A stretch of DNA of 64,000 nucleotides from a virus (lineage: Duplodnaviria > Heunggongvirae > Uroviricota > Caudoviricetes), in the IMG/VR virus record IMGVR_UViG_2937142334_000003. One strand, written 5' to 3'. Numbering within the stretch: position 1 is the stretch's first letter; every line of letters begins with the position of its first letter. The position numbers and the translations under genes were made by a program. Of the stretch, positions 1 to 64,000 are shown in pieces. The notes beneath the pieces are model-generated. The model saw only the letters and a list, made by a program, of their open reading frames with translations. It made no database searches and was not told where the DNA came from.

Positions 1-54
1 ATTTCAGTTGAGAGGTAGGGTGCTTTTTCACTAATTTAAATATATCGAATTTGG

Positions 55-735
55 TATATAGTAATCAGCTATCACACAATCAAACACTCAATAACACCCA
101 TCCACACATATCACACCAAACACCTAATTAATACATATCACTTCACACCTTAACAACCTACCACACACCCAATAAAATACACTACACACCGCCTAATAAA
201 CTCACTAATTACACGCCCCCAATAACCCATAACCTAACTCACAAACACAAAATAAACACACCCAATAAATTCACTCACTTAATAACTTAATTCATACCCC
301 TAATACAATAAGCTAAATAACCCAATTTATTCACTGCATACAATACACAAACACACCGCATACATTACTCACTTAATCCATTAATGCATAACAATATATA
401 ACTACGTTACCCAATACGCACACATATACCATACAACGCTATACATTAACGCACTTGACAATCTAATATCTACAAATGTAAATCACTCACTAACTCAATA
501 CATTATATACATCAGTACACTATCATATTACATCACTATGTAACGCTACTCACTCACTAACCTATATACATGGACACGCATAACACTACACTGTATCACT
601 ATCATAACAACACTACGCACATTACTATATACACATCACTGTACTACCTATACACTGCTATACTATATACATCACTATGTGAGCGTTACCATATGACTGC
701 AATACAAAAGGGCAACACGCTAAACACTAACGCAT
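55..735. repeat. G-depleted low-complexity block (top strand almost only A/C/T) with degenerate ACACAC / CTCACT / ATACA-type repeats
   Basis: Direct reading shows ~680 bp with only a handful of G on the plus strand. ORF 570..764 inside it is a composition artefact. Confidence 0.8.
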
Positions 736-962
736 TACCCTATATCATTATCTTTATTTTTTAATTCCAGTAATTTATTATCAATCAAATTTTTTAAGAA
801 AATTAAATCTTCTTCAGTAGATTTTTTATTTATAAAGTTTACCGCCTTACTTTTATATTGATAATAATTTACTTTATCTTTATTTTTAGATTCCCACTTT
901 TTAACGCTATTTATTGCGCTTTCTTTTCGTTGTTTGTCTGTTAATTTTCTGGGCTTTGGCAC
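735..962 (-). CDS. small basic lysine-rich protein. Paralog of 2849..3079 (shared KKW/NYE..N.DK..YY..KS.A..FI motif).
   Basis: ORF track. Shares a motif with the 2849..3079 product. Confidence 0.4.
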   Translation of the reverse strand: MPKPRKLTDKQRKESAINSVKKWESKNKDKVNYYQYKSKAVNFINKKSTEEDLIFLKNLIDNKLLELKNKDNDIG

Positions 963-1112
963 TTAATTATTACCCCTTTAATTTTTTAATAAACTTTCTA
1001 AAATTGAGAACACTCAACACAACTAAAAAAATACTAACTAATAAAACTAAACTATTTATAATAATTTGCATAACTTTACACACCCTTTTTATTGTGGTAT
1101 TATACAATTAAC

Positions 1113-1137
1113 AAAAAGGGAACGGCGCCACGTTCCC
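1113..1137 (-). terminator. GC hairpin (gggaacg/cgttccc) followed by a U-tract on the minus strand
   Basis: Perfect 7-bp stem. An A5 run precedes it on plus, which is a T-run on minus. Confidence 0.35.
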
Positions 1138-1490
1138 TCGATATAAGCATTTTAAGCCTTAACGTTTTTTACTTTTACGTTTTGGCTTTTTCTTATGCAA
1201 TTTTTTATAAAACTTTTGTAAATTAAGTAATGCAATACTTAATATATATAAAGCGATTGAAAAATGCATAAAGGCGCTAAGAACGCCATCAACCACGCTT
1301 ACACCCCTTTTCTACACTATAAGAATAGCCGTAGATGATGCGGGTTGATAAGCTGTTCTAATAGCTTACATATATTATCATAATACATAATTATAAATAG
1401 TCAACCTATATTTATTTTTTTGTTTGCTAATTTTTCTATTATATTTTTTCTTCCTTATATAGAAATAAAAAGGGGCGTTATTGTATAATA

Positions 1491-1516
1491 AAAAAGGAAG
1501 TGGTCGCAACACTTCC
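1491..1516 (-). terminator. GC hairpin (ggaagtg/cacttcc) followed by a U-tract on the minus strand
   Basis: 7-bp stem plus an A5 run on plus. Confidence 0.35.
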
Positions 1517-1773
1517 CAAATATTCATAAATGTAAACTATTTAGATTGCCCCTTGTCTTTATCTGACTTGTGGGCTTTTTCTTATGCAATTATTGACTTT
1601 CAGAAATAACAATGTTTAAATTATTTTAGCCCCTTAAGGAAAGGGGGTGGGAACATTGCTTTTCTTTATAATAAAAACGCCAAAGCATTATAAATTTAAG
1701 TTGCACCTTAAATTTAACAGCTTCAGCATTCAACTAATTATAAAGTGGTAATATAATCTCACCACCCTAAAGG

Positions 1774-1810
1774 TTAACCGACAAGTTAACAACCTTTAGG
1801 GGCTTTCCTG
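1774..1810. other. 11-bp perfect inverted repeat hairpin (ccctaaaggtt ... aacctttaggg)
   Basis: Seen in sequence. Confidence 0.5.
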
Positions 1811-2111
1811 TATCTATATTATAACAATCTAGTAATATCATATCAACAAATATATAATACCACAATAAAATGTGATATAATGTAATTGTAATAAAAATCT
1901 CCCTGGGTTGAGCCGTCACACAACAACTCAGGGAAGTGATTACACTACTTTATAATGATGATTTTAAGAAATAACTTTATTAGGCTACACTCAAAGTAAA
2001 AAGCCTTGTAGGGTTGTTTCTTTTCTTTTTCATTATGTTTCATGTTGTCACCTCCTTACTCAAGGAGATATAACAATTTTAAACTTAAGTATTGTAATAG
2101 TCAATTACTGA

Positions 2112-2150
2112 ATGATGTAGTTTTATTTCTGTTGAGTATGATATAATTCA
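2112..2150 (+). promoter_or_regulatory. promoter-like repeat gtagttttatttctgttgagtatgatataat (extended -10 TGATATAAT). Second copy at 2523..2565.
   Basis: Near-identical ~35-nt motif occurs twice, each ending in TATAAT. Confidence 0.4.
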
Positions 2151-2337
2151 AAGCGCTATCACTATTTATTATTTTTGAATACTATTTCAAAATAAAGGTG
2201 GTGATACATTTTGACCTTGTTAACTCTCATCTTAAAATATCTATTACAATTACTTATTGCAATAGCGCCCGTTGTGGTCGCTTGGTATCTTGATAAATAT
2301 CATAAGTAATTAAATAGATTAGTGGTAGTTACAAAAT

Positions 2338-2378
2338 AAAAGCCTTTTAGTATTTGCGGTACTAAAAGGCTTTTTGTA
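2338..2378. terminator. bidirectional rho-independent terminator (aaaagccttttagta...tactaaaaggcttttt)
   Basis: 14-bp stem flanked by A-run and T-run. Confidence 0.6.
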
Positions 2379-2597
2379 TAGTGATACATCTTGACCACTA
2401 ACACTCATCTGTATATATTATAACATCAATTGATTAAAAATAAACAAATATAGTCAAGAATAATCAAGGTTGTTTAGTTATATTTGTTAATTATGTTCAA
2501 GTATAGTCAATTATGTTCAATGATTGTGTAGTTTTATTTATGTTGAGTATGGTATAATTATATTTATTAGATTATATATCAAAAGGGAGTGTACAAC

Positions 2598-2759
2598 GTG
2601 GCTATTGAACCGCCTAATAAGTTTAAGTTTGGTGCAAAAGAAACTAAACCGCGAGAATACGACGAACCACAAGAAAAATCAGCAGAATACAAAAGGGGCT
2701 ATAAACAAGCTCTAATTGATATTCAAAAGGTTATTACTGATAAATTAGAACAATTATAA
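2598..2759 (+). CDS. small basic protein (53 aa, GTG start)
   Basis: RBS aaagggag 6 nt upstream of GTG. Terminator hairpin immediately downstream. Confidence 0.4.
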   Translation: MAIEPPNKFKFGAKETKPREYDEPQEKSAEYKRGYKQALIDIQKVITDKLEQL

Positions 2760-2762
2760 TAT

Positions 2763-2790
2763 ACATTATTAACAACCTTTACGGGTTGTT
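2763..2790 (+). terminator. rho-independent terminator (aacaacc-tttacg-ggttgtt-ttttatt)
   Basis: Stem-loop plus T-run. Confidence 0.6.
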
Positions 2791-2848
2791 TTTTATTATG
2801 TTATAATGTTTATAACTTACCATGTTATAAAGTGAAGAGGGTGAAGTC

Positions 2849-3079
2849 TTGGTTAGTGAAGCACAAAAACAAGCAAAAAAGAATTATGAAAAAGCAAATC
2901 CAGATAAAGCGTACTATTGGAAGCGTAAGAGTGAGGCGGGGGGCTTTATTCGCCCATCATCTAAAACAAGATTATATCAATTAATAAAATCTAATATAGA
3001 TATAAGAGATACTTATATCAGTGACTTGAAAGAGTTTAAAATTGAATTAGATAAGCGCTTAAAAGAATTACAAGGGTAG
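2849..3079 (+). CDS. small basic protein (TTG start). Paralog of 735..962.
   Basis: ORF track. RBS agagggtgaag. Shared motif with 735..962. Confidence 0.45.
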   Translation: MVSEAQKQAKKNYEKANPDKAYYWKRKSEAGGFIRPSSKTRLYQLIKSNIDIRDTYISDLKEFKIELDKRLKELQG

Positions 3080-3319
3080 TTATTATAACTACTCTTATTT
3101 TTTACAAAAAGTCGTTGACTTTATAACTTACGATGTTATAATTGAAATCGTCAAAAGGACAACGGCAATAAATACCAAGTATCAAAAATAATTTGAAAAA
3201 GGTATTGATAATTATAACATCGGAAGTTATAATAAAGCCGTAAAGTTGATTAGGACAATCACAATAAAGAGCAGTCATCGAACTAGCCTAGGTGATTAAA
3301 AATTAATCAAATTTACTTC

Positions 3320-3348
3320 TTGACAATTATAACTTACGAAGTTATAAT
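3320..3348 (+). promoter_or_regulatory. promoter P3: TTGACA - 17 nt - TATAAT with embedded operator-like palindrome
   Basis: Exact consensus hexamers at 3320..3325 and 3343..3348. Confidence 0.6.
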
Positions 3349-3443
3349 AAAAGCACAAACTTAATAAATGGATTGAAAGTGAGTTTACTTGAGTATCTAA
3401 CTTTGACTTCAAGGTCAACCGCTACAATTCAAAAAATTAAGTC

Positions 3444-3472
3444 TTGACAATTATAACATCGGAAGTTATAAT
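3444..3472 (+). promoter_or_regulatory. promoter P4: TTGACA - 17 nt - TATAAT with embedded palindrome
   Basis: Exact consensus hexamers at 3444..3449 and 3467..3472. Confidence 0.6.
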
Positions 3473-3599
3473 AAAGACACGATAAAGGAGCAAGCAATCG
3501 CAAGCCTTGAAGCGATTAAGAAATAAAAGGTTATCCTTATATAACTTACGATGTTATATAAAATGTTCAAACTAATTGGAAAGTTACCAATTCAAAAAA

Positions 3600-4100
3600 C
3601 GTTAGTAAGTCGCAACTCAATCAAGACTGTACCGAAAAGGGTCTGGATAAGGCGCTATTATCACCTAGGGTTATGGTGAAAGCTACCCAACAAGGCTATG
3701 CAACGGGTGAAAGATCAGGGCACGTGGAGAGCATGGTGCTAATTCTACAGACTGGGCGTAAACGTTACCGTTAAATAACGACCTCCGCACGGCGGGAAAT
3801 AATTACAACGGCGAACATTGACAATTAAATAAAACTTGTGAACTCTACCAAGGAAGAAGTGAAATGCTTAAAAATTGGATAGCGAACGCAAGGCGGGTTA
3901 TATGGTGGCAGCATATAAATCGTGAGTATGAACCATAAAAGGGGAAGATTAGCCTATTAAGTGGGGCTTGAACTGGACGGGGTTTATACATACAAACACT
4001 GACGACACTTAACGAACACTATTAATTGTTTTTAGAGAGCCTTATCAATACGATAAGACTCTATATAAAGCGATTAATAATAACCGCTGAAGCAAATTAG
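3600..4100 (+). ncRNA. ORF-free, GC-richer segment downstream of the promoter array. Candidate structured non-coding RNA or leader.
   Basis: No ORF >=60 aa. GC visibly higher than flanks. Only tiny peptide ORFs possible. Confidence 0.25.
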
Positions 4101-4115
4101 AAAGGTTTTGATATT

Positions 4116-4319
4116 ATGATGTCACAAAAGGAACTACAAAAATACGCTGAACAGGATTATAAGTTAGTTGATCCTGAATACATTAAGCAATTAGAACGGG
4201 ATAGCGAAAAACTAATCAAGTTTAAGAAGTACAGTATTTTAGCGATATTCATTGCAGTTATTGTTATTGTAGTGACCCTTCCACTTTTACGGGCACTATT
4301 GACGAACTTGCTAAACTAA
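4116..4319 (+). CDS. small protein with C-terminal transmembrane segment
   Basis: ORF track. RBS agaaagg. Confidence 0.5.
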   Translation: MMSQKELQKYAEQDYKLVDPEYIKQLERDSEKLIKFKKYSILAIFIAVIVIVVTLPLLRALLTNLLN

Positions 4320-4335
4320 TGTAATCTTACACTAT

Positions 4336-4352
4336 TAATCACAACAAAAATA
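4336..4352 (+). promoter_or_regulatory. conserved intergenic motif TTAATCACAACAAAAATA. Further copies at 17764, 20159, 26410, 34162 and a variant at 5115.
   Basis: 6 occurrences, all intergenic and directly upstream of plus-strand genes. Confidence 0.45.
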
Positions 4353-4382
4353 CTAAAATATATTAATCAAGGGGTAAATATC

Positions 4383-4745
4383 ATGACACAACAAAATACT
4401 ATTAAGACTTTTAACTACAAGAACAACGTACGCGGCGCACACATTTACACCCAAATTCTAGCCGAACTATTCTTGGCTGCACGTGATGCAAGCAAGCACG
4501 GCAATAACTGGGACGAACTCGATGAGTACTATCAAGCAATGACTGGTCAGGGTGATTATGCAGGTACAACATCAAGTGAACGTGCTGAATACATGCTAGA
4601 CCAACATGGTGACTTTATGACTGGATATGCAGAAGACTTTTTCAACGATTCAAAATACAGCTATGAATGGTTTGTAGAACAACATAACAAGGCGGTTGAA
4701 ATTGCAAAATCATTCAACCTTGAACACTTAGACATTATCAAATAA
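4383..4745 (+). CDS. hypothetical phage protein
   Basis: ORF track. RBS caagggg. Confidence 0.55.
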   Translation: MTQQNTIKTFNYKNNVRGAHIYTQILAELFLAARDASKHGNNWDELDEYYQAMTGQGDYAGTTSSERAEYMLDQHGDFMTGYAEDFFNDSKYSYEWFVEQHNKAVEIAKSFNLEHLDIIK

Positions 4746-4760
4746 CTGGAGGTAAGGACA

Positions 4761-4919
4761 ATGGATAAGAATACATTAATGAAAAAGGCAGACGTAATGA
4801 TTGAAATGATGGGCTGTGCTGAGTTTGTAGATGACCTAATGCGTGCCCTGGATAAGAAGGATCTACAAGATGCATTGGAATATATTGATCAATGCCGTGA
4901 ATTACACTTATTTGACTAA
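4761..4919 (+). CDS. hypothetical small protein (52 aa)
   Basis: ATG preceded by ggaggtaagg. Below the ORF-track cutoff. Confidence 0.35.
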   Translation: MDKNTLMKKADVMIEMMGCAEFVDDLMRALDKKDLQDALEYIDQCRELHLFD

Positions 4920-4953
4920 CCACACAATACAACTACTCGGAGGACAAATAACC

Positions 4954-5103
4954 ATGAAGAAAAACATTGCAATTGTAATGCTTGCTATTATCGCACTTGT
5001 ATGCTTTGGGGGCTGGGTACATTCAGCACAAGAAGCCGAGTCAAATTACAAAGTAATGATGAGCGAAGCAAAAATAATTCGCCAACTCAAAGGTATTGAA
5101 TAA
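4954..5103 (+). CDS. small membrane/secreted protein (N-terminal hydrophobic segment)
   Basis: Internal ATG of ORF 4843..5103, preceded by ggaggacaa. Confidence 0.45.
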   Translation: MKKNIAIVMLAIIALVCFGGWVHSAQEAESNYKVMMSEAKIIRQLKGIE

Positions 5104-5184
5104 AAGAAATTTTGCACTATTAATCACAACCACTATTAAAAATCTAACCAATCGAGAAAAACGTAAATAACGGAGGAAATAACA

Positions 5185-5625
5185 ATGAAGAACATTATTA
5201 ACAACAACGCTAATCAGACTCAAGCTATGGATTTATATATGGGGAGAAATGACGAAGTGCTAGTAAGCATGTTGCAAATCGCAAAAGAAAATAATATCGA
5301 TTTTCTGAAGTTTGAAGATGATTATATCTTTTTCATTAACTATCGTGAGATTGCTGGTATGAATCAAAGTACAGATTATAAGTACTTTATCACCATTGCA
5401 GAAGGAAGCATAAAAGAAGATGTTAACTTTGAAAGAGCATGGTTCTTAACGAATGATGATGAAAAAGTTGACAAAATAAAAGCTTATAAAACAGTTAATG
5501 AGTTGAACGAAGAAAAGAATTTAGGAATAAAAAACACTGATAATCTGGACGGGAAAATTTTTCCAGATAGATGGGATCGTGAGGAAATGGCTGTTTCTGG
5601 AATGTACTTAGGTCGTCCTAGTTAG
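5185..5625 (+). CDS. hypothetical protein
   Basis: ORF track. RBS acggaggaaat. Confidence 0.55.
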   Translation: MKNIINNNANQTQAMDLYMGRNDEVLVSMLQIAKENNIDFLKFEDDYIFFINYREIAGMNQSTDYKYFITIAEGSIKEDVNFERAWFLTNDDEKVDKIKAYKTVNELNEEKNLGIKNTDNLDGKIFPDRWDREEMAVSGMYLGRPS

Positions 5626-5693
5626 AACGAAAAGAATTTATCACTATTAATTACTGAACAGAAAATAAATTAACCAATTGGAGGAAATAGAAA

Positions 5694-5975
5694 ATGAGTA
5701 AATTAGACAAAATGAAAAACTACTTAAAGCAGGTAATCGAAATCAATTTTGATTATATCGACGAAATCAAACAGATGCCTCAAAGTCAAATTGATTTCAT
5801 GGGCGGAGTTGCTGAATGGTATGCAACTACAGGGTGTTCATCTTACTACACCGAAATAGTTAATGCGATCAAGTTTGCAGGTTACAAATATCCAAGTAGT
5901 GGAAGTGTTTGGGAAAAGGCAATACAGGTAAAAGATGAAATTGTTAGAGAAAAACTGAACTATTTATCAATTTAG
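5694..5975 (+). CDS. hypothetical protein
   Basis: Conserved leader aattggaggaaatagaaaatg. Confidence 0.55.
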   Translation: MSKLDKMKNYLKQVIEINFDYIDEIKQMPQSQIDFMGGVAEWYATTGCSSYYTEIVNAIKFAGYKYPSSGSVWEKAIQVKDEIVREKLNYLSI

Positions 5976-6055
5976 ATAAAATATGTATTTTATAAAGAAA
6001 TTTAGGTGCTCAAAACGTTGATATAACAGCATTTACAAATTGGAGGAAATAGAAA

Positions 6056-6382
6056 ATGAAAGAGTTTAAGAATGTTAATGAATTGAAAAAAGACAATCCA
6101 TCGTTAGCAAAAGAATTGCTTGAAATGTTTGATGAGGGCGAATGGCAAGAAAATGAACTGTACGTTTATGAAAGCCTAGCCGATTATGCTTATTACGAAT
6201 TAACCGAAGGTTGGTACGCAGATAAACATTTAGATCAAAAAGATTATAATGGTGCGCCTAATCCAATTGACTTTATTGATCTAAAGGCATTAGGACTTCA
6301 ATTATCGCGTACATGGGACGAAAGTATACATTACTTAACTAAAGAAAATTGGGTAGTTGAGACTGGTTATGGTTGGAATTAA
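6056..6382 (+). CDS. hypothetical acidic protein
   Basis: Same conserved leader. Confidence 0.55.
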   Translation: MKEFKNVNELKKDNPSLAKELLEMFDEGEWQENELYVYESLADYAYYELTEGWYADKHLDQKDYNGAPNPIDFIDLKALGLQLSRTWDESIHYLTKENWVVETGYGWN

Positions 6383-6406
6383 AAGAAAATTTAGGAGGAA
6401 ATTAAG

Positions 6407-6673
6407 ATGACTATCAAATTTGCAGGAATTGATGCAATTCCGGCCGATTGTTACATTTTGAATTTTGTTGTTAACGGCAATGATGAAACAATCTTTTGCC
6501 AAGGTATTGAGGAATTAATGTCCACTGTTTTGAGCGCCGAAGAATTTGATGATTGGTTAGGTGGTGAGGGTTTGCCACTACTCAACGGAGAGAAAATTAA
6601 TGACGAAGTTGAATATGCTGAAAAATATATAGATAAAACGGCAGATGACTTCTGCGTATTGTTCGAGAATTAA
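6407..6673 (+). CDS. hypothetical protein
   Basis: RBS ttaggaggaaat. Confidence 0.55.
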   Translation: MTIKFAGIDAIPADCYILNFVVNGNDETIFCQGIEELMSTVLSAEEFDDWLGGEGLPLLNGEKINDEVEYAEKYIDKTADDFCVLFEN

Positions 6674-6731
6674 GAAATTTTCATAACAAAAACACTATTA
6701 AAAATAAATTCACTATTAAGAGGTAATTATC

Positions 6732-7574
6732 ATGAATACACAAACACTATTAAACAATGTAGCAACTACTACAAACAACGACGCAATTATTGTAAACGCA
6801 AAAGAATTTTTGAAAGCTCTTAGGTTCGTCACGGTTGGTGTAAGCACGAAGAAGTCCCGGCCAACACTAATGAATATTCATGTGGGTATTAATGAGAATG
6901 AATTGGTCCTTGGCGCAACGGATTCACACAAATTGACGTATTTAAAGGTGGGGGCAAGTATTCCATCTGAGTTATCTAGTAAAGAATTTTTGGTTGATGG
7001 AAAGTTTGCTAAAAACTTATCTAAGACACCGACAAAACACGGGGAATATTTACTTATTAAGCCGGAATTTAATTTTAATGGACGGTCAGTTGGTAAGGTC
7101 ACATTCATTGACGGTAACAACGAAACATTTATTGATAATCATGGCAGCGATGATTTTTACCCTGAACTAGAACGAGTAATTCCAGATCGTACTTACTTCA
7201 GTTTTGAAACACGGAAAAAAGAATTATTGCCAGTGTTAAAAGAATTGAAGAAATTTACCAATGCAAAGGATGGCAATGTTGTTCGTCTTGAAATTCAAGA
7301 CAATTCGGGAGTAGTTATTGGCGTTGATGGCAACGACAGTAGTATTCAAGAAATTAAGCAAAAGAATTTATTTATTGATGAGAAGCATATTGTAGAAAAT
7401 GACAAGGGACTTAATTTTGAAATTAATTTTAATTTGAAGTATCTAATTGAATTGGTTCAGAAATGTGATAGCACAGAATTTCTAAAGTTCTCATTTAGTG
7501 GAACATTACGACCATTTACCTTTATTCGAGAAAATGCAGGAATTGGTGAAATTTGTCCTATTCGGACATACTAA
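6732..7574 (+). CDS. DNA polymerase sliding clamp (beta/DnaN-like, short form), putative
   Basis: N-terminal RPTLMNIHVGINENELVLGATDSHKL resembles the DnaN domain-I pattern (RPIL..v.le...l.l.aTD.e..l). Confidence 0.4.
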   Translation: MNTQTLLNNVATTTNNDAIIVNAKEFLKALRFVTVGVSTKKSRPTLMNIHVGINENELVLGATDSHKLTYLKVGASIPSELSSKEFLVDGKFAKNLSKTPTKHGEYLLIKPEFNFNGRSVGKVTFIDGNNETFIDNHGSDDFYPELERVIPDRTYFSFETRKKELLPVLKELKKFTNAKDGNVVRLEIQDNSGVVIGVDGNDSSIQEIKQKNLFIDEKHIVENDKGLNFEINFNLKYLIELVQKCDSTEFLKFSFSGTLRPFTFIRENAGIGEICPIRTY

Positions 7575-7599
7575 AAGAATTTTTGGTGGTGATTTTAAA

Positions 7600-7782
7600 T
7601 TGAGATTTCTAATTGACACTGGTGACGGATTTAGAGAACGAGTTAATGAACAAGAATTAATAAAGTGGGGCGAGTCATTTGGAATTGGACTAGAGATGAC
7701 TTTAACCGAGGCAATTCAATCACTAGAGAACGTCGGATATAAAGTGCAAAGGTTAGAAGAAAAAGAAATTTTAGGAGAGTGA
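7600..7782 (+). CDS. hypothetical small protein. TTG start after ggtggtga. ORF track alternative 7498..7782 overlaps the upstream gene.
   Basis: ORF track frame. Start chosen to avoid a 77-nt overlap. Confidence 0.3.
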   Translation: MRFLIDTGDGFRERVNEQELIKWGESFGIGLEMTLTEAIQSLENVGYKVQRLEEKEILGE

Positions 7783-7997
7783 AAGCTATGTTTATGGAAT
7801 TAGTTACCTGGGAAGAAGGAAGTAATGTATATCAATGTTGGTTTAACAAGAAGAAATTAATCAAGGTATTGAATAGTTTGGGGGTTAGTAATTGGAAACT
7901 ATTCCTGTATAACTACCAGGCTGATGATACACAAATGGTTATGGACGAGTTTGAGAAGCGTGGTTGGAAATATAAGAAAGAAACACTGATGTTTTAA
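7779..7997 (+). CDS. hypothetical protein
   Basis: ORF track. Confidence 0.45.
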   Translation: MKAMFMELVTWEEGSNVYQCWFNKKKLIKVLNSLGVSNWKLFLYNYQADDTQMVMDEFEKRGWKYKKETLMF

Positions 7998-8029
7998 GGT
8001 TAAAAAGAAAATTTTGGAGGGCGAATAAA

Positions 8030-8287
8030 ATGGAAATTTTAACAGGTAAAAAAGTATTTATTGTAAAAGCTATGTTAGGTGTAACAAAAGGAATTATTGG
8101 AGTGTTTGATAATCAAGAGGCTGCTGAAAGGTATGCTGAAGAGAAATATCGAGTTTGGACTGATGATAATAATTTTACCTGGGCAGAAAATAAAACGGCA
8201 CAAACAGTTAACATCAAAAATGAAAATCAGGAAACACAATTAAAAGGACACCTAATCATTTCTCAATATAATGTTCGGAGTAAATAA
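8030..8287 (+). CDS. hypothetical protein, paralog A (about 55 percent identical to 8941..9192)
   Basis: Alignment by eye: VFDN..AAE.YAEEKYR.WTDD..FTW...KTAQ. Confidence 0.6.
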   Translation: MEILTGKKVFIVKAMLGVTKGIIGVFDNQEAAERYAEEKYRVWTDDNNFTWAENKTAQTVNIKNENQETQLKGHLIISQYNVRSK

Positions 8288-8328
8288 AACAGATATTTTA
8301 GAAAAGGTAAGAATTGGAGGAAATTATC

Positions 8329-8631
8329 ATGATAAAAACAAAATTACGTACAGAATTAGTAAGTTTGGTAGAAACAGCATATGGCGAGGCTATCTTAACA
8401 ATGAAGCGCGGCGAAGAAGAAAAACAACTCCTTATCGCTGAATGTGGATTGTCAGACGTTGTTTACGAGTCGTCAGTGGATTATTACTTAGATAACGAGC
8501 ATTGGACGCAAGAAAAATTTGACGACTATTGGGAAAACGGCGGCGAGGATAAAGAAATTGACAACTATGTTGATGGCATTGTTGATTTTTATGACGACGA
8601 TTTGACTTGGGAAGAACTTGAAACACTGTAA
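8329..8631 (+). CDS. hypothetical acidic protein. Start at the ATG after ggaggaaattatc.
   Basis: ORF track 8314..8631. Leader duplicated at 9203..9231. Confidence 0.5.
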   Translation: MIKTKLRTELVSLVETAYGEAILTMKRGEEEKQLLIAECGLSDVVYESSVDYYLDNEHWTQEKFDDYWENGGEDKEIDNYVDGIVDFYDDDLTWEELETL

Positions 8632-8673
8632 TTTACATTGTTGATATCCGTTAATGATTTGGAGGAAATTATC

Positions 8674-8916
8674 ATGAATTATGTAGTAACTATTCAAAAT
8701 AACAAATTTACTTTTAAAAATAGCGGTTGGGATACTGAAAAAATGTGGAGTGATTTAATCAACGCATTACAATCAATGAAACTTGCGAGCGAAGTTGAAA
8801 CAGTTGAATTTTCTAAGTTCAACGAAGGTCAATTAGGATTTGACGGAGAGGTTTCTCAACTATTGGAATATATAAAAGACGAAGGCATTATCACAAGTTG
8901 GCATAAAGAAGATTAA
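8674..8916 (+). CDS. hypothetical protein. Start at the ATG after ggaggaaattatc.
   Basis: ORF track 8638..8916. Confidence 0.5.
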   Translation: MNYVVTIQNNKFTFKNSGWDTEKMWSDLINALQSMKLASEVETVEFSKFNEGQLGFDGEVSQLLEYIKDEGIITSWHKED

Positions 8917-8940
8917 AAGCCCTTAAAGGAGAAAATTATC

Positions 8941-9192
8941 ATGAAAATTTTAACAAGGCAAAAGGTTTGGTTGGTTAAGTCAGAATTAGGTAAAACATGG
9001 GGCGTCATTGGAGTATTTGATAATGTGCTTGCTGCTGAGAAATACGCAGAAGAAAAATATCGTAAGTGGACTGACGATGAGGAGTTTACTTGGAATCGAG
9101 GAAAAACAGCACAAGAAATTCACATTGAAACTTCAACACAATCGTTAGACGGTAAGTTGATTATTTCAGAATATCCTGTTCGGTCTAAGTAA
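8941..9192 (+). CDS. hypothetical protein, paralog B of 8030..8287
   Basis: See paralog A. Confidence 0.6.
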   Translation: MKILTRQKVWLVKSELGKTWGVIGVFDNVLAAEKYAEEKYRKWTDDEEFTWNRGKTAQEIHIETSTQSLDGKLIISEYPVRSK

Positions 9193-9231
9193 ATAAACAT
9201 TTTAGAAACGTAAGAATTGGAGGAAATTATC

Positions 9232-9411
9232 ATGAGGTTATACAACGAAGAAATTATTATTAACGGGCGGAAATTATCACCACTTGAAGTGACTGTCGTT
9301 CTTGAGGCGTTAAAGGATAGCGCAGACAATGGTGTATGTAATGACTACACTCAATATGAATTAGGAATTAGTAAAGATAAGCAAACAAAGGTCTTAGAAC
9401 AATTTGCTTAA
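9232..9411 (+). CDS. hypothetical small protein
   Basis: ORF track 9217..9411, ATG after the duplicated leader. Confidence 0.4.
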   Translation: MRLYNEEIIINGRKLSPLEVTVVLEALKDSADNGVCNDYTQYELGISKDKQTKVLEQFA

Positions 9412-9507
9412 GTGGTAAAACATGTCCTTTAGAAAAGGTAAAAGGTGGAGAAAATAATTACTTGTGATTACCTTGCGAGTGTGAGAAAATTACTATGAGG
9501 TGATAAT

Positions 9508-9846
9508 ATGGATATTACTAAGACAAGAAAACAAGGAAATGCAGTTATGGTTACCGTTCCTAAAGCATTTAATGTTAGCGAGGGAACAAAGTTACGCCCA
9601 CGATTAACAGACAAAGGAATTTTCTATGAGTTCGTTAACGAAGACGATTTTTTTGACTTTGATGAGGATATTTTGAAAGATTTGGTAGCTCAAGGATATG
9701 AGGGTCAAAAGCTTATTAGCAAGTTTAAGGAAATGAAAAAAGATATACCTACTGCAATGGATAAATTGATTGATGCAGCAGAGAAAGAAGCTGCTAATAG
9801 CAATCCGATGAGTAGAGAGGAGTTTGAGAAGGAAATTGGCCTATAG
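9508..9846 (+). CDS. AbrB/MazE (SpoVT-AbrB fold) family antitoxin-like protein
   Basis: N-terminal RKQGNAVMVTVPKAF matches the looped-hinge-helix consensus (r.vGNS..vtIPke). Confidence 0.55.
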   Translation: MDITKTRKQGNAVMVTVPKAFNVSEGTKLRPRLTDKGIFYEFVNEDDFFDFDEDILKDLVAQGYEGQKLISKFKEMKKDIPTAMDKLIDAAEKEAANSNPMSREEFEKEIGL

Positions 9847-10129
9847 TGTTATCCCTACCAAACGAGTCTTGAAATATTTGAAGAAAATAAAAAATAGGCA
9901 ACTGAAAAAGAATTTTACCGCTACAATTTATGACACGATAGCAAACGATCCATATGTAGGAAATGAAAAGCATGGCGACTTAAGTAGCTATTTTGCTTAT
10001 GGATTTAAATACGATCGTGTTGATTATCGAGTTGCTTATACTATTAATGATAATGATGAAATTGTCATCGTAGTTTTAGCAGGCCCGCACGAGAATTTTT
10101 ATAAAGAATTGAAGAAAATAGTAAACTAA
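9836..10129 (+). CDS. RelE/ParE-family type II toxin (TTG start, MAYSVIPTKRVLKYLKK...)
   Basis: YDRVDYRVAYTINDNDEIVIVVLAGPHENFY matches the RelE/ParE C-terminal pattern. Overlaps the stop of the upstream antitoxin. Confidence 0.6.
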   Translation: MAYSVIPTKRVLKYLKKIKNRQLKKNFTATIYDTIANDPYVGNEKHGDLSSYFAYGFKYDRVDYRVAYTINDNDEIVIVVLAGPHENFYKELKKIVN

Positions 10130-10208
10130 TAAGCTCGTCACTTTACAATTTGTGATGGGCTTACATTGGTAAAACACGTCTTTTACAAAAGAAATTTTAA
10201 TCGAAGTT

Positions 10209-10269
10209 AAAAGACTTCATTTGAATTATGTTTAGCGAGTAAACTAGGCAGCATTCAAATGAAGTCTTT
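10209..10269 (+). terminator. 17-bp perfect inverted repeat (aaagacttcatttgaat ... attcaaatgaagtcttt) with 27-nt loop, followed by ttattaca
   Basis: Seen in sequence. Lies between two TA-like modules. Confidence 0.4.
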
Positions 10270-10362
10270 TATTACAAGGAGGGACTTGTTATTGTAAATA
10301 GTTTGATTAAATCACCTTATTTGAGTATAATATAATAAATTATAAGTACGAGGTGAGTTAAA

Positions 10363-10653
10363 ATGGGTATTAGCGTGAAGGACAAAAAGACACAGGCAAG
10401 AGTGCAAGCTAATGTTGATGCTGATGTCAAGGATATGGCAGAAAGCGTAATTAAAGCGGTTGGACTAACACCTACAGTAATAATTAATGGTCTTTATAGA
10501 AAAATTGCGACTACAGGAAAAATTCCTTTAGATTTTTCTCTAACTTCGGAACAAATGGCAGACTTACAACTTCAAAATGCTGTAAAAAAGTTACCAGTGA
10601 AGAAGTTAAGAACGAAGAAAGAAATAGAGGACTTTTTCAACGATGAAGATTAA
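10363..10653 (+). CDS. RelB/DinJ-family antitoxin-like protein
   Basis: RVQANVDADVKDMAESVIKAVGLTPTVIINGLYRKIATTGKIPLDF resembles the DinJ/RelB pattern (r.d..lK..A...l...Gls.s..i..l...v.....lPF). Confidence 0.5.
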   Translation: MGISVKDKKTQARVQANVDADVKDMAESVIKAVGLTPTVIINGLYRKIATTGKIPLDFSLTSEQMADLQLQNAVKKLPVKKLRTKKEIEDFFNDED

Positions 10654-10966
10654 CGAGATTTATACGGCTTATGTAGCATGGCAAAACGGTGGTAAACGTC
10701 GTCCTATACTTATTATTGAAACGGAAGAAAATAATTTTTCTTTCCTAAAAGTAACAAGTAAGTATAAGAACAAATCAGAGAAAATTAAAAAGCTTTATTA
10801 TCCTTTGCAAGACTGGAGAGATGAAGGTCTAAGAAAACAATCATATATTGATACGGGAGCTTTGTTAAGTATTTCAAGAAGTGAAGTATCGTTAAATTAC
10901 GTAGGCCGGTTAACCCGAAAAGATAAAAGTGGATTGACGAGATTTATTGAAAACCGTGATTGGTAA
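10643..10966 (+). CDS. putative toxin partner (MazF/PemK-like fold suggested by GGKRRPILII and a later GL.K.S motif). Assignment weak.
   Basis: 4-nt overlap with the upstream antitoxin. Size 107 aa. Confidence 0.35.
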   Translation: MKINEIYTAYVAWQNGGKRRPILIIETEENNFSFLKVTSKYKNKSEKIKKLYYPLQDWRDEGLRKQSYIDTGALLSISRSEVSLNYVGRLTRKDKSGLTRFIENRDW

Positions 10967-10996
10967 AACGAAGGCTTTATATATTTAGGAGGATTT

Positions 10997-11170
10997 ATGG
11001 ATAGCGTAGAAAAAACGAGATTAGAAAAAGATATTATGAGTGTTTTAAAAACACCTGCTGGAAATAAAGAAAAATTACAGGTAATTATGACTATCATTAA
11101 AGGACATGACAATAACCTGTTAAATAAAGTTGGTAATCAAATTGGTGTTGTACTTGATATGAATAAATAG
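10997..11170 (+). CDS. hypothetical small protein (57 aa)
   Basis: RBS ttaggagga. Below track cutoff. Minus-strand ORF 10897..11112 considered spurious. Confidence 0.35.
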   Translation: MDSVEKTRLEKDIMSVLKTPAGNKEKLQVIMTIIKGHDNNLLNKVGNQIGVVLDMNK

Positions 11171-11272
11171 ATCGGTTAGCTTAAAGTGAATATTAATAAG
11201 GTAGCGCTGTGAAGTAATTTTCATGGTGCTTTTTGATTTTAAAATTTAATTCAATACATGGAGGAATATGAA

Positions 11273-11383
11273 ATGAATTTAATTAATCGGATCGGTGAAG
11301 AATTAGGCTTTGCCTTTAATTTTGTAAAGGTCGGGTTATTGTTAACGTGCTTATTGGTAGCAATTGCAGATTTATTAATGTAG
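11273..11383 (+). CDS. 36-aa hydrophobic peptide (MNLINRIGEELGFAFNFVKVGLLLTCLLVAIADLLM)
   Basis: RBS ggaggaatatgaa. Confidence 0.3.
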   Translation: MNLINRIGEELGFAFNFVKVGLLLTCLLVAIADLLM

Positions 11384-11395
11384 GAGGGTAGAATT

Positions 11396-11746
11396 ATGAA
11401 TAGAGGAAGATTAATTCAAGAAGAATATAATTTTTTCGAGATTATGTGTAATGAATTGGGTGTACGAGGACAATTTGCTCATGATAACAATGGTTTGGAA
11501 TATATGGTAATAATTGCACCAAACGGAGCAATTAGAGCTGTTCCATGTCGAGTAGAATGGCTAGATTTTTTAACAGATGGACTTGATAGAAATGAGGCAA
11601 TCTATGAAATACGAAAAGATTTATTAACTAAGTTCATGTCAGGTGGCTGTGGAGTGGATACATCACCAACGGAGCTAACGTATAAAGATCGAAAATTTTT
11701 CAATGCATTTCGACAAGGTGTTTTGAAATTAATGGGAAGGATTTAG
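11396..11746 (+). CDS. hypothetical protein
   Basis: RBS gtaggaggg. Confidence 0.5.
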   Translation: MNRGRLIQEEYNFFEIMCNELGVRGQFAHDNNGLEYMVIIAPNGAIRAVPCRVEWLDFLTDGLDRNEAIYEIRKDLLTKFMSGGCGVDTSPTELTYKDRKFFNAFRQGVLKLMGRI

Positions 11747-11751
11747 AGAAA

Positions 11752-11880
11752 ATGCGATTCATTATATTTGATACAGTGGTACTATTTGTAGCGTTGATTG
11801 GCAGTATTATAGAGAAACGAAAAATTGATAAGCAAGAAAGAAAAAGGGGCGGTCGTCATTCAAAACGATCGTCTTTTTAG
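11752..11880 (+). CDS. 42-aa peptide with N-terminal TM segment and basic tail
   Basis: Immediately upstream of the mazF-like gene. Possible cognate antitoxin or small membrane protein. Confidence 0.3.
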   Translation: MRFIIFDTVVLFVALIGSIIEKRKIDKQERKRGGRHSKRSSF

Positions 11881-11898
11881 ATAACGGAGGTAAATATT

Positions 11899-12245
11899 AT
11901 GAGTAAAATTTTATATAAACAGGGAGACGTTCTTTATATGGACTTTAGTCCGGCGGTTGGTTTTGAAATGGATGGAAAACATCCAGCAGTAATTATTTCA
12001 AACGATAGATACAATCGCAATTCAGGCTATTTGATGGTTGTACCAATTACATCTGGGGGACTTATTTCAATGGTTACGTTAATTTGGTTGGGTACGAAAA
12101 AATTTATGGGCGAGTAAATGCTACACAGATTCATTGTTATTCTCGTGAAAGAGTGCGTTCTTTACCAATGGATAAATTACGACTAGAAGATTTCAACAAG
12201 GTTCAAAGACAACTTAGTAAAGTAATTAATGATTTTTGTATATAG
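11899..12245 (+). pseudogene. mazF: MazF/PemK-family toxin gene interrupted by a frameshift at a G5 tract (12055..12059)
   Basis: Frame 1 gives KQGDVLYMDFSPAVGFEMDGKHPAVIISNDRYNRNSGYLMVVPITS (classic MazF N-terminus) then stops. Frame 3 continues ...ATQIHCYSRERVRSLPMDKLRLEDFNKVQRQL, matching the MazF C-terminal pattern (EQIRTIDK.RL). Confidence 0.65.
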
Positions 12246-12362
12246 CGTTTTCAGCGAAAGAAATTTTTGGTAAAATAAAAGAGTTTTAAAACTAAATGGT
12301 CAATCGACGCAATTAGCTACGCTGATTGACCATTTTTGTGTAATTAGGAGGATATTTATATT

Positions 12363-13022
12363 ATGGAGACTTTAGCAACATTATTAGAATTGGTATTTTT
12401 AGTATCGTTTATTGTAGCGATTGTTTACGGTATTAAATGGTTCAAAAATAGGAATGATAAAGAGAATGACTTATTTAAGAAAAACAAGAAACGTTTTTGG
12501 ATTAGTATTGCTGTAGTTGTGATTTCCTTTATCCTTGGAGGAATGGCTCAGAGTAGCGCTGATGACGCCCAAGAACAGGAAGCTACAGCACAACAAGAAA
12601 AGAAAGATAAATCAAACTATAAGGATGATAAAGAAGAATTCGCCAACGAATACTTTGCACTTGGTCATAAGGTAGAAACGCTCTCTTCAAAAGAAGGAGA
12701 AGAATGGAATGACGCTATAGAAAATTCCGACGAAGATTTTGATGTAGATTCTGCTATTGATACTATTCAAAATAACCACACTGATGAAATAGACGATATT
12801 GATAGTAAACTTAGCGATCTTCATGACTTAGACCAGAAGATTCAGAAAAATGATTCGGTCGACGATTCAGATAAAGAGAAATTTCATAATGCATATTTAG
12901 ACGTAAAACATTTTGCCAACCATGCTACTAATATTAGTGGAAGCTACAATGATTTTATGGACGAACATAATGATTTAGATCGAAAGGTAGCTGACCATGT
13001 AGAAGAACTTCAAGACCTTTAA
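12363..13022 (+). CDS. membrane-anchored acidic protein (N-terminal TM)
   Basis: ORF track. RBS taggagga. Confidence 0.55.
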   Translation: METLATLLELVFLVSFIVAIVYGIKWFKNRNDKENDLFKKNKKRFWISIAVVVISFILGGMAQSSADDAQEQEATAQQEKKDKSNYKDDKEEFANEYFALGHKVETLSSKEGEEWNDAIENSDEDFDVDSAIDTIQNNHTDEIDDIDSKLSDLHDLDQKIQKNDSVDDSDKEKFHNAYLDVKHFANHATNISGSYNDFMDEHNDLDRKVADHVEELQDL

Positions 13023-13050
13023 TATAGTTAGCGATGGGAGAAAATTTACT

Positions 13051-13578
13051 ATGAAAAAATATTTTAGAATTCTAATTGCTGTTTTTGTGGGAATTGGCGT
13101 TATATCTATTTCTGGTAGTGTACACGCTATGACAACAAAAGACTTGTCGGGAAGAGTATATAAAGTATCGACAAATTTTGATGATGTAAATTTTGAACAA
13201 TATGTCTATTTTGATAATAAGGGGCATTGTGTTGTCGTAGGAGATCCCAGTGACCCAGATAACGACGATGCAAAAAGTGATCAACGGAAGATTAATAAAT
13301 TAATCTTAAATAAAAAATCAGCGAAGAAACAGTTTAAGGGTGCCGATAAATATAAAATAGAAGATAATGAATTTAAAACAGATGCTTCTATTTTCCCTAT
13401 GTTGCCAATGTTAGATAATCCTATAGAAATTGTGTCTGATAATATTGACAATATTACTGTTCGTTTCTTAAACAACAGTCCACGTGCTCGAATGTTGAGT
13501 GATGATGGGAATGGGATATATATGACATATTCAATGACTACAGCCGACCCATCAATGCAATATAGATTTCAGTGGTAA
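13051..13578 (+). CDS. secreted protein (signal peptide)
   Basis: ORF track. RBS gatgggag. Confidence 0.55.
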   Translation: MKKYFRILIAVFVGIGVISISGSVHAMTTKDLSGRVYKVSTNFDDVNFEQYVYFDNKGHCVVVGDPSDPDNDDAKSDQRKINKLILNKKSAKKQFKGADKYKIEDNEFKTDASIFPMLPMLDNPIEIVSDNIDNITVRFLNNSPRARMLSDDGNGIYMTYSMTTADPSMQYRFQW

Positions 13579-13647
13579 AGCGAACTAAATAAAATACAGT
13601 TTTTATAAAATTATATTAAAATGTTTATAGAATAAACATTAAAATTA

Positions 13648-13677
13648 CGGAGCTATATTATATGGCTCCGTTTTTTT
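13648..13677 (+). terminator. rho-independent terminator (cggagc-tatattatatg-gctccg-ttttttt)
   Basis: Seen in sequence. Confidence 0.7.
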
Positions 13678-13778
13678 AGTACCCTTATTCTATATAAGCT
13701 TATTAAAAATAAGTAAATTTCAACACCTCTAACATACCTATTTTATAGGAAAAATCAAACCTCCTAAATTAAACCGTA

Positions 13779-15160
13779 CTTTATAAAAACTGTATTTCTT
13801 TTCAGCGGTAGTACATTAAACCATAGTCACAAAAAGAAAGCGGTAATAATTAATGATTAAAGGAATTAAATTGCGACTATATCCCAATCAAATGCAACAA
13901 AACCTGTTATTTCAAATGTTTGGTAATACCCGCTTTGTATGGAATCAGATGTTAGCAATGGCTAAGGCAAGGTACAAAAATAATCCAAGTTCTCGATTTA
14001 TAGATGAATATGGTATGAATTACTTTCTTAAACCGTTAAAAGAAGAATATCCATTCTTGAAAAACAGTGATTCTACTAGTTTGCAAGTGACAAACCATAA
14101 CTTAGCTCAGGCCTTTAAAATGTTATTTCAACATAAAGGTGGTTATCCTCATTTTAAGAGTCGCAAGATCAGTAAGCAATCATATACGGGCCGCAATGGG
14201 TGTCGTGTAGAGGCAAAAAGGCGAATAAAATTGCCTAAAATTGGGAGCATACGTACTAGTAAGACTACGCATCTCATTGGTTGTAACATCAAGCGCTACA
14301 CCGTCACTTATGAACCGACTGGTCGTTACTATGTATCATTTCAGGTCGAAACTGAAATTAATCAGTTACCGAAAACAGGAGATGCAGTTGGTATAGATGT
14401 TGGGCTTGCGAACTTGGCGATTACTTCTGATGGTCAAAAATATGGTACTTTCGATGCCTGTTGGGTAGAAAAACAAGCACAAATATGGCAATCAAAGTTT
14501 AGTAAGCGTAAATATCGTGCGATGGTGGCAGTACGTCACTGGAATCATAATCATAAAGCCTTTCAGATGGAATTAAGTGACTATCAGAATTGGCAACGTG
14601 CGAGAATTCAAAAATCACGCTATCAAAAGAAAATAGTAGATAAACGAAAAGATTATTTGCATAAGGTAACAACAGATTTAGTTAAAAAATACGATGTGAT
14701 TGTCATTGAGGATTTGAAAATCAAGAATCTTCAAAAGAATCATCATTTGGCTAAATCAATTGCCAATGCGAGTTGGTATCAATTTAGGACCATGTTGGAA
14801 TATAAATGTGCGTGGTATGGAAAGAAGCTAATAACTGTTAAGCCAAACTATACTAGTCAAATTTGTAGTCAATGTGGCTATCACAGTGGTAAGAAACCAC
14901 TAGAAATTCGTGAGTGGATGTGTCCAAATTGTGGCACCCATCACGACCGAGATATTAATGCAGCAGTTAATATCTTGAAACAAGGATTAAAGCTAATTGG
15001 CTAGGGACTAGCCGTGGTAAAAGAATGAAGTTCTGTAAGTTAGGTATTCAGAATACTGATATAACATCCTAAATACTACTTCGTGTTCCCAGAAACATAC
15101 CGACTTTAGTTGATATGTAGTTCACAAAATCCGCATTTGTTATAAGAGATATGGAGGAAT
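13779..15160 (+). mobile_element. IS200/IS605-family tnpB-only element (IS1341-like). Boundaries approximate.
   Basis: Contains the tnpB gene. An 18-bp perfect IR (13592..13609 vs 13780..13797) brackets the upstream terminator region. tnpA absent. Confidence 0.5.
13853..15004 (+). CDS. tnpB: IS605-family TnpB (OrfB) RNA-guided nuclease-like protein
   Basis: N-terminal [28 protein letters not shown]. RuvC-like [22 protein letters not shown]. Zn finger CSQCGY..CPNCG. Confidence 0.85.
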
Positions 15161-15164
15161 CGAT

Positions 15165-16205
15165 ATGAGTGAAGAAATGATAAATGTATATCAAACTTGG
15201 ATTAATTCGTTGGCATCAGCAAATACAATTCATAAGTACACAAGCTCTGTAACATTGTTTAGTAATATGGTATTTAAGAAAAAACCAACAGAACTTTCCG
15301 AATTTGATTTAGTTCATTTGCGATACAGTGACGTATTGAATAAATTTGTTACACCACTTAAGGAAAATGATATTAAAGGCTCAACCATTAAGGGACATTT
15401 AATTGCGGTTAGATCTTTAATGAAGATGATTAAAAAAGAAGGTATTTATGATAAAGCCAATATTGACGATTTAAATAATTATGTGTTAACGGACAAAACG
15501 TTAAAAACTAATGACGTAAAGCATCATGAAGCAATCTCGTTAGAAGAATTAGATCAGTTTAAGGATTTCTTAACTAAAAGAAAATATCGTGATGACCAAG
15601 ATGGAATGATGGGTAAAAAATATGCTGAGTTAGTAGACTTTATGTTCAAAACTGGTATTCGTGTCACAGCTACATTCTCAATCAAATGGATAGATTTTCA
15701 ATTTATCGTTGCACATGACGGTACTCGTTTTGCTCGTTTAGATGTGATTGATAAGGGGCATAAGTTAAATACTAAATACCTTACATTAAGCTACTACCAA
15801 AATTTACATGATTTGCTCTTTACGGGTAGTGACGAAGAATTTGTTTTTGGCGAATTATCACATGAGTCGTTAAAAAATGCTTTTCGTGATTTCAGTAAGA
15901 AGATTAATCATAAGTTATCTCCTCACTCGTTACGTGCTGGCGCGGCCACGACACTTTACTACCAAACAAAGGATATTATGTTGGTAAAGGATTTTCTTGA
16001 TCATGAAAGCGTAGCAAATACAGAAAAATATATTCATAATCAAACAGATCCTACTATGACAGGTACGGCAATGCTTACCTCAGATTATGATTACTCAGAA
16101 ATTGATAACCTCTCTAAAGAACAATTACTAATGTTAATTCATTCACGTCCCGAAATTGAAAATGTAGTATATCGCGCCGGAAAAGATCATAAAGTATTAA
16201 AATAA
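15165..16205 (+). CDS. tyrosine recombinase / phage integrase family
   Basis: HSLRAGAATTL (H-x-x-R) and LDHESVANTEKYIH (catalytic Tyr box). Confidence 0.75.
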   Translation: MSEEMINVYQTWINSLASANTIHKYTSSVTLFSNMVFKKKPTELSEFDLVHLRYSDVLNKFVTPLKENDIKGSTIKGHLIAVRSLMKMIKKEGIYDKANIDDLNNYVLTDKTLKTNDVKHHEAISLEELDQFKDFLTKRKYRDDQDGMMGKKYAELVDFMFKTGIRVTATFSIKWIDFQFIVAHDGTRFARLDVIDKGHKLNTKYLTLSYYQNLHDLLFTGSDEEFVFGELSHESLKNAFRDFSKKINHKLSPHSLRAGAATTLYYQTKDIMLVKDFLDHESVANTEKYIHNQTDPTMTGTAMLTSDYDYSEIDNLSKEQLLMLIHSRPEIENVVYRAGKDHKVLK

Positions 16206-16384
16206 ACAAAATTATTCACTAATATCTCGTTCATTTGGGAGTAATGTCTATTCTGTTTATGTTAAGTTAAGAAAGTGTTAACATAACAACACAATTGTAT
16301 TCGATGTATGGATTTGAGTTGTAATTAAGGGTATAATACAATTGCTTAGATTGATTAGGAATAGGCATAATATAGAGGAATGAC

Positions 16385-17653
16385 ATGGAAAATAAGATAA
16401 TTTTAGACAGAATCGGTAATCTTAATAGGATAATTAATGATCTAGGGGAGAGAGATCAGAAAGAAATTAGTGAATTATTATTGTCGGTGGATTATAATTC
16501 AGAACAAATTGAAATTATATTTCACGTGTTTTTTAATAACTTCATGAATGATGAGTTAAATAAACGCCTTCAACTCCGAACATATCGAATTGGAAAATAT
16601 AGGTCTTTTAATCCTAAATATGAGATTGGGAATAACATAAAACAATTAGCATGGTATTACTATGCAGAACGGCACAACGAAGTAAGTGCAGCAAGTGCTA
16701 ATGCTGCGTTGACCGATGTGGAAACAATCGAAAAAAAGTATAACATTCCATTTTGGGAATTCAATAAAGTTCAGATAAAAGAGTTTCGTGAATATTTGCT
16801 TGAAGAGAAGAAACTTAATAAAAAGACGGTTGATAATAAATTAGGATATTGTCGTACCTTAGTGCGATCAATTAACGATTTGTTATCAAAATACAATGAC
16901 AAGAAGATAGCGATTGAAGATAATTGGGCTTTACACTCAAATAAATGGAAACCTAGAAAAGTACAACTGATTACGTATGATGAACTTATGGACAATTTTA
17001 TGCCAAAATCGTCAAGTCCAGAAAACTTAATTGCCCTACTTCTTTTTAAAGGTGTATATCTTGCCAGAGAAACGGAAGATAGCGAAATCGCTCGCATTAA
17101 GCTAAAGGACTTTAACGGAAATGAATTAACTGTCCATGGTAAATATGGTGATAGAATTGTTAAGTTTACTCCAAAAGAAATGGAGTGGATAAATTTAGGG
17201 ATAAAAGAAGTCAAGGTGAAGAATGCAGGAGGGGCTAGTCCTCAAACTGACAAATATTTTATACCTGTAACACAAGATTCTTATCTTTTTCGTAAATTAA
17301 AATTTATAAGTAATGAAGAAACTCCACTGGGACATTGGACTCTTAACAAGAGGCTTAATGAAGCATGGAAAATGGTATATGGCAAGGATTCAAAGATTAG
17401 TGCCAATAAATTAAGAACATCTGGAATACTTGACCTAGTTAATCGTAGGCTTATAGCTAAATACGGTACTCTACGACCAGAACATCAATCTGATGTAGTG
17501 ATCGAGATTATAAAAGTATTTGGTGAGGTTGGCGACTATTCAGAAAACGAGATTAAAGAGGCTATCTCTTCACAGAAGTCAGCAAATTCAATTTGGCATC
17601 GTGGGCTTATGTACTATCACGACAGAGAAAACTTAATGAAAGTAAAGCAGTAG
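16385..17653 (+). CDS. divergent tyrosine-recombinase-like protein (SAM-like N-domain, degenerate C-terminal boxes)
   Basis: KLGYCRTLVRSIND-type core-binding region. ANKLRTSGI...RRLIAKYG instead of HxLRH...Y. Confidence 0.35.
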   Translation: MENKIILDRIGNLNRIINDLGERDQKEISELLLSVDYNSEQIEIIFHVFFNNFMNDELNKRLQLRTYRIGKYRSFNPKYEIGNNIKQLAWYYYAERHNEVSAASANAALTDVETIEKKYNIPFWEFNKVQIKEFREYLLEEKKLNKKTVDNKLGYCRTLVRSINDLLSKYNDKKIAIEDNWALHSNKWKPRKVQLITYDELMDNFMPKSSSPENLIALLLFKGVYLARETEDSEIARIKLKDFNGNELTVHGKYGDRIVKFTPKEMEWINLGIKEVKVKNAGGASPQTDKYFIPVTQDSYLFRKLKFISNEETPLGHWTLNKRLNEAWKMVYGKDSKISANKLRTSGILDLVNRRLIAKYGTLRPEHQSDVVIEIIKVFGEVGDYSENEIKEAISSQKSANSIWHRGLMYYHDRENLMKVKQ

Positions 17654-17829
17654 TTAATTTAGCAGTATAACTACTGCTTTTTTAGTTTTCTTAAAAAAGT
17701 GTTACCGATAGGTGCAATTTTGTGACTTGCATATCTCTTTTTTGTTATGATAACTGAGCGTTATTAATCACAACGAAAATATTAATATCTATCAAAAAAG
17801 GAGGAGTATCTATCTTAAATATAGCCATT

Positions 17830-18405
17830 ATGGGTTCTAGTGGTGGTGCCGGTAAAGACACAGTAGCAAATTATATCAAAGATAATTTATTCAACGGCCG
17901 TGCCGTTAAACACGCATTAGGGGAACCTATTCATGAATTAGCTGAACAATTTGCTGGGGATAAGGTACAGCGTCATCATTTGCAAGATCTAGGAGAAAGT
18001 ATCAGAAGTATTTTTGGTCATGAAGCGTGGATCAATCTACTTGACGAAAAATATGGCGGTATTGACGTGCCATTAATAATTCCAGATATTCGCAAATTAT
18101 TAGAATATTCACACTACTGTATCGAAAAAGAGTTTAAGCCGTTATATGTGTATACTGACCCAGAAATTGCAAAAAAGAGACTAAAAGATCGAGATGGTGG
18201 TTATAACGAGGAAGATTTAGGTAAGAATATCGAACGGCAAATGGACTTCTTACAAGACTATGGTCGTAAACAATTCCCTAAGCGCTTCGTTACACAGTTA
18301 AATGCACCATATCCATTCGGCGAAATTTATGTTATTGATAACTCGGGTTCACTCCAAGATACATATCGACAATTAAATGAATGGTGGGAATTGATTCATG
18401 AGTAA
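17830..18405 (+). CDS. P-loop nucleotide kinase (dNMP-kinase-like)
   Basis: GSSGGAGKDT Walker A near N-terminus. True start may be a non-ATG codon a few codons upstream. Confidence 0.45.
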   Translation: MGSSGGAGKDTVANYIKDNLFNGRAVKHALGEPIHELAEQFAGDKVQRHHLQDLGESIRSIFGHEAWINLLDEKYGGIDVPLIIPDIRKLLEYSHYCIEKEFKPLYVYTDPEIAKKRLKDRDGGYNEEDLGKNIERQMDFLQDYGRKQFPKRFVTQLNAPYPFGEIYVIDNSGSLQDTYRQLNEWWELIHE

Positions 18406-18997
18406 TTTTACACACAAATACGACATAGAAGTTGGATTAGATTTAACTAAAATTCTTACTCCAGAAGCTATTCCTGGTATTAAAGCCTATTTAGGTGTCG
18501 ATAACGACAATGAACTTCTGAATGCTATCGCAGAAGATAGATACCAAAAGTTAGTCCAAGCATTACAAGAGGCTGGATTTGGAGTTATTCGCGCAGGATT
18601 CTCAAGAATTGAAGAGAAAGACCATGGTGAACAAAAGGATGCAAGCACGTCACCTTTAAATAAAGCTAAGGACCATAACGTTAGCAAAGAACAAAAAGGT
18701 GAGCAATTAAGTCTTGAAGAATTTAGTAATACACTGATCTCGCTTTTAAAGGGCGAACAAAAAAGGATCTCTGATAATGACGGAGAAATCATCAAGGTGG
18801 ATATTGACGCAGATTATATTAGTATTGCTCCAAACTTTGATGTTATCCGTAAAGAGGCTGGATTAAACAATGAAATAGAATTTAATTTTGAAGAGTTAAA
18901 TGATGGGGTAATACTAATCTCATATACAGATCCTGAAAAACAACAATTACAATTTAAGAAAATTTCCAAGGAGGAATTAGTTAATGCCAAAGGCTAA
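18398..18997 (+). CDS. hypothetical protein
   Basis: ORF track. Overlapping start/stop. Confidence 0.5.
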   Translation: MSNFTHKYDIEVGLDLTKILTPEAIPGIKAYLGVDNDNELLNAIAEDRYQKLVQALQEAGFGVIRAGFSRIEEKDHGEQKDASTSPLNKAKDHNVSKEQKGEQLSLEEFSNTLISLLKGEQKRISDNDGEIIKVDIDADYISIAPNFDVIRKEAGLNNEIEFNFEELNDGVILISYTDPEKQQLQFKKISKEELVNAKG

Positions 18998-20132
18998 GTT
19001 AGAAAAAGAATTAAAGCCGGGAATTGCCCGTTTTATTGCTCGAGGACGAGCTTCTATTTCAAGCGACACATTCCCTGCACAAACTACTGAATCTAAGTCA
19101 GGTTGGGTATATAAACGAGTAGGCTTCCCAGTTAAGATTGGTGATAGTAATTCTATTTATGTACAAATGATGGGTGGCTACTCAAAGCGTAAGCCGGTTG
19201 TCCATGTATTTAACAAGGATACTAATCAACATATGGAGCTTGATTGGGATTTACGTGATAACGAAGATGCTCTTAAAAATGTTGCCGAATTCTCATTCAT
19301 CAATGTTGCTCTTGAACGCGACGAAAAAGGAAAGTTAATCCGAAAACGTTTCTTATCTGAACTAGATGCTATTAATTACATGAACGAACACTTACATGAC
19401 GGCCAAGAAATTTACGTTAGTGGTAACGTTGAATACCAACGTTACGATGGAAAGATTAGTCGTAGTTTCAATGTCACAAATATTGGCCTGTACGACGGTA
19501 AGGATAATGAGGAAGTAGAAGAAAAGGCGGAAATGCGTCAAACCTACTTGCTAGAAAGTACGGCGTTGCCAAGAGATTGGGAAAAGACATTAAAAGAAAG
19601 AAACGAGATTGTTGTTAATGCCTTTGTCCCACAATACGTTGGTAAGGAAAATGGCAAGGAAATTAAAAAGACGCTTGCTTTCCCACAACAATTTACTATT
19701 CAAACTACAGAAGACAAAGTAGATATGATGACCAAAGCTATCGAAACGCTTTTTAAAGTCAAAAAAGGCGTAGTTCGTGAAATTGGTCTCAAGAATAATA
19801 TTGTTCACGGTTATGAAAAGAGTACGGGTAAGATTCAACGAAGTAAGCAGGTTATGGAATTGATTCAACTTGGTATTATGACCGAAGAACAAATTGAAAA
19901 CGAAGAAACAATTGGTGACCGCAGTGTTGACAAGGTTATTTTCAAGATGCCATTAATGAACGTTGATGGTGAAAAGTCAGATTTCATGTTAGCAGACAAG
20001 TATTCGCCTGAAGCATTGATTGTCGTTGAAGATGATGAAGATATTGAAGAAAATACTAGCGTGTTCAACGAGGACGATAATAAAGATGAAGAAGCCAATG
20101 CAGACGCAATGTTTGGCGGTCTGTTTAAATAA
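18984..20132 (+). CDS. hypothetical protein with acidic C-terminus (possible ssDNA-binding or recombination protein)
   Basis: ORF track. RBS caaggagga. Confidence 0.5.
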   Translation: MPKAKLEKELKPGIARFIARGRASISSDTFPAQTTESKSGWVYKRVGFPVKIGDSNSIYVQMMGGYSKRKPVVHVFNKDTNQHMELDWDLRDNEDALKNVAEFSFINVALERDEKGKLIRKRFLSELDAINYMNEHLHDGQEIYVSGNVEYQRYDGKISRSFNVTNIGLYDGKDNEEVEEKAEMRQTYLLESTALPRDWEKTLKERNEIVVNAFVPQYVGKENGKEIKKTLAFPQQFTIQTTEDKVDMMTKAIETLFKVKKGVVREIGLKNNIVHGYEKSTGKIQRSKQVMELIQLGIMTEEQIENEETIGDRSVDKVIFKMPLMNVDGEKSDFMLADKYSPEALIVVEDDEDIEENTSVFNEDDNKDEEANADAMFGGLFK

Positions 20133-20195
20133 TAGTAAAACTCTCCCATTAGTCACAACAAAAATACGAAAATATATTTAATAAGGGGTTATTGT

Positions 20196-21191
20196 ATGGC
20201 GTTAGATTTGGATATGTTGCGAAAGCCTAATAGCCGAAAAAAAGGCTTAAAGATTTTAGTATATGGTCCGACAGGTGTCGGTAAAACAGTTTTCGGTCTT
20301 TCATTCCCAGAAATCATTGCAATGGATAGTGAAGACGGGTATGCGTGGTACGAAGGAACGGAACGAGCTAAGAATTTATTAGGAATTGTTGATTCTCAAT
20401 CCTTTGATGATTTAGCTAATTTGATTGATGAATTAGACAAAAATGTAGACGACTTCAAGACATTAATTATTGATTCAGAAACTAAGATTTACGAAAACAT
20501 TCAAGAAGCTCTTCAAGAAGTTGAAGAGTCACGAGCAATTCGTAAAGGAAAAGATGTACTTGATGCTAATTTGTCTGTACGTTCATGGGGAAAGATTAAG
20601 CAATTAGCGAGTCGCTTGCAGAACTTAAAACTTAAATTAGCAAGTCAAGGAATTAATATTGTGTCAATTGCTCAGGCTTCAGATGTAATGAAAGATGCAG
20701 GTGGCGGTGTCCGTGTTAAGACTGGCGAGAAGCCGGATATGGCAAAGAAGGCGCCATTCGATTACGACGTGGTTCTTCGATTATTTACTCGTGATAATAA
20801 ATACTTTGGTGTAGTTGAAAAAGACCGTACTGATACCTATGCTCGGGGAGCCGAAATCGAAAATCCTTCGTATGCCAACTGGGCCAAACGCTTAGAAGCA
20901 GATGACAACAAGGGTAATGTTATTGTTAAAGACTTTAGTAAGGATAAGAAAAAGGCCAAGGTCGCATATGAAGAAAGTATTACTTCTGAAATGCCGTTTG
21001 AAGATCAAGTAGCAGATTTCTTATCTTTGTTAGAAGGTCAAGATAAGAAGCAAGAATTTGCTACTAAAGTTAAAGAGATGACTGGAAGCAAGACTTTAAG
21101 CGCATTAACTAAAGAACAGCAGAATAAAGTTATTAAGTATATAAATGAACAAAAGGTGAAAATTTTAGACGAAACACCGGTAGCAGCTTAA
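20196..21191 (+). CDS. AAA/RecA-like ATPase (Sak4-like), putative
   Basis: ILVYGPTGVGKT Walker A and IIDSE Walker-B-like. Confidence 0.5.
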   Translation: MALDLDMLRKPNSRKKGLKILVYGPTGVGKTVFGLSFPEIIAMDSEDGYAWYEGTERAKNLLGIVDSQSFDDLANLIDELDKNVDDFKTLIIDSETKIYENIQEALQEVEESRAIRKGKDVLDANLSVRSWGKIKQLASRLQNLKLKLASQGINIVSIAQASDVMKDAGGGVRVKTGEKPDMAKKAPFDYDVVLRLFTRDNKYFGVVEKDRTDTYARGAEIENPSYANWAKRLEADDNKGNVIVKDFSKDKKKAKVAYEESITSEMPFEDQVADFLSLLEGQDKKQEFATKVKEMTGSKTLSALTKEQQNKVIKYINEQKVKILDETPVAA

Positions 21192-21289
21192 TAACACATA
21201 ACATATTTAATTACGAGGATTTTCCTCGTGTACATAATCATAATTGTGGAAGAAATTAATATCTGAGTGAAATATCAGCCAATATCATT

Positions 21290-22634
21290 AAATGTCGTGA
21301 TAAATATAAGATGGTGCCCGATAAATCTTTGAGAGGGGGTGATACAAACGATAAGAACAGAAAAAGTTAGATTATATCCTAATAGCATAATGAAACAACA
21401 GTTAAAGGATCTTTGTGACTATCGTCGCTATTGTTGGAACAAGGGTTTGGCGCTATGGAACGATATGTATGATGAGTCTGTCTTGCTAGGCAATAAGAAA
21501 TTACGACCCAACGAAAGGAAGGTTCGTAATGAACTTGTAACTAACAAACAAGATTGGCAATATCTATATTCGTCTCGTTGCCTACAATTAGCGATTTCTG
21601 ATCTTGGAAAGGCTTGGGAAAACTTTTTTAATAAAGCGCAATCCGATTGGGGAATACCCAAATTCAAATCTAAAAAAGCTCCTAAACAAGGCTTCAAAAC
21701 TGATCGAGCAAAGATTGTTAATGGGAAGCTGCGATTGGATAAGCCTAGAGGAATTAAAGAATGGTCGGATATTAAGATTGCAGGTGTAAAATCTCTAGAT
21801 GGTGACTTAAAGGTTGTATCAATTTACCGTGAGAACGGCAAATATTGGGCATCACTGCCTTTTGAAGTGACGATTAAGCATAAGCCTAAAACGGAGCAGA
21901 AGACAGCAATTGATGTCAATGTTGGACACTTTAATACTCCAGGTGGTCAAATTACCATTATTCCAAAGCGATTAGATAGGCTTTATAAACGGATTAAGCA
22001 TTACCAACGCCAATTAGCTAAGAAACGAATTGTTAATGGTAAACAAGCATACCAATCAAATAATTACGTTAAAACGAGAGCCAAGTTACAACGTGATTAT
22101 CGTAAAGTAACTAATATTCAGCGTGATATTATTCAAAAGTTTACTACTAAGCTAGTCGATGATTACGATCAAATCGTAATTGAAGATCTGGATGTTAAAC
22201 AAATGCAAATGAGTCATGTCGCTTCTAAGGGTTTACAACGTTCGTTGTTTGGTTACTTTCGCCAAGTTCTTACATACAAATGCGAGTGGTATGGCAAAGA
22301 ATTGATCCTCGCCAATCAGCATTATCCAAGTACGCAACGCTGTTCACAGTGTGGGTACATTAAAACTGGTGAGGATAAGATTACTCTAGCTGGGAATCAG
22401 AAATATCATACTAAGCATAACGAGTACATATGTTATAAGTGTGATGCAGTAATGGATAGAGATGAAAATGCTGTAATGAATTTATTACAGTTAGCATAAA
22501 TAAGAATAAATATTAACGGGGTGGGCTACATCCTTAAACTATCAGAGTTGGTCAATGTCATTACCCTCTAGTTAGGATATGGGAATACCGATGTTGACGG
22601 TAGTAAATAAAATTAAGAAAGGAAAAGCTATATA
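21290..22634 (+). mobile_element. IS607-family tnpB-only element, copy A. Conserved right end 22518..22634.
   Basis: Left-end motif taaatctttgagagggggtga. Right end nearly identical to copies at 30883..30999 and 59826..59935 (reverse complement). Confidence 0.6.
21339..22499 (+). CDS. tnpB: IS607-family TnpB
   Basis: VRLYPN..LCDYRRYCWN. AIDVNVGHFN, IVIEDLDVKQM, CSQCGY...CYKCDAVMDRDENAVMNL. Confidence 0.85.
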   Translation: MIQTIRTEKVRLYPNSIMKQQLKDLCDYRRYCWNKGLALWNDMYDESVLLGNKKLRPNERKVRNELVTNKQDWQYLYSSRCLQLAISDLGKAWENFFNKAQSDWGIPKFKSKKAPKQGFKTDRAKIVNGKLRLDKPRGIKEWSDIKIAGVKSLDGDLKVVSIYRENGKYWASLPFEVTIKHKPKTEQKTAIDVNVGHFNTPGGQITIIPKRLDRLYKRIKHYQRQLAKKRIVNGKQAYQSNNYVKTRAKLQRDYRKVTNIQRDIIQKFTTKLVDDYDQIVIEDLDVKQMQMSHVASKGLQRSLFGYFRQVLTYKCEWYGKELILANQHYPSTQRCSQCGYIKTGEDKITLAGNQKYHTKHNEYICYKCDAVMDRDENAVMNLLQLA

Positions 22635-22674
22635 ATCCTTTTTGAACGTAATCAAATTTAATTAATGATTATAT

Positions 22675-23958
22675 TTGTTCGTATTTTATATAGCAGGTTG
22701 GATTAGTATCGTTACAAAAGAATATAGCTATGTTAATAAAAAAGGTGAACATATTAATGTTACTCACCAACATTTAAATGTAGCTAGTGAAATTAAAGAA
22801 GAGTTGCAAAAAACGTCCCCATCGCGGCGTTGCTCATGGTCTAAGCACAAGAAGATGATGGAACAAGAGGGGTTCTATGATAGTGATACTAACGAAAACT
22901 ATCGTGGACTTATTAAACGTTTTCAAAAAGATTCTGGCCGTTTGAAAGATGCAACTACTCATGCGGACTTGATTGCTGATAATAAGTTGCAAAGTATTCA
23001 GAATGCAATTGGTCAATTGAATAGTAAGAAGTTGGAAACACAAGAACAGGGTCGGGCAATTCGGCGATTAGTTCGTCAAACTAATAAAGACCTGTTGTTC
23101 ATTAATGAAATTAAGTCGGCGTTAGAAAAGACCGATTTTGTTTTAGCAGAAAATCCAGTAATTCTTCCTGACGCTGGGCAGGATACAAATAGCTCAATGA
23201 TTGTTTGTTTATCCGACATTCATTATGGTGCATATGTTGATATGCCAGAAAACTATTATGATACACAAGTGGTTGAAGGTTTATTAATTAAATATGCTGA
23301 TAAAGTCATTAAACTTATCGAAGAAAATAAAGTCTATAGCGTTGATATTGTTAATCTTGGGGACATTGTAGAACATGCTTACATGCGTAACCAGAACTTA
23401 TACGACTCGGAAGAAACTTTGTCTGAACAAATCGTTCATGTAACAAAATTAATCATTGATTTTATTCAACGAATTCGGCAACATGTAGAGCTAATTACTT
23501 ATCGCGGAATTGCTGGGAACCATGATCGTATGCAAGGTGACAAGAATTCTAACTTAAATTCTGATCATGCGGTAAATATTAGCAATCAGATTATTAAGAT
23601 GTGGATTGAATTATCGGGATCAGACGTAGAATTTATTGATTCAGATAGCTATTTTACAGATATTAATGTGCAAGGCTGGAACTTTGCATTTGTACATGGT
23701 GATAGAAACAGTTTGAATAAAAAGACTACATTGGCTGAACTAGGAGAACAATACGATCGTCATTATGATGCTGTCCTTGGAGGACATTTACATCGTTTCT
23801 CAATGTTAGAAGTGGGTGACAATCGTTTCCAAGCAACTTTTGGATCGATCAAAGGAATGGATGAGTACAGCAAAAAAATAAGTGCGAAGTCCAGTCGTTC
23901 TCAAGGTGTTGTTTTGGTTAACCAAAACGAATTTGAAATTCGAAAGGTTAAATTATAA
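22675..23958 (+). CDS. calcineurin-like metallophosphoesterase (SbcD/Mre11-like nuclease candidate). Start uncertain.
   Basis: LSDIHYG, NLGDIVEH, GNHDR, GGHLHR motifs. Confidence 0.6.
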   Translation: MFVFYIAGWISIVTKEYSYVNKKGEHINVTHQHLNVASEIKEELQKTSPSRRCSWSKHKKMMEQEGFYDSDTNENYRGLIKRFQKDSGRLKDATTHADLIADNKLQSIQNAIGQLNSKKLETQEQGRAIRRLVRQTNKDLLFINEIKSALEKTDFVLAENPVILPDAGQDTNSSMIVCLSDIHYGAYVDMPENYYDTQVVEGLLIKYADKVIKLIEENKVYSVDIVNLGDIVEHAYMRNQNLYDSEETLSEQIVHVTKLIIDFIQRIRQHVELITYRGIAGNHDRMQGDKNSNLNSDHAVNISNQIIKMWIELSGSDVEFIDSDSYFTDINVQGWNFAFVHGDRNSLNKKTTLAELGEQYDRHYDAVLGGHLHRFSMLEVGDNRFQATFGSIKGMDEYSKKISAKSSRSQGVVLVNQNEFEIRKVKL

Positions 23959-24572
23959 TGGCTGTTCAAAAGTGCTATTACTGTGCTAATCCATTGAATG
24001 AAGAAGATATGGTAATCAAGCCAATTCCGCTAAAAACTAAGCGAGGGTCTAGGAATTATAAGCGTAAATTCCATATTGACTGTTTGCCTAAGTATCTTAA
24101 AGAACATAAAGACATCAAGTTCAAGGAGCAAGAAAACAGTGATTGGGATCAAGTTTATCGGTATTTCAAGTCAGAAATATTAAATCTTCCCGCTGGCGCC
24201 AACTTATCAAAATATTGCGTTGAACGTCTATTAGGATTGAGAGTGGGAAAATTTAGACCCTCAAGTACAAATGTGCGTGGAAATAAGCAAGGATACTCGT
24301 TCAAAACAATCTATTATACGCTGTTATATTCTTATGACGCCATAAAAAAAGCGCAGAAAACAGTCGATTTTAACAACGAAGAACATGAAGTTAATTACAT
24401 CATGAAAATCGTGACAGGAAATATTAATTTTATCCAGAGAAGATTAGATGCCTTAGATAAAGAGCGGAAAAAAGTAGAGAAAATTAGTAAAGAAGAAGAG
24501 AAGAAGATCGAACAGCCTACAGTCGCTTACAAGCGCAAAGGCTCTGGGAGACGGAAGGTTGATTTTATTTAA
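23958..24572 (+). CDS. hypothetical protein with N-terminal Cys cluster
   Basis: ORF track. ATGA overlap with upstream gene. Confidence 0.5.
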   Translation: MAVQKCYYCANPLNEEDMVIKPIPLKTKRGSRNYKRKFHIDCLPKYLKEHKDIKFKEQENSDWDQVYRYFKSEILNLPAGANLSKYCVERLLGLRVGKFRPSSTNVRGNKQGYSFKTIYYTLLYSYDAIKKAQKTVDFNNEEHEVNYIMKIVTGNINFIQRRLDALDKERKKVEKISKEEEKKIEQPTVAYKRKGSGRRKVDFI

Positions 24573-24862
24573 TGAAAGATAAACACATGTGGGTAGACCA
24601 AAAAATCGAAGAGCATAAACATGTATTAATGGCCTCATTTGGTTTTCAAGGTCTATTGAAATCAAGATTAAAGCTTCCATTGATTCTAAAGATTATAAGA
24701 GAAATGCCAGGGAGCGCAATTGAAAATGTAACAATCTTTTTTGATGAATTACGTGAGCATTATCTTGCTGATTCTCAATTCAAACAGTTTAGATTAAGCG
24801 AAGTTGATAGATTTATTTCAGAAGAGAAAAGTTTGGTAGGGTTGAAAGTTATTAATAATTAG
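24572..24862 (+). CDS. hypothetical protein
   Basis: ORF track. Confidence 0.45.
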   Translation: MKDKHMWVDQKIEEHKHVLMASFGFQGLLKSRLKLPLILKIIREMPGSAIENVTIFFDELREHYLADSQFKQFRLSEVDRFISEEKSLVGLKVINN

Positions 24863-24874
24863 GGGGTTCGGCGA

Positions 24875-26359
24875 TTGGTAGAAAAGGTAAAACAAGAAAA
24901 TACCATTATAAAATCTGACTTTTATAAAGAGCTGAAAACTCAAAGAGGTATCATCGAGAGTCAATTAATTTTTTCCCTTTACGGTGATACAAATTACTTT
25001 TTTGATTACCCTGTAAATCCAAACGATATTTCTAATTCGATGTGGCGTTTCTACTATCATATGCTGAAAGAGATGGTCGAGGATCGTGGGCTTAAAACTT
25101 TGGATGCAGTATCCGTAGGTGCCTACGTAAATTCCAAAGAAGAGAAAATTCAAAAAGCATATTCAGAAGCTGGTGGTTACGAAACCATTGAAAAGGGTAT
25201 TGCCATTGTTGAAAAAGAAAATGTCGATAGTTATTACAATGAATTGCAACGTTATAAAACGTTAATGAAACTGACTGAGATGGGATTTCCTATTAAGCAG
25301 AACTGGGATAAATACCAGGAAATGGACTTGGAAACCCTCAATGAAGTATTAGAAGGTCTTATAGCAGAGGCATTTGTAGATTCTCAATTTGGAAATGACC
25401 GAGTTGAAGAAATGTTTGATGATGTTGATGAAATGCTTAAAGAGGCTGATGAGGGTATTGCACAAGGACTACCATTAGGAAGTCCATTAATGGATTCAAT
25501 TCAAAACGGGTTAGCCCTAGGAAATATTACAATGTTAGCTGCCAATTCGGGGGTAGGGAAGACGTTTCTCACTACCCTTTTGCATATTCAAAGTTCAATT
25601 AATAACGAGGAACCTGTCTTAATTATCGCTAACGAAGAAGAAAAAAGTCGATATGTTCAAGGATTACTAACAGCTTATATTAACGCTCGCCATAAGGAGG
25701 CCATGTTTAACAAGAATAGGTTCTTACGAGGTAGTTTTACCGATGAAGAATGGGAATATTTAAACGAGGCCAAAGAATGGTATTTGAGAAAGGTGTCAGA
25801 AGGTCTAGTTCGTTTTGTTAATATGAATGAGTTTAGTATGGCAAAGACAATTCGACTTATTAAGAAGTATGCTCGATTATATGATGTACGGTATTTTATC
25901 CTTGATACATTGAAATTGGATAACGATACATATAGTCGGGTTAACGATAGTTCCTGGCTACAATTACAACAGAATATGGTGAAGCTATATAACGTGATTA
26001 AGCCTAGTAATTTGAACGTCCATGTTTGGGTTACTACGCAGATGACCAAAACTAATCGACGAGCACGTTATTTGGATCAAAGCATGATTGGAATGGCGAA
26101 GAATATTACCGACGTAGTATCGTCATTGATTTTAGTACGTATGGCCTCTCAATCAGAGGTGAGTGGGAAGAATGCTATTAAGGTAGTTAACTCAAGGGGA
26201 CACTCAGAAATGTTAGACGAAGATAATGATTACATGATTGTTTTCTGGGATAAAAACCGACAAGGTCAGACTAATCGACAGGTTGTTCTGGAGGTTGATC
26301 GTGGACTTAATCTTATTCGTGATGTTGGAAAAACACAAATTAATAATGATTTAGAATAA
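24875..26359 (+). CDS. DnaB-like replicative DNA helicase, putative
   Basis: AANSGVGKTFL Walker A and ILDTLKL (DnaB IDYLQL-like). Confidence 0.5.
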   Translation: MVEKVKQENTIIKSDFYKELKTQRGIIESQLIFSLYGDTNYFFDYPVNPNDISNSMWRFYYHMLKEMVEDRGLKTLDAVSVGAYVNSKEEKIQKAYSEAGGYETIEKGIAIVEKENVDSYYNELQRYKTLMKLTEMGFPIKQNWDKYQEMDLETLNEVLEGLIAEAFVDSQFGNDRVEEMFDDVDEMLKEADEGIAQGLPLGSPLMDSIQNGLALGNITMLAANSGVGKTFLTTLLHIQSSINNEEPVLIIANEEEKSRYVQGLLTAYINARHKEAMFNKNRFLRGSFTDEEWEYLNEAKEWYLRKVSEGLVRFVNMNEFSMAKTIRLIKKYARLYDVRYFILDTLKLDNDTYSRVNDSSWLQLQQNMVKLYNVIKPSNLNVHVWVTTQMTKTNRRARYLDQSMIGMAKNITDVVSSLILVRMASQSEVSGKNAIKVVNSRGHSEMLDEDNDYMIVFWDKNRQGQTNRQVVLEVDRGLNLIRDVGKTQINNDLE

Positions 26360-26491
26360 TTTATTTTTCTAGTGTCATGGACTTGGGTTATATGATATTA
26401 TGTATATTGTTAAACACAACAAAAATATTTTATATTGATTTTAGATAAAAACACAAGAAAATAATATTTTAGTTTAGAGAGGCTGGAAGGC

Positions 26492-27019
26492 ATGAAGCAA
26501 ACATACTCAGACGAATTTTACAATCATTTGTACCGTTTGGAATCGTATAACAAGATTGGCGAGAGCTGGTCACGAAAAGCTGACAAAAATAACCCGGATT
26601 TAATTTGGATACGCAATTATATTAAAGAAAATAATTTATTTGACGAATATAGTCATGATCGGCTAGAAAGAATGCTTAACAATTGCATTAGTCGTGGACT
26701 GGTTACGATTAAAGAAATTGCCGATGACTTAGAATTATCGGTACGTAAGATGCACAATCTATTAGTCAAGTATGACTTGCTAAGAAAACAACGTCTTGCG
26801 TACTATGCGAAAGTCGGTTATGTGATTACTGATAAGAATAATGATAATCCGGTATTCGTTAAGAGTATTTCTCATGGCTTAAGAGTTGCACCTGAACTAA
26901 GTAGACGGTCATTCGTTAATCTTGAAGGTCATAGAGTGATGCGAAACGGTCGTCATTTATATAAGACTGATGTCTGGAAGAAACAACACCCTGAATTCAA
27001 TCTTGAGGAGGTAGCGTAA
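26492..27019 (+). CDS. hypothetical protein
   Basis: ORF track. Confidence 0.5.
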   Translation: MKQTYSDEFYNHLYRLESYNKIGESWSRKADKNNPDLIWIRNYIKENNLFDEYSHDRLERMLNNCISRGLVTIKEIADDLELSVRKMHNLLVKYDLLRKQRLAYYAKVGYVITDKNNDNPVFVKSISHGLRVAPELSRRSFVNLEGHRVMRNGRHLYKTDVWKKQHPEFNLEEVA

Positions 27020-27022
27020 TCT

Positions 27023-27328
27023 ATGGAAGTGTCCAAGAAGCCATTTACTTTTACGTTAAAAAACGACTTCAACATGACTGGTTTTTTACTAAAAGCAAAA
27101 CCTGATGAAGCATTTAGAACTAAGACTGAATTATCAAAAGAACTAGTTCGTACAAACACAACTTCTAATGTGAAGTTAAAAGATAATATTGATTTAACGC
27201 AAGAAGATGTAGAAAAGCTTATTGAGGCTGGCCGTAAGACTCTGATTTATTATGAAGCAAATAATAGATTAGATGCATATAATTATCCCGACGAATTCGA
27301 ATTACTTGATCTGGTGGTGAAATATTAA
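27023..27328 (+). CDS. hypothetical protein
   Basis: ORF track. Confidence 0.45.
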   Translation: MEVSKKPFTFTLKNDFNMTGFLLKAKPDEAFRTKTELSKELVRTNTTSNVKLKDNIDLTQEDVEKLIEAGRKTLIYYEANNRLDAYNYPDEFELLDLVVKY

Positions 27329-29598
27329 TGGCCGAAATAGAAATTGTAGGTTCGATTCAGCGCATAAGGTTTGCCGCCAACGATTCATTATTCAAAATTG
27401 CTACGATGAGGGTGTCAGAGGTACGAGAAGGGAATATTGTTAAAAATTCTTTTGGCGATGTAGTGTTCAAGGGTGAGATGTCACTCATTCCTCAGAACGA
27501 ATATATTATTCGCGGTGAATTTATTAACGATGAAAAATATGGCCCGCAATATCAATACATTAGCAGCAAGCGTCGAGATCCAATTGAAGGTATGTCTCGA
27601 GAAGACTTCCGGCAATTCCTTACTGATATCTCCCCCAAAGGGGTACTTGTTAATGCTCAGTTTGATGATCCTCGACCTATTTTTCAAGAGCATAGGGTAA
27701 AAGAATTGATGGCTATCAAGGGCATTGGACCTGTTAGTGCCGACAAGTTGATTAACGCCTATGAAGAGCAAAAAGATTATAGCGAAGCCTACGTTGCTTT
27801 TGGTAAGTGGGGCTTTAACCCTAATATGACACGAAAATTAGTACGCCACGTTCACTCAGTGGAAGGTGCTATTGAACTACTTAATAAAGATCCTTATGAG
27901 TTTATGGATGTTCCAGGAGTAGGTTTTAAGACTATAGACGAAAAGGCGCTTAATTTTGGTATTCAATCTAATGATCCACGTCGTGTCCATGCTTTCGTAA
28001 AGGATTACTTTGATAAGTTAGCTATGGATGGAAGTTCCTGGACTAAAGAAATAGATTTGATGAAATATCTTCGCCAAGAAGTGTTTGATTGTGACGTTGA
28101 AGAGACACTTCAATGGATTAACGACAGTGACGAATTTGTTGCTTATGAAGTTGATTACGTAAGGCGAGTGGCTACTAAGCGTTTGTATAACACCGAAAAA
28201 TCTATTGCAAAGAATCTATTGAGATTACTTCACTCTGAAAATAAATTTGAGTATAAAGAGCGCGATAAAATTATCGACAGAATTCAAGAAGAACAAGGTT
28301 GGAAATACTCAGACGAACAGACCGAAGCAATTAATATGATGCTTGATAAAAATGTATCAATGTTACAGGGATTAGCCGGTACAGGTAAATCTACCGCCTT
28401 AAATGCCGTGATTAAAGTATTACAGGAGAATGACTACCAGGTAGCTACCTGTGCATTGTCTGGGAAGGCAGCTGATAATCTTACTCAATTAACAGGTAAA
28501 CGAGGACAGACTATTCACCGTTTGCTTGGAATCGGTGATCCATTTGGCGGTTTTGAACATGAAGAAAATCCATTGCCAGTTGATGTGGTTATCTTAGATG
28601 AGGTGTCAATGGTTAATGATAGCTTATTTGAGGCGCTAGTTAATGCTTTGGGCGATGGTACTAAATTTATTATGGTCGGTGATATCGCTCAATTAGATTC
28701 TATTGGTGTTGGGGTTATGAGAGATATTATTTCTTCTAAAATTGTCCCTACTGTTTCTTTGACTAAGATTCATCGTCAAGCACAGGATTCAGCAATTATT
28801 ACTCATTCATTACAATATCGAATGGGCAAGATGCCTGAGGTTAGCCCGAAAGATAGTTGGACAATGCTAGGTAATAAGAACGATCTAGGCTATGTGTTTG
28901 AAGATTCGGCAGAAGAAGAGAAGCTAAACACAGATGCTTATAGGATTTTTGCCCAGGCGTTAAATAAGTATGATGTTAGCAATATTCAAATACTCACTCA
29001 GACAGTTAGTGGTTGTACTCGTATTAATGACTTAGCACAAACAATTGCTAACCCGAAAAGTCCTACTAAGAACCAATATAAGGTCAAAGCTAACAGTGCT
29101 GATGCTTATATTCTACGTGAAGGCGATAAAGTGCTTAACACGTCAAATAACTATCGGGCAACAGCAGCAGAGAATCATCAAATGTATCGACCAATTTTCA
29201 ACGGAAACACAGGAATTATCGAAAGTATCGATCTTGAATTTAATAGCAAGGGTGGCATTAGTCATGTTGAGGCTATTATTGATTTCGACGGGGTCGGTAA
29301 AGTATTTCTTAGAGATAAAGAACTTGAGACTATCCAACTAGGGTACGCGATGACAGTTCATAAGTCCCAAGGGTCTACTATTCCATGTGTGATTGTGGTG
29401 TTGCCATTCCATTACATGCTAAATAATCGGGAATTATTATATACGGCTTTGACCCGAGCTAGTGAGCTTTGTTTCTTGCTTACATCAACAAAGTCACTTA
29501 AATCAACTGTTAAAAAAACTGGTGAGACTGTTCACCGTAGCAATTTAGGATTGTTATTAAAGAGGGAGGAATTAATTGCTCCCAAAAACGTAGAATAA
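27328..29598 (+). CDS. RecD2-like ATP-dependent DNA helicase (SF1, with HhH region)
   Basis: LAGTGKST, VVILDEVSMV, MVGDIAQL, HKSQGST, plus GIGPVSADKLINAY HhH. Confidence 0.7.
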   Translation: MAEIEIVGSIQRIRFAANDSLFKIATMRVSEVREGNIVKNSFGDVVFKGEMSLIPQNEYIIRGEFINDEKYGPQYQYISSKRRDPIEGMSREDFRQFLTDISPKGVLVNAQFDDPRPIFQEHRVKELMAIKGIGPVSADKLINAYEEQKDYSEAYVAFGKWGFNPNMTRKLVRHVHSVEGAIELLNKDPYEFMDVPGVGFKTIDEKALNFGIQSNDPRRVHAFVKDYFDKLAMDGSSWTKEIDLMKYLRQEVFDCDVEETLQWINDSDEFVAYEVDYVRRVATKRLYNTEKSIAKNLLRLLHSENKFEYKERDKIIDRIQEEQGWKYSDEQTEAINMMLDKNVSMLQGLAGTGKSTALNAVIKVLQENDYQVATCALSGKAADNLTQLTGKRGQTIHRLLGIGDPFGGFEHEENPLPVDVVILDEVSMVNDSLFEALVNALGDGTKFIMVGDIAQLDSIGVGVMRDIISSKIVPTVSLTKIHRQAQDSAIITHSLQYRMGKMPEVSPKDSWTMLGNKNDLGYVFEDSAEEEKLNTDAYRIFAQALNKYDVSNIQILTQTVSGCTRINDLAQTIANPKSPTKNQYKVKANSADAYILREGDKVLNTSNNYRATAAENHQMYRPIFNGNTGIIESIDLEFNSKGGISHVEAIIDFDGVGKVFLRDKELETIQLGYAMTVHKSQGSTIPCVIVVLPFHYMLNNRELLYTALTRASELCFLLTSTKSLKSTVKKTGETVHRSNLGLLLKREELIAPKNVE

Positions 29599-29654
29599 TA
29601 TCTACGAGAAAACAAAATATGGAGTAGATATTGTGACCATAGTTGAACCAAAAT

Positions 29655-30999
29655 AAATGGTAGAACATTTGGGCGTATCTATTAAATCTTTGAAAGGTGG
29701 TGAGATAAATGATCCGAACAGAAAAAGTTAGGTTGTATCCCAATACGACAATGAAACAAGCCATAGATGCCTTGTGTGACTATCGACGTTATTGCTGGAA
29801 CGAAGGCTTGGCGTTGTGGAATGATATGTATGAAGAGTCTAAGTTGATGGACAATAAGAAGTTACGACCAAATGAGTACAAGGTCCGTAATGAACTTGTT
29901 GCTAATAAACAAGATTGGCAATATCTATATTCGTCTCGTTGCCTACAATTAGCGATTTCTGATCTTGGAAAGGCTTGGGAAAACTTTTTCGACAAAGCCC
30001 AACCAGATTGGAGTATGCCAAAATTTAAGTCTAAGAAGACTCCAAGACAAGGTTTTAAGACTGACCGAGCCAAGATTGTTAATGGTAAACTCCGATTAGA
30101 TAAGCCAAGAGGGGTTAGTGGCTGGACAGATATTAGGATCTCGGGCGCTAAGCCCCTAGATGGCGAATTAAAAGTCATATCGATCTATCGTGAGAATGGC
30201 AAATACTGGGCGTCATTACCTTTTGAAACATCGGTTGATACAAAGTCTAAAACAGGTCAAAGTACAGCTATCGATGTTAACGTGGGCCACTTTAACTATC
30301 CCGATGGTCAGATTAATGTTTTGCCAGTAAAATTACAAAAGCTCTACAAGCGGATCAAGCATTACCAACGCCAATTGGCCCGTAAAAGGATTACGAATGG
30401 CAAAATGGCAACGCAAAGCAATAATTACATGAAAACGAGAGCCAAGTTGCAGCGCGATTATCGCAAGGTTGTCAACATTCAATCCGATCTTTTACAAAAG
30501 TTCACGACTAAGTTAGTCACCAATTACGACCAGATCGTTATCGAAGATCTTGCCGTCAAGAAAATGATGATGGATCACGTAGCATCGAAGGGTATGCAGC
30601 GGTCGTTGTTTAGCAAGTTTCGTCAAATTCTAACCTATAAGTGTGATTGGTACGGTAAGAAACTAATTCTGGCAAATAGATGTTATCCAAGTACACAGCG
30701 CTGTTCGCAATGTGGACATCTCAAGACTGGCGTGGACAAGATTACTCTAGCCGGCAACCAAAAACATCGTACTAAACACAATGAGTATATCTGTTACGAA
30801 TGTGGTTTGGTTATGGATAGAGATGAAAATGCCGTCATGAACTTATTACGGTTGGCGGCGGCGTAAAAAGAAAAATGCTTTTGGGGTGGGCTACACCCTT
30901 AGGCCATCAGAGTTGGTCAATGTCATTACCCTCTTGTTGGGCTATGGGAATACCGATGTTGACGGTGGTAAATAAAATTAAGAAAGGAAAAGCTATATA
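29655..30999 (+). mobile_element. IS607-family tnpB-only element, copy B
   Basis: Same left-end and right-end motifs as copy A. A ~90-bp stretch (29910..29990) is identical to 21551..21630. Confidence 0.6.
29709..30866 (+). CDS. tnpB: IS607-family TnpB
   Basis: Homolog of 21339..22499. Confidence 0.85.
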   Translation: MIRTEKVRLYPNTTMKQAIDALCDYRRYCWNEGLALWNDMYEESKLMDNKKLRPNEYKVRNELVANKQDWQYLYSSRCLQLAISDLGKAWENFFDKAQPDWSMPKFKSKKTPRQGFKTDRAKIVNGKLRLDKPRGVSGWTDIRISGAKPLDGELKVISIYRENGKYWASLPFETSVDTKSKTGQSTAIDVNVGHFNYPDGQINVLPVKLQKLYKRIKHYQRQLARKRITNGKMATQSNNYMKTRAKLQRDYRKVVNIQSDLLQKFTTKLVTNYDQIVIEDLAVKKMMMDHVASKGMQRSLFSKFRQILTYKCDWYGKKLILANRCYPSTQRCSQCGHLKTGVDKITLAGNQKHRTKHNEYICYECGLVMDRDENAVMNLLRLAAA

Positions 31000-31064
31000 C
31001 TTTCTAATTAGGTAGAAAATTACATTATTCTACTTAATTCCATATTTTATATAGCAGAAGCAAT

Positions 31065-31406
31065 ATGATGAAAAAGTATAACGGCGAATCTATGCGTGTT
31101 ATTCGTGCTTATAAAGTTGATAATACTCAATATGTAGATTTGCGTAATCAAGCTGGAAAAGACTTTGAGAGTATTCCAGTTGAGGATTTAGGTAAGAAGA
31201 AAGCAATAAAAAAGAAAGCTGTAGTTGAAAAAAGAGTTCCTAGAATTCGTTTTTCAAAGGGCAATGAGGAATATATCTTTTGGTTAGACTCTAACGAATA
31301 CGAAAAGTTTGTTGCCGATAATAAATTAAATAAAGCAATGATTCAAAATTGTCTTGAAGGCGTAGTAAAAACACATAAAGGATACAAGATAAGTGAAGTT
31401 AAATAG
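31065..31406 (+). CDS. hypothetical protein
   Basis: ORF track. Confidence 0.45.
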   Translation: MMKKYNGESMRVIRAYKVDNTQYVDLRNQAGKDFESIPVEDLGKKKAIKKKAVVEKRVPRIRFSKGNEEYIFWLDSNEYEKFVADNKLNKAMIQNCLEGVVKTHKGYKISEVK

Positions 31407-31614
31407 AGAACCTATGTATTTTTACTATAAAGGAATTCAAATTATTCCTACTAATCAGTGGGAAGTAGATGGTGATAGTGGGACAGTTCAGTTTATTGAT
31501 GCAATTAATGTTAGAACAGGGCGTGAAATGACTGGATTGCCTGCAAAGAAAATTGTTGTAAGTAAAATTCATGTATTACCAAACAAGGAGGAAGTAAATG
31601 GAAAAATCAGTTAA
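31393..31614 (+). CDS. hypothetical protein
   Basis: ORF track. Confidence 0.4.
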   Translation: MKLNREPMYFYYKGIQIIPTNQWEVDGDSGTVQFIDAINVRTGREMTGLPAKKIVVSKIHVLPNKEEVNGKIS

Positions 31615-32407
31615 ATGGTCTATTGGAGTAGTTATTGTATTATTGGGTGTCACTATTGGGGGCTTCCGATTCTTTGAGAAGATTGATAATGGTAACGTTG
31701 GTATTCGTTATTCGATGTCGGGAGGGGTTCGTGACGAAAGTTTAGGCCAGGGAGTACGATTCGTTGGGTTAGATAAAGTTACTCAGTATCCTATTCGCAG
31801 TCAAACTGTTAAACAAAAGGTTGGGTCTGCTACTAAAGATGGGAAGAAGACTACTGTTAATATTACTTATGCTTACCATGTAGATCCAACTAAAGCCACT
31901 AAGGTATATAAGAAATTTGGATCAGCAGATATTAAGTCAATTGAAAATGGTTGGCTTAATCAAAAGCTTCAAAAAGCTAGTCGTGATGAATTATCTAAGT
32001 ATAGCTTGCTTGATGTAATGGGTGCTGGCTCTGCTAAGGTCCAAGGCGCCATTTTGAAGGACTTCCAAAAGTCAGTTGAAGACCAAGGATTCATTGTTGA
32101 AGATTTAAGTTTCGGCGTTCCTGATGTTGATGCTCAAACTCAAAAATCAATTGATGATTTAATTAAGGCCAGTCAAGATAACGAACGGGCTAAGTTAGAA
32201 GCGAAGACTAAGAAGACCGAGGCCGAAGCTGATGCAAATGCAAAGATTGCACGTGCAGAAGGGGAAGCTAAGGCAAATAAGAAGATTTCTGATTCAATCA
32301 CTGATAAGAATATTCAATACATGGAAGCACAAGCACACCTTAAGCATGGTTTCGTTACTGTTCAAGGTGCAAATGGTGTGATTGTAGATCAAGCAGGTAA
32401 CAAGTAA
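31598..32407 (+). CDS. SPFH/band-7 (prohibitin/HflC-like) membrane protein
   Basis: N-terminal TM, GIRYSMSGGV...QTV core, C-terminal coiled coil KLEAKTKKTEAEADANAKIARAEGEAKA. Confidence 0.6.
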   Translation: MEKSVKWSIGVVIVLLGVTIGGFRFFEKIDNGNVGIRYSMSGGVRDESLGQGVRFVGLDKVTQYPIRSQTVKQKVGSATKDGKKTTVNITYAYHVDPTKATKVYKKFGSADIKSIENGWLNQKLQKASRDELSKYSLLDVMGAGSAKVQGAILKDFQKSVEDQGFIVEDLSFGVPDVDAQTQKSIDDLIKASQDNERAKLEAKTKKTEAEADANAKIARAEGEAKANKKISDSITDKNIQYMEAQAHLKHGFVTVQGANGVIVDQAGNK

Positions 32408-32566
32408 TGGGATATTTCATTGTTAAGTCATTAATGCTACTAGTTGTTATTGGCGTTTTAATATTTGGAAATTTGTATTTAATAGACAACAAGAAGAGTG
32501 AAAGCTCGGATAAGCAGCCCAAATAGGGTAAAAGCTACTAAACAAGAAAGAGGGAATTATATAAAT

Positions 32567-33337
32567 ATGGGAACTAGTGTAGAAAAGATTGCGTGGTATA
32601 GCGTATTCAAGCCAAGTTGGTATGTTGAACAGATGAAGGGCTGGACAACTCGTAGCTATTGTTTGTTACTTATTGGAATTGGGTTGATTGTAGGTATGAC
32701 AGTTGGTGGCGGGATATTTAATCCTGTTACAATGACAACAATGCTTGCGGGGGTACTAGGATTCACATGCACCTTGTCAATTTCTAATTCAAAGCCACTA
32801 AATGGAATTCTAGGTCTAATAAGTGCCTTGATTTATATCTTTGTAGCGATTAATGCAAAAAATTATAATGATGTATTATTACAAACAATTTATATCTTAG
32901 CACTAGATTTACCGGTATTACTTTCTCCAAGCTGGGCTAAAGATGTTGATAAGAAAGTGCGTTTCCTCGGAGAACAAGGACATGGTTTACGCAATTGGAC
33001 TCTAACTGTTCTATTGTTTGTTGTTTTAACGCTTGTGTTGTACTATTCAGATACGCATTGGTTTATCAGTCCTCGCCCATGGGTTGATAGTATCGCTGCT
33101 TCAGTGGGAATTACAGGAGCCGTGCTAACTACATTCCGCTTTAGCGAAAGCTATTTCTGCTGGTTGGCGCAAGGATTACTTTCAGTAACATTATGGGGAA
33201 TCACAGCGGTACAAGGAGATGCTAATTTTGTACTTTTTGTTACGTACCTATTGTACTTATCAAATGACTTTTTAGCATTTTTTGATAAAGATATTGCGTG
33301 GTTCCATCACGAAAAACACCAACTAACAACTAAATAG
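32567..33337 (+). CDS. pnuC: PnuC-family nicotinamide riboside transporter, putative
   Basis: Multi-TM protein. GFTCTLSISNSKPLNGILGLISALIYIFVAINAKNYNDVLLQ resembles the PnuC core. Start at the ATG after agagggaatt. Confidence 0.5.
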   Translation: MGTSVEKIAWYSVFKPSWYVEQMKGWTTRSYCLLLIGIGLIVGMTVGGGIFNPVTMTTMLAGVLGFTCTLSISNSKPLNGILGLISALIYIFVAINAKNYNDVLLQTIYILALDLPVLLSPSWAKDVDKKVRFLGEQGHGLRNWTLTVLLFVVLTLVLYYSDTHWFISPRPWVDSIAASVGITGAVLTTFRFSESYFCWLAQGLLSVTLWGITAVQGDANFVLFVTYLLYLSNDFLAFFDKDIAWFHHEKHQLTTK

Positions 33338-33679
33338 ACAGAAAAACCGCCTAGTCCCGAAAAACTAGACGGTAGATAAAAACACTAACTCATGCTATAA
33401 TATAACCGTATCAAAGAATTATATTACTTTAATAGTTGGGTTGATAAGTTAGCTGGCAAGTGTTCCTATTCTGGTGTATTGCCGTACACCACCAACCAAA
33501 CACTCGACAAAAAGGCTTGCGACTTAATCACACCCTTTAAACGGTTTTGGTGTATTGGGTCTCGACCAATGCACTTTTTAATTATAACAGATAAAATGGC
33601 TATTCTGACAAAAGAGTTAGGATGGTCATTTTTGTTTAAGGAGCGATAATATGACAAGATATATTAAGTGGGTGAACTA

Positions 33680-33943
33680 ATGATTAAGGTAAAAATTTAT
33701 ACAAAAGAGCATTGTCCTGCTTGTATGATGACTAAGAAGTTGTTTAATAAGCTGGACGTAGATTATAAAGAGGTAACAGTTCTTCAAGATAGTCCAATGT
33801 TAGAAGTTTTACGTGAACAGGGGTGGCACAGTTTTCCCGTAGTAGAATGGCTGGACGAAGAAGGCGTAGGAGACGCTTGGTCAGGATTTAACCCAGATAA
33901 TATTAAGGAGGTAGCTAGTTATTATGGACAAAGCATTGATTAA
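33680..33943 (+). CDS. NrdH/glutaredoxin-like redoxin
   Basis: MIKVKIYTKEHCPACMMTKKLF has a CPAC active-site motif. Confidence 0.6.
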   Translation: MIKVKIYTKEHCPACMMTKKLFNKLDVDYKEVTVLQDSPMLEVLREQGWHSFPVVEWLDEEGVGDAWSGFNPDNIKEVASYYGQSID

Positions 33944-34166
33944 ATTGTTTGAAAAAGAAATGTTTAACAAAGAGAATAGTGAAGATGGGTTTCGTAACTT
34001 CGTTCTTGATTACTATAAGAAACATTCGAAAGATACGTTTGAATATCCTAAGGATCGTTACGAACTTTTAACAAAGGGCGATCCTAAAGCGCAATGGACT
34101 ATGGAAGATATTGTTGTATATTACCTCTCTAATAGCGATCAAAAAGGTAAAGTAACTTTTATTTAA
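33924..34166 (+). CDS. hypothetical protein
   Basis: ORF track. Confidence 0.45.
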   Translation: MDKALIKLFEKEMFNKENSEDGFRNFVLDYYKKHSKDTFEYPKDRYELLTKGDPKAQWTMEDIVVYYLSNSDQKGKVTFI

Positions 34167-34207
34167 ACACAACAAAAATATTTTATATTAAATTATAGGT
34201 AAATCAA

Positions 34208-34236
34208 TTGACAAATATTTTTGTTTGGGTTATTAT
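34208..34236 (+). promoter_or_regulatory. sigma70-like promoter TTGACA - 17 - TATTAT reading into the tRNA region
   Basis: Hexamers at 34208..34213 and 34231..34236. Preceded by the conserved CACAACAAAAATA motif. Confidence 0.55.
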
Positions 34237-34331
34237 AGATATCGTTGATGAGGAGCAACGCAGTTGCGACCCGTTAATAAATCACACAGATCAAATGATC
34301 AATTCAACATTTCAGGATTATTCCTGATTAT

Positions 34332-34404
34332 GGGCTTATAGTTTAACTGGAGAGAACAGTAATCTTCTAAATTACCAACCTTGGTTCGAGTCCAAGTGAG
34401 CCCA
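34332..34404 (+). tRNA. tRNA-Arg (anticodon TCT)
   Basis: Manual cloverleaf: acceptor gggctta/tgagccc, D-arm gttt/gaac, anticodon stem gtaat/attac with loop cttctaa, T-arm cttgg-ttcgagt-ccaag. 73 nt. Confidence 0.8.
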
Positions 34405-34432
34405 TCAACTCTTATGAAAGGGAGGCGGATAC

Positions 34433-35125
34433 ATGTTTGTCCCTGTTAGCGATTATGAGGGATTATATAAGATTAACGAAATTGGAGAAGTTAGATCTGT
34501 GCATAGAATATATAAAGATTCTATCGGCAGAGCAAGAACGGTCAATGAACACGTCGTTAAACCTTGCGTCAATAAATCTGGATATAAAACGCTTGGACTA
34601 TATAAGGATGGAAAAAGAACTACAGAATATGTTCATAAGTTGGTATATGCCTCTTTTAATCATTTAACTCATGAAGAAATAGGTGAAATTGATATCGATC
34701 ATATCGATGGAAATAAACTAAATTGTCATTTAGATAATTTGGAAGCTGTTTCTCACAAAGAGAATATTCATAGAAAAATATGCCGAAAAAATGGACTAAC
34801 AATTCAAAAAGGTAATTCTTATGCCGAAAATTTTCATTATTTTGGACAACAAAATAAATTCTTTAAAATAAGATGTAGAATTTGCGGTAAGCCATTGTTA
34901 AAAAGTGAAAGCGGACTTTGTAGAATTTGTTATGATTCTTACGTAAGGAGCAGCAAAAAGCCTAATAAGCAACAGTTTCTCATTCATCTTCGTAAAACAC
35001 TGGATATTCACGACCTGAGTAAAATATATGACGTAGAAGAGCACAGTGTTAGAAGATGGTTAAGAGAATACGGCATACCAAGCCTCACTGAGCTCAAAAA
35101 GAATCCTGAATTAATTGAAGCGTAA
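34433..35125 (+). CDS. HNH homing endonuclease with NUMOD4-like N-terminus
   Basis: GLYKINEIGEVRSV and IDHIDGNKLNCHLDNLEAVSHKEN. Confidence 0.75.
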   Translation: MFVPVSDYEGLYKINEIGEVRSVHRIYKDSIGRARTVNEHVVKPCVNKSGYKTLGLYKDGKRTTEYVHKLVYASFNHLTHEEIGEIDIDHIDGNKLNCHLDNLEAVSHKENIHRKICRKNGLTIQKGNSYAENFHYFGQQNKFFKIRCRICGKPLLKSESGLCRICYDSYVRSSKKPNKQQFLIHLRKTLDIHDLSKIYDVEEHSVRRWLREYGIPSLTELKKNPELIEA

Positions 35126-35510
35126 ATTGCGAAGAGTGGAAAGGCAATACGTACATTTTGGAAGTACACACTCCCTATATATCTTTTAAATTCATAATAC
35201 AAACACACCTTTCTAATTTTTAATCATCCATGTTTGTCTTTTACAGAGGTTCGACTCCTCTGCTTCGCATAGGGCAGAAATGCCCGAAATTATTAAACAT
35301 TTGCGTGCTGTGTTTAATAATCAAAAATTGTTGATTCATAAATTTTCATTTCTTTTTATCTACTTTTGTCAGCACACTGCGGTTCGATTCCGTTTTGTGT
35401 TATTCCCAGCTAAGTGGTTGGGCTGGGGAACTCCTTTCATGGTTAAACACCTCCGAAATATGAAAGATTAGTTAGTCAGATAAGATATGTGTGGTCTTAT
35501 CTTGATATGG

Positions 35511-35580
35511 TTCGGTATAGCTCAGTTGGTAGAGCAACATTGTACGGTGTAGATATGTGGTTCGATTCCCATTGCCGAAA
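35511..35580 (+). pseudogene. tRNA-like element (degenerate): acceptor ttcggta/tgccgaa and consensus D-arm TAGCTCAGTTGGTAGAGC, but no foldable anticodon or T stem
   Basis: Manual folding fails for nt 27-65. Length 70 nt. Confidence 0.35.
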
Positions 35581-35735
35581 TTCCTAGTAATAGGTTGTTC
35601 CAAATGACGGAAAACGTTTGGAATGTAAAAACACCTAACGTATGTTCAATAGGTTATATTTTCCACATGCCTTTACCTTTACATTTTTCAATTCGATCTA
35701 ATAACGTGTTTGCGCTGGCATGGCACGTTATTAAT

Positions 35736-35818
35736 GCCTAGATAGCGAAGTCTGGTCAAACGCGACGGTCTCCAAAACCGTTCCTTCGGGTTCGGGGGTT
35801 CAAATCCCTCTCTAGGCA
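35736..35818 (+). tRNA. class-II-shaped tRNA (12-nt variable arm, A73) carrying anticodon CCA. Identity ambiguous: Leu/Tyr-like body with a Trp anticodon.
   Basis: Acceptor gcctaga/tctaggc, 3-bp D-stem with 13-nt loop, anticodon stem acggt/accgt with loop ctccaaa, variable arm tccttcgggttc, T-arm ggggg-ttcaaat-ccctc. 83 nt. Confidence 0.55.
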
Positions 35819-35843
35819 TTGATTAAGAAGGAAAGGAGTAAGA

Positions 35844-36419
35844 GTGCATATGCCACTTAATGATGACTTAATTAGAGATATCCTGAAAAATGTTGCTATA
35901 CATGGTGTAAAGGGGAATAACCTTACTAGCATCATAGCTGAACTTCCTGGATATTCAGAAAAGGCAATTTTGGAAACCCTTAACTGGATGGAAATAAATG
36001 ATTTCATTGGTAAAACACAATTAGAAAACTACATTCTATCTTATTATGGACGGTATGTGTTTGGAGTTATCGCCGATGATTCAGTTTGGGAATACGCAAA
36101 AAGCGAGTACACCAAACGAAATTGCAAAACATGGTCTTGGAGTTCTAAGGTTAGAATTGCCACTCAATACCTGAAAAAGTATGATCCTGAGGCTCCTGTA
36201 AAATTTGACTATTTGCCATATAAGAATGAGGAAAAAGGCACCTTATATTACTACAAAGATAAAGAGGGCAATAACATTCCTGCCTTTGGTGATTATAAGG
36301 GCGCATCGATTATGATTGACGACAAGAATGTTGATCGAGTTTTAGAGTTCTTTCCACAAGCTAAGAATAATTTATATGTGGTATATCAAGGTGTGGAATT
36401 TAAGATTAATAATGTCTAA
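35844..36419 (+). CDS. hypothetical protein
   Basis: ORF track. RBS ggaaaggag. Confidence 0.55.
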   Translation: MHMPLNDDLIRDILKNVAIHGVKGNNLTSIIAELPGYSEKAILETLNWMEINDFIGKTQLENYILSYYGRYVFGVIADDSVWEYAKSEYTKRNCKTWSWSSKVRIATQYLKKYDPEAPVKFDYLPYKNEEKGTLYYYKDKEGNNIPAFGDYKGASIMIDDKNVDRVLEFFPQAKNNLYVVYQGVEFKINNV

Positions 36420-36778
36420 CCATTTATAGCTACTGAGATTGCGGTAGATAAGATAGATTGAAGCGTGACTTTTGTAGCTGATAATAAAATTTTTTGAGTT
36501 TTCTTCCAAACTAGTGGATTCTTGATCTTATCAAGATAATCTTTGCCCGTATCTGTAATACTTCCTTCGGCAATCCACATTGGGGTTTTCCCAGCATAGT
36601 GAATCTTATTAGTAACGAGTTTCCCTTTATTCATAATCGCAATGGTATCTAACAATTCACGTCTGGATTTATTATGAAGGTCAGCAAACTTAAACAATTC
36701 CTTTTCATTGACACCAGCAAAGTCTGCTTCTTCATATAAAAATAGTAAATTTCGTACAAATTTTGGATCGAATTTCAT
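36416..36778 (-). CDS. hypothetical protein
   Basis: ORF track. Confidence 0.45.
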   Translation of the reverse strand: MKFDPKFVRNLLFLYEEADFAGVNEKELFKFADLHNKSRRELLDTIAIMNKGKLVTNKIHYAGKTPMWIAEGSITDTGKDYLDKIKNPLVWKKTQKILLSATKVTLQSILSTAISVAING

Positions 36779-36824
36779 GTCTACATCATTCCTTTCTTAT
36801 GATATTTTATCAAAGAAACAATTT

Positions 36825-36896
36825 ACACGAATAATTCAATTGGCAGAATGGTAGCCTCCAAAACTACTCATCTAGGTTCAAGTCCTAGTTCGTGTG
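36825..36896 (+). tRNA. tRNA-Trp (anticodon CCA)
   Basis: Acceptor acacgaa/ttcgtgt, D-arm attc/gaat, anticodon loop ctccaaa, T-arm ctagg-ttcaagt-cctag. 72 nt. Confidence 0.7.
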
Positions 36897-37391
36897 TCGG
36901 GCGATCTGGTAATCTACACCCTGAATAATATAAACGCAAGATTACAAGTCATGCTAGTTATTGGCGGAAGCCTTTGAAAAATAAAAAAGCAGTCTAGAAA
37001 AAGTTCTGACCACTAGTGGGAAGAATGACAGTTTATGCCTTCTGTTAGTAAAATGCTTATTTTATAAAGTTTTTGCGTCTTTAAATTGCTGTTGTAACAG
37101 CGATAAGATAATAAACTTATTTATATAATCTGATTACGGCTCACGTAGGGCTTCGAAATACAGCATAATTACCCACCTCGGTGTTCAAGAGAGCACGTGC
37201 TCAGAGAATGCAAAAGAAATAGGTATGACAGATAAGAAAGAGGCTGTCTTGTTAAAGATTAATCAGATTAACGTGGAGCTTGACTCCTTAATGGCTTGGG
37301 GCGAATTCGTCCTCGTGTTGATGTCTTTTGCTGACAAGTTTCAACCGTCACGTAAAAGCGGAAATGAAACGATACATGTATTATGTTTGGA

Positions 37392-37460
37392 AGCCTTGTC
37401 TGATGGTGCCAGGAAGATTGATTGGGTTCGATCCCCAACAAGGCTATTCTCCTTAATGCG
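37392..37460 (+). other. tRNA-like minihelix: 8-bp acceptor-type stem (agccttgt/acaaggct) plus T-arm gggttcgatcccc, without D or anticodon arms
   Basis: Seen in sequence. Lies in an ORF-poor 37.1-37.7 kb block. ORFs 37225..37524 and 37268..37477 judged spurious. Confidence 0.3.
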
Positions 37461-37973
37461 CAAGGAGAACCCACCAAGTGAATGTGGATATATGCCTAAA
37501 TCATGGCGCTTCGCTCATCTATAAATGAGTGTTGTATTTGGTAGCCCTAATCAAGCTATTAAAAAACCAAGCGGCTCGCGTCATGGCTAACCCCGCGAAA
37601 GTAGAATGAGTGACCATGGCCACGAAAGCCTAAAGGCATTTCTACAAAGTGGGTTGGTGGTAGTCCCACTAATTATTTACGAGGGCAGAATTGCTAAGTC
37701 AATGTCCATCAAAAAGATATAAGCTCTAAGAGTAATCAGACTGATACTTAGCACAGTCAGCAAGCTCTTAACTTATCAGTTCACCATCTAACGTTTCTGG
37801 GTGAATATAAACTTATTGTAGTGAATCTAAAAGTTATATTTGACTGGTATAACATAGTGAGATACGAGACTAATCTTGGTTCGATTCCAAGTGTTTGTGT
37901 CCTATTAGTCAGTGGGAATAATGGGAAGTGAGTCTGGTTAATGTTGGTGCAAATCCAACCCAATAAGTATTAT

Positions 37974-38064
37974 TGCGAAGTAGCTTCAAAACAGGGAAAG
38001 CGTTGGGAATGCGCATGAGAAAAACAAGACCCAGAGATCGCAGGTTCGAATCCTGTCTTCGCAG
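37974..38064 (+). pseudogene. tRNA-like element with ~20-nt expansion in the anticodon region (acceptor tgcgaag/cttcgca, good D and T arms)
   Basis: 91 nt. Stem ttggg/cccag encloses a 22-nt loop containing the palindrome atgcgcat. Confidence 0.4.
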
Positions 38065-38211
38065 TTATAGTAGCAAGCGTCAACGCTTTGAATGTAGTGG
38101 TTGGTATGTAAAGGAGAGCAACGTACTTAAATGTGCGTCTCAGCGATAGGATTAATCAACTATCCTTGTTACTTTGAGAATATGAAGTGATTAATCGTGT
38201 TCTCTAAATTT

Positions 38212-38285
38212 TGCGAATTAGCTCAGTTGGTTAGAGCAGAGGTCTGTTAAACCTTGTGTCATCGGTTCGAATCCGATATTCGCAG
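38212..38285 (+). tRNA. tRNA-Asn (anticodon GTT)
   Basis: Acceptor tgcgaat/attcgca, D-arm gctc/gagc, anticodon loop ctgttaa, T-arm atcgg-ttcgaat-ccgat. 74 nt. Confidence 0.85.
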
Positions 38286-38595
38286 TTGACTTGATAAATT
38301 ATCCCTTCGCGGTGGCAAGGTTAGTGTCTCCACCTAAGTTTGCCGAGAATGGGCTGTTTACAGCGCACGAAGTGGAGTCAGTGCCATTCGGTAATTTGTT
38401 AAGTTTTGGTTCTAGTGTGCCGTCGCTAGAATTGTATTTCACTTAACGGAGCGGAGAGTAAATCCAGTGTGTCCTTGGGAACATAGACTGTAAAACTGGT
38501 GTCTCGAAGTCAACACGAGGGTAGGATGCCTAGTATTGTTGGCATGTGATAGCAGCGGGGTGTAGCTGCGAATATAAATAAATCACCTCCCTAAT

Positions 38596-38667
38596 GCGGT
38601 TATAGTTTAACTGGTAAAACCACAGCCTTCCAAGCTGTTGTCGCGAGTTCGAGTCTCGTTAACCGCT
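38596..38667 (+). tRNA. tRNA-Gly (anticodon TCC)
   Basis: Acceptor gcggtta/taaccgc, anticodon stem acagc/gctgt with loop cttccaa. 72 nt. Confidence 0.85.
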
Positions 38668-38924
38668 TCAGGTTCTCTTAAATGTTCTCCTTAAACACAA
38701 GAAAAGAGCAGATTAATTAACTAAAAAGCTACCCCCTAGCTTGAGGCTTGCGCGACTGATACTAGCAAAGAGACAGCCTCGCCTGAGTGGAAAAAGTTAA
38801 GGAAGTTGTATCAGAACACCCTTAATACCAATGATGTTAGTTGCCGAAAGCATAGTTGCAAATATGTGATTGGATTAAATGCTCATAGTTAGTTTGGTTC
38901 GATGTTTGAGAACTAACATTTTAT

Positions 38925-38999
38925 ACTCCAATAGCTCAGCCTGGTCAGAGCGCACAACTTATAATTGTGATGTCGATGGTTCAAGTCCATCTTGGAGTA
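38925..38999 (+). tRNA. tRNA-Ile (anticodon TAT, reads AUA)
   Basis: Acceptor actccaa/ttggagt, D-arm gctc/gagc, anticodon stem cacaa/ttgtg with loop cttataa, T-arm gatgg-ttcaagt-ccatc. 75 nt. ORF 38879..39193 spurious. Confidence 0.8.
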
Positions 39000-48905: not shown

Positions 48906-49619
48906 ATGAAAACTGTAAGATATAATGGATGGTTATGTGGGAACGATTCATATCCTGATGACACTGCAAAGAAATATAAAGATAAAATAAATAAGGAGAT
49001 CTTTGGTTTTAACCGTTTAGCTAAAGATATTGCTGATAATGAAGATGGATGGGAATACATTCAACAAGAAGTTAGGTTCAAGGGTCAGAAAGTTAACGGC
49101 TTAACGCTAGGACGTAAGGCATGGGATCATTATATAATTATTAACAATCAAAAAGTATTGGTTGAATTTGATGGATCGCAACATTATACGGAGGTTAATC
49201 AGTATTTAAAGGATATTGAATATACAAAAGCGGTTGAAAAACTTGGCTATAAAGTTGTACGCATTCCTTACTTCATTCAACTTGATAGTAGATTAATTAA
49301 ATATTATTTTGACTTTGATTTAAAGAATACTATTGTGGATCATACCTTTCTGCAAGGATTCAGGGTTAATGGTAAAGAAGAAATTTCTGAATTTAAAGGT
49401 ACGGCAGCTAAAGATTTTAAAAATACAATGAAATATAAATCAGTTTTACCAACAGAATATTGTATTTTAGGTTTACAAAGGTTCGAAAAGGAAATTCACA
49501 ATTTTCTAGATGTCGGATTCAATGATGTAGTTCAAGAAATAAAAGAGAGTATTATTTGTAGATGTAAAGATTATGGGTGGCCGGTAGAGTACGGATTACC
49601 TGATATTAAATGGAATTGA
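48906..49619 (+). CDS. DUF559/Vsr-like endonuclease-fold protein
   Basis: VLVEFDGSQHY ... KAVEKLGYKVVRIPY. RBS caaggagag. Confidence 0.45.
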   Translation: MKTVRYNGWLCGNDSYPDDTAKKYKDKINKEIFGFNRLAKDIADNEDGWEYIQQEVRFKGQKVNGLTLGRKAWDHYIIINNQKVLVEFDGSQHYTEVNQYLKDIEYTKAVEKLGYKVVRIPYFIQLDSRLIKYYFDFDLKNTIVDHTFLQGFRVNGKEEISEFKGTAAKDFKNTMKYKSVLPTEYCILGLQRFEKEIHNFLDVGFNDVVQEIKESIICRCKDYGWPVEYGLPDIKWN

Positions 49620-49775
49620 TGTATTACACGTTAATTGGTCGCATTAAAACAAGAATTTTAATGACTAGTTATAGCATGAAAGACTCATGAATACCTCACT
49701 GAGTATTCACTGACTACTCAATTCCCCTCTTTCATGTTATAATATAGATACACAAAAAGCAGGCCCGTTAAAAAG

Positions 49776-50012
49776 ACGGTGGCCATGTTACAGATTAACT
49801 AATAAAAGATCGTCCGTAAACCTGCCAAAGTTAGTAGGACGGTTTTTTATTATGCACAGAATGTGAAAATAAAGGTTAGCAATGCGATAATAAATGTCGC
49901 AAAGGCCAACATTAACATAAGTGCTTGGTAAGCGCTCATGTGCCGATAATCCTTTCATCATGGTGAAGTCCATATGAACCACCTCCAGTCAGGAATCGGC
50001 CACCGTCCTTAA
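49776..50012. other. 13-bp perfect inverted repeats (aaggacggtggcc / ggccaccgtcctt) bracketing a 225-bp segment with a small minus-strand ORF and an internal hairpin
   Basis: Seen in sequence. Confidence 0.45.
49788..49975 (-). CDS. hypothetical 62-aa Cys-containing protein. Start at the ATG after ggaggtgg.
   Basis: ORF track 49788..49982. Confidence 0.3.
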
Positions 50013-50286
50013 AACTTGCCTGCTCTAGTATTATATCATATAGATAAAAAGGGACCCAGGAACCAAAATGATTCCTGGGTTATTTAATAATGGAAATATA
50101 CTATTTAAAATTAGGGAGTTAAATAGTATGTCACTATTATAACATAGTTTAGCCAGACCTTTTGTAAAATGAATGTTTTATCAATTTAGAAAATATTGGA
50201 AAAATAAAAGAAGCTTGATTAGAAGCTTCTTTGTTTCTACCATCTAGGTATCCTTATATGTAAAAGATGAATTGATTATATCATAA

Positions 50287-53200
50287 TTATTTTTTAAGTA
50301 AACCTACAGTCGCAGTAAATCTATCTTGTTGGGATATATCATCTCCAAAAAGGCCATATAGTCTATCAACAAGTTGATCATTATTTTTGTGTGCATCATT
50401 TAATTTTTCTGGTAAAGCAGAATTAGATGCATACATTTGATATATAGAAATATCATTTTTCATAAGGTTTTCGCGTTCATTGATTATATTCTTTGCAGAC
50501 TCTTCCAGAAGTAATTTGTCTTTATCAGACAACTCAGGAAGTGGGAATTTATAATAAACAGTTTCCGTAGAATACCTAATGCCATTTCCAAGACTTCCAC
50601 TAATAATTTGAGTCCAGGCATAATGTAATCTGCTTTGCAAAATAGCAAATAACCAAAGTGGAGCGTCAAAAATCTGGTAAACTTGATCACTAACTATTAC
50701 GTTATCCGATATATAACGCATGGGTACAATCATTCTCTTACTGGTTGTATTTCTAGGTATTGCAAGGCTAGATTTATGTCTGTATCTATCTCTCTTATAA
50801 GTTCCAGGTGTTTTAGAAAGTTTTCTATCTTCTTTTGATACGGTCTGTCTAAAGATTGATATATTCTTTAGTCTGTCCTGAATGAAAATTGGTAATTTAT
50901 TAATATCGCTATCCTTCGGAATATACATTTCATAACTTTGAGATGTATTTTGCTTAAGTAGCTCTTGACCTCCGTAAAATGGATGAAAATATTTTGCGCT
51001 TTCAGGATCACTATCGATTAGCTCGTCATATTTAGACTTTGTAATTCTGTAATTCCCATCATCAAGGAAGACACTTCCAAGTTCGGCTAACGGTAATTCT
51101 GTATTCTTTGACTGTTTAGATAAGTTAATCCAGTCACCCTCAACTAAATATTCATTAATATTTGATACAAGACGAATATTTTGGTTTTCATCAACCAATC
51201 TTTTATTCTGATGCCCGAGTAGAGCTCCTTTTTTATTGAAACCTATGATAACTACGAATACCTGTGCACCGTTATTATCCCATCTGAATGTCTGGTATGC
51301 AAAATCTATTTCTAGTTTGTGTCCCGTTAGGAGTTTCTCAAGATTTAGTGCCTGCACACCTTGCGCTATAGAATTAGAGGACACAAAGCCAACTTTTAGA
51401 TTTCTATTGAATTCGGTCGCTTTTGCAGCTTTCATAAACCAACCAAACACGAAATCCATATTATTTAATCTTTTTAACGCAGATTTTGGGAAATAAGTTG
51501 ACAGACGTGGATGTTCGAATTTACCCTTCTTCGTTTTCCCGCCTTTAAATGGTGGGTTTCCTAAAATATAATTTAAGGAACTTAAATCAACTACATTATT
51601 CCAGTTTAGTTTTAGTGCATCACCCTGAATAATATTCGCTGATTTATGGAGTGGTATACGGACAAAAGGAACACCAGATACGACAGTTTCAGAAAATTCC
51701 TGGTTCATAATATGATCCATCATCCACATACCTGCTCTAGCTATATCTATAGGGTATCGATTGTATTTGGCCTCACCTTTTTCTGATTCATATGGAATAC
51801 CGAGTTCAATACCACTAAACTGATTGACTTCAACCCCAATAAGCGGCTGCCAGTTCCGTGAGTTTTTATCTGAAGATAGATTGCCATATCGTGTAAACCC
51901 AAGTGTAGTAACATCGTTTAGGCCAAAACCGATTTCTGCATTACTTTGGTTGGTGCTAATCAATATTTCTGATACAACTTGATGTTCTAATCTTCTTAAT
52001 TCCCTATAGGCAAGGATTAAAAAGTTTCCAGAACCACAAGCAGGATCAAGAAAAGTAAGTGTTGATAATTTTCTCTTAAATGCGAGTAATTTGTTCGTAA
52101 CGCTTGCTTTCGATTTCTTTATTTTCTCGAATTCTTCTCTCAGATCATCCATAAATAGGTTGTTTATTACCTTCAAGATATTTTCTTCGCTTGTGTAATG
52201 CGCCCCTATTTCATGTCTAGTTCCTTTATCCATTGCACCTTCATACATTGATCCGAAAACTATTGGGTTCACCTTAGACCAATCATCTTTAGATATATTA
52301 TAAAGGTCATCAACTAATTGATCATCCAATGGTTTTACATAAAGGCTAAAGGATTCCTTTTCAGCACCTTCGAAGAGTCCTCCGTCGATATAAGAAACTC
52401 CGGGAGCCAATCTAGCTCTTAATTCGTTATCTTCAGTGTCAACTGCACCGAAAAAGCGCTTGAGTTTTTCTAAACGTAAAGGCGCCTCTATCTCTTTCAG
52501 CCCATGTAAAAAGTCAGTGAAGATATTTTGCTTGTTAAATATTTGAGTGTCATCAGCGAACATTAGGAACGCTAATCGAACAATCATTTTGTCTGCTTGT
52601 TCCTGCGTAAAGCCTAAAGAAATAAGCTTACTATGGATTTGTCCCATTTTTGTTGCTTTATCAGCAGAGATTCTTAAACCTAATTCACGCTTCTTTGTGA
52701 CCTCTTTTTTCAGATCTACAATAGGAGAGATCTCTTTATCGTCTAGTTTTGGAATGATATTTTGAGGCGCTAATAGATAAAATAACTTTTCTAAATTATC
52801 ACCAGAAGTCAGTTTCTCTAAGTTTATAGAAAAATAGTCTAGTCGGTTTCCAAGATAAACTCTTAATTCAACAAAGTTAGTTACGATTTCAAAACGTTGT
52901 TGATTATCTGGATTGCGAAAACGGGAGGCGTAATCAAAAGCTTGATCTATTCCTTTACCACGATCATGCTGGCCTCTTTTACCAAAGCCATAAGTAGAAT
53001 CTTCTACTTCAATAAAACCAACGGGATATATATCGTTAGACTTGTTCGAATCTAGATCCTCCACATTGAATAATCCTAAAATACCATCTGGAATTTTTCC
53101 CGTCTGATCACTATATTCTGTAGCAAACGTTACTGTATCTGATTTTCTAGAGCTTGAATCGGTTTTTGTATAGCCCAGTATATCCACAAATAGATTGCGT

Positions 53201-53382
53201 AAAAAGTCAGGTCGGTGTTGATTTTCCTTCCATTTATAAACCTCATCACCATGAAAAGAGTTAACTAGACGCTTGGCTGCTTCATACTTTTCTTTTGTTA
53301 TCAGTGCCTTGGTATTTTGGGCAGCCATATCGTTTCGTAAATCAACGTCCGAAATGATAGTTCCATGATTAATTATACTCAT
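50287..53382 (-). CDS. gamma-class N6-adenine DNA methyltransferase fused to large N- and C-terminal domains. Candidate Type IIL/IIG (MmeI-like) restriction-modification enzyme or BREX PglX-like methyltransferase.
   Basis: FLDPACGSGNFL (motif I) and GNPPF (motif IV) in the middle of a 1031-aa protein. Possible PD..EVE nuclease-like motif near the N-terminus. Confidence 0.6.
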   Translation of the reverse strand: MSIINHGTIISDVDLRNDMAAQNTKALITKEKYEAAKRLVNSFHGDEVYKWKENQHRPDFLRNLFVDILGYTKTDSSSRKSDTVTFATEYSDQTGKIPDGILGLFNVEDLDSNKSNDIYPVGFIEVEDSTYGFGKRGQHDRGKGIDQAFDYASRFRNPDNQQRFEIVTNFVELRVYLGNRLDYFSINLEKLTSGDNLEKLFYLLAPQNIIPKLDDKEISPIVDLKKEVTKKRELGLRISADKATKMGQIHSKLISLGFTQEQADKMIVRLAFLMFADDTQIFNKQNIFTDFLHGLKEIEAPLRLEKLKRFFGAVDTEDNELRARLAPGVSYIDGGLFEGAEKESFSLYVKPLDDQLVDDLYNISKDDWSKVNPIVFGSMYEGAMDKGTRHEIGAHYTSEENILKVINNLFMDDLREEFEKIKKSKASVTNKLLAFKRKLSTLTFLDPACGSGNFLILAYRELRRLEHQVVSEILISTNQSNAEIGFGLNDVTTLGFTRYGNLSSDKNSRNWQPLIGVEVNQFSGIELGIPYESEKGEAKYNRYPIDIARAGMWMMDHIMNQEFSETVVSGVPFVRIPLHKSANIIQGDALKLNWNNVVDLSSLNYILGNPPFKGGKTKKGKFEHPRLSTYFPKSALKRLNNMDFVFGWFMKAAKATEFNRNLKVGFVSSNSIAQGVQALNLEKLLTGHKLEIDFAYQTFRWDNNGAQVFVVIIGFNKKGALLGHQNKRLVDENQNIRLVSNINEYLVEGDWINLSKQSKNTELPLAELGSVFLDDGNYRITKSKYDELIDSDPESAKYFHPFYGGQELLKQNTSQSYEMYIPKDSDINKLPIFIQDRLKNISIFRQTVSKEDRKLSKTPGTYKRDRYRHKSSLAIPRNTTSKRMIVPMRYISDNVIVSDQVYQIFDAPLWLFAILQSRLHYAWTQIISGSLGNGIRYSTETVYYKFPLPELSDKDKLLLEESAKNIINERENLMKNDISIYQMYASNSALPEKLNDAHKNNDQLVDRLYGLFGDDISQQDRFTATVGLLKK

Positions 53383-53399
53383 ATATCTATAATTACTCC

Positions 53400-53615
53400 C
53401 TATTCCTTTTTTCTAGGATCTTTTTCGCCAGTAATAGCTTCCATTGCTTTAGTGGTTACAACCCATGTGCTTCCAAATTTGCGGATTGAACCTTCTGGAA
53501 ACTTTTCTGGTGATTTTTTATATGCTGTTCTTACATATCCTTCATTTTTATCCCATATTTTAGCTGCTTCTTTTGCATCCATAATATTGGGATTATTTAA
53601 ATCTATTTCATTCAT
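53400..53615 (-). CDS. small HTH DNA-binding protein (possible controller or excisionase-like)
   Basis: KFGSTWVVTTKAMEAITG HTH-like. Directly upstream of the MTase gene. Confidence 0.45.
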   Translation of the reverse strand: MNEIDLNNPNIMDAKEAAKIWDKNEGYVRTAYKKSPEKFPEGSIRKFGSTWVVTTKAMEAITGEKDPRKKE

Positions 53616-53863
53616 TTCTTTCCCCTTATTATTGATATATTAAGTATATAATAGACACGCTTACGTGTAAATGAGTATAAAAAAGAAGTCCAGGACTGGG
53701 AAGATGTCCTGGAGCTCCAATGAAGATGAAAACAGTTACTCTAAATAGTAACTAGGTATATTATACCCTATTAGTCATACTTGATCATAGTATTATTTTA
53801 GTGTTATGACAAAATTGGTGGTTTGTGTACGGCGCAAGGGAACAATTGATAGAAATAAGAAAA

Positions 53864-53916
53864 ATAGACATCTATTAATTACTTCAATGAGGTAATGATA
53901 GATGTCTATTTTTTTG
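53864..53916. terminator. 13-bp inverted repeat (aatagacatctat / atagatgtctatt) followed by a T7 run
   Basis: Seen in sequence. Confidence 0.5.
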
Positions 53917-53975
53917 TTAGGTTCTTACTGTGCAGCGCACAATACTCTAATGATATCATAACATAAAATAGCTAT

Positions 53976-54476
53976 TTAATACGTATTACGCCACCAGTCT
54001 ACTGTAGATTTCTCATTATATATTCTATTCCCAAATTTCCTCATAAACCATTTCACCTGATCTGGGGTATAGCCCCTAAAAACCATGGGTAACTTATTCC
54101 ATTTATTATAAATAGCAAATAGAAATAAAATATATTCTTTACTATCTATATCTTTAGCAGGAATTTCGCTTATCATGACGGGTGATATTGCAGTACCCAA
54201 GGCAGCGAAAGTGTCTAAACTCATTTTATAGGTAAGATGATACCCATCAAGGTTAGTAGTGAATACGAATAAAGCTTGTTTCTTTCGAGGATTGTAAACT
54301 TCCTCTATTTTCCTATTAGCTCTTCGTAATAATTTTTTTGTAGGATTTAGAATTGGTCCTTTCAATTGTAAACATCTCCTAAAAGAAAGCGTGCATATAA
54401 ATATACTTATGACTTGGTGTACTTTTGTCATAATCAAAGTAGTCATGGTAACGACGAATACGTTCCCATTGTGCAT
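53976..54476 (-). CDS. hypothetical protein. Overlaps the downstream frame of 54379..54825 by ~100 nt, so the two may be one frameshifted gene.
   Basis: ORF track. Confidence 0.35.
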   Translation of the reverse strand: MHNGNVFVVTMTTLIMTKVHQVISIFICTLSFRRCLQLKGPILNPTKKLLRRANRKIEEVYNPRKKQALFVFTTNLDGYHLTYKMSLDTFAALGTAISPVMISEIPAKDIDSKEYILFLFAIYNKWNKLPMVFRGYTPDQVKWFMRKFGNRIYNEKSTVDWWRNTY

Positions 54477-54825
54477 TTCTAAATGCTTGTTCTTTAGAAA
54501 TATTCTTTGCTTTTGCTGATTCTAAAGCCATAGCTATCTCTTCTAATGATAATTTTACATCTTCTAGCTCTATTTCTATAATAGCAAGAGTTTGATTTCG
54601 AAGACTTTCTTCAAGTTTTTCTGGTATGTCGCTATCACCATTTAGCATTTTATCTCTTGTTTCGTTCATCAATCTAACAATTTGAGTTGCTTGTTGCTTG
54701 TTATAAATATAGGCAGAATCAACTTTGTTGTATTCTTCTGATCTTAAGAAACCAGCAACCTTACTAATATATGCGCCGGAGTTTTCATCTAAAACACGGT
54801 ATATCTTTTTGCTCATAATAGTCAC
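54379..54825 (-). CDS. hypothetical protein (N-terminal part of a possible Rep-like or regulatory protein)
   Basis: ORF track. Confidence 0.4.
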   Translation of the reverse strand: MTIMSKKIYRVLDENSGAYISKVAGFLRSEEYNKVDSAYIYNKQQATQIVRLMNETRDKMLNGDSDIPEKLEESLRNQTLAIIEIELEDVKLSLEEIAMALESAKAKNISKEQAFRNAQWERIRRYHDYFDYDKSTPSHKYIYMHAFF

Positions 54826-55188
54826 CCTTTAACATTTAATCGAACGTTAGTTTGCATATTCAGTATATCATGCGTACATATGTTCGTAAATAGAATAATA
54901 AAAAAGACATTACTAATTTTAGTAATGTCTACGGGGTGCTAGAAAGTCAGTGGAAAACTTTCTAGTAATTGCAAAAGACATCGGAGGAGTCTTTCACATA
55001 AGTCCATTCTACTAAAATTTAATTATGAATACAATGTACTGATAATTATTCCCTCTCAGTGCAAATTAAATGATCAACTATACGTTAACTAGATTTAAAT
55101 TTTGCCTGAGAGGGAATAAAAACTAATACTTTGGTTAATTGAATTTCATATCCATGATTTTTGAACGAGTTTCTACCTATTATATATG

Positions 55189-55446
55189 TTAATTTTCGAA
55201 CTGTTTAAGCGTCTTCCAAAATATACAAATTAAAGCACATTGAATAATGAATGTAAGTATTACTGGAATATTGACACGTCCAATAACAAATAATTCTGTA
55301 GAGACGAGAGCTAAAACGACAACGCTTAAGCTCATTTGTGCAACAGCAATCCAATGCTTTCGCTTCCTATTAAAAAGTGAAGTAGCAATTATTTGAAATA
55401 GAATAATGAGACTTATAAGTCCCTGCAAAATATATAATGGCTGCAT
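55189..55446 (-). CDS. small membrane protein (2-3 TM)
   Basis: ORF track. Confidence 0.45.
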   Translation of the reverse strand: MQPLYILQGLISLIILFQIIATSLFNRKRKHWIAVAQMSLSVVVLALVSTELFVIGRVNIPVILTFIIQCALICIFWKTLKQFEN

Positions 55447-55455
55447 ATTATCTCC

Positions 55456-56049
55456 TTACCCGAAATCTATAGTATCTAATAGTCTTTCTCGAGACACTTG
55501 GTCTAGCCCCAAATATCTCAAAGTCATTTCTTCTGATGAATGGTTGAGTAATGACATAACTAATCCGATATTATAATTGCTCTGTACGTAAACTCGATAT
55601 GCTCCAGTCTTTCTCATGGTGTGTGTTCCCAGATATGGAATGTCCAGGAGATCTCCAACTTTATGCATAATCGTATAATACCTTCTTTCATCGATATGTT
55701 TATTGGGTCTGGTAGTCGATGGAAATAGCCAGGGCGTAGTTTGATAATAGTTGTTTTCTTCTAACCATTTTTTATAATTCTCTAAATCCTCACGGACAGG
55801 TTTTAAATACAATGTATTTTGCTTGCCCGTTTTCTTATCTTTAATAAATGCGTTTCTTTTTACCTCGCCATATTTATCATAGACATCTTCCTGTTTTAAT
55901 CTGAGTACGTCACTTACTCGAAGTAAGGTTGCCTTTCCAACTTGGAAAATAGTGTAGTTTCTAACACCAGCTCTAAAGTTATTTATTAACGTATCTTGTA
56001 CTTCAGATAACACATAAGAGTCTTTTATAGGTAAGACTAACTGCTTCAT
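55456..56049 (-). CDS. small tyrosine recombinase/integrase (catalytic domain only)
   Basis: LRVSDVLRL (Arg I), GTHTMRKTGA (H-x-x-R), LLNHSSEEMTLRYLG (catalytic Tyr). Start at ATG 56049 after aggtgg. Confidence 0.7.
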   Translation of the reverse strand: MKQLVLPIKDSYVLSEVQDTLINNFRAGVRNYTIFQVGKATLLRVSDVLRLKQEDVYDKYGEVKRNAFIKDKKTGKQNTLYLKPVREDLENYKKWLEENNYYQTTPWLFPSTTRPNKHIDERRYYTIMHKVGDLLDIPYLGTHTMRKTGAYRVYVQSNYNIGLVMSLLNHSSEEMTLRYLGLDQVSRERLLDTIDFG

Positions 56050-56389
56050 AAAACCACCTAAGATAAGTGTTATTTTTTGATATATATAATTATAACACTT
56101 CTTTATTTTACCAGAAAAACAAGTGCTAAAATAGCTTAAATTAGGAAGTGTTATTAGAAACAAATAACACTTCTTTGCTAAAAATAAGTAAAAAGAAAAA
56201 AAGCCCCACATAAAGTGGAGCCATCTTAGGAAGGTAGGAATCTGTATTTGGATTTTCTTAATGTTATTGTATCACATTTGTAAATTAGTGGGAGTCAAAA
56301 TTTTTCAAGGATTATTTTAGACGCTGTGAGCAGTATTATTCTATAGTTTAACTGTTTTATTATAAACGTATGATATAATATTAATGTCA

Positions 56390-56860
56390 AAAAGATTTAA
56401 TGGCGGTGGCGTAATCCACGAAAGGATGGTGGTCACTATGAGCGTAAGCTCGTGGTACTCTCCTCTATCCGTAAGAAGGGAGTGCGCCGTAAAGTTTGTC
56501 CTTAATTGGACTTTTGCAATCAAGTTGCCCTTGGGCAGTTGGGACGATTGTAACGATACTAGGCTTAGTCGGAATATTTCTGGCTCTACGCCTATTGTTA
56601 CTCAGTGTTGCTTACTGTATTGATGCAGTGGGCACAGTGATCCGAGCTGTAAAAAGGGTTGTGTTGACGTGGAAATCTCCACCGAATGACACAAAATTAG
56701 ACAGAGATGCAAAAGAAAAACACCGCCTATTGGACGTGGGACGGTGTCTTCTGAAGTCTTTGTTTAATATAAAATAAATGACGTTAAGTAACCTGTCACC
56801 GCTAATAAATCTTAGCGACATCAGAAAGGGCTGTGTTGGTAGCGCAGCTCTTTTTGTTTA
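56390..56860 (+). other. GC-richer block with four mutually overlapping ORFs on both strands, ending in a terminator hairpin (56826..56860). Non-coding RNA or a small membrane protein (56496..56777).
   Basis: Composition visibly differs from flanks. No frame is clearly preferred. Confidence 0.3.
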
Positions 56861-56921
56861 CACAATTATAATATCATACTTAGTCAATTAAGTACAATAA
56901 AATTCATTTTAGTACCAACCA

Positions 56922-57440
56922 CTAGTAGAATGAATTTTGTTGCCAAAATAATTTGGCCGCAGTCCACGAGCCGTATCTTTGTGCAACATATCGATCCGCT
57001 GTAGCTTCTTGATTTTCAGGACTTAGATCTCCGTTAAGGTATGAGACATCAAGCTGAAATTTACCATAGTACCGCGAATTTGCAGCAGTATAACTACCAC
57101 CAGATTCACGTTGTGCAATCCAAGCCTTTGCCTCAGCCTCTGAACCTGAAGCAGAGATACCTGATACACCACTTGCTGCAGGTGCTTGTTGAGTAACTGG
57201 TGTGGTATTAGTTGTAGTATTTTGTTGGTCGCTAGTTGGTGTAGTTACAGGGTTCGTTACATGATTATCGGTATCTTGCCCGTTTACATCTGTGTTCTTT
57301 ACACCAGGCATAACAACCAACTTATCTCCTACGTGAATTAAATGTTTGTTTGCAATATGATTTTCACGCACAAGAGTATCAACGTCCGTTCCGTGCTTTT
57401 GAGCGATGGCAGATAATGTATCACCCGCTTCTACTTGCAC
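56922..57440 (-). CDS. LysM-domain protein with an Apf/transglycosylase-like C-terminal domain. The mature protein probably starts upstream (signal peptide KNNNGVKIALTAIGALALGLVATGTTANA in-frame up to ~57542, no ATG).
   Basis: LysM: VEAGDTLSAIAQKHGTDVDTLVRENHIANKHLIHVGDKLVV. C-terminus: ESGGSYTAANSRYYGKFQ ... W. Confidence 0.6.
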   Translation of the reverse strand: MQVEAGDTLSAIAQKHGTDVDTLVRENHIANKHLIHVGDKLVVMPGVKNTDVNGQDTDNHVTNPVTTPTSDQQNTTTNTTPVTQQAPAASGVSGISASGSEAEAKAWIAQRESGGSYTAANSRYYGKFQLDVSYLNGDLSPENQEATADRYVAQRYGSWTAAKLFWQQNSFY

Positions 57441-57567
57441 GTGGTTGCTGTCAATAGTTGTGTCGGCATTTGCTGTTGTTCCTGTTGCTACAAGACCGAG
57501 TGCTAATGCTCCTATAGCTGTTAATGCAATCTTTACGCCGTTGTTATTCTTAGTGTTTAAAATAGTA

Positions 57568-58192
57568 TCATACTTCCTTTTCTTTATTTTTCTTAGTTAC
57601 TTTAATTACTGGATTTGTGTAATGGTAGCGGCAAACCGAAATATATTCCTGATCACCAATTTGAATTTGATCTCCATCATAGACTGGGGCGCCATCTACC
57701 ATTCTTAAATTCATTGTTGCTTTATGGTCACACCATTGACAAACTGTTTTGATTTCCTCTAATTTATCTGCTACCTCAAATAGTGTTTTTGATCCTTCAA
57801 ACAGATTACATTGAAAATCAGTCCGTAAGCCATAACAGATAATTGGAATATTATATGTGTCAACAATATTAGCTAAATCAACGACTTGCTGTGCCGTTAA
57901 GAATTCAGCTTCGTCGATTAAAATACAGTGTGGCCAAACAGTTCTTCCTTCTGTATCTAACTTCAATAACTTTGTAATCAATTCAATTACGTTATCTTCT
58001 GGTTTAATTGGTTGTGCTTCACAACTTAATCCTACTCGACTTGAAACCTTTCCAACGCCATAGCGATCATCGATGGCACTGGTCATAATCAAAACATCCT
58101 TATCTTGTTCTTGGTAATTGTGAGCTGTGGTTAGCAAGGACAATGATTTGCCTCGCATTCATAGCTCCATACTTAAAAAATAATTGTGCCAT
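57568..58192 (-). pseudogene. tdk: thymidine kinase with an apparent 1-nt insertion in the P-loop codons (MAQLFFKYGAMNA / RGKS)
   Basis: N-terminus MAQLFFKYGAMNA reads in one frame. The remainder (GKSLSLLT ... LIDEAEF ... ICYGLRTDF ... CQWCDHKAT ... SVCRYHY) reads in the +1 frame. Confidence 0.7.
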
Positions 58193-58194
58193 AA

Positions 58195-58566
58195 TTAAAT
58201 CACGTGTAATTCTTCAAATAAGTCTGCTGCTGGGAACATGCGGAATGCTGGATGCGCACGTAAGAAATCACGCAGTTCTGTTGCATTCATTTCAACATAC
58301 TCATAGTTATCTTGGTCTCCACCTTCTGTACAAACCAAAAATTCCAATTCCGTTGCATCAAAATCTGGATCTTCAAAATCATAGCCTTCTGGATTTTGCA
58401 CAACAAGTGGATACATATGGAATCCTTTCCAGAAGAATAACGGTTTCTTACGTTTGTCGTCTTGATCTTCTGAATAGCCCTGGGTTGTAAAAATGTAGCC
58501 GTAAATATTATCTGGGCTCAATTTCATATCAATGTTTTCTTGTGTTTCGTTATTCATTAGCATCAT
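58195..58566 (-). CDS. hypothetical acidic protein
   Basis: ORF track. Confidence 0.45.
   Translation of the reverse strand: MMLMNNETQENIDMKLSPDNIYGYIFTTQGYSEDQDDKRKKPLFFWKGFHMYPLVVQNPEGYDFEDPDFDATELEFLVCTEGGDQDNYEYVEMNATELRDFLRAHPAFRMFPAADLFEELHVI

Positions 58567-64000: not shown

Follow-up and report, generated by a model that had tools for sequence, protein, structure and literature searches.

Why should an element carry a run of strong promoters, each with a palindrome built into its spacer, ahead of a kilobase of DNA that holds no sizeable open reading frame? The question is raised by a 64,000-nt stretch of viral DNA (hereafter the window). The element it belongs to is a Limosilactobacillus reuteri phage-plasmid, because a relative encodes ParM, RepA, a terminase, a holin and a tape measure protein; its relatives are phage-plasmids of 50–139 kb from L. 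reuteri and L. caviae. A first-pass annotation had offered three explanations for the region: tandem short RNAs, an operator bank for one repressor, or a multi-promoter leader for the early operon at 4116. It had overlooked the adjoining gene for a predicted repressor, the phage-plasmid and its host, the fact that the fifth copy in the array is not a promoter, and the swappable modules at 3600–4015.

The promoter bank and its operators

The locus contains four strong sigma-A promoters, arranged in tandem and co-directionally on the + strand, each with an embedded operator. P1 (3115–3142; TTGACT-16-TATAAT; operator O1 at 3122–3140) and P2 (3205–3233; TTGATA-17-TATAAT; O2 at 3213–3231) match the consensus at 11 of 12 positions. 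P3 (3320–3348; O3 at 3328–3346) and P4 (3444–3472; O4 at 3452–3470) are both TTGACA-17-TATAAT and match at all 12. The initial count of five exact TTGACA-17-TATAAT promoters is therefore right for 3320 and 3444 only. All four promoters have TTGACA- and TATAAT-like elements 16–18 bp apart, and the copy at 3531–3560 does not: it retains an operator (O5, 3540–3558), but it lacks a −35 that could be accepted, and the −10 there is degenerate, so that the promoter previously placed at 3531 falls away. Across the whole window there are eight promoter matches of at least 11/12, compared with a mean of 4.1 per window in Markov simulations. Half of the eight lie on the + strand inside these 360 bp, both 12/12 sites among them.

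No intrinsic terminator was found between 3140 and 4116. Divergent promoters on the minus strand, using the left palindrome arms as −10 elements, were rejected on inspection because a matching −35 is absent.

The operators are copies of a 19-bp palindrome, TATAAC-N7-GTTATA, that occurs six times (starting at 2811, 3122, 3213, 3328, 3452 and 3540) and nowhere else in the 64 kb. A relaxed form of the pattern gives 12 strand-matches where 0.11 would be expected. The fuller form is TTATAACWT-N3-AWGTTATAA, and the arms of O3 make a perfect 10-bp palindrome. The inverted repeat had been described as lying between −35 and −10. It does sit in the spacer, but its right arm runs into the −10 and overlaps it. 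Similarly, the sixth operator-like copy noted at 2812 is a palindrome (at 2811), but it has no consensus promoter and sits at the start of a gene, to which we now turn.

gp76, Aca13 and the operator types

The gene adjoining the bank (2849–3079, + strand) encodes gp76, a 76-residue, all-helical protein of the Aca13 family. It belongs to phrog_2277, which takes in both gp76 and a gp76 paralogue. The gene has a promoter of its own (2778–2807, + strand), with an extended −10 (TGTTATAAT; −10 at 2802–2807) and a weak −35, and relatives carry an equivalent TGnTATAAT promoter ahead of the gp76 gene. The palindrome O0 (2811–2829; TATAACTTACCATGTTATA) lies between this −10 and the ribosome-binding site of the gene, and we predict that it is an autoregulatory site. 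A hairpin resembling an intrinsic terminator (3072–3096, + strand) separates the gene from the promoter bank. gp76 is predicted to be an operator-binding repressor, with TATAACTTACGAAGTTATA as its predicted target.

What kind of DNA-binding protein would gp76 be? The AlphaFold2 model is all-helical, with no β-strand (pLDDT 95.8). The model does not fit a ribbon-helix-helix protein of the Arc/Mnt/CopG kind, as the N-terminal β-strand is absent from it. The protein has no helix-turn-helix, and its helical (coiled α-helix) module is of the kind that defines the Aca13 family.

Aca13 itself has no helix-turn-helix; it represses acr promoters, and the site it binds is an inverted repeat of 18 bp that lies between −35 and −10 (PMC12282945). 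The gp76 family profile matches residues 90–128 of AcrIIA32 (PDB: 8ye6_B) with E = 0.0012, a match that would be borderline if taken alone and that spans no more than the N-terminal helical hairpin. A comparison by hhalign with Javan617_0002, an Aca13-like protein from an S. uberis prophage, gives 96.1% probability and E = 3.2e-9. Moreover, the promoter in the S. uberis prophage is of the same design, with a TATGGTACATGTACTATA palindrome in the spacer that overlaps the −10, and P1–P4 likewise have an inverted repeat of about 18 bp between −35 and −10. On the basis of these profile alignments gp76 is homologous to Aca13, the C-terminal domain of AcrIIA32. The key Aca13 residues K92, W99, R107 and S111 (PMC12282945) align with Q6, Y13, A21 and K25 of gp76, and positions 21 and 25 (equivalent to R107 and S111) vary between operator types. 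By homology, gp76 would bind DNA, and would presumably repress the promoters in whose spacers its operators lie, at a time set by its own accumulation.

Comparison of the relatives reveals seven operator types (A to G). Within one array a single operator type is used throughout, on a conserved background of −35, −10 and inter-promoter sequence; the palindrome measures 18 bp (B to F) except in types A and G, where it reaches 19 bp. Type F is carried by p53608_1 of strain ATCC 53608. Operator types and gp76 variants pair one to one. O0 shares its half-sites and spacing with the array operators in all seven types. O5, about 65 nt downstream of the P4 −10 and lacking a consensus promoter, switches with operator type just as the other array operators do; it is possibly a roadblock or cooperativity site, or else a decayed promoter unit. 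In a screen of about 5 kb of flank on either side, the only ORF cluster both exclusive to a type and complete within it was gp76 (six loci of type A, four of E, three of C and two of B).

Part of this co-variation could stem from linkage, since gene and array are physically adjacent, and a distal co-varying factor may lie beyond the 5-kb flanks. Carried to its limit, this becomes a different explanation, in which a host factor or a distal factor encoded by the element binds the operators and gp76 co-varies through linkage alone. The reach of the flank screen leaves room for such a factor, but we hold the explanation to be exceedingly improbable: seven specificities within one host species are beyond any host factor, gp76 has a homologue with proven binding to inverted repeats, and a cognate palindrome stands at the gp76 promoter in every type. 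An operator bank for one repressor, as suggested in the first pass, is thus strongly supported by the joint change of operators and gp76 across the seven types and by the homology of gp76 to Aca13. The seven types are presumably orthogonal repressor/operator pairs, which would serve to prevent cross-repression among related elements.

We looked for a dispersed regulon like that of phage P1 C1, and rejected the idea: beyond those at the locus, the 64 kb of the window contain no operators, and neither do 61 kb of a type-E relative. When the DNA of the region was compared with INPHARED phages, for close and for distant similarity, no relative was returned. Scanning for the operator pattern gave single chance matches only in genome contigs, and in metagenomes one true relative (L114) among about 120 chance matches. 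One further IMG/VR record (L003) was rejected as a relative, its match being a chance one within a gene.

The leader and its exchangeable modules

What do the four promoters transcribe? Both strands were checked from 3100 to 4115, and the largest ORF has 58 codons' worth of protein (58 aa; 3102–3278, minus strand), in agreement with the earlier statement that the region encodes no protein of at least 60 aa. The GC-richer stretch reported there is also real (GC 0.45–0.49 at 3600–3900, against about 0.30 around it). The small ORFs at 3551–3679, 3673–3774, 3683–3790 (minus) and 3845–3991 (minus), and the mini-ORFs that follow P2 and P3, were rejected as coding because their ribosome-binding sites are implausible and the frames after P2 are broken in relatives.

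The units between the promoters contain conserved hairpins. The hairpin of the P2 unit (3257–3297, + strand; AAUCAC...GUGAUU) shows compensatory variants in an alignment of relatives (AATCAC/GTGATT, AATCGC/GCGAT and AATTAC/GTAATT). That of the P4 unit (3496–3517, + strand; AAUCGC...GCGAUU) has a compensatory AAUCAC/UGAUU variant in the relative L256. Furthermore, successive operators are mutually complementary, with a mir-like match between two of them, and their pairing in RNA is conceivable. Could the array then be a series of tandem small-RNA genes with one promoter each, in which the palindromes are not operators but form hairpins, or serve as processing sites, in read-through RNA? Conserved units, compensatory changes and complementary operators would all suit such an arrangement, but we judge it quite improbable. 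Each palindrome lies upstream of the start site of its own promoter, changes in concert with gp76 and recurs at the gp76 promoter, and the homologue Aca13 has been shown to bind such repeats (PMC12282945). Independent short-RNA genes, the first of the earlier explanations, are also unsupported because the units have no terminators, even though the hairpins are there.

Downstream of the array the transcript has a modular structure. A conserved leader (3574–3614, + strand), present in all relatives, consists of a hairpin (AATTGGAAAGTTACCAATT) followed by a junction (CGTTAGTAAGTCGCA). Two slots follow. In the window, slot X (3614–3828, + strand) holds module X1, which is GC-rich and about 215 nt long; the slot ends at a degenerate junction (GAACATTGACAA; GAACTTTGAAAA in relatives). 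Slot Y (3829–4015, + strand) holds Y1, the core of which is near-invariant in every relative that bears it. In other relatives slot X is occupied by the non-homologous X2 or X3, and slot Y by Y2. The tail of the leader (4016–4115, + strand) is again conserved, and includes an imperfect hairpin (4029–4069) and the ribosome-binding site of the first early gene; the junction with that gene is conserved too. With four co-directional promoters, a terminator-free path from 3140 to 4116 and this conserved junction, the anatomy supports a multi-promoter leader for the early operon, as had been proposed.

The modules look like RNA to differing degrees. X2 and Y2 show base-pair covariation, as structured RNAs would: X2 has nine pairs with double changes, and 94.7% of its cells are paired compared with about 35–45% in slid controls, while Y2 has two helices with three pair variants each. 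The compensatory changes in both include many G-U pairs on the + strand. X1 and Y1 are near-invariant and therefore provide no covariation evidence for RNA structure; their folding energies show no excess for X1 (MFE z-score +0.76) and a weak excess for Y1 (−1.75). We ran the Rfam search of the leader that the first pass had suggested, and no family matched: Rfam 15 covariance models over the region (including C4 antisense RNA, tracrRNA, CRISPR-DR, riboswitches, ROOL and GOLLD) all scored far below gathering. Common ancestry of X1, X2 and X3 as a single RNA family is not supported, because a covariance model built on X2 finds nothing in X1 except the flanks that the two share, and its alignment to X3 is weak (E = 0.14). 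Antisense pairing of the c4/CI kind within the leader was likewise rejected, the perfect complements being only 10 nt long and about as numerous as expected by chance.

Perhaps the GC-rich stretch from 3600 to 4015 acts instead as DNA, as a transcription-activated origin, a packaging site or the debris of cassette exchange. The folding energies and near-invariance of X1 and Y1 would fit this, and so would the setting: a strand switch and a change in GC skew lie 1–3 kb away, and relatives have plasmid partition and replication genes 5–10 kb further on, beyond the region where the window starts. We nevertheless consider a DNA-level function unlikely, given that X2 and Y2 show compensatory base-pair changes in the same slots, that the stretch lies inside a terminator-free transcription unit and that its junction sequences are conserved. 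The slots hold swappable modules that look like RNA, and the leader RNA may have a role of its own. By analogy with Racr and vsgRNA in Acr/Aca loci, the occupants of slots X and Y might be structured non-coding RNAs, interchangeable and working as anti-defence or entry factors, made in a burst from the Aca13-gated bank and exchanged as cassettes between phage-plasmids. We regard this as a long shot. If it were true, there would be at least five new RNA classes (X1, X2, X3, Y1 and Y2) and a new packaging mode for RNA counter-defence.

Proposed entry-phase control and known systems

The first gene of the early operon (4116–4319, + strand) encodes a 67-residue protein with a hydrophobic C-terminal segment. 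In many relatives the second is ardA, which is not in the window; no anti-defence gene was recognised after 4116 in the window (Pfam), nor any known Acr downstream of the bank. Behind the bank comes a block of about 40 kb in which replication and nucleotide-metabolism genes run in one direction.

We propose that the locus is an entry-phase control region: a promoter bank, under an autoregulated repressor of the Aca13 family, that would be active when the element enters and be silenced afterwards. We think this probable. It builds on the demonstrated arrangement of the locus, on operator and protein changing together from type to type, and on the homology of gp76 to Aca13. gp76 would be made from its own extended −10 promoter and, presumably as a dimer, would occupy 18–19-bp TATA...TATA palindromes; O0 covers the start site of its gene, which would make expression autoregulated. 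When the element enters a cell free of repressor, P1–P4 would fire at full strength. Their transcripts would carry the 0.5-kb structured leader and then the early operon, in the order small membrane protein, ArdA anti-restriction protein (in many relatives), clamp and replication genes. As gp76 builds up, it would fill the spacer operators, block RNA polymerase and turn the bank off, and in the established plasmid state the bank would be kept repressed.

Three features of the locus sit uneasily with this proposal. In the window itself no anti-defence gene was recognised after 4116. Gating by gp76 does not explain why there are four promoters instead of one. The position of the gp76 gene, upstream and with its own promoter and terminator, also speaks against an Aca-like reading, known aca genes usually being downstream of acr in the same operon.

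Alternatively, gp76 may be the maintenance (immunity) repressor of a plasmid-prophage, silencing the whole lytic early arm for the lifetime of the lysogen. The bank would then be the master lytic switch and the seven types heteroimmunity groups. In its favour, the phage-plasmid carries genes for virion and lysis, an independent autoregulated promoter suits steady expression of gp76, several specificity types among close relatives recall immunity regions, and the 40-kb block lies behind the bank. Against this, Aca13, the homologue that has been characterised, exerts feedback repression on anti-defence promoters and is no lysogeny repressor, no antirepressor or inducer-sensing domain is evident in the 76 residues of gp76, and plasmid replication may require partial expression of the early arm. 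We rate an immunity role as a serious possibility, short of an even chance. The two roles are not mutually exclusive.

If entry-phase control by gp76 is correct, a function can be proposed for the unannotated phrog_2277, whose members in Streptococcus and Listeria phages and in L. reuteri megaplasmids bear the label 'hypothetical'. Aca13, which was first described in 2025, would be seen as a repressor of promoter spacers that is widespread, far past the acr loci of Streptococcus. The genes behind the bank would be candidate anti-defence genes through 'guilt by Aca'. Seven natural, presumably orthogonal repressor/operator pairs on consensus promoters could provide parts for Lactobacillales genetics, and would let one study cleanly how DNA is read by a helical module that has no helix-turn-helix. 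Finally, conserved, swappable and unclassified modules, two of which have RNA covariation, open the entry transcript in this family of phage-plasmids, which is common in a probiotic species in wide use.

How does the locus compare with known systems? The leader recalls the leader or immunity RNAs of phage-plasmids and satellites (P1 c4, P4 CI and N15 CA) and the RNA anti-CRISPRs of Acr/Aca loci (Racr, vsgRNA and vscaRNA; 10.64898/2026.06.01.729453). There, too, structured non-coding RNA follows an early promoter and precedes early or anti-defence genes, and the RNA variants differ between related elements. The present leader differs in having no Rfam match (C4, tracrRNA and CRISPR-DR models were scanned), no terminator and no recognised CRISPR repeat-like element, and its complementarity is limited to 10-nt matches expected by chance.

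Consecutive strong promoters for host polymerase that feed one transcription unit with a long leader also occur at the left end of T7 (the early promoters A1-A2-A3) and in rrn (P1-P2). Unlike the bank, they have no embedded operators and no dedicated repressor encoded by the element. In the immI region of phage P22, Arc represses Pant from an operator between −35 and −10. Arc resembles gp76 as a small dimeric repressor with a spacer operator in a strong early promoter and a second, autoregulated site. However, Arc and Mnt are ribbon-helix-helix proteins whereas the gp76 model has no β-strand, and P22 has a single promoter rather than a bank.

The acr-aca operons share the logic proposed here, in which a very strong promoter gives a burst on entry and is then repressed by feedback. 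Stanley and colleagues are said to have found that a strong acr promoter is shut off by an Aca repressor. Most Aca proteins have a helix-turn-helix, and their gene follows acr within one transcript; gp76 is neither helix-turn-helix nor encoded downstream.

There is a close parallel with Aca13, the AcrIIA32 C-terminal domain (Song et al., NAR 2025, PMC12282945). Both systems have a homologous helical, non-helix-turn-helix DNA-binding domain, an 18-bp TATA...TATA-type palindrome in the promoter spacer that overlaps the −10, and one repressor for several promoters, which in the Aca13 system are strong promoters for anti-defence genes. The Aca13 system belongs to Streptococcus prophages, whereas the present one is carried by phage-plasmids of 110–140 kb in a Limosilactobacillus host, with a 0.5-kb non-coding leader intervening before the early genes and, in relatives, ArdA in place of a known Acr. 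gp76 stands alone, encoded upstream with its own promoter, operator and terminator. And where Aca13 has one promoter on each side, gp76 faces four tandem co-directional promoters and an extra operator, in seven co-varying specificity types within one family of elements.

The promoter array and its palindromes

A pattern search of the 64-kb window found six copies of the 19-bp palindrome TATAAC-N7-GTTATA, at 2811, 3122, 3213, 3328, 3452 and 3540, and no others; a relaxed form of the pattern gave 12 strand-matches where 0.11 were expected. Four copies lie in the spacers of plus-strand promoters, namely TTGACT-16-TATAAT at 3115, TTGATA-17-TATAAT at 3205, and the exact TTGACA-17-TATAAT at both 3320 and 3444. 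The first-pass annotation had described five exact consensus promoters with embedded operators; the recurrent design holds, with four promoters, only two of them exact. Its fifth promoter, at 3531, has an operator (the copy at 3540) with a degenerate -10 and no acceptable -35. The sixth operator-like copy that it placed near 2812 is the palindrome at 2811, bringing the total to six operators. Upstream of this copy is an extended -10 promoter (-10 at 2802-2807), downstream of it the ribosome-binding site of ORF 2849..3079, and a terminator-like hairpin at 3072-3096 divides this ORF from the promoter array.

The array is real, and chance is ruled out as its source. On both strands of the whole window, eight sites match the promoter consensus at 11 or more of 12 positions, and four of these, including both perfect ones, fall within the array's 360 bp (simulated windows of matched composition averaged 4.1 such sites). 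The array heads a block of about 40 kb of co-directional genes. The protein-free gap is as first described, with no ORF of at least 60 aa in 3100-4115, and so is the GC-richer stretch (0.45-0.49 at 3600-3900 versus about 0.30 in the surroundings). The earlier suggestion that the units are tandem short RNA genes is not supported. The inter-promoter units form hairpins with compensatory changes (AAUCRC...GYGAUU) and 3140-4116 holds no terminator-like site; lacking terminators, the units are therefore not separate genes.

Operator types and the predicted repressor

We compared the region in about 30 distinct versions. In all of them the promoter hexamers (-35 and -10) and the stretches between promoters are conserved, and the central 12-14 bp of the spacers come in seven types: A (TATAAC-N7-GTTATA, as in the window), B (TATAGCGTTMACGCTATA), C (TATAAACGTAAGCTTATA), D (TATAGG-N6-CCTATA), E (TATAACCACACAGTTATA), F (TATAGACTTAAGTCTATA) and G (TATAACTTTCAAAGTTATA). 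Each array carries a single type at all sites, including the last operator (3540 in the window), and no array of mixed type occurs among these versions. Arrays have one to five promoter units, a range consistent with unequal crossing-over between homologous units. If a specificity factor recognises these sites, selection should replace the palindromes alone and in concert while preserving their dyad symmetry, as is seen here.

A natural variant occurs in three relatives (L209, L213 and L214), in which the -10 and operator arm of the third promoter read GTTATGAT in place of GTTATAAT, weakening both promoter and operator. One metagenome contig (L207; JGI 3300006213, Ga0081460_1000313, 3700-8250) has two complete modules separated by 3 kb, each with repressor, array, leader and the 67-aa first gene of the early operon, the first of type A and the second of type C; this is either a chimera assembled from two co-resident elements or a genuine tandem duplication whose specificities have diverged.

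The idea of an operator bank for one repressor, also raised in the first reading, is strongly supported by the gene directly upstream. ORF 2849..3079 encodes a 76-aa protein (gp76) that varies 1:1 with operator type, and in every type its gene has a palindrome of matching half-site and spacing between its own -10 and ribosome-binding site. When all ORFs within about 5 kb either side of the locus were clustered, gp76 was the only one both type-complete and type-exclusive, for types A (6 loci), E (4), C (3) and B (2). Moreover, similar proteins go with similar operators: the closest protein sequences are those of types A, G and E, which have the outer half-sites TATAAC/GTTATA in common.

The gp76 protein has no Pfam match; it and a paralogue at 735..962(-) both belong to phrog_2277, of unknown function in PHROGs. 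Its AlphaFold model is a confident four-helix structure (pLDDT 95.8), and a profile search of PDB sequences with the family hit residues 90-128 of 8ye6_B ('A32') at E = 0.0012. Aca13, the C-terminal domain of AcrIIA32, uses a coiled helix instead of an HTH, binds an 18-bp inverted repeat placed in the -35/-10 spacer of acr promoters, represses these promoters in reporter assays and depends critically on K92, W99, R107 and S111 (Song et al., NAR 2025, PMC12282945). The equivalent gp76 positions are Q6, Y13, A21 and K25; in the alignment position 13 is aromatic without exception, and positions 21 and 25 vary between operator types. The window's paralogue matches an Aca13-like protein of S. uberis prophage Javan617, to which the gp76 family profile also aligns (96% probability, E = 3e-9). 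The promoter of that Javan617 gene, TTGACT-ATTATATGGTACATGTAC-TATAAT, has the same design as the window's array: its spacer contains a TATA...TATA palindrome that overlaps the -10. We conclude from these sequence comparisons that gp76 is a putative Aca13-family repressor and the palindromes its predicted operators.

The paralogue (34% identity to gp76) lies in a small minus-strand operon, and no cognate palindrome was found for it. A 33-nt extended -10 promoter that drives the gp76 gene in most relatives is present in two copies, 94% identical, at 2116-2148 and 2527-2559 (TGTAGTTTTATTT.TGTTGAGTATGRTATAATT); in the window this promoter and gp76 are separated by an inserted extra gene of 56 aa (2589..2759), which has a terminator of its own.

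The leader and the genes behind the bank

Four segments recur in all relatives: a hairpin (3574-3592), two junctions, CGTTAGTAAGTCGCA and GAACTTTGAAAAC (the latter degenerate in the window, about 3817-3828), and a tail (4016-4115). They enclose two slots, one holding module X1 (window, 3614-3828), X2 or X3 and the other Y1 (window, 3829-4015) or Y2. Alternative modules of one slot are mutually unalignable, each module is found solely at this locus, and X module, Y module and operator type assort independently.

The leader is probably a modular structured RNA, because base pairs in X2 and Y2 covary; for X1 and Y1 this is by analogy. RNAalifold predicts 47 pairs in X2, nine with compensatory double changes, in a structure derived from the same eight sequences on which it was tested. 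Pairing holds in 94.7% of cells versus 32-45% with slid partners, and shuffles reached the observed covariation score in 0/500 cases and the number of double-change pairs in 3/500; many G-U pairs are present on the plus strand. Each of two Y2 helices has three pairing variants (GCGG/CCGC, GUGG/CCAC and GCAG/CUGC; CAAC/GUUG, CGGC/GCCG and CGGC/GUCG). X1 and Y1 are near-invariant across carriers and therefore give zero covariation signal; their excess folding stability is small (z = +0.76 and -1.75), and the X2 covariance model does not recognise X1. The Rfam check proposed at first reading came back empty, with no leader module matched in Rfam 15.

Candidate roles are cis-acting (stability, antitermination or attenuation), processed stable RNAs or, by analogy, RNA counter-defence like Racr and vsgRNA, elements that occur in Acr/Aca loci (preprint 10.64898/2026.06.01.729453). 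The X1 segment ATCACCTAGG (3660-3669), also present in an otherwise unrelated X2 (L114 type), is perfectly complementary to CCTAGGTGAT (3287-3296) in the hairpin of the second promoter unit; GGATAAGGC (3645-3653), which resembles motifs in X2 and X3, complements the conserved tail hairpin along its 5' arm (4039-4046). These pairings could be long-range RNA contacts, at match lengths that chance also predicts.

Gene content directly downstream of the bank is highly variable between relatives, with ArdA in second place in many of them; the genes that come first behind the bank in the window have no recognisable function. Together with the Aca13 precedent, the position of ArdA and this variability point, by analogy, to a burst of counter-defence and replication functions on entry, followed by shut-off, as in acr-aca operons. 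In a cell lacking gp76, four optimally spaced consensus promoters would fire at a very high rate; gp76 supplied from its own promoter would then occupy the spacer operators and the copy at 3540, excluding RNA polymerase, and the operator at 2811 would provide autoregulation. Permanent repression by gp76 in the plasmid-prophage state (immunity) is compatible as a second role. The mosaic behind the bank (4116-12000 in the window and relatives L205-L258) includes ArdA of 174-359 aa, Fic, PemK/MazF, YoeB/YefM, HigBA-like pairs and many ORFans, a pattern typical of anti-defence or accessory islands.

The element and comparison with Aca13-type systems

No close relative exists among deposited phages. 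The small proteins flanking the array are related to dozens of proteins from Limosilactobacillus reuteri and L. caviae (contigs of 107-139 kb), and the same region is on seven L. reuteri plasmids of 52-139 kb (PLSDB), including p53608_1 of strain ATCC 53608. One of the seven encodes ParM, RepC, replication initiator A, HU, terminase, holin, XhlA and a 9.1-kb tape measure protein. The p53608 pI plasmid is described as a megaplasmid of the RepA/ParA type that has an incomplete prophage, tRNAs and genes almost all on one strand (PMC4667477). The window itself carries tRNAs and a tmRNA, a clamp-like protein, DnaB-like and RecD-like helicases, nucleotide kinases, TnpB copies and an MmeI-like restriction-modification enzyme. 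Judged by the genes of the relative plasmid, the description of p53608 pI and its own gene content, the element is a phage-plasmid.

The tRNA cluster (34331-40438) holds six tRNAs by ARAGORN (Arg, Trp x2, Asn, Gly, Ile), to which Rfam adds three tRNA-model matches; the complete tmRNA (39659-40036, tag ANNHRVTALAA) is unusual cargo on a plasmid-borne element. Rfam 'Transposase-1 RNA' matches three times (69-75 bits), directly 3' of a confirmed IS605 OrfB/TnpB gene (22539-22597 (+), behind ORF 21339..22499) and of the similar-sized ORFs 29709..30866 (30904-30962 (+)) and 58550..59749 (-) (59856-59914 (-)); these are probably an element-end or guide RNA of the window's transposons. An additional TnpB ORF lies at 13853..15004. 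A match to the Listeria sRNA rli28 (49870-50045 (-), 70 bits, gathering 45) is just downstream of the 1031-aa MmeI-family gene (50287-53382 (-)). Window 60-730 is non-coding and CA-rich, with C-over-G skew (GC skew to -0.95) and degenerate short repeats; at its counterpart the IMG/VR relative L002 has long tandem runs of CATACATA and CACTCACT. In relatives the region is placed between the array side and a partition operon of ParM/Alp7A type, so a centromere or iteron role is possible.

The array is best filed under Aca13-type control of promoter-spacer inverted repeats, a recently described kind. New relative to such systems are the four- to five-fold tandem promoter bank, the swappable non-coding leader modules that match no known RNA family, the stand-alone upstream repressor gene with its predicted autoregulation, and the seven co-varying specificities within a single Limosilactobacillus phage-plasmid family.

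Follow-up and report, generated by a model that had tools for sequence, protein, structure and literature searches.

Where several toxin-antitoxin (TA) pairs stand side by side on a viral contig, one has to ask which of them are intact, what kind of element carries them, and what they do for it. Such a locus occupies positions 9508 to 12245 of the 64-kb stretch of DNA analysed here (the window), and a 117-kb IMG/VR contig has this TA locus. A preliminary description had read it as three consecutive TA modules of a phage early operon, the third with a MazF that changes frame at a run of Gs. All of the open reading frames (ORFs) listed there are present, and three adjacent TA-type units are indeed found. 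We consider it likely that the locus is a TA hotspot on a phage-plasmid, with three independently transcribed units, one MazF lost, a role in addiction, and a protein that we call G in the place of MazE. All features given below are on the plus strand.

The host of the locus appears, by comparison with related records, to be a member of a ~130-kb Limosilactobacillus reuteri phage-plasmid family rather than a plain phage. L. reuteri plasmid records of ~130 kb are 86-94% identical to the window along its whole length, and RepA, ParM, terminase, tape measure, holin and XhlA are all present on them. On the closest complete relative (NZ_CP065541.1), plasmid replication and partition genes share one replicon with phage structural, packaging and lysis genes. 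The window itself has replication-type genes and no phage structural genes; since the latter are seen in the relatives, the label "phage-plasmid" is given by homology. A megablast search of the phage collection, at identities of about 85% and above, found no match for this Lactobacillaceae element family. The locus lies in the small-gene arm, within a row of small genes that share one strand and follow a bank of repressor-type promoters.

The first unit is predicted to be an intact, ordinary overlapping type II pair, with A as antitoxin and B as toxin. Gene A (9508..9846) codes for a 112-aa protein (pI 4.85) with a MazE/AbrB-like N-terminal domain and an acidic C-terminal part. Its residues 5-38 match the NCBIfam model MazE_PemI (NF047400; E 7.9e-9, 35 bits), over the N-terminal half of the model only and under its 50-bit cutoff. 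Pfam gave no match to A, and a profile search of the PDB gave weak matches only (E 0.17-0.4), to "addiction module antidote" chains through the same motif; A also matches PHROG 9969 ("transcriptional regulator", 3e-6), and the NCBI name for its Lactobacillaceae family is "toxin-antitoxin system". Gene B ends at 10129 and has two candidate starts, both TTG, at 9824 (101 aa) and 9836 (97 aa), each upstream of the end of A at 9846 on the same strand; gene callers in relatives choose the equivalent of 9836. B is a member of the RelE/ParE superfamily, with matches over cutoff to PF15781 (ParE-like_toxin; 4e-25, 88 bits, cutoff 28) and PF05016 (2e-6, 28.7 bits, cutoff 23), and with further matches to TIGR02385 (RelE_StbE, 2e-5) and a PHROG RelE-like toxin (3.5e-9); its nearest solved relative in the PDB is a YoeB (7v5y, 2e-6). 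The identical A protein occurs in 33 blocks of the collection, and a ParE-like gene is next downstream in all six loci shown. The pair is kept in the related loci L019-L021, L023, L027 and L029-L034, and L029 and L032 have intact copies of B at 100% identity.

The second unit likewise has the appearance of an intact, ordinary overlapping type II pair, in which a RelB/DinJ antitoxin (C) would neutralise a MazF-fold endoribonuclease (D). Gene C (10363..10653, 96 aa) is over the cutoff of 22.4 for PF04221 RelB (2.6e-7, 30.9 bits) and marginally under that of TIGR02384 (1e-11, 44.9 bits, cutoff 45.65); it matches DinJ (PDB 4q2u) at 2.5e-3, and is 99% identical to copies in L023-L025. Gene D (10643..10966, 107 aa) overlaps C by 11 nt and codes for a divergent MazF/PemK-fold protein. 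It scores 21.7 bits against PF02452, just under the cutoff of 23.1, while 23 of the 31 members of its family match this model (E<=0.01), and it matches the PHROG "MazF-like growth inhibitor" at 6.5e-10. An AlphaFold model of D (pLDDT 87.4) predicts a MazF/CcdB-type SH3-like barrel: the top 50 Foldseek matches in the PDB are all MazF or PemK (probability 1.00, TM 0.62-0.73), at only 11-20% identity to solved MazF proteins. The identical D protein is found in 63 blocks, with a RelB gene before it in six of six loci shown. Behind D lies a small ORF, E (10997..11170, 57 aa), which has no match among family models (Pfam, NCBIfam, PHROG, PADLOC) and to which no function is assigned. The identical 57-aa E follows D in Rep3-plasmid contigs (L025 and L026), and C-D-E is also found beside the Rep3 replication gene of a different kind of plasmid; pLr03 has no E behind its RelB/PemK pair.

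Transcription signals around these genes do not fit the single early operon of the preliminary description, as each of the three units has a promoter-like site and a terminator of its own. Behind module 1 lies a hairpin terminator (10208..10271; a stem of 19+7 bp followed by UUUUAUU, -33.9 kcal/mol, z -5.65). Module 2 is preceded by a promoter-like site (10303..10331; TTGATT-17-TATAAT, matching the consensus at 10 of 12 positions in a consensus scan only) that is flanked by inverted repeats (10307-10317 and 10351-10361). Terminator-like hairpins close unit 2 (11203..11230; 12-bp stem and T-run) and unit 3 (12310..12328; 8-bp stem and T-run). The terminator of module 1 sits inside a conserved element of ~100 bp (10170-10274), which forms the cassette boundary in all relatives and is 94-97% identical across L001-L015, each time adjoining a different cassette. 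The same slot holds Phd/YoeB, HigB/HigA-like, AbrB-like/Doc, RelB/MazF-like and MazE-like/ParE-like pairs, at least five other TA families in the relatives; around the hairpin element, six families make up about a dozen arrangements. The genes of each pair here overlap and are closely packed, and both modules, 1 and 2, have copies at 99-100% identity that recur across many assemblies. The slot therefore appears to be a cassette-exchange hotspot for TA units.

In unit 3 the toxin gene is broken. The mazF gene (11899..12245) is split at GGGGG (12055-12059): its first frame runs from 11899 to 12117 and codes for 72 aa, including a missense tail, and the C-terminal part follows in the -1 frame (12057-12245). 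As it stands the gene yields a truncated 72-aa product and has no uninterrupted frame; tblastn likewise placed it in two frames. When one base is inserted at the G-run, the product is a 115-aa MazF that matches PF02452 over profile positions 1-108 of 109 (6e-18, 65.4 bits), as well as MazF entries in the PDB (1e-10 to 1e-7). For A to D and for MazF the families proposed earlier are upheld; B (PF15781), C (PF04221) and the repaired MazF are over their Pfam cutoffs, A is below that of MazE_PemI, and D is below that of PF02452 with a predicted MazF fold. Alignment with relatives showed that the break is genuine in the sequence, with exactly one base absent at 12056/12057, and an intact 115-aa MazF was found in all 14 related loci translated and in 7/7 related complete plasmids. 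Of the two run lengths that had been suggested to restore the frame, six Gs (or GGNGGG) do so and four do not.

The preliminary description had further seen unit 3 as small peptides followed by MazF, and its account of the ORFs had missed a 116-aa gene between two of these peptides; the unit in fact consists of four genes, F-G-H-mazF. F (11258..11383) codes for a small hydrophobic peptide of 41 aa (36 aa from an ATG at 11273) that matches none of the family models, and its ORF is kept upstream of G in L007, L009, L010, L016, L029 and L035. G (11396..11746) is a 116-aa acidic alpha/beta protein of an undescribed and rare family (9 clusters among 1.84 billion proteins). Its fold is predicted with confidence, a search of solved and viral predicted structures with the model gave no convincing match, and neither family-model nor structure searches recognised a DNA-binding domain. 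H (11752..11880) is a 42-aa peptide (pI 11.4) with a hydrophobic N-terminus and a basic tail, GGRHSKRSSF, which is kept between alleles of just 33-38% identity. An H-like ORF precedes MazF in L019 and, as read from the intergenic sequence, in L027; H is not present in L016, L022 and L038. Neither G nor H matched an antitoxin model in Pfam, NCBIfam, PHROG or PADLOC, and, unlike in a canonical mazEF, there is no MazE-type (AbrB or ribbon-helix-helix) gene directly upstream of mazF. In each of the seven lineages compared, this clade of MazF has G upstream of it, and members of the G family are acidic (pI 4.4-5.8) where MazF is basic (about 9). Conserved gene order alone suggests that G is most probably the replacement of MazE and the neutralising partner of MazF.

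The best-supported reading of the break is that a one-base deletion has made mazF a pseudogene. In the nearest allele the site reads GGTGGG, so that a T was lost (GGTGGG to GGGGG) and no conserved homopolymer is involved. The intact allele of L007 differs from the window over 11402-12138 only by the deletion and one substitution. Such near-identity to an intact allele is also what a sequencing or assembly error would leave, in which case the element would really have an intact 115-aa MazF and three live modules; a short G homopolymer is left behind, where some platforms miscall length, neither mazF fragment is recorded in the protein collection, and no other assembly has the deletion. We regard such an error as rather unlikely. 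A comparison of the window with every ORF of 70 aa or longer in five related loci showed mazF to be the only frame-split gene in the window, which has 14 G-runs and 5 C-runs of at least five bases, so that the assembly does not seem indel-prone; the missing base is a T between Gs and not a contraction of an existing homopolymer; and MazF of this type has decayed independently in relatives, through a 21-aa in-frame deletion (L023) and deletion of the whole gene (L029). Phase variation had been proposed as well. That the G5 tract is a programmed slippery site, giving low-level full-length MazF by phase variation, transcriptional slippage or -1 ribosomal frameshifting, seems to us very improbable: a -1 shift on GGG-GGA would restore the exact wild-type SGGTYF, but a G-run is absent here from all 14 related alleles (GGTGGG, GGCGGA, GGAGGG or GGTGGA), five Gs are short for slippage, the heptamer T-GGG-GGA does not fit X-XXY-YYZ, and a single intact frame is the rule among all relatives. 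As for the partner of MazF, we hold at about an even chance that G, alone or with the membrane peptide H, is a previously undescribed class of MazF-neutralising protein that replaces MazE in the L. reuteri phage-plasmid lineage. G-family genes with identity down to 24% adjoin PemK in all lineages whose context could be retrieved; in two lineages (L022 and L038) G is immediately upstream of MazF (42 and 13 nt), that is, in the antitoxin position, with H missing; G and MazF occur in exactly the same 7 complete plasmids among 72,556 records searched; and no further ORF of 30 aa or more that might code for an antitoxin lies within 11396-11899. Somewhat less probable, but a serious contender, is that G and H are cargo unrelated to MazF or form a separate unit, and that MazF is solitary, controlled for example through transcriptional repression in the prophage or by an antitoxin encoded elsewhere, as in the Myxococcus precedent of a solitary MazF with a surrogate antitoxin (PMC4803016). 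Two types of G with 26-28% mutual identity adjoin MazF alleles that are 86-94% identical, which is unexpected for a tightly specific antitoxin, and a recombination boundary between H and MazF separates the G-H block from the toxin. Moreover, G and MazF are separated in L016 by an inserted Phd-like/Doc pair together with a terminator-like hairpin, and in L027 the place of G is taken by a different 95-aa protein.

The role of the cassettes has to be weighed in the same manner. They most likely serve mainly as addiction modules of a plasmid prophage: with RepA and ParM as well as terminase, tape measure and holin on the relatives, addiction is a more economical explanation than the anti-defence or superinfection role suggested earlier, and persistence via TA systems is common among phage-plasmids (PMC11652158). 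Units 1 and 2 would then be intact and unit 3 recently inactivated by the single-T deletion, with its upstream genes untouched; post-segregational killing would stabilise the plasmid-borne prophage, competition between related elements would be a possible secondary role, and cassettes would be swapped through recombination at the conserved boundaries. After loss of the toxin, G and H would persist as orphans, and if G is the antitoxin the frameshifted copy would represent a natural "orphan antitoxin" state. That the cassettes are instead mainly for phage warfare, as decoy antitoxins against host abortive-infection toxins, or in superinfection exclusion or abortive infection, we find improbable. 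The setting in a same-strand array of small genes behind repressor-type promoters would suit such a role, as would the anti-restriction gene ArdA, which heads the corresponding array in relatives, and, along the lines of the anti-addiction model (PMC2654758), orphan G and H might in principle act against related MazF toxins. Neither module 1 nor module 2, however, is a lone antitoxin, both being complete toxin and antitoxin pairs with their own promoters and terminators, C-D-E is common to an ordinary Rep3 plasmid, PADLOC defence models gave zero matches, and ArdA was not found in the window. Addiction and warfare are compatible and not mutually exclusive.

Modules 1 and 2 are routine, as TA pairs on a plasmid-borne prophage, and so is the broken toxin, as a case of toxin decay. 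The one unusual point is that the MazF clade of unit 3 is always partnered by the undescribed 116-residue G, without the usual MazE. The locus also provides a clear and well-bounded case of TA cassette exchange around a hairpin element of ~100 bp, in the poorly studied large phage-plasmids of Lactobacillaceae from food, gut and probiotic strains, where such exchange bears on the persistence and competition of these elements. G-(H)-MazF is a candidate for a new kind of MazF antitoxin which, if real, would add a fold to the "mix-and-match" antitoxin repertoire of type II systems, and G/MazF could then give genetic tools for lactobacilli a compact toxin/antidote pair.

Each unit resembles a known system in part. 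In PrlF/YhaV-type pairs an AbrB-fold antitoxin is combined with a toxin of the RelE/ParE superfamily, and module 1 has the same combination, a MazE/AbrB-like N-terminal domain and a RelE/ParE-superfamily toxin, in overlapping genes; it differs in that B belongs to PF15781 and has a YoeB, not YhaV, as its nearest PDB entry, and in that A, which is under the MazE_PemI cutoff, has a C-terminal half that is long and distinct. The RelB/DinJ family, to which C belongs, and the MazE of Bacillus subtilis both have the ribbon-helix-helix fold. Module 2 is like B. subtilis MazE-MazF (EndoAI/EndoA, PDB 4ME7) in having a MazF-fold toxin behind an overlapping antitoxin, and 4me7 and 4mdx are among the Foldseek matches of D; the differences are the low identity of D to solved MazFs, with a score just under the Pfam cutoff, and that C is no MazE homologue. 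Once repaired, the MazF of unit 3 is a PemK/MazF member over its full length, like that of the mazEF/pemIK of Enterococcus hirae plasmids, the closest MazF outside L. reuteri (50% identity). There, however, a canonical, overlapping 75-aa MazE of AbrB type precedes the toxin, whereas in the L. reuteri clade MazE is missing and F, G and H stand in its place, and in the window the toxin is frame-shifted. The locus as a whole recalls Phd/Doc of the phage-plasmid P1, in that type II pairs lie on an extrachromosomal prophage with partition genes (PMC11652158), and an AbrB-like/Doc pair even occupies the very same slot in relatives; here, in contrast, several unrelated cassettes are stacked and exchanged between relatives. 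Finally, MazF-mx of Myxococcus xanthus, like the MazF of unit 3, has no MazE homologue and is reportedly neutralised by an unrelated protein, MrpC (PMC4803016). MrpC is a distant chromosomal transcription factor whose role is disputed, whereas G is encoded in the same operon as the toxin and is conserved with it.

The stretch between positions 9508 and 12245 carries a series of closely packed plus-strand genes. Module 1 is a pair of overlapping genes, A (9508-9846, 112 aa) and B, the latter with two candidate TTG starts (9824 and 9836) and its end at 10129. Module 2 is composed of C (10363-10653, 96 aa) and D (10643-10966, 107 aa), which overlap by 11 nt, followed by E, a 57-aa ORF 3' of D (10997-11170). 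Both modules are intact in the window. Unit 3 comprises four tightly spaced ORFs: F (11258/11273-11383), G (11396-11746, 116 aa), H (11752-11880, 42 aa) and a mazF gene (11899-12245), separated by gaps of 12, 5 and 18 nt. All ORFs reported in the preliminary description are present at their coordinates; F and H were listed there as small peptides, but G, which lies between them, had been overlooked. The region had also been taken for one early operon. A strong, conserved hairpin terminator 3' of B (10208-10271, plus strand; z −5.65), a near-consensus promoter 5' of C (10303-10331, plus strand), and terminator-like hairpins 3' of E and 3' of mazF argue against this, and the region is instead predicted to form three transcription units. 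An Rfam search of 9000-13000 retrieved no RNA family.

The families to which these proteins had been assigned were essentially right, as judged by running Pfam and other family models on the ORFs. B matched PF15781 (4e-25; 88 bits, cutoff 28), RelE_StbE (2e-5) and the PHROG RelE-like toxin (3.5e-9), with YoeB as the nearest solved chain (2e-6). By these matches B is clearly a RelE/ParE-superfamily toxin, an assignment that does not distinguish gyrase from ribosome-bound mRNA as its target. A matched NF047400 (E 7.9e-9; 35 bits, below the 50-bit cutoff) and PHROG 9969 (3e-6), and its Lactobacillaceae family is labeled "toxin-antitoxin system" by NCBI. Since the A family profile retrieved only weak PDB matches, to "addiction module antidote" chains and none of them significant, it is likely but not proven that A carries the N-terminal half of a MazE/PemI (AbrB-type) domain. 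C scored above threshold for Pfam RelB and nearly passed TIGR02384. D fell just below threshold for the PemK model (21.7 bits, threshold 23.1), and PF02452 was matched by 23 of its 31 homologues. Nothing significant was retrieved from the PDB by single-sequence phmmer with A, D or G, or by a search with the D family profile, and the fold of D was therefore tested by structure prediction. The AlphaFold model (pLDDT 87.4) had exclusively MazF/PemK structures among its top 50 Foldseek matches (TM ~0.7). The predicted structure and the PF02452 matches of the homologues together indicate that D is a divergent MazF-fold protein.

Along its whole length the window shows mosaic identity of 86-94% to Limosilactobacillus reuteri plasmid records of about 50-140 kb that belong to one replicon cluster. 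Identification was drawn from these plasmid records because megablast of the region against a phage collection retrieved nothing with roughly 85% or more identity. NZ_CP065541.1 (133 kb), the closest complete record, carries RepA, RepC and ParM along with phage genes for a terminase, a tail specificity protein, a holin and XhlA and a 9-kb tape-measure gene, and the same locus was found on a 117-kb IMG/VR contig. The 129-kb relative NZ_CP102426.1 was deposited as a linear record, the other relatives as circular ones. No structural genes were found in the 64-kb window, which encodes a sliding-clamp-like protein, an AAA_24 ATPase, a metallophosphoesterase, DnaB-like and RecD2-like helicases, an HNH endonuclease, a deoxynucleoside kinase, PnuC, integrases, three TnpB proteins and an MmeI-like enzyme. 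ArdA, considered as a neighbour, occurs in relatives and is absent from the window. Given the RepA/ParM and phage genes in the closest relative, the best description of the element, by homology, is a phage-plasmid, so that its earlier designation as a phage was half right.

Several further features of the window were recorded. Four near-consensus promoters, TTGAC(T/A)-17-TATAAT, lie at 3115-3142, 3205-3233, 3320-3348 and 3444-3472, each with the palindrome TTATAAC-N7-GTTATAA between its hexamers, and a fifth copy of the palindrome lies at 3539-3560. This bank (3115-3573) looks like a set of repressor-controlled early promoters heading a long plus-strand array of small genes. Inside the array, and kept in relatives, is a gene for a 280-aa protein (6732-7574) that weakly matches each of the three DNA polymerase III beta (sliding clamp) domains. 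An intergenic ribosome-binding block, GAATTGGAGGAAATTATCATGA, is repeated at 8311-8332, 8656-8677 and 9214-9235, and also at 6714 and 8923; it adds an in-frame "MEEIIM" extension to many small ORFs, and such repeats could offer a route for small-gene shuffling. The TnpB genes (IS605-type, Cas12f-like) are found at 13853-15004, 29709-30866 and 60168-61118, the first being missing at that position in the closest relative. The MmeI-family restriction-modification enzyme (50287-53382, minus strand; 1031 aa) has methyltransferase, target-recognition, helicase-spacer and C-terminal domains. At about 49640-49990 there is a match to a short gene annotated as "putative holin-like toxin" in several L. 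reuteri plasmids, and this could be an additional addiction locus with a small toxin.

Comparison with related loci revealed that the slot upstream of F-G-H-mazF differs in its cassette content. It can hold Phd/YoeB, a Gp49(HigB)-like toxin with a helix-turn-helix partner, an AbrB-like protein with Doc/Fic, RelB with a MazF-like toxin, or a MazE-like/ParE-like pair, and at some loci combinations of these. An element of ~100 bp (10170-10274) contains a 19+7 bp hairpin terminator. All relatives share it at 94-97% identity, and in each it lies where exchangeable cassettes meet, making it a possible recombination landmark. Many assemblies have copies of modules 1 and 2 with 99-100% identity to those of the window, and C-D-E is also found on a different plasmid backbone, in contigs that carry a Rep3 replication gene. 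On this sequence comparison, modules 1 and 2 are mobile, self-contained cassettes. At one related locus (L035, 3185-3394) a C-terminal remnant of A persists where B is absent.

The mazF gene of unit 3 is split between two frames. With one base restored, its product gives a full-length match to PF02452 (6e-18) and also matches solved MazF proteins, and alignment with three plasmid homologues showed that one base is missing in the window. An intact 115-aa MazF was found in 14/14 related loci translated and in all seven complete L. reuteri plasmids that have the gene. The nearest alleles (L006-L008, L011, L014 and L015), whose product is identical to that of the window through the first 54 residues, have TCT GGT GGG ACT in place of the TCTGGGGGACT of the window. 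The window has thus lost a T, and this loss newly made the G5 run at 12055-12059 instead of shortening a longer one. The break that the preliminary description had placed at a slippery G5 tract is present in the sequence, but as a deleted T. A G-run at this site was seen in none of the relatives compared, which argues against a contingency locus. The window mazF is in addition a recombinant, being L007-like and then, from about 12139 (the 3' third of the gene), similar to the FN041 allele. The frameshift does not coincide with this junction, which lies some 75 nt further downstream, at about 12130-12139. A second mosaic switch, from an FN041-like to a YLR001-like allele, occurs at about 12358 (junction region 12130-12360).

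Over 11402-12138 the window differs from the L007 allele by the deletion and by one substitution at 11820 that leaves the H protein unaltered. Such near-identity means that the frameshift is either a recent event or an error. When every ORF of 70 aa or longer from five related loci was compared with the window by tblastn, mazF was the sole frame-split gene in it, which argues against an indel-prone assembly. We consider the frameshift to be probably a genuine mutation, and a sequencing error to be rather unlikely. Exact-pattern scans of genome, metagenome and viral contig collections, the last allowing for both alleles, did not retrieve the deletion allele; the intact allele was missing from them too, so that these scans had no power and do not inform on the frequency of the deletion. 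Neither MazF fragment had a match when looked up as an exact protein. Independent decay of MazF was seen at two related loci, as a 21-aa in-frame deletion in L023 and as loss of the whole gene in L029. At the former (5531-6288) the ORF upstream of the shortened MazF is fused to an H-like peptide, and at the latter (5459-5803) the 3' end of G is altered beside an integrase gene.

G had no match in Pfam, NCBIfam, PHROGs or PADLOC. A word-indexed protein search retrieved two clusters only; HMMER run exhaustively against 1.84 billion representatives raised this to no more than nine. The association of G with this MazF clade is consistent. The exact protein was found in 28 collection blocks, upstream of an intact 115-aa PemK gene in 10/10 loci shown, and in PLSDB G and MazF are present in exactly the same seven plasmids. 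Homologues of G with 24-59% identity occur in five further lineages, there too just upstream of a PemK gene; in two of these G is directly 5' of MazF, with gaps of 42 and 13 nt and no H. Proteins of the G family are acidic, and MazF is basic. In H, a hydrophobic N-terminus is combined with a basic tail, GGRHSKRSSF, which is kept between divergent alleles. We slightly favor G as a candidate MazF-neutralizing partner. Against reading G simply as a cognate antitoxin, two G types that are only 26-28% identical stand beside MazF alleles with 86-94% identity, the G-H block has a recombination history separate from that of MazF, a Phd-like/Doc pair lies between G and MazF in one lineage, and one relative (L027) has a different, 95-aa protein at the place of G. 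For this protein, and for a 98-aa alternative upstream protein in L019, Pfam gave weak helix-turn-helix hints only.

The analysis establishes the gene content and order, the intact state of modules 1 and 2, the frame break, the mosaic history and the kinship with plasmids and phage-plasmids. The most likely role of the cassettes, proposed from what is known about type II systems and phage-plasmids (PMC11652158), is addiction. Each cassette would produce a stable toxin and a labile antitoxin, cells losing the element would be killed or arrested, and the stacking of several unrelated cassettes would make both loss and displacement of the element difficult. In the window copy the MazF toxin has probably been switched off by the single-base deletion, with G and H left intact. 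Under the anti-addiction idea (PMC2654758), one may speculate that the orphan G/H partner protects against the MazF of related elements. Anti-defence or abortive-infection roles of the cassettes are a less likely alternative. PADLOC detected no defence-system model among ten proteins of the region, and we found nothing specific in support of such roles.

Most of the region is a new instance of known things, and modest novelty lies in the G-(H)-MazF unit, a variant that can be tested directly. The closest MazF outside L. reuteri, on E. hirae plasmids (50% identity), is accompanied by an ordinary overlapping 75-aa AbrB-type MazE, whereas the L. reuteri clade is without MazE. This comparison suggests that MazE has been replaced in the L. 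reuteri lineage.

What the first reader, a model, noticed from the sequence alone, without database searches (positions are those of the whole stretch)
17830..58192. Distributed nucleotide-salvage toolkit including a phage-borne nucleoside 2-deoxyribosyltransferase
The toolkit comprises a dNMP-kinase-like gene (17830), deoxynucleoside kinase (41488), NDT (45126), thymidine kinase (57568, frameshifted), PnuC-like transporter (32567) and NrdH-like redoxin (33680). NDT is rare outside lactobacilli. Its presence with dNK points to host-independent dNTP salvage or base-exchange chemistry, possibly feeding non-canonical nucleotides into phage DNA.
Basis: partly seen in the sequence, partly recalled or inferred. 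Interest (0 to 1): 0.55.

Follow-up and report, generated by a model that had tools for sequence, protein, structure and literature searches.

The report
Deoxynucleoside salvage genes on phage-plasmid

Summary
All six genes sit at the stated coordinates and pass profile searches; only the dNMP-kinase-like gene is a weak call. The replicon is not a host chromosome. It is a ~130-140 kb extrachromosomal phage-plasmid of Limosilactobacillus reuteri, and its relatives carry terminase, tape measure, holin, RepA and ParM. The NDT is a canonical class II enzyme: 66% identical to L. leichmannii NDT, 82% to the chromosomal L. reuteri NDT, with all catalytic residues kept. The PnuC-like protein falls in the PnuN subgroup of predicted deoxynucleoside transporters, not with proven nicotinamide riboside carriers. 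The set PnuN-like, glutaredoxin, NDT and dNK (plus a PgpA-like protein) recurs, often as neighbouring genes, in unrelated Lactobacillales phages and has been discussed in print. NDT is annotated in 42 phage records. The best reading is a host-derived copy of the lactobacillus deoxynucleoside salvage route. Nothing supports non-canonical DNA. The verdict is a new member of a known kind. One part is unusual: the TK frameshift (GCG_A_GGC inside Walker A) occurs in four diverged alleles with 24-35 synonymous against 4 non-synonymous differences and no second lesion. That suggests +1 recoding rather than decay, but this is unproven.

The parts
17812..18405 (+). NMP-kinase-fold P-loop protein (dNMP-kinase-like). 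The first ATG is at 17830, but the likely start is the ATC at 17812.
   Evidence: PHROG 139 'dNMP kinase' 57.6 bits. Pfam DNMK is below cutoff. The AlphaFold model (pLDDT 84.2) matches adenylate-kinase-related, UMP/CMP-kinase, TMK and dephospho-CoA-kinase folds, TMq 0.5-0.67. Homologues start M[KR]NIAIMGSSGGAGKDT, and their ATG aligns with the window's ATC, which lies 6 nt after GGAGGA and is conserved in 4 relatives. The substrate is not resolved.
32567..33337 (+). Pnu-family membrane transporter of the PnuN subgroup (predicted deoxynucleoside importer)
   Evidence: Pfam and NCBIfam PnuC hits are above cutoff. BLASTP gives 149 bits and 34% identity to L. acidophilus PnuN, against 58 bits to a riboswitch-linked PnuC and 37 bits to the H. 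influenzae NR transporter (sequences from the PMC7749635 supplement). It sits next to NDT in L005/L007/L008 and near NDT in Lb338-1 and ATCC 8014-B2.
33680..33943 (+). NrdH-like glutaredoxin-like redoxin
   Evidence: Pfam Glutaredoxin 51 bits. NCBIfam NrdH subfamily 65.2 bits, below its cutoff of 85.75. CPAC and WSGFNPD motifs are visible in the translation. A glutaredoxin/thioredoxin-domain gene also sits next to the NDT in ATCC 8014-B2 and next to pnuC in the L. reuteri plasmid records.
34331..40438 (+). tRNA/tmRNA array with HNH and small ORFs. It separates the PnuN/NrdH pair from dNK/NDT. This is context, not part of the pathway.
   Evidence: ARAGORN finds 6 tRNAs plus a tmRNA. Rfam finds 9 tRNA hits plus the tmRNA. 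In relative L002 the same four salvage genes lie within 8 kb.
40769..41491 (+). HNH endonuclease overlapping the start of dNK; probably the mobile partner of this dNK allele
   Evidence: PHROG 374 HNH endonuclease 185 bits. The HNH plus dNK pair is 100% identical in L001, whereas the nearest relatives carry a different dNK (34-36% identity) at this position.
41488..42234 (+). Deoxynucleoside kinase of a variant subtype
   Evidence: Pfam dNK 106 bits. It is 62% identical to annotated dNKs of L. plantarum myophages, and the family occurs in 129 phage records. The P-loop GVGKT and the lid RLRGRE are present. The (D/E)RS motif reads DSS and EPV reads EDV, as in phage ATCC 8014-B2; relatives L003/L100/Lb338-1 have the canonical DRS and EPV.
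45126..45602 (+). Class II nucleoside 2-deoxyribosyltransferase (NDT)
   Evidence: Pfam 76.9 bits. PDB 1F8X matches at E 1.4e-73 and 66% identity, with Y7, F13, Q46, D72, D92, E98, N123 and Y157 all kept. It is 82% identical to chromosomal L. reuteri NDT.
57568..58192 (-). Thymidine kinase with a +1 frameshift in Walker A (heptamer GCG_AGG_C at 58156-58150; extra A at 58153)
   Evidence: Pfam TK 144.6 bits; NCBIfam TK 212.7 bits, above its cutoff of 195. The frameshift was read directly. The same site is present in 4 diverged alleles and absent in one.
58550..59749 (-). PgpA/YpjQ-like protein with a C-terminal extension of about 230 aa. It is a candidate accessory member (possible phosphatase) two genes upstream of TK.
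   Evidence: Pfam PgpA 57 bits. PDB 1RFZ, 1TLQ (YpjQ) and 1Y9I (LtrC) match at E 1e-31 to 1e-38. A PgpA gene lies ~3.5 kb from the PnuC-NDT-dNK cluster in Lb338-1 and 4 kb upstream of NDT in L005. Its function was not tested.

Best explanation
The window comes from a ~130-140 kb phage-plasmid of Limosilactobacillus reuteri. It carries a host-style deoxynucleoside salvage route.

Proposed steps:
1. A PnuN-type facilitator brings deoxynucleosides into the cell.
2. A canonical class II NDT swaps bases between deoxynucleosides, so that whichever one is available can supply all four.
3. The dNK and TK make dNMPs.
4. An NMP-kinase-fold protein makes dNDPs, and host NDP kinase finishes the job.
5. 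The NrdH-like redoxin serves the parallel ribonucleotide-reductase branch, using a host RNR or an RNR on the element. One relative carries nrdJ.

The route copies what lactobacilli do themselves and raises dNTP supply for replicating the element. It makes ordinary DNA.

Shown: the gene identities, the catalytic residues of the NDT, the host-like origin of the NDT, and the recurrence of the gene set in other phages.
Inferred: the transporter's substrate, the kinase specificities, and when the genes are expressed.
For: - Gene identities.
- The NDT is 66% identical to the solved L. leichmannii class II NDT with all 8 checked residues kept. It is 82% identical to NDTs on 2.1-2.3 Mb L. reuteri chromosomes.
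- The PnuC-like protein is far closer to PnuN, the predicted deoxynucleoside transporter, than to proven NR transporters (149 against 37-58 bits; PMC7749635).
- No NMNAT, NadR, Nudix or NAMPT partner was found among the ORFs longer than 130 aa that I took as genes, on the prevailing coding strand. No NAD riboswitch was found.
- Recurrent linkage in relatives and other phages:
  - NDT and PnuN are neighbours in L005/L007/L008.
  - Lb338-1 has PgpA, then PnuC, an endonuclease, NDT and dNK.
  - ATCC 8014-B2 has PnuC, two small genes, a Trx/Grx gene, then NDT.
  - L002 has PnuN, NrdH, dNK and NDT within 8 kb.
- At least 36 of 40 listed NDT-bearing phage records also carry this dNK family.
- The same interpretation has been published for L. 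plantarum myophages (PMC6669764).
- Phage-plasmid nature:
  - Phage structural and lysis genes in a relative: terminase, 9-kb tape measure, holin.
  - Plasmid genes in the same record: RepA, RepC, ParM, toxin-antitoxin pairs.
  - A GH25-LysM endolysin and a DnaE-type polymerase in relative L019.
  - 92-94% DNA identity to L. reuteri plasmid records.
Against: - No substrate was measured for any of the six proteins.
- PnuN's deoxynucleoside role is itself only a prediction. NCBIfam names the window's protein a nicotinamide riboside transporter, with a score above the cutoff.
- No NrdR box was found upstream of the PnuN-like gene.
- The dNK lacks the Arg of the (D/E)RS motif.
- The dNMP-kinase-like protein matches many NMP-kinase folds, and T4 dNMP kinase was not among the top 50.
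- The TK needs recoding to be made full-length.
- The genes lie in several transcription units on both strands, so co-regulation is not shown.
Confidence: 0.75

Rival explanations
1. The PnuC-like protein imports nicotinamide riboside for NAD+ salvage, as it is usually annotated. It does not belong to the deoxynucleotide set, and the remaining genes are a loose collection of common phage nucleotide genes.
For: NCBIfam TIGR01528 (NR transporter PnuC) scores 83.8 bits against a cutoff of 42.45, and PHROG 1880 is named PnuC-like NMN transport. Authors of the L. plantarum phage genomes placed it in NAD+ salvage (PMC6669764).
Against: It scores only 37 bits and 20% identity to the proven H. influenzae NR transporter, against 149 bits to PnuN. 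No NAD-salvage enzyme was found among the ORFs longer than 130 aa that I took as genes, on the prevailing coding strand, and no NAD+-II riboswitch was found. It is repeatedly next to NDT, Grx or dNK. Some depositors already call homologues an 'NrdR-regulated deoxyribonucleotide transporter'.
Confidence: 0.2
2. NDT plus dNK exchange bases to load a non-canonical base onto deoxyribose and feed it into the element's DNA.
For: NDT enzymes accept base analogues in vitro (established knowledge). An NDT-family enzyme, DmtZ, does make dZMP in Z-genome phages (PMC12884076).
Against: The window's NDT is a near copy of the host's housekeeping enzyme (82%). It keeps F13, D92 and N123, the three positions that differ in the engineered NDT variant 4HX9 in the alignment; that 4HX9 is the phosphodeoxyribosyltransferase of Kaminski and Labesse 2013 is from my own knowledge. 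No PurZ, DatZ, MazZ, DpoZ, hydroxymethylase, glucosyltransferase or DpdA-like gene was found in the window or in the annotated relative. There is no source for an unusual base.
Confidence: 0.04
3. The genes are plasmid-style cargo. They benefit the carrier bacterium during long-term episomal residence, giving extra salvage capacity in the gut, rather than serving the lytic cycle.
For: Relatives are stable plasmid records with ParM, RepA and toxin-antitoxin genes and clear host-benefit cargo (metE/metF, methionine ABC transporter, gadB/gadC, nrdJ). The NDT is host-like.
Against: The salvage genes sit in the replication/early region next to the helicases and tRNAs, not in the IS-flanked cargo region. 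The same set occurs in strictly virulent Herelleviridae such as Lb338-1. The two roles do not exclude each other.
Confidence: 0.3
4. The TK is simply a dead pseudogene, so the toolkit lacks a thymidine branch.
For: One extra base breaks Walker A, and the 0 frame stops 17 codons later. An intact allele exists in a relative. The locus is a recombination mosaic, so a null patch could have spread.
Against: Four mutually diverged alleles share the site. They show 24-35 synonymous against 4 non-synonymous differences (pS 0.19-0.28, pN 0.008), with no stop or second indel in 585 nt. The variable sites just downstream of the shift fall on third positions of the TK frame.
Confidence: 0.4

Closest known systems
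Nucleotide-metabolism module of Lactobacillus phage Lb338-1 (Herelleviridae) and related Lactobacillales phages (Lbab1, ATCC 8014-B2, Ldl1, Enterococcus phage 9183)
   Same: The same families occur and are often adjacent. Lb338-1 has PgpA (gp65), PnuC-like (gp70), NDT (gp72) and dNK (gp73). ATCC 8014-B2 has PnuC-like, a Trx/Grx-domain gene and NDT. Identities to the window are 64% (PnuC-like), 45% (NDT) and 38% (dNK).
   Different: In the window the set is spread over 40 kb and interrupted by a tRNA/tmRNA array, an HNH gene and TnpB elements. The carrier is a phage-plasmid with a DnaE-type polymerase, not a virulent myovirus. There is no DNA-level similarity to any INPHARED phage.
'Nucleotide precursor complex' described for L. 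plantarum myophages (Kyrkou et al. 2019, PMC6669764)
   Same: The paper already reads dNK, a phosphatase and NDT as nucleotide recycling in phages of lactobacilli. The window's dNK is 61-62% identical to theirs.
   Different: Those phages also carry NMNAT and ADP-ribose pyrophosphatase, and the authors assign the Pnu transporter to NAD+ salvage. The window has no such partners.
Class II nucleoside 2-deoxyribosyltransferase of L. leichmannii (PDB 1F8X) and chromosomal L. reuteri NDT
   Same: 66% and 82% identity, the same length, and the catalytic Glu98 with the Y7, D72, D92, N123 and Y157 set conserved.
   Different: It is encoded on a mobile element. Its activity has not been measured.
PnuN of L. 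acidophilus (predicted deoxynucleoside transporter; Rodionov and Gelfand 2005, as cited in PMC7749635)
   Same: The best match among Pnu subfamilies: 34% identity over 240 aa, 149 bits.
   Different: Identity is only 34%. No NrdR box lies upstream. The PnuN function is itself untested.
DmtZ, the NDT-family enzyme of Z-genome phages (PMC12884076)
   Same: The same superfamily, and a phage setting where base exchange feeds DNA synthesis.
   Different: DmtZ acts on dAMP and transfers deoxyribose 5-phosphate to 2-aminoadenine, alongside PurZ and DpoZ. The window's enzyme is the nucleoside type and has no such partners.
+1 frameshift sites Ty1 CUU_AGG_C and Ty3 GCG_AGU_U, and compensatory frameshifting in herpes simplex TK mutants (Atkins et al. 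2016, PMC5009743)
   Same: The TK site GCG_AGG_C combines the Ty3 P-site codon with the Ty1 slow A-site codon and the +1-frame GGC. HSV offers a precedent for a TK made at a low level through a frameshift.
   Different: Those cases are eukaryotic. No bacterial example of this heptamer is known to me. AGG is only moderately rare here (3.9 per 1000 codons). Nothing has been measured.

Membership tests
Nucleoside 2-deoxyribosyltransferase, class II (PF05014) | Profile match above the curated threshold over the full domain | tested here: met
   Pfam 76.9 bits against a cutoff of 28.8, profile positions 1-117 of 117. PHROG 7995 scores 183.8 bits.
Nucleoside 2-deoxyribosyltransferase, class II (PF05014) | Catalytic nucleophile Glu98 and the substrate-binding residues Tyr7, Gln46, Asp72, Asp92, Asn123 and C-terminal Tyr157 (L. 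leichmannii numbering; the residue roles come from the published structures, not from a test here) | tested here: met
   All are conserved in the ungapped alignment to 1F8X.
Nucleoside 2-deoxyribosyltransferase, class II (PF05014) | Closer to class II (purine and pyrimidine) than to class I (purine-only PDT) | tested here: met
   249 bits to 1F8X (NDT) against 30.8 bits to 1S2D (PDT).
Nucleoside 2-deoxyribosyltransferase, class II (PF05014) | Deoxyribosyl transfer between bases in vitro | not testable with these tools
   This needs an enzyme assay.
Deoxynucleoside kinase (PF01712) | Profile match above threshold, with the P-loop and the Arg-rich lid | tested here: met
   Pfam 106 bits against a cutoff of 27. 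GVGKT and RLRGRE are present.
Deoxynucleoside kinase (PF01712) | Canonical (D/E)RS and E-P-V substrate-site motifs | tested here: not met
   The window reads DSS and EDV, as does phage ATCC 8014-B2 (DSN, ED). Relatives L003/L100/Lb338-1 have DRS and EPV. It is therefore a variant subtype; family membership rests on the profile.
Thymidine kinase, TK1/Tdk type (PF00265) | Profile match above threshold | tested here: met
   Pfam 144.6 bits; NCBIfam NF003300 212.7 bits against a cutoff of 195.
Thymidine kinase, TK1/Tdk type (PF00265) | One uninterrupted reading frame that includes strand beta1 and Walker A | tested here: not met
   An extra A at 58153 splits GAMNA|GKS. A full-length product needs a +1 shift.
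PnuC nicotinamide riboside transporter (TIGR01528 equivalog) | Profile score above the curated cutoff | tested here: met
   83.8 bits against 42.45.
PnuC nicotinamide riboside transporter (TIGR01528 equivalog) | Closest to experimentally proven NR transporters; linked to NAD-salvage genes or an NAD riboswitch | tested here: not met
   37 bits to the H. influenzae PnuC against 149 bits to PnuN. No NAD-salvage neighbour and no riboswitch were found.
PnuN (predicted deoxynucleoside transporter) | Best reciprocal similarity among the Pnu subfamilies | tested here: met
   PnuN is the top hit of the five reference Pnu proteins.
PnuN (predicted deoxynucleoside transporter) | NrdR operator upstream, or linkage to nrd or deoxynucleoside genes | tested here: inconclusive
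   No NrdR box was found. An NrdH-like gene lies directly downstream, and NDT or dNK are linked in relatives.
NrdH redoxin (TIGR02194) | Profile above cutoff; CxxC and WSGFRP motifs; an RNR partner | tested here: inconclusive
   65.2 bits is below the cutoff of 85.75. CPAC and WSGFNPD are present. There is no RNR in the window; nrdJ is present in relative YLR001.
Phage dNMP kinase (T4 gp1 type, PF21448) | Profile above cutoff; closest fold is T4 dNMP kinase | tested here: not met
   Pfam 21.5 bits is below 27.1, and only the P-loop aligns. The fold search returns generic NMP kinases. PHROG 139 does match. 'NMP-kinase-fold, dNMP-kinase-like' is as far as the evidence goes.
Phage-plasmid | Phage structural and lysis genes together with plasmid replication and partition genes on one extrachromosomal replicon | tested here: met
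   This was shown for relatives, not for the window's own replicon. NZ_CP065541.1 (circular, 132,625 bp, 94% identity over 71% of a 24.5-kb query) has terminase, tape measure, holin, RepA, RepC, ParM and TA systems.

The most novel reading that the evidence does not exclude
In this phage-plasmid lineage the thymidine kinase is expressed through a conserved +1 ribosomal frameshift at GCG_AGG_C inside its Walker A motif. The site resembles the yeast Ty1 and Ty3 sites and may set TK at a low or regulated level. It would be a bacterial +1 recoding site of a type so far described mainly in eukaryotes, sitting in a metabolic gene.
Probability: 0.35. Interest if true: 0.6.

Novelty: new member of a known kind. 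Interest (0 to 1): 0.3.

Why it matters
As a salvage toolkit it adds little. The same gene set is annotated in many phages of lactic acid bacteria, and its role in nucleotide recycling has been proposed in print.

Three smaller points have some value:
- The phage 'PnuC' genes of Lactobacillales phages are probably mis-named. They may import deoxynucleosides rather than nicotinamide riboside. This is testable and would change how about 100 phage records are annotated.
- The carrier is a large, undescribed L. reuteri phage-plasmid family that mixes phage, plasmid and metabolic cargo genes. L. reuteri is a species used as a probiotic.
- The TK frameshift is kept across diverged alleles under strong purifying selection. 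That makes it a candidate bacterial +1 recoding site that can be checked with one reporter assay or one peptide.

Tried and rejected
- Megablast of 40000-48000 against isolated phages: no match.
- Scan of one-genome-per-species contigs with the RecD2-like helicase: nothing confirmed.
- Exact-protein look-up of the last window gene: not on record.
- NrdR-box search (ACACWATATATWGTGT, up to 3 mismatches): one hit far from any salvage gene, fewer than the chance expectation of 2.5. Host NrdR control is therefore not supported.
- Rfam at gathering thresholds: no riboswitch near the Pnu gene or any salvage gene.
- PDB sequence search with the dNMP-kinase-like protein: only a marginal dephospho-CoA-kinase tail match. 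I used a structure model instead.
- A chromosomal PnuN-like locus in Lentilactobacillus had an NDT 8 kb away and a second Pnu gene next to adenine deaminase. This is suggestive but not decisive.
- Internal start at the ATG at 58158 (GGAG lies 6 nt upstream) as a way to make active TK. I consider it unlikely because the product would lack strand beta1 and the start of the P-loop. This is inference from the fold, not a test.
- A local hairpin around the shift site (z -2.4 over 141 nt). It is too weak, and it overlaps the site itself, so I give it no weight.
- I considered NDT as an anti-defence or signalling-nucleotide enzyme. I rejected it because of the 82% identity to the host's metabolic NDT.

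Full report
**Observation.**
- dNK (41488-42234) scores 106 bits against Pfam dNK.
- NDT scores 76.9 bits against Nuc_deoxyrib_tr.
- TK scores 144.6 bits against Pfam TK.
- The PnuC-like gene scores 87.9 bits against NMN_transporter.
- The NrdH-like gene scores 51 bits against Glutaredoxin. It has CPAC and WSGFNPD motifs but falls below the NCBIfam NrdH cutoff.
- The dNMP-kinase-like gene is the weakest call. Pfam DNMK is below threshold and covers only the P-loop. PHROG 139 'dNMP kinase' gives 57.6 bits. A confident AlphaFold model (pLDDT 84) matches the general NMP-kinase fold without singling out T4 dNMP kinase.

The TK frameshift is real. The gene starts at the ATG at 58192 (MAQLFFKYGAMNA). 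A single extra A at 58153 then precedes GGC AAA TCA, which splits Walker A.

**What the replicon is.** The window has no DNA-level match among isolated phages. It matches three Limosilactobacillus reuteri 'plasmid' records:
- NZ_CP065541.1, 132.6 kb, circular: 94% identity over 71% of a 24.5-kb query.
- NZ_CP102426.1: 92.5% identity.
- LN906635.1: 84% identity. At 138,515 bp it has the same length as an IMG/VR contig found independently with the NDT, so I take it to be the same record.

The annotated relative carries both kinds of gene. The phage genes are a terminase, a 9-kb tape-measure gene, a 6.7-kb specificity protein, a holin and XhlA. The plasmid genes are RepA, RepC, ParM and toxin-antitoxin pairs. 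It also has an IS-flanked cargo region with metE/metF, gadB/gadC and nrdJ. In another relative, the DNA beyond the window's right end encodes an ATP-dependent ligase, a DnaE-type polymerase, a primase and a GH25-LysM endolysin. The region is therefore neither host chromosome nor a classical lytic phage. It belongs to a large phage-plasmid of L. reuteri.

**The individual proteins.**
- NDT. It is 66% identical to the solved class II enzyme of L. leichmannii. The nucleophile Glu98 is kept, as are Tyr7, Phe13, Gln46, Asp72, Asp92, Asn123 and the C-terminal Tyr157. It is 82% identical to NDTs on 2.1-2.3 Mb L. reuteri chromosomes. It is a recently captured host gene of the ordinary nucleoside type.
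- PnuC-like protein. It passes the NCBIfam PnuC model. Compared with reference proteins of the five Pnu subfamilies, however, it is much closer to L. acidophilus PnuN (149 bits, 34%) than to the proven H. influenzae nicotinamide riboside carrier (37 bits) or a riboswitch-linked streptococcal PnuC (58 bits). PnuN is the subfamily predicted to carry deoxynucleosides (PMC7749635). No NAD-salvage enzyme was found among the ORFs longer than 130 aa that I took as genes, on the prevailing coding strand, and there is no NAD riboswitch. I also found no NrdR operator.
- dNK. It belongs to a variant subtype in which the (D/E)RS motif reads DSS. Phage ATCC 8014-B2 shares this, while the closest relatives carry a canonical dNK only 34-36% identical at the same position. 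The variant arrives together with an overlapping HNH endonuclease gene, which suggests cassette replacement.

**The set recurs.**
- In relative L002 the PnuN-like, NrdH-like, dNK and NDT genes lie within 8 kb. In the window a tRNA/tmRNA array and mobile genes push them apart.
- In a more distant clade (75-77% protein identity) NDT and the PnuN-like gene are neighbours, and a PgpA-domain gene lies 4 kb upstream.
- In the unrelated myovirus Lb338-1 the order is PgpA, then PnuC-like, endonuclease, NDT and dNK. In the siphovirus ATCC 8014-B2 it is PnuC-like, two small genes, a thioredoxin-domain gene, then NDT.
- Counts across 50,697 phage records:

| Family | Phage records |
|---|---|
| NDT | 42 (all Lactobacillales phages) |
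| This dNK family | 129 |
| This Pnu type | 105 |
| TK | 1,744 |
| Kinase-like protein | 15 |

- At least 36 of the 40 listed NDT records also appear in the dNK list.
- Kyrkou et al. (PMC6669764) already described dNK, a phosphatase and NDT in L. plantarum phages as nucleotide recycling.

**Mechanism.** The best-supported reading is a copy of the host's deoxynucleoside salvage route placed on the element:
1. Import by the PnuN-like facilitator (inferred).
2. Base exchange by NDT, so that any available deoxynucleoside can supply all four. This activity is established for enzymes 66-82% identical and inferred here.
3. Phosphorylation by dNK and TK, then by the NMP-kinase-fold protein (substrates inferred).
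4. A final step by host NDP kinase.

The NrdH-like redoxin points to the parallel reductase branch. No RNR lies in the window, but a relative carries nrdJ. Whether the genes act during lytic replication, in the carrier state, or in both is open.

'NDT is rare outside lactobacilli' does not make this case surprising, because the host is a lactobacillus and the gene is host-derived. A phage-borne NDT is already widely annotated.

The non-canonical-nucleotide idea has a real precedent: DmtZ in Z-genome phages (PMC12884076). The window's enzyme is of the nucleoside type. It keeps F13, D92 and N123, the three positions that differ in the engineered NDT variant 4HX9 in the alignment; that 4HX9 is a phosphodeoxyribosyltransferase is from my own knowledge. 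No partner gene or modification gene was found. I put this reading at about 4%.

**The TK frameshift.** This is the one part that is not routine.
- The same GCG_A_GGC site occurs in four mutually diverged alleles: the window (identical to GCA_003174935), LN906635/UViG_2843020057, three OFxx metagenome contigs, and a human-gut contig. One relative has an intact AAC GCT GGC.
- With the extra base removed, the frameshift-bearing alleles differ pairwise by 24-35 synonymous against 4 non-synonymous changes (pS 0.19-0.28, pN 0.008). None has a stop or a second indel.
- The variable sites directly after the shift fall on third positions of the TK frame.
- This divergence did not accumulate under neutrality. 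Either the site is old and the gene is still translated across it, or a null patch was moved several times by short-tract recombination. The locus is a mosaic, which leaves the second option open.
- Two of the four alleles were found with a pattern that fixes nt 22-48, so their identity around the site is biased.
- The heptamer combines the Ty3 P-site codon GCG with the Ty1 A-site AGG and the +1-frame GGC (PMC5009743). AGG makes up 8% of Arg codons here and is never preceded by GCG in the other genes examined.
- I rate +1 recoding at about 0.35 and a dead gene at about 0.4.

**Verdict.** The salvage reading is supported. The claims of novelty and of non-canonical DNA are not. This is a new member of a known kind, and I score interest at 0.3. 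That score rests on the PnuN re-reading, the undescribed phage-plasmid carrier and the TK recoding candidate, not on the toolkit itself.

Noticed in passing
window 57568-58192 (-), site 58156-58150: The TK frameshift (GCG_A_GGC inside Walker A) is shared by four diverged alleles. They show 24-35 synonymous against 4 non-synonymous differences and no second lesion. One relative has an intact allele with six changes in nt 36-58. This is a candidate +1 recoding site resembling the Ty1 and Ty3 heptamers.
   Followed up: partly
window 17800-17832 (+): The dNMP-kinase-like gene seems to start at an ATC (17812), 6 nt after GGAGGA. Homologues have ATG at exactly this position (MKNIAIMGSS…). The ATC arrangement is conserved in four relatives, with indels only upstream of the RBS. 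The first ATG (17830) would remove strand beta1.
   Followed up: partly
whole window; relatives NZ_CP065541.1, NZ_CP102426.1, LN906635.1: The replicon family is a ~130-140 kb L. reuteri phage-plasmid deposited as 'plasmid unnamed1'. One circular molecule carries phage structural and lysis genes, RepA/RepC/ParM, TA systems and IS-flanked metabolic cargo (metE/metF, gad, nrdJ, a cobalamin adenosyltransferase). A search of the literature library found no description of it.
   Followed up: partly
window 34331-40438 (+): An array of at least 6 (ARAGORN) to 9 (Rfam) tRNA genes plus a tmRNA (39659-40033, tag ANNHRVTALAA). The tmRNA is conserved with the same tag in relatives L003 and L004. A tmRNA on a phage-plasmid is uncommon.
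   Followed up: no
window 13853-15004, 21339-22499, 29709-30866 (+); 59945-61118 (-): There are four TnpB (IS605/IS607-type) genes. Three are followed by an Rfam 'Transposase-1' RNA (22539-22597, 30904-30962, 59856-59914). The fourth TnpB is split by a frameshift (60168-61118 plus 59945-60232) and sits beside a MerR-resolvase type TnpA (61048-61731).
   Followed up: no
window 40769-42234 (+): An HNH endonuclease gene overlaps the start of a variant dNK (DSS in place of DRS). This pair replaces the canonical dNK (34-36% identity) found at the same place in the closest relatives. It looks like a homing-endonuclease-driven allele swap.
   Followed up: partly
window 58550-59749 (-); L005 5750-6229; Lb338-1 gp65: A PgpA/YpjQ/LtrC-family protein travels with the salvage genes in three unrelated lineages. 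Here it has a ~230-aa acidic C-terminal extension. It may be a phosphatase acting on nucleotides; its function is unknown.
   Followed up: partly
window 50287-53382 (-), 49870-50045 (-): A complete MmeI-like type IIL restriction-modification enzyme (methyltransferase, TRD and helicase-spacer domains). Next to it is an Rfam rli28 sRNA match (70 bits). This block is absent from the closest relatives.
   Followed up: no
window 6732-7574 (+); 31598-32566 (+): A divergent DNA polymerase III beta (sliding clamp)-like protein lies among the small early ORFs. An SPFH/prohibitin gene and a 26-codon hydrophobic ORF sit directly upstream of the PnuN-like gene; the SPFH gene is conserved there in relatives L002 and FN041.
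   Followed up: no
L012 (Lentilactobacillus laojiaonis chromosome CP085278.1): A chromosomal PnuN-like gene has an NDT 8 kb upstream. A second Pnu-family gene there is adjacent to an adenine deaminase, which hints that Pnu paralogues in lactobacilli serve nucleobase or nucleoside metabolism.
   Followed up: no

What the first reader, a model, noticed from the sequence alone, without database searches (positions are those of the whole stretch)
21290..31060. Two IS607-type tnpB-only copies bracket the replication module and show gene conversion. All copies share a conserved putative omega-RNA right end.
Copies at 21339..22499 and 29709..30866 are ~80 percent identical but contain a 90-bp stretch of 100 percent identity (21551..21630 = 29910..29990). 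Both, and the complete IS607 at 59.8-61.8 kb, end in a conserved ~115-bp block (ggggtgggctaca ... atcagagttggtcaatgtcattaccctc ... gaaaggaaaagctatata). The 3' flanks then diverge immediately, as expected for TnpB omega-RNA scaffolds with locus-specific guides. The two same-orientation copies flank the phosphoesterase, DnaB-like and RecD2-like genes, a composite-transposon-like layout.
Basis: seen in the sequence. Interest (0 to 1): 0.55.

Follow-up and report, generated by a model that had tools for sequence, protein, structure and literature searches.

The report
Three IS607 TnpB elements in phage
A large lactic-acid-bacteria phage carries three decaying copies of a known IS607-type mobile element with a guide-RNA nuclease (TnpB). 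They inserted independently next to ribosome-binding sites and have exchanged short DNA patches, which is a clear but ordinary example of a known system.

Summary
The sequence observation largely holds. There are three IS607-family elements: A at 21237-22696, B at 29569-31057 and C at 59761-61805 on the minus strand.

- **Copies.** A and B lack tnpA. Their tnpB genes are 75% identical in DNA and share an exact 83-bp tract.
- **Gene conversion.** This is strongly supported. A sister phage has B at the same site but lacks A. Its B differs from the window's B at 28 sites, and 20 of them lie inside the tract. At all 20 the window's B matches A (P about 2e-17).
- **Right-end block.** Its core is the curated Rfam family Transposase-1 RNA. 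The scaffold is 175-179 nt, with 8 helices and 27 covarying pairs, and it continues through an inverted-repeat hairpin to a terminal UAUAGCAG. The guides begin after that motif.
- **Insertion sites.** Empty sites in sister phages show insertion just after GGAG, 7-11 nt before a start codon for B and C. This matches the published AGGAG motif for IS607 TnpB.
- **Composite transposon.** This reading is refuted. Sister phages carry the same replication module without A, or without both copies.

Verdict: a new member of a known kind, of modest interest.

The parts
21237..22696 (+). Copy A. An IS607-family element with no tnpA and a truncated left end; the outer left-end tip and about 22 nt of the phage flank, including the GGAG target, are deleted.
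   Evidence: Sister phages L101-L104 align up to 21236 and resume at about 22697. Their empty site reads ...ACTATGGAG|G(G)TGGATTAG.
21339..22499 (+). tnpB of copy A, 386 aa from a GTG start. The codon aligned with the ATG start of the other copies is ACG (21348-21350). The RuvC D/E/D motifs are present.
   Evidence: Pfam HTH_OrfB_IS605, OrfB_IS605 and Cas12f1-like_TNB. Alignment A1. The catalytic residues were aligned to ISDra2 TnpB for copy B; for A the same IDVNVG, IEDL and DRDENA motifs were read from the sequence, not aligned.
22518..22696 (+). Guide-RNA (omega-RNA / reRNA) scaffold of copy A, 179 nt. Its Rfam Transposase-1 core lies at 22539-22597.
   Evidence: Rfam 74.2 bits against a gathering score of 42.8. 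Consensus structure with covariation.
22697..22716 (+). Predicted guide of copy A (GTTGGATTAGTATCGTTACA).
   Evidence: It is the first flank-specific bases after ...GCAG. It is unique in the window apart from three 3-mismatch hits that lack a GGAG motif.
21546..21628 (+). Gene-conversion tract in copy A, which is the inferred donor.
   Evidence: 83-bp exact identity with 29907-29989. The outgroup test supports A as donor.
29569..31057 (+). Copy B. An IS607-family element with tnpA deleted internally. It keeps a diverged left end (GAATTAATTGCTCCC...) and a remnant of the first tnpA codons (GTG ACC ATA GTT GAA CCA AAA TAA, about 29633-29656). Its left boundary is uncertain by 1-3 nt.
   Evidence: The empty site in L101 and L104 reads AAAGAGGGAGGAG|AAGCAATATGATG; the site is occupied in L103/L001.
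29709..30866 (+). tnpB of copy B, 385 aa with an ATG start and an intact RuvC D/E/D triad.
   Evidence: Pfam. Alignment to ISDra2 TnpB (8EXA and relatives, E 2.8e-27) and to ISFba1 TnpB (8IAZ, E 3e-18).
29907..29989 (+). Gene-conversion tract in copy B, which is the recipient.
   Evidence: Of the 28 differences between the window's B and the orthologous B in sister phage L001, 20 fall at 29921-29987. At all 20 the window's B matches A; binomial P = 2e-17.
30883..31057 (+). Guide-RNA scaffold of copy B, 175 nt. Its Transposase-1 core lies at 30904-30962.
   Evidence: Rfam 68.8 bits. The single-sequence fold has z = -2.75. Covariation.
31058..31077 (+). Predicted guide of copy B (AAGCAATATGATGAAAAAGT). 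It overlaps the start codon of the next gene (ATG at 31065).
   Evidence: Unique in the window. Its first 16 nt match the empty allele next to AGGAG in sister phages L101 and L104 exactly.
59761..61805 (-). Copy C, a complete IS607-family element of 2045 bp. Its left flank ends ...TTAGGAGGAG (61813-61806). Its right flank is GAAACACATAA followed by the ATG at 59749.
   Evidence: No empty site was found for this copy.
61048..61722 (-). tnpA, a serine recombinase with a MerR-type HTH and a resolvase catalytic domain.
   Evidence: Pfam Resolvase 4e-19 and MerR 1e-9.
59945..61106 (-). tnpB of copy C. It is interrupted by a +1 frameshift in a run of five G (60215-60219), so it reads as 316 + 95 aa.
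59761..59935 (-). Guide-RNA scaffold of copy C, 175 nt. Its Transposase-1 core lies at 59856-59914.
   Evidence: Rfam 75 bits.
59741..59760 (-). Predicted guide of copy C (GAAACACATAAATGGTAGCA).
   Evidence: It begins at the first base after ...GCAG and is unique in the window.

Best explanation
The window is from a large Lactobacillaceae phage that carries three independently inserted, partly decayed members of one IS607-family insertion-sequence clade. That clade is widespread in Lactobacillaceae chromosomes and phages.

**Element layout.** Each element runs from a left end ((N3-4)TTAACnGTTAAC, followed by direct repeats of a short lineage-specific motif), through an optional tnpA and then tnpB, to a structured RNA scaffold of 175-179 nt that ends ...UAUAGCAG.

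**Shown here.**
- The element boundaries, apart from a 1-3 nt uncertainty at B's left junction (see the Against line).
- The independence of insertions A and B.
- The RNA fold.
- The target-site preference.
- The direction of gene conversion between A and B.

**Inferred from published work on IS607 TnpB.**
- The scaffold plus about 16-20 nt of the flank is transcribed with tnpB, or processed from its mRNA, to give the guide RNA.
- TnpB loaded with this RNA cuts the empty allele, which is AGGAG followed by the guide match.
- Recombination with an occupied copy then restores or spreads the element.
- The serine recombinase TnpA, which only copy C still encodes, inserts the element just after GGAG. 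I infer an AG core dinucleotide.
- The element's own right end reads AGCAG. It differs from the motif at position -3 and so should escape self-cleavage.

**Consequences.** AGGAG is also the Shine-Dalgarno sequence, so elements land between a gene's ribosome-binding site and its start codon, in the gene's orientation. The three paralogous copies in one phage genome recombine with each other. An A-to-B conversion tract of 67-83 bp is shown, and an A/C tract of about 95 bp is probable.
For: **Family and proteins.**
- Pfam domains of TnpA and TnpB.
- RuvC D/E/D aligned with ISDra2 TnpB for copy B. In A the same motifs are visible in the sequence.
- 100 related loci with 51-98% TnpB identity come from Lactobacillaceae genomes and IMG/VR viral contigs. 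Those in which the ends could be read share the same end architecture.

**Right boundary.** In multi-copy genomes identity ends at ...GCAG (L082 against L087, L025 against L072). The terminal 15-mer occurs only at the three copies in the window.

**RNA.**
- Rfam RF03014 scores 69-75 bits against a gathering score of 42.8 at all three copies.
- A 50-sequence alignment gives 45 pairs in 8 helices. 97.6% of cells are paired, against 43-51% when partners are slid. 27 pairs have compensatory changes. No shuffle of 500 reaches the observed covariation.
- G-U pairs fit the tnpB strand.
- Helix 6 ties the terminal AUUUUAU to AAUAAAAU, just after the Rfam core.

**Target.**
- Empty sites in sister phages lie directly after GGAG for both A and B.
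- At 30 unique sites where the canonical left-end motif was located with a GGAG at most 6 nt upstream, position -5 is A in 21.
- The first ATG lies 5-11 nt after the right end at 43 of 69 unique sites.
- Published TAMs for IS607 TnpB: AGGAG in 18 of 22 strains, with a 187-nt scaffold (PMC11061315); TGGG against a right end of TCGG in the CboIStron (bioRxiv 10.1101/2023.11.20.567912).

**Gene conversion.** for A/B; for A/C.
Against: - Nothing here tests expression, RNA processing, cleavage or transposition.
- Each copy has a defect. A has lost its left-end tip, its target motif and its canonical ATG. B has lost tnpA and has a diverged left end. C's tnpB is frameshifted. The system may be largely inactive in this phage.
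- The exact junction at site B fits a 2-nt AG core only if the sister phages differ by a 3-nt GAG indel. Taken literally, the overlap is a single A.
- Site A's flank differs from every sister allele at guide positions 2-3.
- The TnpB is closer in sequence to ISDra2 TnpB than to the AGGAG-recognising ISFba1. ISFba1's motif-contacting residues are not conserved by my reading of the alignment (K80/K83/N121/N122 correspond to R/Q/D/R). The TAM therefore rests on comparative genomics alone.
- The left-flank GGAG count is conditioned on my motif search. In about half of the sites that search did not locate a canonical left end with an adjacent GGAG.
Confidence: 0.8

Rival explanations
1. One reading: the element ends at ...GAAAGGAAAAGCTATATA, and the 16-20 nt that follow are locus-specific guides.
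For: A differs strongly from B and C in the next 50 nt or so (35-41% identity).
Against: B and C are 66% identical in that segment. All copies, and all but two of the 50 aligned relatives, continue with CTTTCT plus an inverted repeat; the exceptions are L012, which lacks the repeat, and A, which reads CCTTTT. Every relative then carries the TTTTATATAGCAG terminal motif or a close variant of it. That segment forms helices 7, 8 and 6 with compensatory changes. Copies within one genome stay identical up to ...GCAG. Sister-phage empty sites join at ...GCAG, not at ...CTATATA.
Confidence: 0.02
2. A and B form a composite transposon that mobilises the replication module (exonuclease, DnaB-like helicase, RecD/ExoV-like helicase).
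For: The two copies have the same orientation and flank about 7 kb.
Against: The module sits in the same place at 95-98% identity in L101, L102 and L104 without either copy, and in L103 with B only. A lacks a left-end tip and neither copy has tnpA. A and B also have different end-repeat lineages: TAATCA in A, TAGAA in B.
Confidence: 0.02
3. The 83-bp identity reflects strong purifying selection on an embedded functional element, not gene conversion.
For: The tract encodes a conserved part of the TnpB N-terminal region.
Against: Copy C is only about 73% identical to A and B over the tract. The orthologous B in the sister phage differs from the window's B at 20 positions there, and from A at the same 20. 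Outside the tract the two B copies differ at only 8 of about 1075 positions. No other family pair at 70-80% identity has such a run.
Confidence: 0.03
4. The lineage-specific inverted repeat before the terminal motif (helix 8) is mainly a DNA site for TnpA binding rather than an RNA helix. The ends evolve by coevolution between TnpA and its sites.
For: The same short motif recurs as 2-3 direct repeats in the left end, which lies outside the RNA, and it switches together with the right-end arms between lineages: ATAGAA/TGTAGAA against TAGTCA/TAATCA. Elements share more 8-mers between their own left and right ends than with the ends of other elements (3.8 against 2.0). In ISFba1, loop regions of the reRNA are dispensable (PMC11061315).
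Against: All 9 pairs of helix 8 show compensatory changes, and G-U pairs are tolerated on the tnpB strand, as expected for RNA. The two roles do not exclude each other.
Confidence: 0.45
5. The copies are domesticated, TldR-like guide-RNA regulators of the downstream phage genes, not selfish homing nucleases.
For: The guides overlap the translation start regions of the downstream genes. A and B have lost tnpA.
Against: The RuvC triad is intact in A and B. The insertions are polymorphic among near-identical sister phages. The same placement is explained by the AGGAG target motif. Guides are simply the adjacent flank, as in ordinary elements.
Confidence: 0.05

Closest known systems
IS607-family TnpB with RAGATH-18-derived reRNA (ISFba1 and relatives; Ren et al. 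2024, Cell Res, PMC11061315; PDB 8IAZ)
   Same: A TnpB of about 385 aa is followed by a scaffold of about 180 nt and a guide of about 20 nt taken from the flank. The target-adjacent motif is AGGAG. The elements belong to the IS607 family and occur in Firmicutes.
   Different: The scaffold here matches Rfam Transposase-1 (RF03014). No RAGATH-18 hit appears even at E up to 10. Protein similarity to 8IAZ is weak (E 3e-18), weaker than to ISDra2 TnpB. ISFba1's motif-contacting residues are not conserved.
CboIStron / IS607 TnpB homing system (Zedaveinyte et al., bioRxiv 10.1101/2023.11.20.567912) and ISXfa1 (PMC10711439)
   Same: A serine-recombinase TnpA and a TnpB share one G-rich target motif. 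The right end resembles the motif but differs at position -3 (TGGG against TCGG there, GGAG against GCAG here). Copies that have lost tnpA coexist with complete ones.
   Different: There is no group I intron (no Rfam intron hit). The inferred core dinucleotide is AG rather than GG. The motif is AGGAG-like rather than TGGG or GGG.
Rfam RF03014, Transposase-1 RNA
   Same: All three copies match the whole 59-nt model at 69-75 bits.
   Different: The Rfam model covers only the three-helix core. The conserved structure found here is about three times longer and reaches the transposon end.
TnpB 'transposase' genes of Lactobacillus Herelleviridae phages Lb338-1 and Lbab1
   Same: Several tnpB copies occur in a large lactobacillus phage. 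The Lbab1 copy ends ...AAGCAG, followed by 9 nt and an ATG.
   Different: Protein identity is only 48-49%. The Lbab1 right end does not reach the Rfam gathering score. The window phage has no megablast match in the phage collection.

Membership tests
IS607-family insertion sequence | A serine-recombinase TnpA (N-terminal MerR-like HTH plus resolvase catalytic domain) upstream of tnpB and overlapping it | tested here: met
   Met in copy C: Resolvase 4e-19, MerR 1e-9, and the tnpA end overlaps the tnpB start. B keeps only the first codons. A has none.
IS607-family insertion sequence | No terminal inverted repeats and no long target duplication; insertion at a short G-rich motif or core dinucleotide | tested here: met
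   The empty sites of A and B join directly after GGAG with an overlap of at most 1-2 nt. The ends are not inverted repeats of each other. The exact core (AG) is inferred, not proven.
IS607-family insertion sequence | Excision as a double-stranded circle by TnpA | not testable with these tools
   This needs an experiment.
TnpB / omega-RNA (OMEGA) RNA-guided nuclease | A TnpB with an OrfB_IS605 RuvC domain, an intact D-E-D triad and a zinc-ribbon TNB domain | tested here: met
   Met in A and B. C is frameshifted between the E and the second D.
TnpB / omega-RNA (OMEGA) RNA-guided nuclease | A conserved structured RNA scaffold 3' of tnpB that reaches the transposon right end | tested here: met
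   Rfam hit. 8 helices, 27 covarying pairs, 97.6% of cells paired. The scaffold ends at ...GCAG, which is the element boundary.
TnpB / omega-RNA (OMEGA) RNA-guided nuclease | The guide is the flank just beyond the right end and differs at each insertion; a conserved motif abuts the left end | tested here: met
   Flanks are unrelated after ...GCAG at 69 unique sites. GGAG lies at the left junction where the left end could be located, and at both empty sites.
TnpB / omega-RNA (OMEGA) RNA-guided nuclease | The RNA is expressed and processed, and DNA cleavage is RNA-guided and depends on the adjacent motif | not testable with these tools
   No expression or biochemical data are available.
Rfam RF03014 Transposase-1 RNA | A score above the curated gathering threshold over the full model | tested here: met
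   75.0, 74.2 and 68.8 bits against 42.8, covering model positions 1-59 of 59.
RAGATH-18-derived reRNA | A match to the RAGATH-18 covariance model in the scaffold | tested here: not met
   The window has no hit at the gathering threshold. Region 30300-31150 has none at E up to 10.
Composite transposon | The segment between the two IS copies is mobilised with them and is absent from relatives that lack them | tested here: not met
   The segment is present and syntenic in four sister phage contigs that lack A, three of which also lack B.
IStron | A group I intron at the 5' end of the element | tested here: not met
   There is no intron family among the Rfam gathering-threshold hits of the window.
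TldR (nuclease-dead TnpB-like repressor) | Loss of the RuvC catalytic residues | tested here: not met
   D, E and D are present in A and B.

The most novel reading that the evidence does not exclude
This IS607 clade uses the Shine-Dalgarno sequence itself (AGGAG) as its target and adjacent motif. It therefore wedges itself, co-oriented, between the ribosome-binding site and the start codon of genes, and replaces the site with the near-copy AGCAG. In virulent phages the surviving TnpB-guide pair would act as a phage-against-phage homing drive. Copy B's guide matches 16 of 16 nt next to AGGAG in sister phages that lack the element. Under this reading the presence/absence polymorphism and the inter-copy conversion tracts are traces of repair triggered by double-strand breaks during co-infection.
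Probability: 0.35. Interest if true: 0.5.

Novelty: new member of a known kind. Interest (0 to 1): 0.3.

Why it matters
The finding adds little that is new in kind, because published work already covers most of it:
- IS607 TnpB with AGGAG-type motifs.
- Guide-RNA scaffolds of about 180 nt.
- Homing by TnpB.
- tnpB copies in phages.

The locus is still a clean natural example, for three reasons:
1. Near-identical sister phages differ by the presence or absence of two elements. This gives exact empty sites and an outgroup that fixes the direction of a gene-conversion event.
2. The Rfam Transposase-1 motif can now be read as the core of a longer TnpB guide-RNA scaffold, with helices that reach the transposon end.
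3. The placement between ribosome-binding site and start codon raises a testable question: how do the downstream phage genes stay translated?

The element family, with a compact 385-aa TnpB and a defined scaffold, could also be a candidate genome-editing nuclease.

Tried and rejected
- A megablast of 20000-32500 against the phage collection found nothing, so the phage has no close annotated relative.
- An exact search for part of the right-end block in genome contigs found nothing.
- Three attempts to find an empty or orthologous site for copy C failed: a flanking protein, a 24-nt flank pattern and the 1031-aa neighbouring protein (which returned only relatives at 29-35% identity). C's boundaries therefore rest on family comparison alone.
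- I looked for a promoter or terminator in the right end that could explain expression of the downstream gene. Nothing exceeded chance.
- I searched the window for second targets of the three guides. There were only a few 3-mismatch hits without GGAG, which I take as chance.
- I tried to infer the adjacent motif from homology to ISFba1's motif-contact residues. They are not conserved.
- The direction of the A/C tract could not be determined, because no orthologue of A or C is available.
- A literature search for 'Transposase-1 RNA' or RF03014 found no paper.

Full report
**1. What is in the sequence**

The window has the composition and gene content of a large phage. GC is 30-41%. It has a cluster of tRNA genes and a tmRNA gene at 34-40 kb. 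Its genes match phage families for a Sak4-like annealing protein, an exonuclease, a DnaB-like helicase and a RecD/ExoV-like helicase. It has no close relative in the annotated phage collection.

Three tnpB genes are present:
- A at 21339-22499 (+).
- B at 29709-30866 (+).
- C at about 59945-61106 (-). C is preceded by a serine-recombinase tnpA with a MerR HTH and a resolvase domain, at 61048-61722.

All three carry the HTH_OrfB_IS605, OrfB_IS605 and Cas12f1-like TNB domains. C's tnpB is split by a +1 frameshift in a run of five G. A and B keep the RuvC D/E/D triad. For B this was checked by alignment to ISDra2 TnpB. In A the same motifs are visible in the sequence.

**2. Checking the observation**

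The A and B ORFs are 75% identical in DNA and 80% in protein. A and C are 71% identical, and B and C 69%.

The exact tract is 83 bp, at 21546-21628 = 29907-29989. Among 282 family pairs at 70-80% identity, the 99th percentile of the longest exact run is 58 bp. The A/B pair is the maximum.

The conserved block of about 115 nt exists and is 92-94% identical pairwise.

The statement that the flanks diverge immediately afterwards is wrong. A further 45-55 nt follow, and then a terminal motif, TATTTTATATAGCAG, is shared by all three copies. This 15-mer occurs nowhere else in the window.

**3. True boundaries**

I collected 100 related loci: 20 IMG/VR viral contigs and 80 genome contigs, nearly all from Lactobacillaceae. 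Their TnpB identity to copy B ranges from 51% to 98%.

Those whose right end could be read show the same layout:
- the scaffold block;
- AAGAAAGG..CTTTCT;
- an inverted repeat whose arms differ between lineages;
- TTC(C/T)A(C/T)ATTTTATATAGCAG;
- then unrelated sequence.

In genomes with several copies, identity stops exactly after ...GCAG (L082 against L087, L025 against L072).

On the left, elements begin (N3-4)TTAACnGTTAAC, and the preceding bases are (A)GGAG.

Four sister-phage contigs (L101-L104) have flanks 91-99% identical to the window, and they give direct empty sites:
- Site A is empty in all four. It reads ...ACTATGGAG|G(G)TGGATTAG.
- Site B is empty in three. In L101 and L104 it reads ...AAAGAGGGAGGAG|AAGCAATATGATG. 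It is occupied in L103.

The elements are therefore A = 21237-22696, B = 29569-31057 and C = 59761-61805(-).

Each copy shows decay:
- A has lost its left-end tip together with about 22 nt of phage flank. The codon aligned with the ATG start of the other copies is ACG.
- B has an internal tnpA deletion that leaves a seven-codon remnant and a stop.

At single-nucleotide level the junctions are slightly ambiguous. Site B fits a 2-nt AG core only if the sister phages carry an extra in-frame GAG. Site A's flank differs from the sister alleles by one base near the junction.

**4. The composite-transposon idea**

The 7-kb module between A and B is present, syntenic and 95-98% identical in phages that lack A, or that lack both copies. 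A and B also belong to different end-repeat lineages: TAATCA-type arms in A and TAGAA-type in B and C. They are independent insertions, and the composite layout is a coincidence.

**5. Gene conversion**

The sister phage L001/L103 has B at the same site but no A.

Its tnpB differs from the window's B at 28 of 1158 positions. Twenty of these lie at 29921-29987. At every one of the 20, the window's B carries A's base. The binomial P for the clustering alone is 2e-17.

A therefore donated a tract of 67-83 bp to B in the window's lineage.

A second small cluster lies at 30512-30527. It has 6 differences, and B matches A at 4 of them.

A and C share a 95-nt stretch (A 22137-22231) with 3 mismatches, against 68% identity elsewhere. 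This suggests further exchange, but its direction is unknown.

**6. The RNA**

Rfam's Transposase-1 RNA (RF03014) matches the core of the block in all three copies at 69-75 bits, against a gathering score of 42.8.

A 50-sequence alignment from GGGG(U/C)(G/U)GGCUA to ...GCAG gives a consensus of 8 helices and 45 pairs:
- 97.6% of cells are paired, against 43-51% when the partners are slid by 1-3 columns.
- 27 pairs have compensatory changes.
- No shuffle of 500 reaches the observed covariation.
- Frequent G-U pairs fit the tnpB strand.

Helix 6 pairs the terminal AUUUUAU with AAUAAAAU just downstream of the Rfam core. It encloses helix 7 (AAGG/CUUU) and the inverted-repeat helix 8. UAGCAG is left single-stranded before the guide.

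The scaffold is thus 175-179 nt, like the 187-nt ISFba1 scaffold (PMC11061315).

The loop of helix 7, (G)CUAUAU, is also complementary to the terminal AUAUAG(C). The two change together in several lineages: CUAUAC with GUAUAG, and UAUGCAA with UUGCAUA. I read this as a pseudoknot or an alternative helix.

The arms of helix 8 recur as direct repeats in the left end and switch with it between lineages. That segment is therefore probably also the TnpA binding site.

**7. Mechanism**

Published work on IS607 TnpB gives three relevant results:
- G-rich adjacent motifs that coincide with the TnpA target.
- A right end that mimics the motif except at position -3.
- Homing by cleavage of the empty site.

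The sources are bioRxiv 10.1101/2023.11.20.567912, PMC10711439, and PMC11061315 (AGGAG in 18 of 22 strains).

The present elements fit this picture. GGAG lies at the left junction and AGCAG at the right end. The guides are the next 16-20 nt: 22697-, 31058- and 59760-. Each guide is unique in the window.

Copy B's guide matches the empty allele of sister phages L101 and L104 over its first 16 nt, next to AGGAG. If TnpB-B is active, it could therefore convert those phages during co-infection.

AGGAG is also the Shine-Dalgarno sequence. The first ATG lies 5-11 nt after the right end at 43 of 69 unique sites. It lies at +7 for B and +11 for C. I found no promoter-like signal in the right end, so how the downstream genes are translated remains open.

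Activity itself is inferred, not shown.

**8. Comparison and verdict**

The elements meet every sequence-level criterion of IS607-family TnpB/guide-RNA elements. They do not meet the criteria of RAGATH-18 reRNAs, IStrons, TldR or composite transposons.

The TnpB is closer in sequence to ISDra2 TnpB (E 3e-27) than to ISFba1 (E 3e-18). ISFba1's motif-contact residues are not conserved. It is therefore a distinct clade that shares the AGGAG-type target.

Overall this is a new member of a known kind. The gene-conversion and guide-RNA ideas are right in substance. The right-end and guide positions and the composite-transposon idea are wrong.

Noticed in passing
window 34331-40438: The phage carries a cluster of tRNA genes (6 by ARAGORN, up to 10 Rfam tRNA hits) and a full-length tmRNA gene at 39659-40036, with tag peptide ANNHRVTALAA.
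   Followed up: no
window 49870-50045 (-): An Rfam hit to the Listeria sRNA rli28 (70 bits against a gathering score of 45) covers the full model, in an intergenic stretch of the phage.
   Followed up: no
window 60215-60219 (-): Copy C's tnpB has a +1 frameshift in a run of five G, where the other copies have three. It may be a real pseudogene or a homopolymer sequencing error.
   Followed up: partly
window 21339-21350: In copy A the codon aligned with the ATG start of B and C is ACG. The ORF stays open only from a GTG 9 nt upstream, which sits directly against the G-rich ribosome-binding site.
   Followed up: partly
window 22675-22800: For the exonuclease gene downstream of copy A, the only canonical in-frame start before the conserved region is a TTG at 22675, inside the element's right end. 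The ATGs at 22730 and 22757, the latter with a good ribosome-binding site, are out of frame. The true start is unresolved.
   Followed up: partly
window 30512-30527 and 22137-22231: There is a second cluster of 6 differences between the window's B and the sister phage's B, and B matches A at 4 of them. It lies in the same region where A and C are 97% identical over 95 nt. The region encoding the RuvC IEDL motif looks like a hotspot for exchange among the three copies.
   Followed up: partly
alignment A2 columns 123-136 against 196-204 (e.g. window 30979-30991 against 31047-31055): The loop of helix 7, (G)CUAUAU, is complementary to the terminal AUAUAG(C) and co-varies with it in several lineages. 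It overlaps helix 6 by 1-2 nt, which suggests a pseudoknot or a conformational switch next to the guide.
   Followed up: partly
left ends: window 29569-29610 and 61805-61750 (-); loci L024, L025, L046: The left ends carry 2-3 direct repeats, about 10 bp apart, of the same short motif that forms the arms of the right-end inverted repeat. The motif changes in both ends together between lineages. These are probably TnpA binding sites.
   Followed up: partly
L012 (IMGVR_UViG_2937174130_000003) and L108 (phage Lbab1, MT758689.1 116582-117748): A second contig from the same IMG/VR source (2937174130) as the sister phage carries a more distant tnpB copy (68% identity) whose right end lacks the inverted repeat. 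The Herelleviridae phage Lbab1 has five places that match this TnpB. The one examined ends ...AAGCAG, followed by 9 nt and an ATG.
   Followed up: partly
window 21195-21236: A hairpin, ACGAGGATTTTCCTCGT, lies just after the Sak4-like gene and directly upstream of the deleted left flank of copy A. It is conserved in all sister phages. It is followed by GTACATA rather than a T run, so it is not a typical intrinsic terminator.
   Followed up: no

What the first reader, a model, noticed from the sequence alone, without database searches (positions are those of the whole stretch)
35736..35818. Class-II-shaped tRNA carrying a Trp (CCA) anticodon, next to a canonical tRNA-Trp
This 83-nt tRNA has a 3-bp D-stem with a large D-loop, a 12-nt variable arm and A73. 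These are features of Leu/Tyr-type tRNAs. Its perfectly formed anticodon stem presents loop CUCCAAA (anticodon CCA). A normal 72-nt tRNA-Trp(CCA) lies 1 kb downstream (36825). A Leu/Tyr-bodied tRNA reading UGG would act as a missense suppressor or recoding tRNA, or it is an unusual Trp isoacceptor.
Basis: seen in the sequence. Interest (0 to 1): 0.65.

Follow-up and report, generated by a model that had tools for sequence, protein, structure and literature searches.

The report
Tyrosine-bodied tRNA reading the tryptophan codon
A large Limosilactobacillus reuteri plasmid/phage-like element carries a tyrosine tRNA rewritten to read the tryptophan codon; relatives also carry tryptophan charging signals, but this copy has the tyrosine-type acceptor end (probably by recombination), so its signals conflict.

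Summary
Window 35736-35818 (+) is an intact 83-nt class-II tRNA with anticodon CCA, a 3-bp D-stem, a 12-nt variable arm and A73. A canonical tRNA-Trp lies 1 kb downstream.

The body is tRNA-Tyr, not Leu or Ser. Its closest relatives are all tRNA-Tyr(GTA), and nt 8-60 match a Lactobacillaceae-type tRNA-Tyr at 49 of 53 positions.

The window belongs to a family of ~117-138-kb L. reuteri megaplasmid/phage-like elements, and this locus has alternative alleles:
- A Tyr allele (GTA, G1-C72, A73), followed by a cassette carrying a canonical tRNA-Trp.
- A CCA allele in 11 contigs, always with G73 and A1-U72 (once G1·U72). These are bacterial TrpRS determinants, so this looks like a Tyr-to-Trp remoulded class-II tRNA.

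The window copy is a hybrid. Leader and nt 1-71 are the CCA allele; C72, A73, the trailer and the cassette are the Tyr allele. It therefore combines a Trp anticodon with a Tyr acceptor end.

From published identity rules I predict poor charging by both TrpRS and TyrRS, with the cassette's canonical tRNA-Trp making the copy redundant. Weak Trp charging or Tyr misincorporation at UGG cannot be excluded. No charging was tested.

The parts
35736..35818 (+). Class-II (long variable arm) tRNA with a tRNA-Tyr body, anticodon CCA, G1-C72 and A73. This is a hybrid allele.
35772..35774 (+). Anticodon CCA. The Tyr allele has GTA here, so positions 34 and 35 are both changed.
   Evidence: one search lists 35772 C>G and 35773 C>T against L061.
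35782..35793 (+). 12-nt variable arm TCCTTCGGGTTC (CC/GG stem with a UUCG loop). It is identical to the variable arm of Firmicutes tRNA-Tyr genes.
35815..35818 (+). Junction between alleles. A69 (35814) is the last diagnostic base of the CCA allele. C72 (35817) and A73 (35818) are the first diagnostic bases of the Tyr allele.
35699..35733 (+). Leader hairpin immediately 5' of the tRNA (-17 kcal/mol), CCA-allele type. The Tyr allele has a different sequence that forms an equivalent hairpin.
35819..36824 (.). Trailer plus two DUF2513-family ORFs (35844-36419 on +, 36416-36778 on -). This is the main part of the 1.08-kb cassette that replaces a ~240-nt spacer found in plain CCA-allele elements.
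36825..36896 (+). Canonical class-I tRNA-Trp(CCA) with A1-U72, G5-C68 and G73, at the right-hand end of the cassette. Homology with cassette-less relatives resumes at 36897.
34433..35125 (+). HNH/NUMOD4 homing-endonuclease gene. It is present in the window and L061 and absent from the other relatives. It is a possible driver of gene conversion at this locus.
34331..34406 (+). tRNA-Arg(tct), the conserved upstream neighbour that marks the locus in all related elements.

Best explanation
The gene is an intact tRNA descended from a tRNA-Tyr. In this family of L. reuteri megaplasmid/phage-like elements the Tyr tRNA was remoulded into a UGG reader. Its anticodon changed from GUA to CCA, its discriminator from A73 to G73, and its first pair from G1-C72 to A1-U72. 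Those are the positions that switch a bacterial tRNA from TyrRS to TrpRS recognition, so the lineage form most likely works as the element's own tRNA-Trp despite its long variable arm.

The window's copy is a hybrid. It has the CCA allele up to nt 71, joined (most likely by homologous recombination or gene conversion within the shared T-arm and 3' acceptor strand) to the 3' end of the alternative Tyr allele: C72, A73, the trailer, two DUF2513 ORFs and a canonical tRNA-Trp.

The result is a tRNA with a Trp anticodon but a Tyr acceptor end. I infer that it is a poor substrate for TrpRS, because it lacks G73 and A1-U72, and also for TyrRS, because it lacks G34 and U35. If so, it contributes little to decoding and is functionally covered by the canonical tRNA-Trp that arrived with the same cassette.

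Shown: the anatomy, the Tyr ancestry, the allelic series and the junction. Inferred: which synthetase charges each allele, and how well.

The confidence of 0.45 applies to the functional claim that the hybrid is poorly charged and redundant. The structural and evolutionary part (a Tyr-derived, hybrid allele) I hold at about 0.85.
For: - Tyr ancestry: all best DNA matches that ARAGORN can call are tRNA-Tyr(gta). Nt 8-60 match a host-type tRNA-Tyr at 49 of 53 positions, and whole-tRNA matches rank Tyr (61-69) above Ser (48-56) and Trp (44-46).
- CCA allele: it occurs with G73 in 11 other contigs, with A1-U72 in ten and G1·U72 in one.
- Sole Trp tRNA: p53608_1, one of these elements, is reported to carry only one tRNA-Trp and no tRNA-Tyr (PMC4667477).
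- Tyr allele: it sits at the same locus with GTA, G1-C72 and A73, followed by the cassette and canonical tRNA-Trp, in L061 and L062.
- Junction: the window matches the CCA allele through A69 and the Tyr allele (L062) from C72 into ORF191. L063 has the same cassette but keeps U72 and G73. It differs from the window at nt 1, 72, 73, +3 and +20, and at each the window has the Tyr-allele base.
- Identity rules: bacterial Trp identity is G73 (major), C34-C35-A36 and A1-U72. Bacterial Tyr identity is A73, U35 and G1-C72. G73 is an antideterminant for TyrRS and LeuRS (PMC9976931). A73 plus G1-C72 inactivates E. coli tRNA-Trp for TrpRS (PMC2965240, citing Himeno 1991). Bacterial TyrRS reads G34 and Psi35 base-specifically (PMC1934993).
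- Structure: fully preserved.
Against: - No charging, expression or modification data exist for any allele.
- The identity rules come from E. coli, B. subtilis and T. thermophilus, not from L. reuteri.
- G1-C72 is a perfect pair, whereas A1 opposite C72 would be a mismatch. That could mean selection still maintains this copy as a working tRNA, which argues against it being a passive by-product.
- All five differences from L063 are transitions, so point mutation, or selection towards a Tyr-type acceptor end, cannot be strictly excluded as the origin instead of recombination.
- The direction of evolution is not resolved. The window type could be an intermediate rather than a derived recombinant.
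- Only one sequence with this allele is known.
Confidence: 0.45

Rival explanations
1. The window copy is still a working, if weaker, Trp isoacceptor. TrpRS recognises the CCA anticodon strongly enough to charge it despite A73 and G1-C72, so the element simply has two tRNA-Trp genes.
For: The anticodon is a major TrpRS determinant in every system studied (PMC9976931). The rest of the molecule is identical to the G73 form, which is the only tRNA-Trp in most related elements. L063 shows that the class-II CCA tRNA and the canonical tRNA-Trp can coexist. All stems are intact.
Against: G73 is the major acceptor-end determinant for bacterial TrpRS, and A73 plus G1-C72 is reported to inactivate E. 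coli tRNA-Trp (PMC2965240). The window's copy is the only one of 12 CCA-allele copies that lacks G73.
Confidence: 0.25
2. It is a natural missense tRNA. TyrRS charges it through its intact Tyr acceptor end (G1-C72, A73) and Tyr-type variable arm, and it inserts Tyr at UGG (Trp) codons.
For: A73, G1-C72 and the long variable arm are all bacterial TyrRS recognition features, and all are present only in this allele (PMC9976931). tRNA-Tyr amber suppressors show that position 34 can be changed without losing Tyr charging (my own background knowledge, not tested here). Class-II tRNAs charged according to their body rather than their anticodon exist in nematodes (nev-tRNAs, PMC3333845) and in bacteria (allo-tRNAs, PMC7609411).
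Against: U35 is a critical Tyr determinant, and bacterial TyrRS reads both G34 and Psi35 base-specifically (PMC9976931, PMC1934993). Both are replaced by C here. The known precedents rely on LeuRS and SerRS, which ignore the anticodon, whereas TyrRS does not. Proteome-wide Trp-to-Tyr substitution would probably be costly.
Confidence: 0.15
3. It has a non-decoding role. The Tyr-shaped tRNA would act as a decoy or a resistant substitute against tRNA-targeting nucleases from host defence systems or competing elements.
For: Phage tRNAs are documented to counter tRNA-cleaving defences, including a tRNA-Tyr-cleaving retron effector (PMC11555353, PMC10264068). The surrounding array is full of non-canonical tRNA-like genes.
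Against: There is no nuclease or defence context tied to this gene. The coordinated switch of anticodon, nt 73 and the 1-72 pair in the lineage form is what is expected for a change of synthetase, not for nuclease evasion.
Confidence: 0.07
4. It is charged by LeuRS or SerRS because of its long variable arm.
For: It is a class-II shape, and A73 is the LeuRS discriminator.
Against: It keeps the exact D-arm and short (2-bp, UUCG) variable arm of native tRNA-Tyr, which is not a LeuRS or SerRS substrate in cells. C2-G71 is a published antideterminant against SerRS (PMC9976931). Its identity to Ser tRNAs is low.
Confidence: 0.03
5. It is an assembly or sequencing artefact that joins two co-occurring alleles.
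For: Only one sequence shows this exact allele.
Against: The stretch shared by the two alleles at the junction is only a few bases, far too short for an assembler to switch paths. L063, a finished plasmid, has an almost identical arrangement, with the CCA-allele tRNA joined to the same cassette a few bases further downstream.
Confidence: 0.03

Closest known systems
Alloacceptor tRNA remolding (tRNA gene recruitment), best documented in metazoan mitochondria (PMC4783518)
   Same: [quoted passage not shown] Its anticodon has changed, and in most elements the ancestral Tyr function at the locus is gone.
   Different: It sits on a bacterial megaplasmid/phage-like element, not in an organelle. It crosses the class-II to class-I structural divide. 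The switch includes acceptor-end determinants (nt 73 and the 1-72 pair) as well as the anticodon. The ancestral, switched and hybrid alleles are all still present in the population.
Nematode nev-tRNAs (PMC3333845) and bacterial allo-tRNAs (PMC7609411): class-II tRNAs carrying anticodons of other amino acids
   Same: They have a long variable arm combined with an anticodon that does not belong to Leu, Ser or Tyr.
   Different: Those tRNAs are Leu- or Ser-type and are charged according to their body, because LeuRS and SerRS ignore the anticodon. Here the body is Tyr, whose synthetase does read the anticodon, and the lineage form has acquired the identity set that matches its new anticodon, so it does not mistranslate. 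Allo-tRNAs also have 8/4 or 9/3 acceptor/T geometry, whereas this tRNA is a normal 7/5.
Engineered identity switches to Trp (tRNA-fMet or tRNA-Gln converted by CCA or opal anticodons plus G73; cited in PMC9976931 as refs 90-91)
   Same: The same small set of positions (anticodon, nt 73, the 1-72 pair) defines Trp identity.
   Different: Those are laboratory constructs on class-I bodies. This one is natural and class II.
Phage-encoded tRNA arrays and their homing-endonuclease-driven mosaicism
   Same: It has a tRNA cluster with an HNH homing endonuclease, presence/absence cassettes and mosaic alleles between related elements.
   Different: Here the recombination junction falls inside a tRNA gene and separates its anticodon from its discriminator.

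Membership tests
Bacterial tRNA-Tyr (class II) | Long variable arm, 3-bp D-stem, and a Tyr-type D-loop and core sequence | tested here: met
   Alignments A1 and A5. 49 of 53 identical to a host-type tRNA-Tyr over nt 8-60. All callable best blastn hits are tRNA-Tyr.
Bacterial tRNA-Tyr (class II) | Acceptor-end determinants A73 and G1-C72 | tested here: met
   Read directly from the sequence. This holds only for the window allele; the other CCA alleles have G73 with A1-U72 or G1·U72.
Bacterial tRNA-Tyr (class II) | Anticodon GUA, with G34 and U35 as TyrRS determinants | tested here: not met
   The anticodon is CCA. It is therefore not a tRNA-Tyr by decoding, and it lacks two TyrRS determinants.
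Bacterial tRNA-Trp | Anticodon CCA | tested here: met
Bacterial tRNA-Trp | Discriminator G73 (the major determinant) | tested here: not met
   The window has A73. G73 is present in all 11 other CCA-allele contigs.
Bacterial tRNA-Trp | A1-U72 first pair (minor determinant), and G5-C68 in B. subtilis | tested here: not met
   The window has G1-C72 and A5-U68. Relatives have A1-U72 (L047 has G1·U72) but also A5-U68.
Bacterial tRNA-Trp | Class-I architecture with a short variable loop | tested here: not met
   It has a 12-nt variable arm.
Bacterial tRNA-Trp | Aminoacylation with Trp by TrpRS | not testable with these tools
   This needs charging assays or charged-tRNA sequencing.
Alloacceptor-remoulded tRNA | Closer to another acceptor family than to tRNAs that share its anticodon | tested here: met
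   66-69 matches to Tyr against 44-46 to Trp tRNAs.
Alloacceptor-remoulded tRNA | Functional in its new identity, with the ancestral gene lost | tested here: inconclusive
   The lineage form has a Trp identity set and is the only Trp tRNA in p53608_1, which carries no Tyr tRNA (PMC4667477). Function has not been shown, and the window allele has conflicting determinants.
Mistranslating class-II tRNAs (nev-tRNA / allo-tRNA type) | Charging determined by the body, independent of the anticodon (LeuRS/SerRS type) | tested here: not met
   The body is Tyr, not Leu or Ser. By established knowledge, TyrRS reads the anticodon (PMC1934993). The acceptor/T geometry is 7/5.
tRNA pseudogene | Disrupted stems or loss of conserved loop nucleotides | tested here: not met
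   All 20 stem pairs are intact. U33, A37, G18G19 and the T-loop TTCAAAT are present. The MFE fold equals the cloverleaf.

The most novel reading that the evidence does not exclude
The lineage form would be the first natural class-II tRNA with tryptophan identity. The window allele would be a natural dual- or ambiguous-identity tRNA that TyrRS charges through its restored Tyr acceptor end while it decodes UGG, so the element causes Trp-to-Tyr mistranslation. The Tyr, Trp, G1·U72 and hybrid alleles would then be a living series of steps in a tRNA identity switch.
Probability: 0.12. Interest if true: 0.8.

Novelty: new variant of a known kind. Interest (0 to 1): 0.58.

Why it matters
As far as I know, and in the literature I could search, tRNA-Trp is always a class-I tRNA. 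Here a class-II tRNA-Tyr gene on a mobile element appears to have been converted to Trp identity by changing exactly the textbook determinants: positions 34, 35, 73 and the 1-72 pair.

The ancestral Tyr allele, the converted allele, a G1·U72 intermediate and a hybrid allele all coexist at the same locus in closely related elements. That gives a natural, directly testable series for two questions. How does a tRNA change amino-acid identity without passing through a toxic ambiguous state? And how well does TrpRS tolerate a long variable arm?

It also matters for annotation. Standard annotation has labelled the lineage form plain 'tRNA-Trp' with no comment on its body (PMC4667477), and anticodon-based calling (ARAGORN) gives the hybrid the same label.

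Tried and rejected
- Leu- or Ser-type body: rejected. All callable nearest relatives are Tyr, and identity to Ser tRNAs is low.
- Pseudogene or misfolded standard Trp: rejected. All stems are intact and the long arm is real.
- Independent occurrences elsewhere: none found. Two pattern designs were run over viral contigs, and one design over 185,579 species genomes and over the metagenome contigs. They found true examples only in this L. reuteri element lineage; all other matches were chance hits with no tRNA call.
- Same body with a stop-codon anticodon (suppressor): the any-anticodon scan of this body type found only GTA and CCA.
- Element-encoded TrpRS, TyrRS or tRNA-processing enzymes: none among the large ORFs of the window. 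The rest of the roughly 130-kb element was not examined.
- Promoter and terminator scan around the gene: no better than shuffled sequence, so uninformative.
- Close DNA relatives among deposited phages: none. The relatives are filed as L. reuteri plasmids.
- Primary identity papers (Himeno 1991; Xu 2001): not held in the library, so quantitative loss factors could not be cited.
- Host of the 'host-type' tRNA-Tyr genes (L017 and similar): only weakly indicated as Lactobacillaceae, from a 76% match of the adjacent prophage to an L. reuteri phage. Not proven.

Full report

Yes. ARAGORN reports a tRNA with anticodon cca at 35735-35819. The Rfam tRNA covariance model matches exactly 35736-35818 at 59.6 bits, E = 2.8e-11.

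Read from the sequence, the gene is:

GCCTAGA-TA-GCG-AAGTCTGGTCAAA-CGC-G-ACGGT-CTCCAAA-ACCGT-TCCTTCGGGTTC-GGGGG-TTCAAAT-CCCTC-TCTAGGC-A

That gives:
- a 7-bp acceptor stem
- a 3-bp D-stem with a 13-nt D-loop
- a perfect 5-bp anticodon stem
- the loop CUCCAAA, with U33, anticodon CCA and A37
- a 12-nt variable arm (CC/GG stem, UUCG loop)
- a normal T-arm
- discriminator A73

Its unconstrained minimum-free-energy fold is this cloverleaf, at -26.5 kcal/mol.

The second tRNA-Trp(cca), at 36825-36896, is a class-I tRNA. It has A1-U72, G5-C68 and G73.

**2. What kind of body is it?**

A sensitive blastn of the 83 nt against 50,697 phage records returned, as its best full-length matches, tRNA genes that ARAGORN calls Tyr(gta). 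These come from Listeria, Enterococcus and Staphylococcus contigs, an Arcanobacterium phage and many Streptomyces phages.

In the alignment, the D-arm, anticodon stem, variable arm and A73 all line up. Only positions 34 and 35 depart, with GTA replaced by CCA.

A scan of IMG/VR for this body type with any anticodon found only GTA and CCA. A set of tRNA-Tyr(GTA) genes at the ends of prophage-sized contigs (L017, L019, L023, L026) matches the window tRNA at 49 of 53 positions over nt 8-60. The four differences are the two anticodon bases and two D-loop bases.

Global matches rank Tyr (61-69) above Ser (48-56) and Trp (44-46). The body is therefore Tyr, not Leu or Ser.

**3. What is the replicon?**

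The window has no close DNA relative among deposited phages. It does match 'plasmids' of Limosilactobacillus reuteri at 95-97.5% identity:
- p53608_1 of strain ATCC 53608 (LN906635, 138,515 bp; also present in IMG/VR as a viral contig)
- NZ_CP065541 (132.6 kb)
- NZ_CP102426 (128.8 kb)

The publication on p53608_1 describes a RepA/ParA megaplasmid with an incomplete prophage. [quoted passage not shown]

The window's ORFs include:
- a phage-like replication module: DnaB-type helicase, Dda/exonuclease V-type helicase, an exonuclease, and a DNA polymerase III beta-like protein
- nucleotide-salvage enzymes
- PnuC and a glutaredoxin
- several IS605 OrfB/TnpB copies, integrases and an MmeI-type enzyme
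- an HNH/NUMOD4 homing endonuclease

No aminoacyl-tRNA synthetase was found.

**4. The comparative result that explains the finding**

The locus lies downstream of a conserved tRNA-Arg(tct) and exists in several forms.

*(a) The CCA allele.* It is present in 11 other contigs:
- L007-L010 from IMG/VR
- L038, which is the same element as L010
- L044, L047, L051, L056 and L060 from metagenomes
- L063 and L064 from finished plasmids

Nt 2-71 are identical or nearly identical to the window's. The exceptions are D-loop positions 20/20a and G7 in L047. Every copy has G73, and A1-U72 in all but one. L047 has G1·U72 and G7·U66.

In nine of the ten elements the class-II gene is the only tRNA-Trp in the array (PMC4667477 for the whole of p53608_1).

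*(b) The Tyr allele.* It occurs in L061 and L062. L061 is the window's closest overall relative here, at 96% over 32843-36900. This allele is a class-II tRNA-Tyr with:
- anticodon GTA, G1-C72 and A73
- a different D-loop, anticodon stem and variable arm
- the same T-arm and a nearly identical acceptor stem

It is followed by the trailer TTGATTAAGAAGG..., two DUF2513 ORFs and a canonical tRNA-Trp.

*(c) L063.* This has a complete CCA allele (A1-U72, G73) joined a few bases downstream of the tRNA to that same cassette.

*(d) The window.* The leader hairpin and nt 1-71 are the CCA allele. The last diagnostic base is A69 at 35814, where the Tyr allele has G. From C72 at 35817 and A73 at 35818 onward, through the trailer and into ORF191, it matches the Tyr allele of L062 base for base.

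Compared with L063, the window differs around the tRNA's 3' end only at nt 1, 72, 73, +3 and +20. At each of these the window has the Tyr-allele base.

The 1.08-kb cassette (35817-36896) replaces a ~240-nt spacer found in plain CCA-allele elements. Homology resumes at 36897, immediately after G73 of the canonical tRNA-Trp.

Across 14 distinct sequences of all these forms plus host and phage Tyr genes, every one of the 20 stem pairs is a standard pair. Fifteen pairs show changes on both sides, compared with 31-62% pairing when the 3' partners are slid. The 1-72 pair occurs as A-U, G·U and G-C, and is never mismatched.

**5. What the positions mean**

According to the 2023 identity review (PMC9976931):
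- Bacterial Trp identity rests on the discriminator G73 (major), the anticodon C34-C35-A36 and the first pair A1-U72 (minor). G5-C68 and pairs 2-71 to 4-69 also contribute in B. subtilis.
- Bacterial Tyr identity rests on A73 and U35 (both critical) and G1-C72, in a tRNA with a long arm.
- G73 is an antideterminant against TyrRS and LeuRS.
- C2-G71 is an antideterminant against SerRS.

Changing E. coli tRNA-Trp to A73 and G1-C72 is reported to inactivate it for the bacterial TrpRS (PMC2965240, citing Himeno et al. 1991). In the T. thermophilus complex, TyrRS reads G34 and Psi35 base-specifically (PMC1934993).

Measured against these rules:
- The CCA allele has lost all four Tyr determinants that can be read from sequence: G34, U35, A73 and G1-C72.
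- It has gained the three principal Trp determinants: CCA, G73 and A1-U72.
- It keeps C2-G71.

That is the pattern expected of a tRNA-Tyr gene converted to Trp identity, known as alloacceptor remoulding (PMC4783518). It is not the pattern of a mistranslating tRNA.

The distribution agrees. Elements with the Tyr allele bring a canonical tRNA-Trp, and elements without that cassette rely on the class-II CCA gene.

**6. The window's copy**

It combines the Trp anticodon with the Tyr acceptor end.

My best-supported reading is that it arose by homologous recombination or gene conversion between the two alleles, within the T-arm and 3' acceptor sequence they share. The polymorphic HNH homing-endonuclease gene 0.6 kb upstream (34433-35125; present only in the window and L061) is a plausible promoter of such conversion. 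That link is an inference.

By the identity rules above, the hybrid should be a poor substrate for TrpRS, because it lacks G73 and A1-U72. It should also be a poor substrate for TyrRS, because it lacks G34 and U35. The canonical tRNA-Trp on the same cassette covers UGG decoding.

I put about 0.45 on this 'compromised, redundant hybrid' reading. The alternatives are:
- 0.25 that it is still usefully charged with Trp
- 0.15 that TyrRS charges it and it inserts Tyr at UGG
- small probabilities on a non-decoding role, on Leu or Ser charging, or on an assembly artefact

Points against my reading:
- The perfect G1-C72 pair suggests the acceptor stem has been kept intact. A G1 already exists in the CCA-allele variant L047, so a simple crossover from such a parent could also explain it.
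- The five differences from L063 are all transitions, so point mutation is not strictly excluded.
- The direction of change between the window type and the L063 type is unresolved.

**7. Novelty**

tRNA remoulding is known, mostly in mitochondria (PMC4783518). Class-II tRNAs with foreign anticodons are also known: nev-tRNAs (PMC3333845) and allo-tRNAs (PMC7609411). Those are Leu- or Ser-type and are charged according to their body.

I found no description of a class-II tRNA with a Trp identity set, nor of a Tyr-to-Trp switch.

Pattern scans found the class-II CCA gene only in this L. reuteri element lineage. They covered IMG/VR with two designs, one genome for each of 185,579 species, and the JGI metagenomes.

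I rate it a new variant of a known kind. Its main value is the natural allelic series (Tyr, G1·U72 intermediate, Trp-type, hybrid), which makes a tRNA identity switch directly testable.

**8. What remains untested**

Expression, processing, modification and, above all, aminoacylation of any allele remain untested. So do the host's own tRNA-Tyr sequence, which is only indirectly indicated, and the rest of the element outside the window.

Noticed in passing
window 39523-39596 (+); compare L038 5255-5328, L063 6910-6985, L060 8362-8437: The tRNA-like gene just upstream of the tmRNA keeps its flanks and acceptor stem (AACAC[A/G]TTAG...TGTGTTA) across related elements. Its body and anticodon loop differ drastically: ARAGORN calls it Thr(ggt), Phe(aaa) or Cys(aca) in relatives and makes no call in the window (Rfam 33.7 bits). 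Several of the loops lack U33. This looks like a hypervariable or non-canonical tRNA-like family.
   Followed up: partly
window 39659-40036 (+): The element encodes its own tmRNA (Rfam 74.6 bits) with tag peptide ANNHRVTALAA. It is conserved in the related L. reuteri elements.
   Followed up: no
window 40379-40438 (+): A 60-nt tRNA-like sequence (Rfam tRNA 43.2 bits) has acceptor, D and T arms, but only about 10 nt where the anticodon arm should be. ARAGORN does not call it.
   Followed up: no
window 37974-38064 (+): A 91-nt tRNA-like sequence (Rfam tRNA 40.4 bits) has about 22 nt enclosed by its anticodon stem, which could be an intron-like insert or a degenerate loop. ARAGORN does not call it.
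   Followed up: no
window 35511-35580 (+); also ~35245-35269 and ~35375-35403: A tRNA-like gene (Rfam 48.4 bits) has a poorly paired anticodon arm and is conserved in all relatives. Two orphan T-arm/3'-acceptor fragments lie in the 600 nt upstream of the class-II tRNA. The array contains many tRNA remnants.
   Followed up: partly
window 35699-35733 (+): A strong hairpin (-17 kcal/mol) ends 2 nt before the tRNA's 5' end. The Tyr allele has a different sequence that forms an equivalent hairpin (-14.5 kcal/mol). So the structure is conserved between alleles but the sequence is not, which suggests a processing or termination signal.
   Followed up: partly
window 34433-35125 (+): An HNH/NUMOD4 homing-endonuclease gene lies between tRNA-Arg and the class-II tRNA locus. 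It is present only in the window and L061 (99.4% identical) and cleanly absent from the other relatives.
   Followed up: partly
window 36825-36896 (+): The canonical tRNA-Trp carries a C31·A39 mismatch at the base of its anticodon stem. Its sequence also differs at many sites from the copy in L061, although the flanks are near-identical.
   Followed up: no
L047 3472-3567, L056 2879-2974, L063 6400-6495 versus window 38924-39001: tRNA-Ile(tat) is 96 nt long in some relatives but 78 nt in the window, which suggests an insertion or intron-like element in some copies.
   Followed up: no
window 13853-15004, 21339-22499, 29709-30866, 60168-61118; 50287-53382 (-): There are several IS605 OrfB/TnpB (Cas12f1-like TNB domain) copies and transposase ORFs scattered through the window, and a 1031-aa MmeI-type restriction-modification enzyme.
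   Followed up: no
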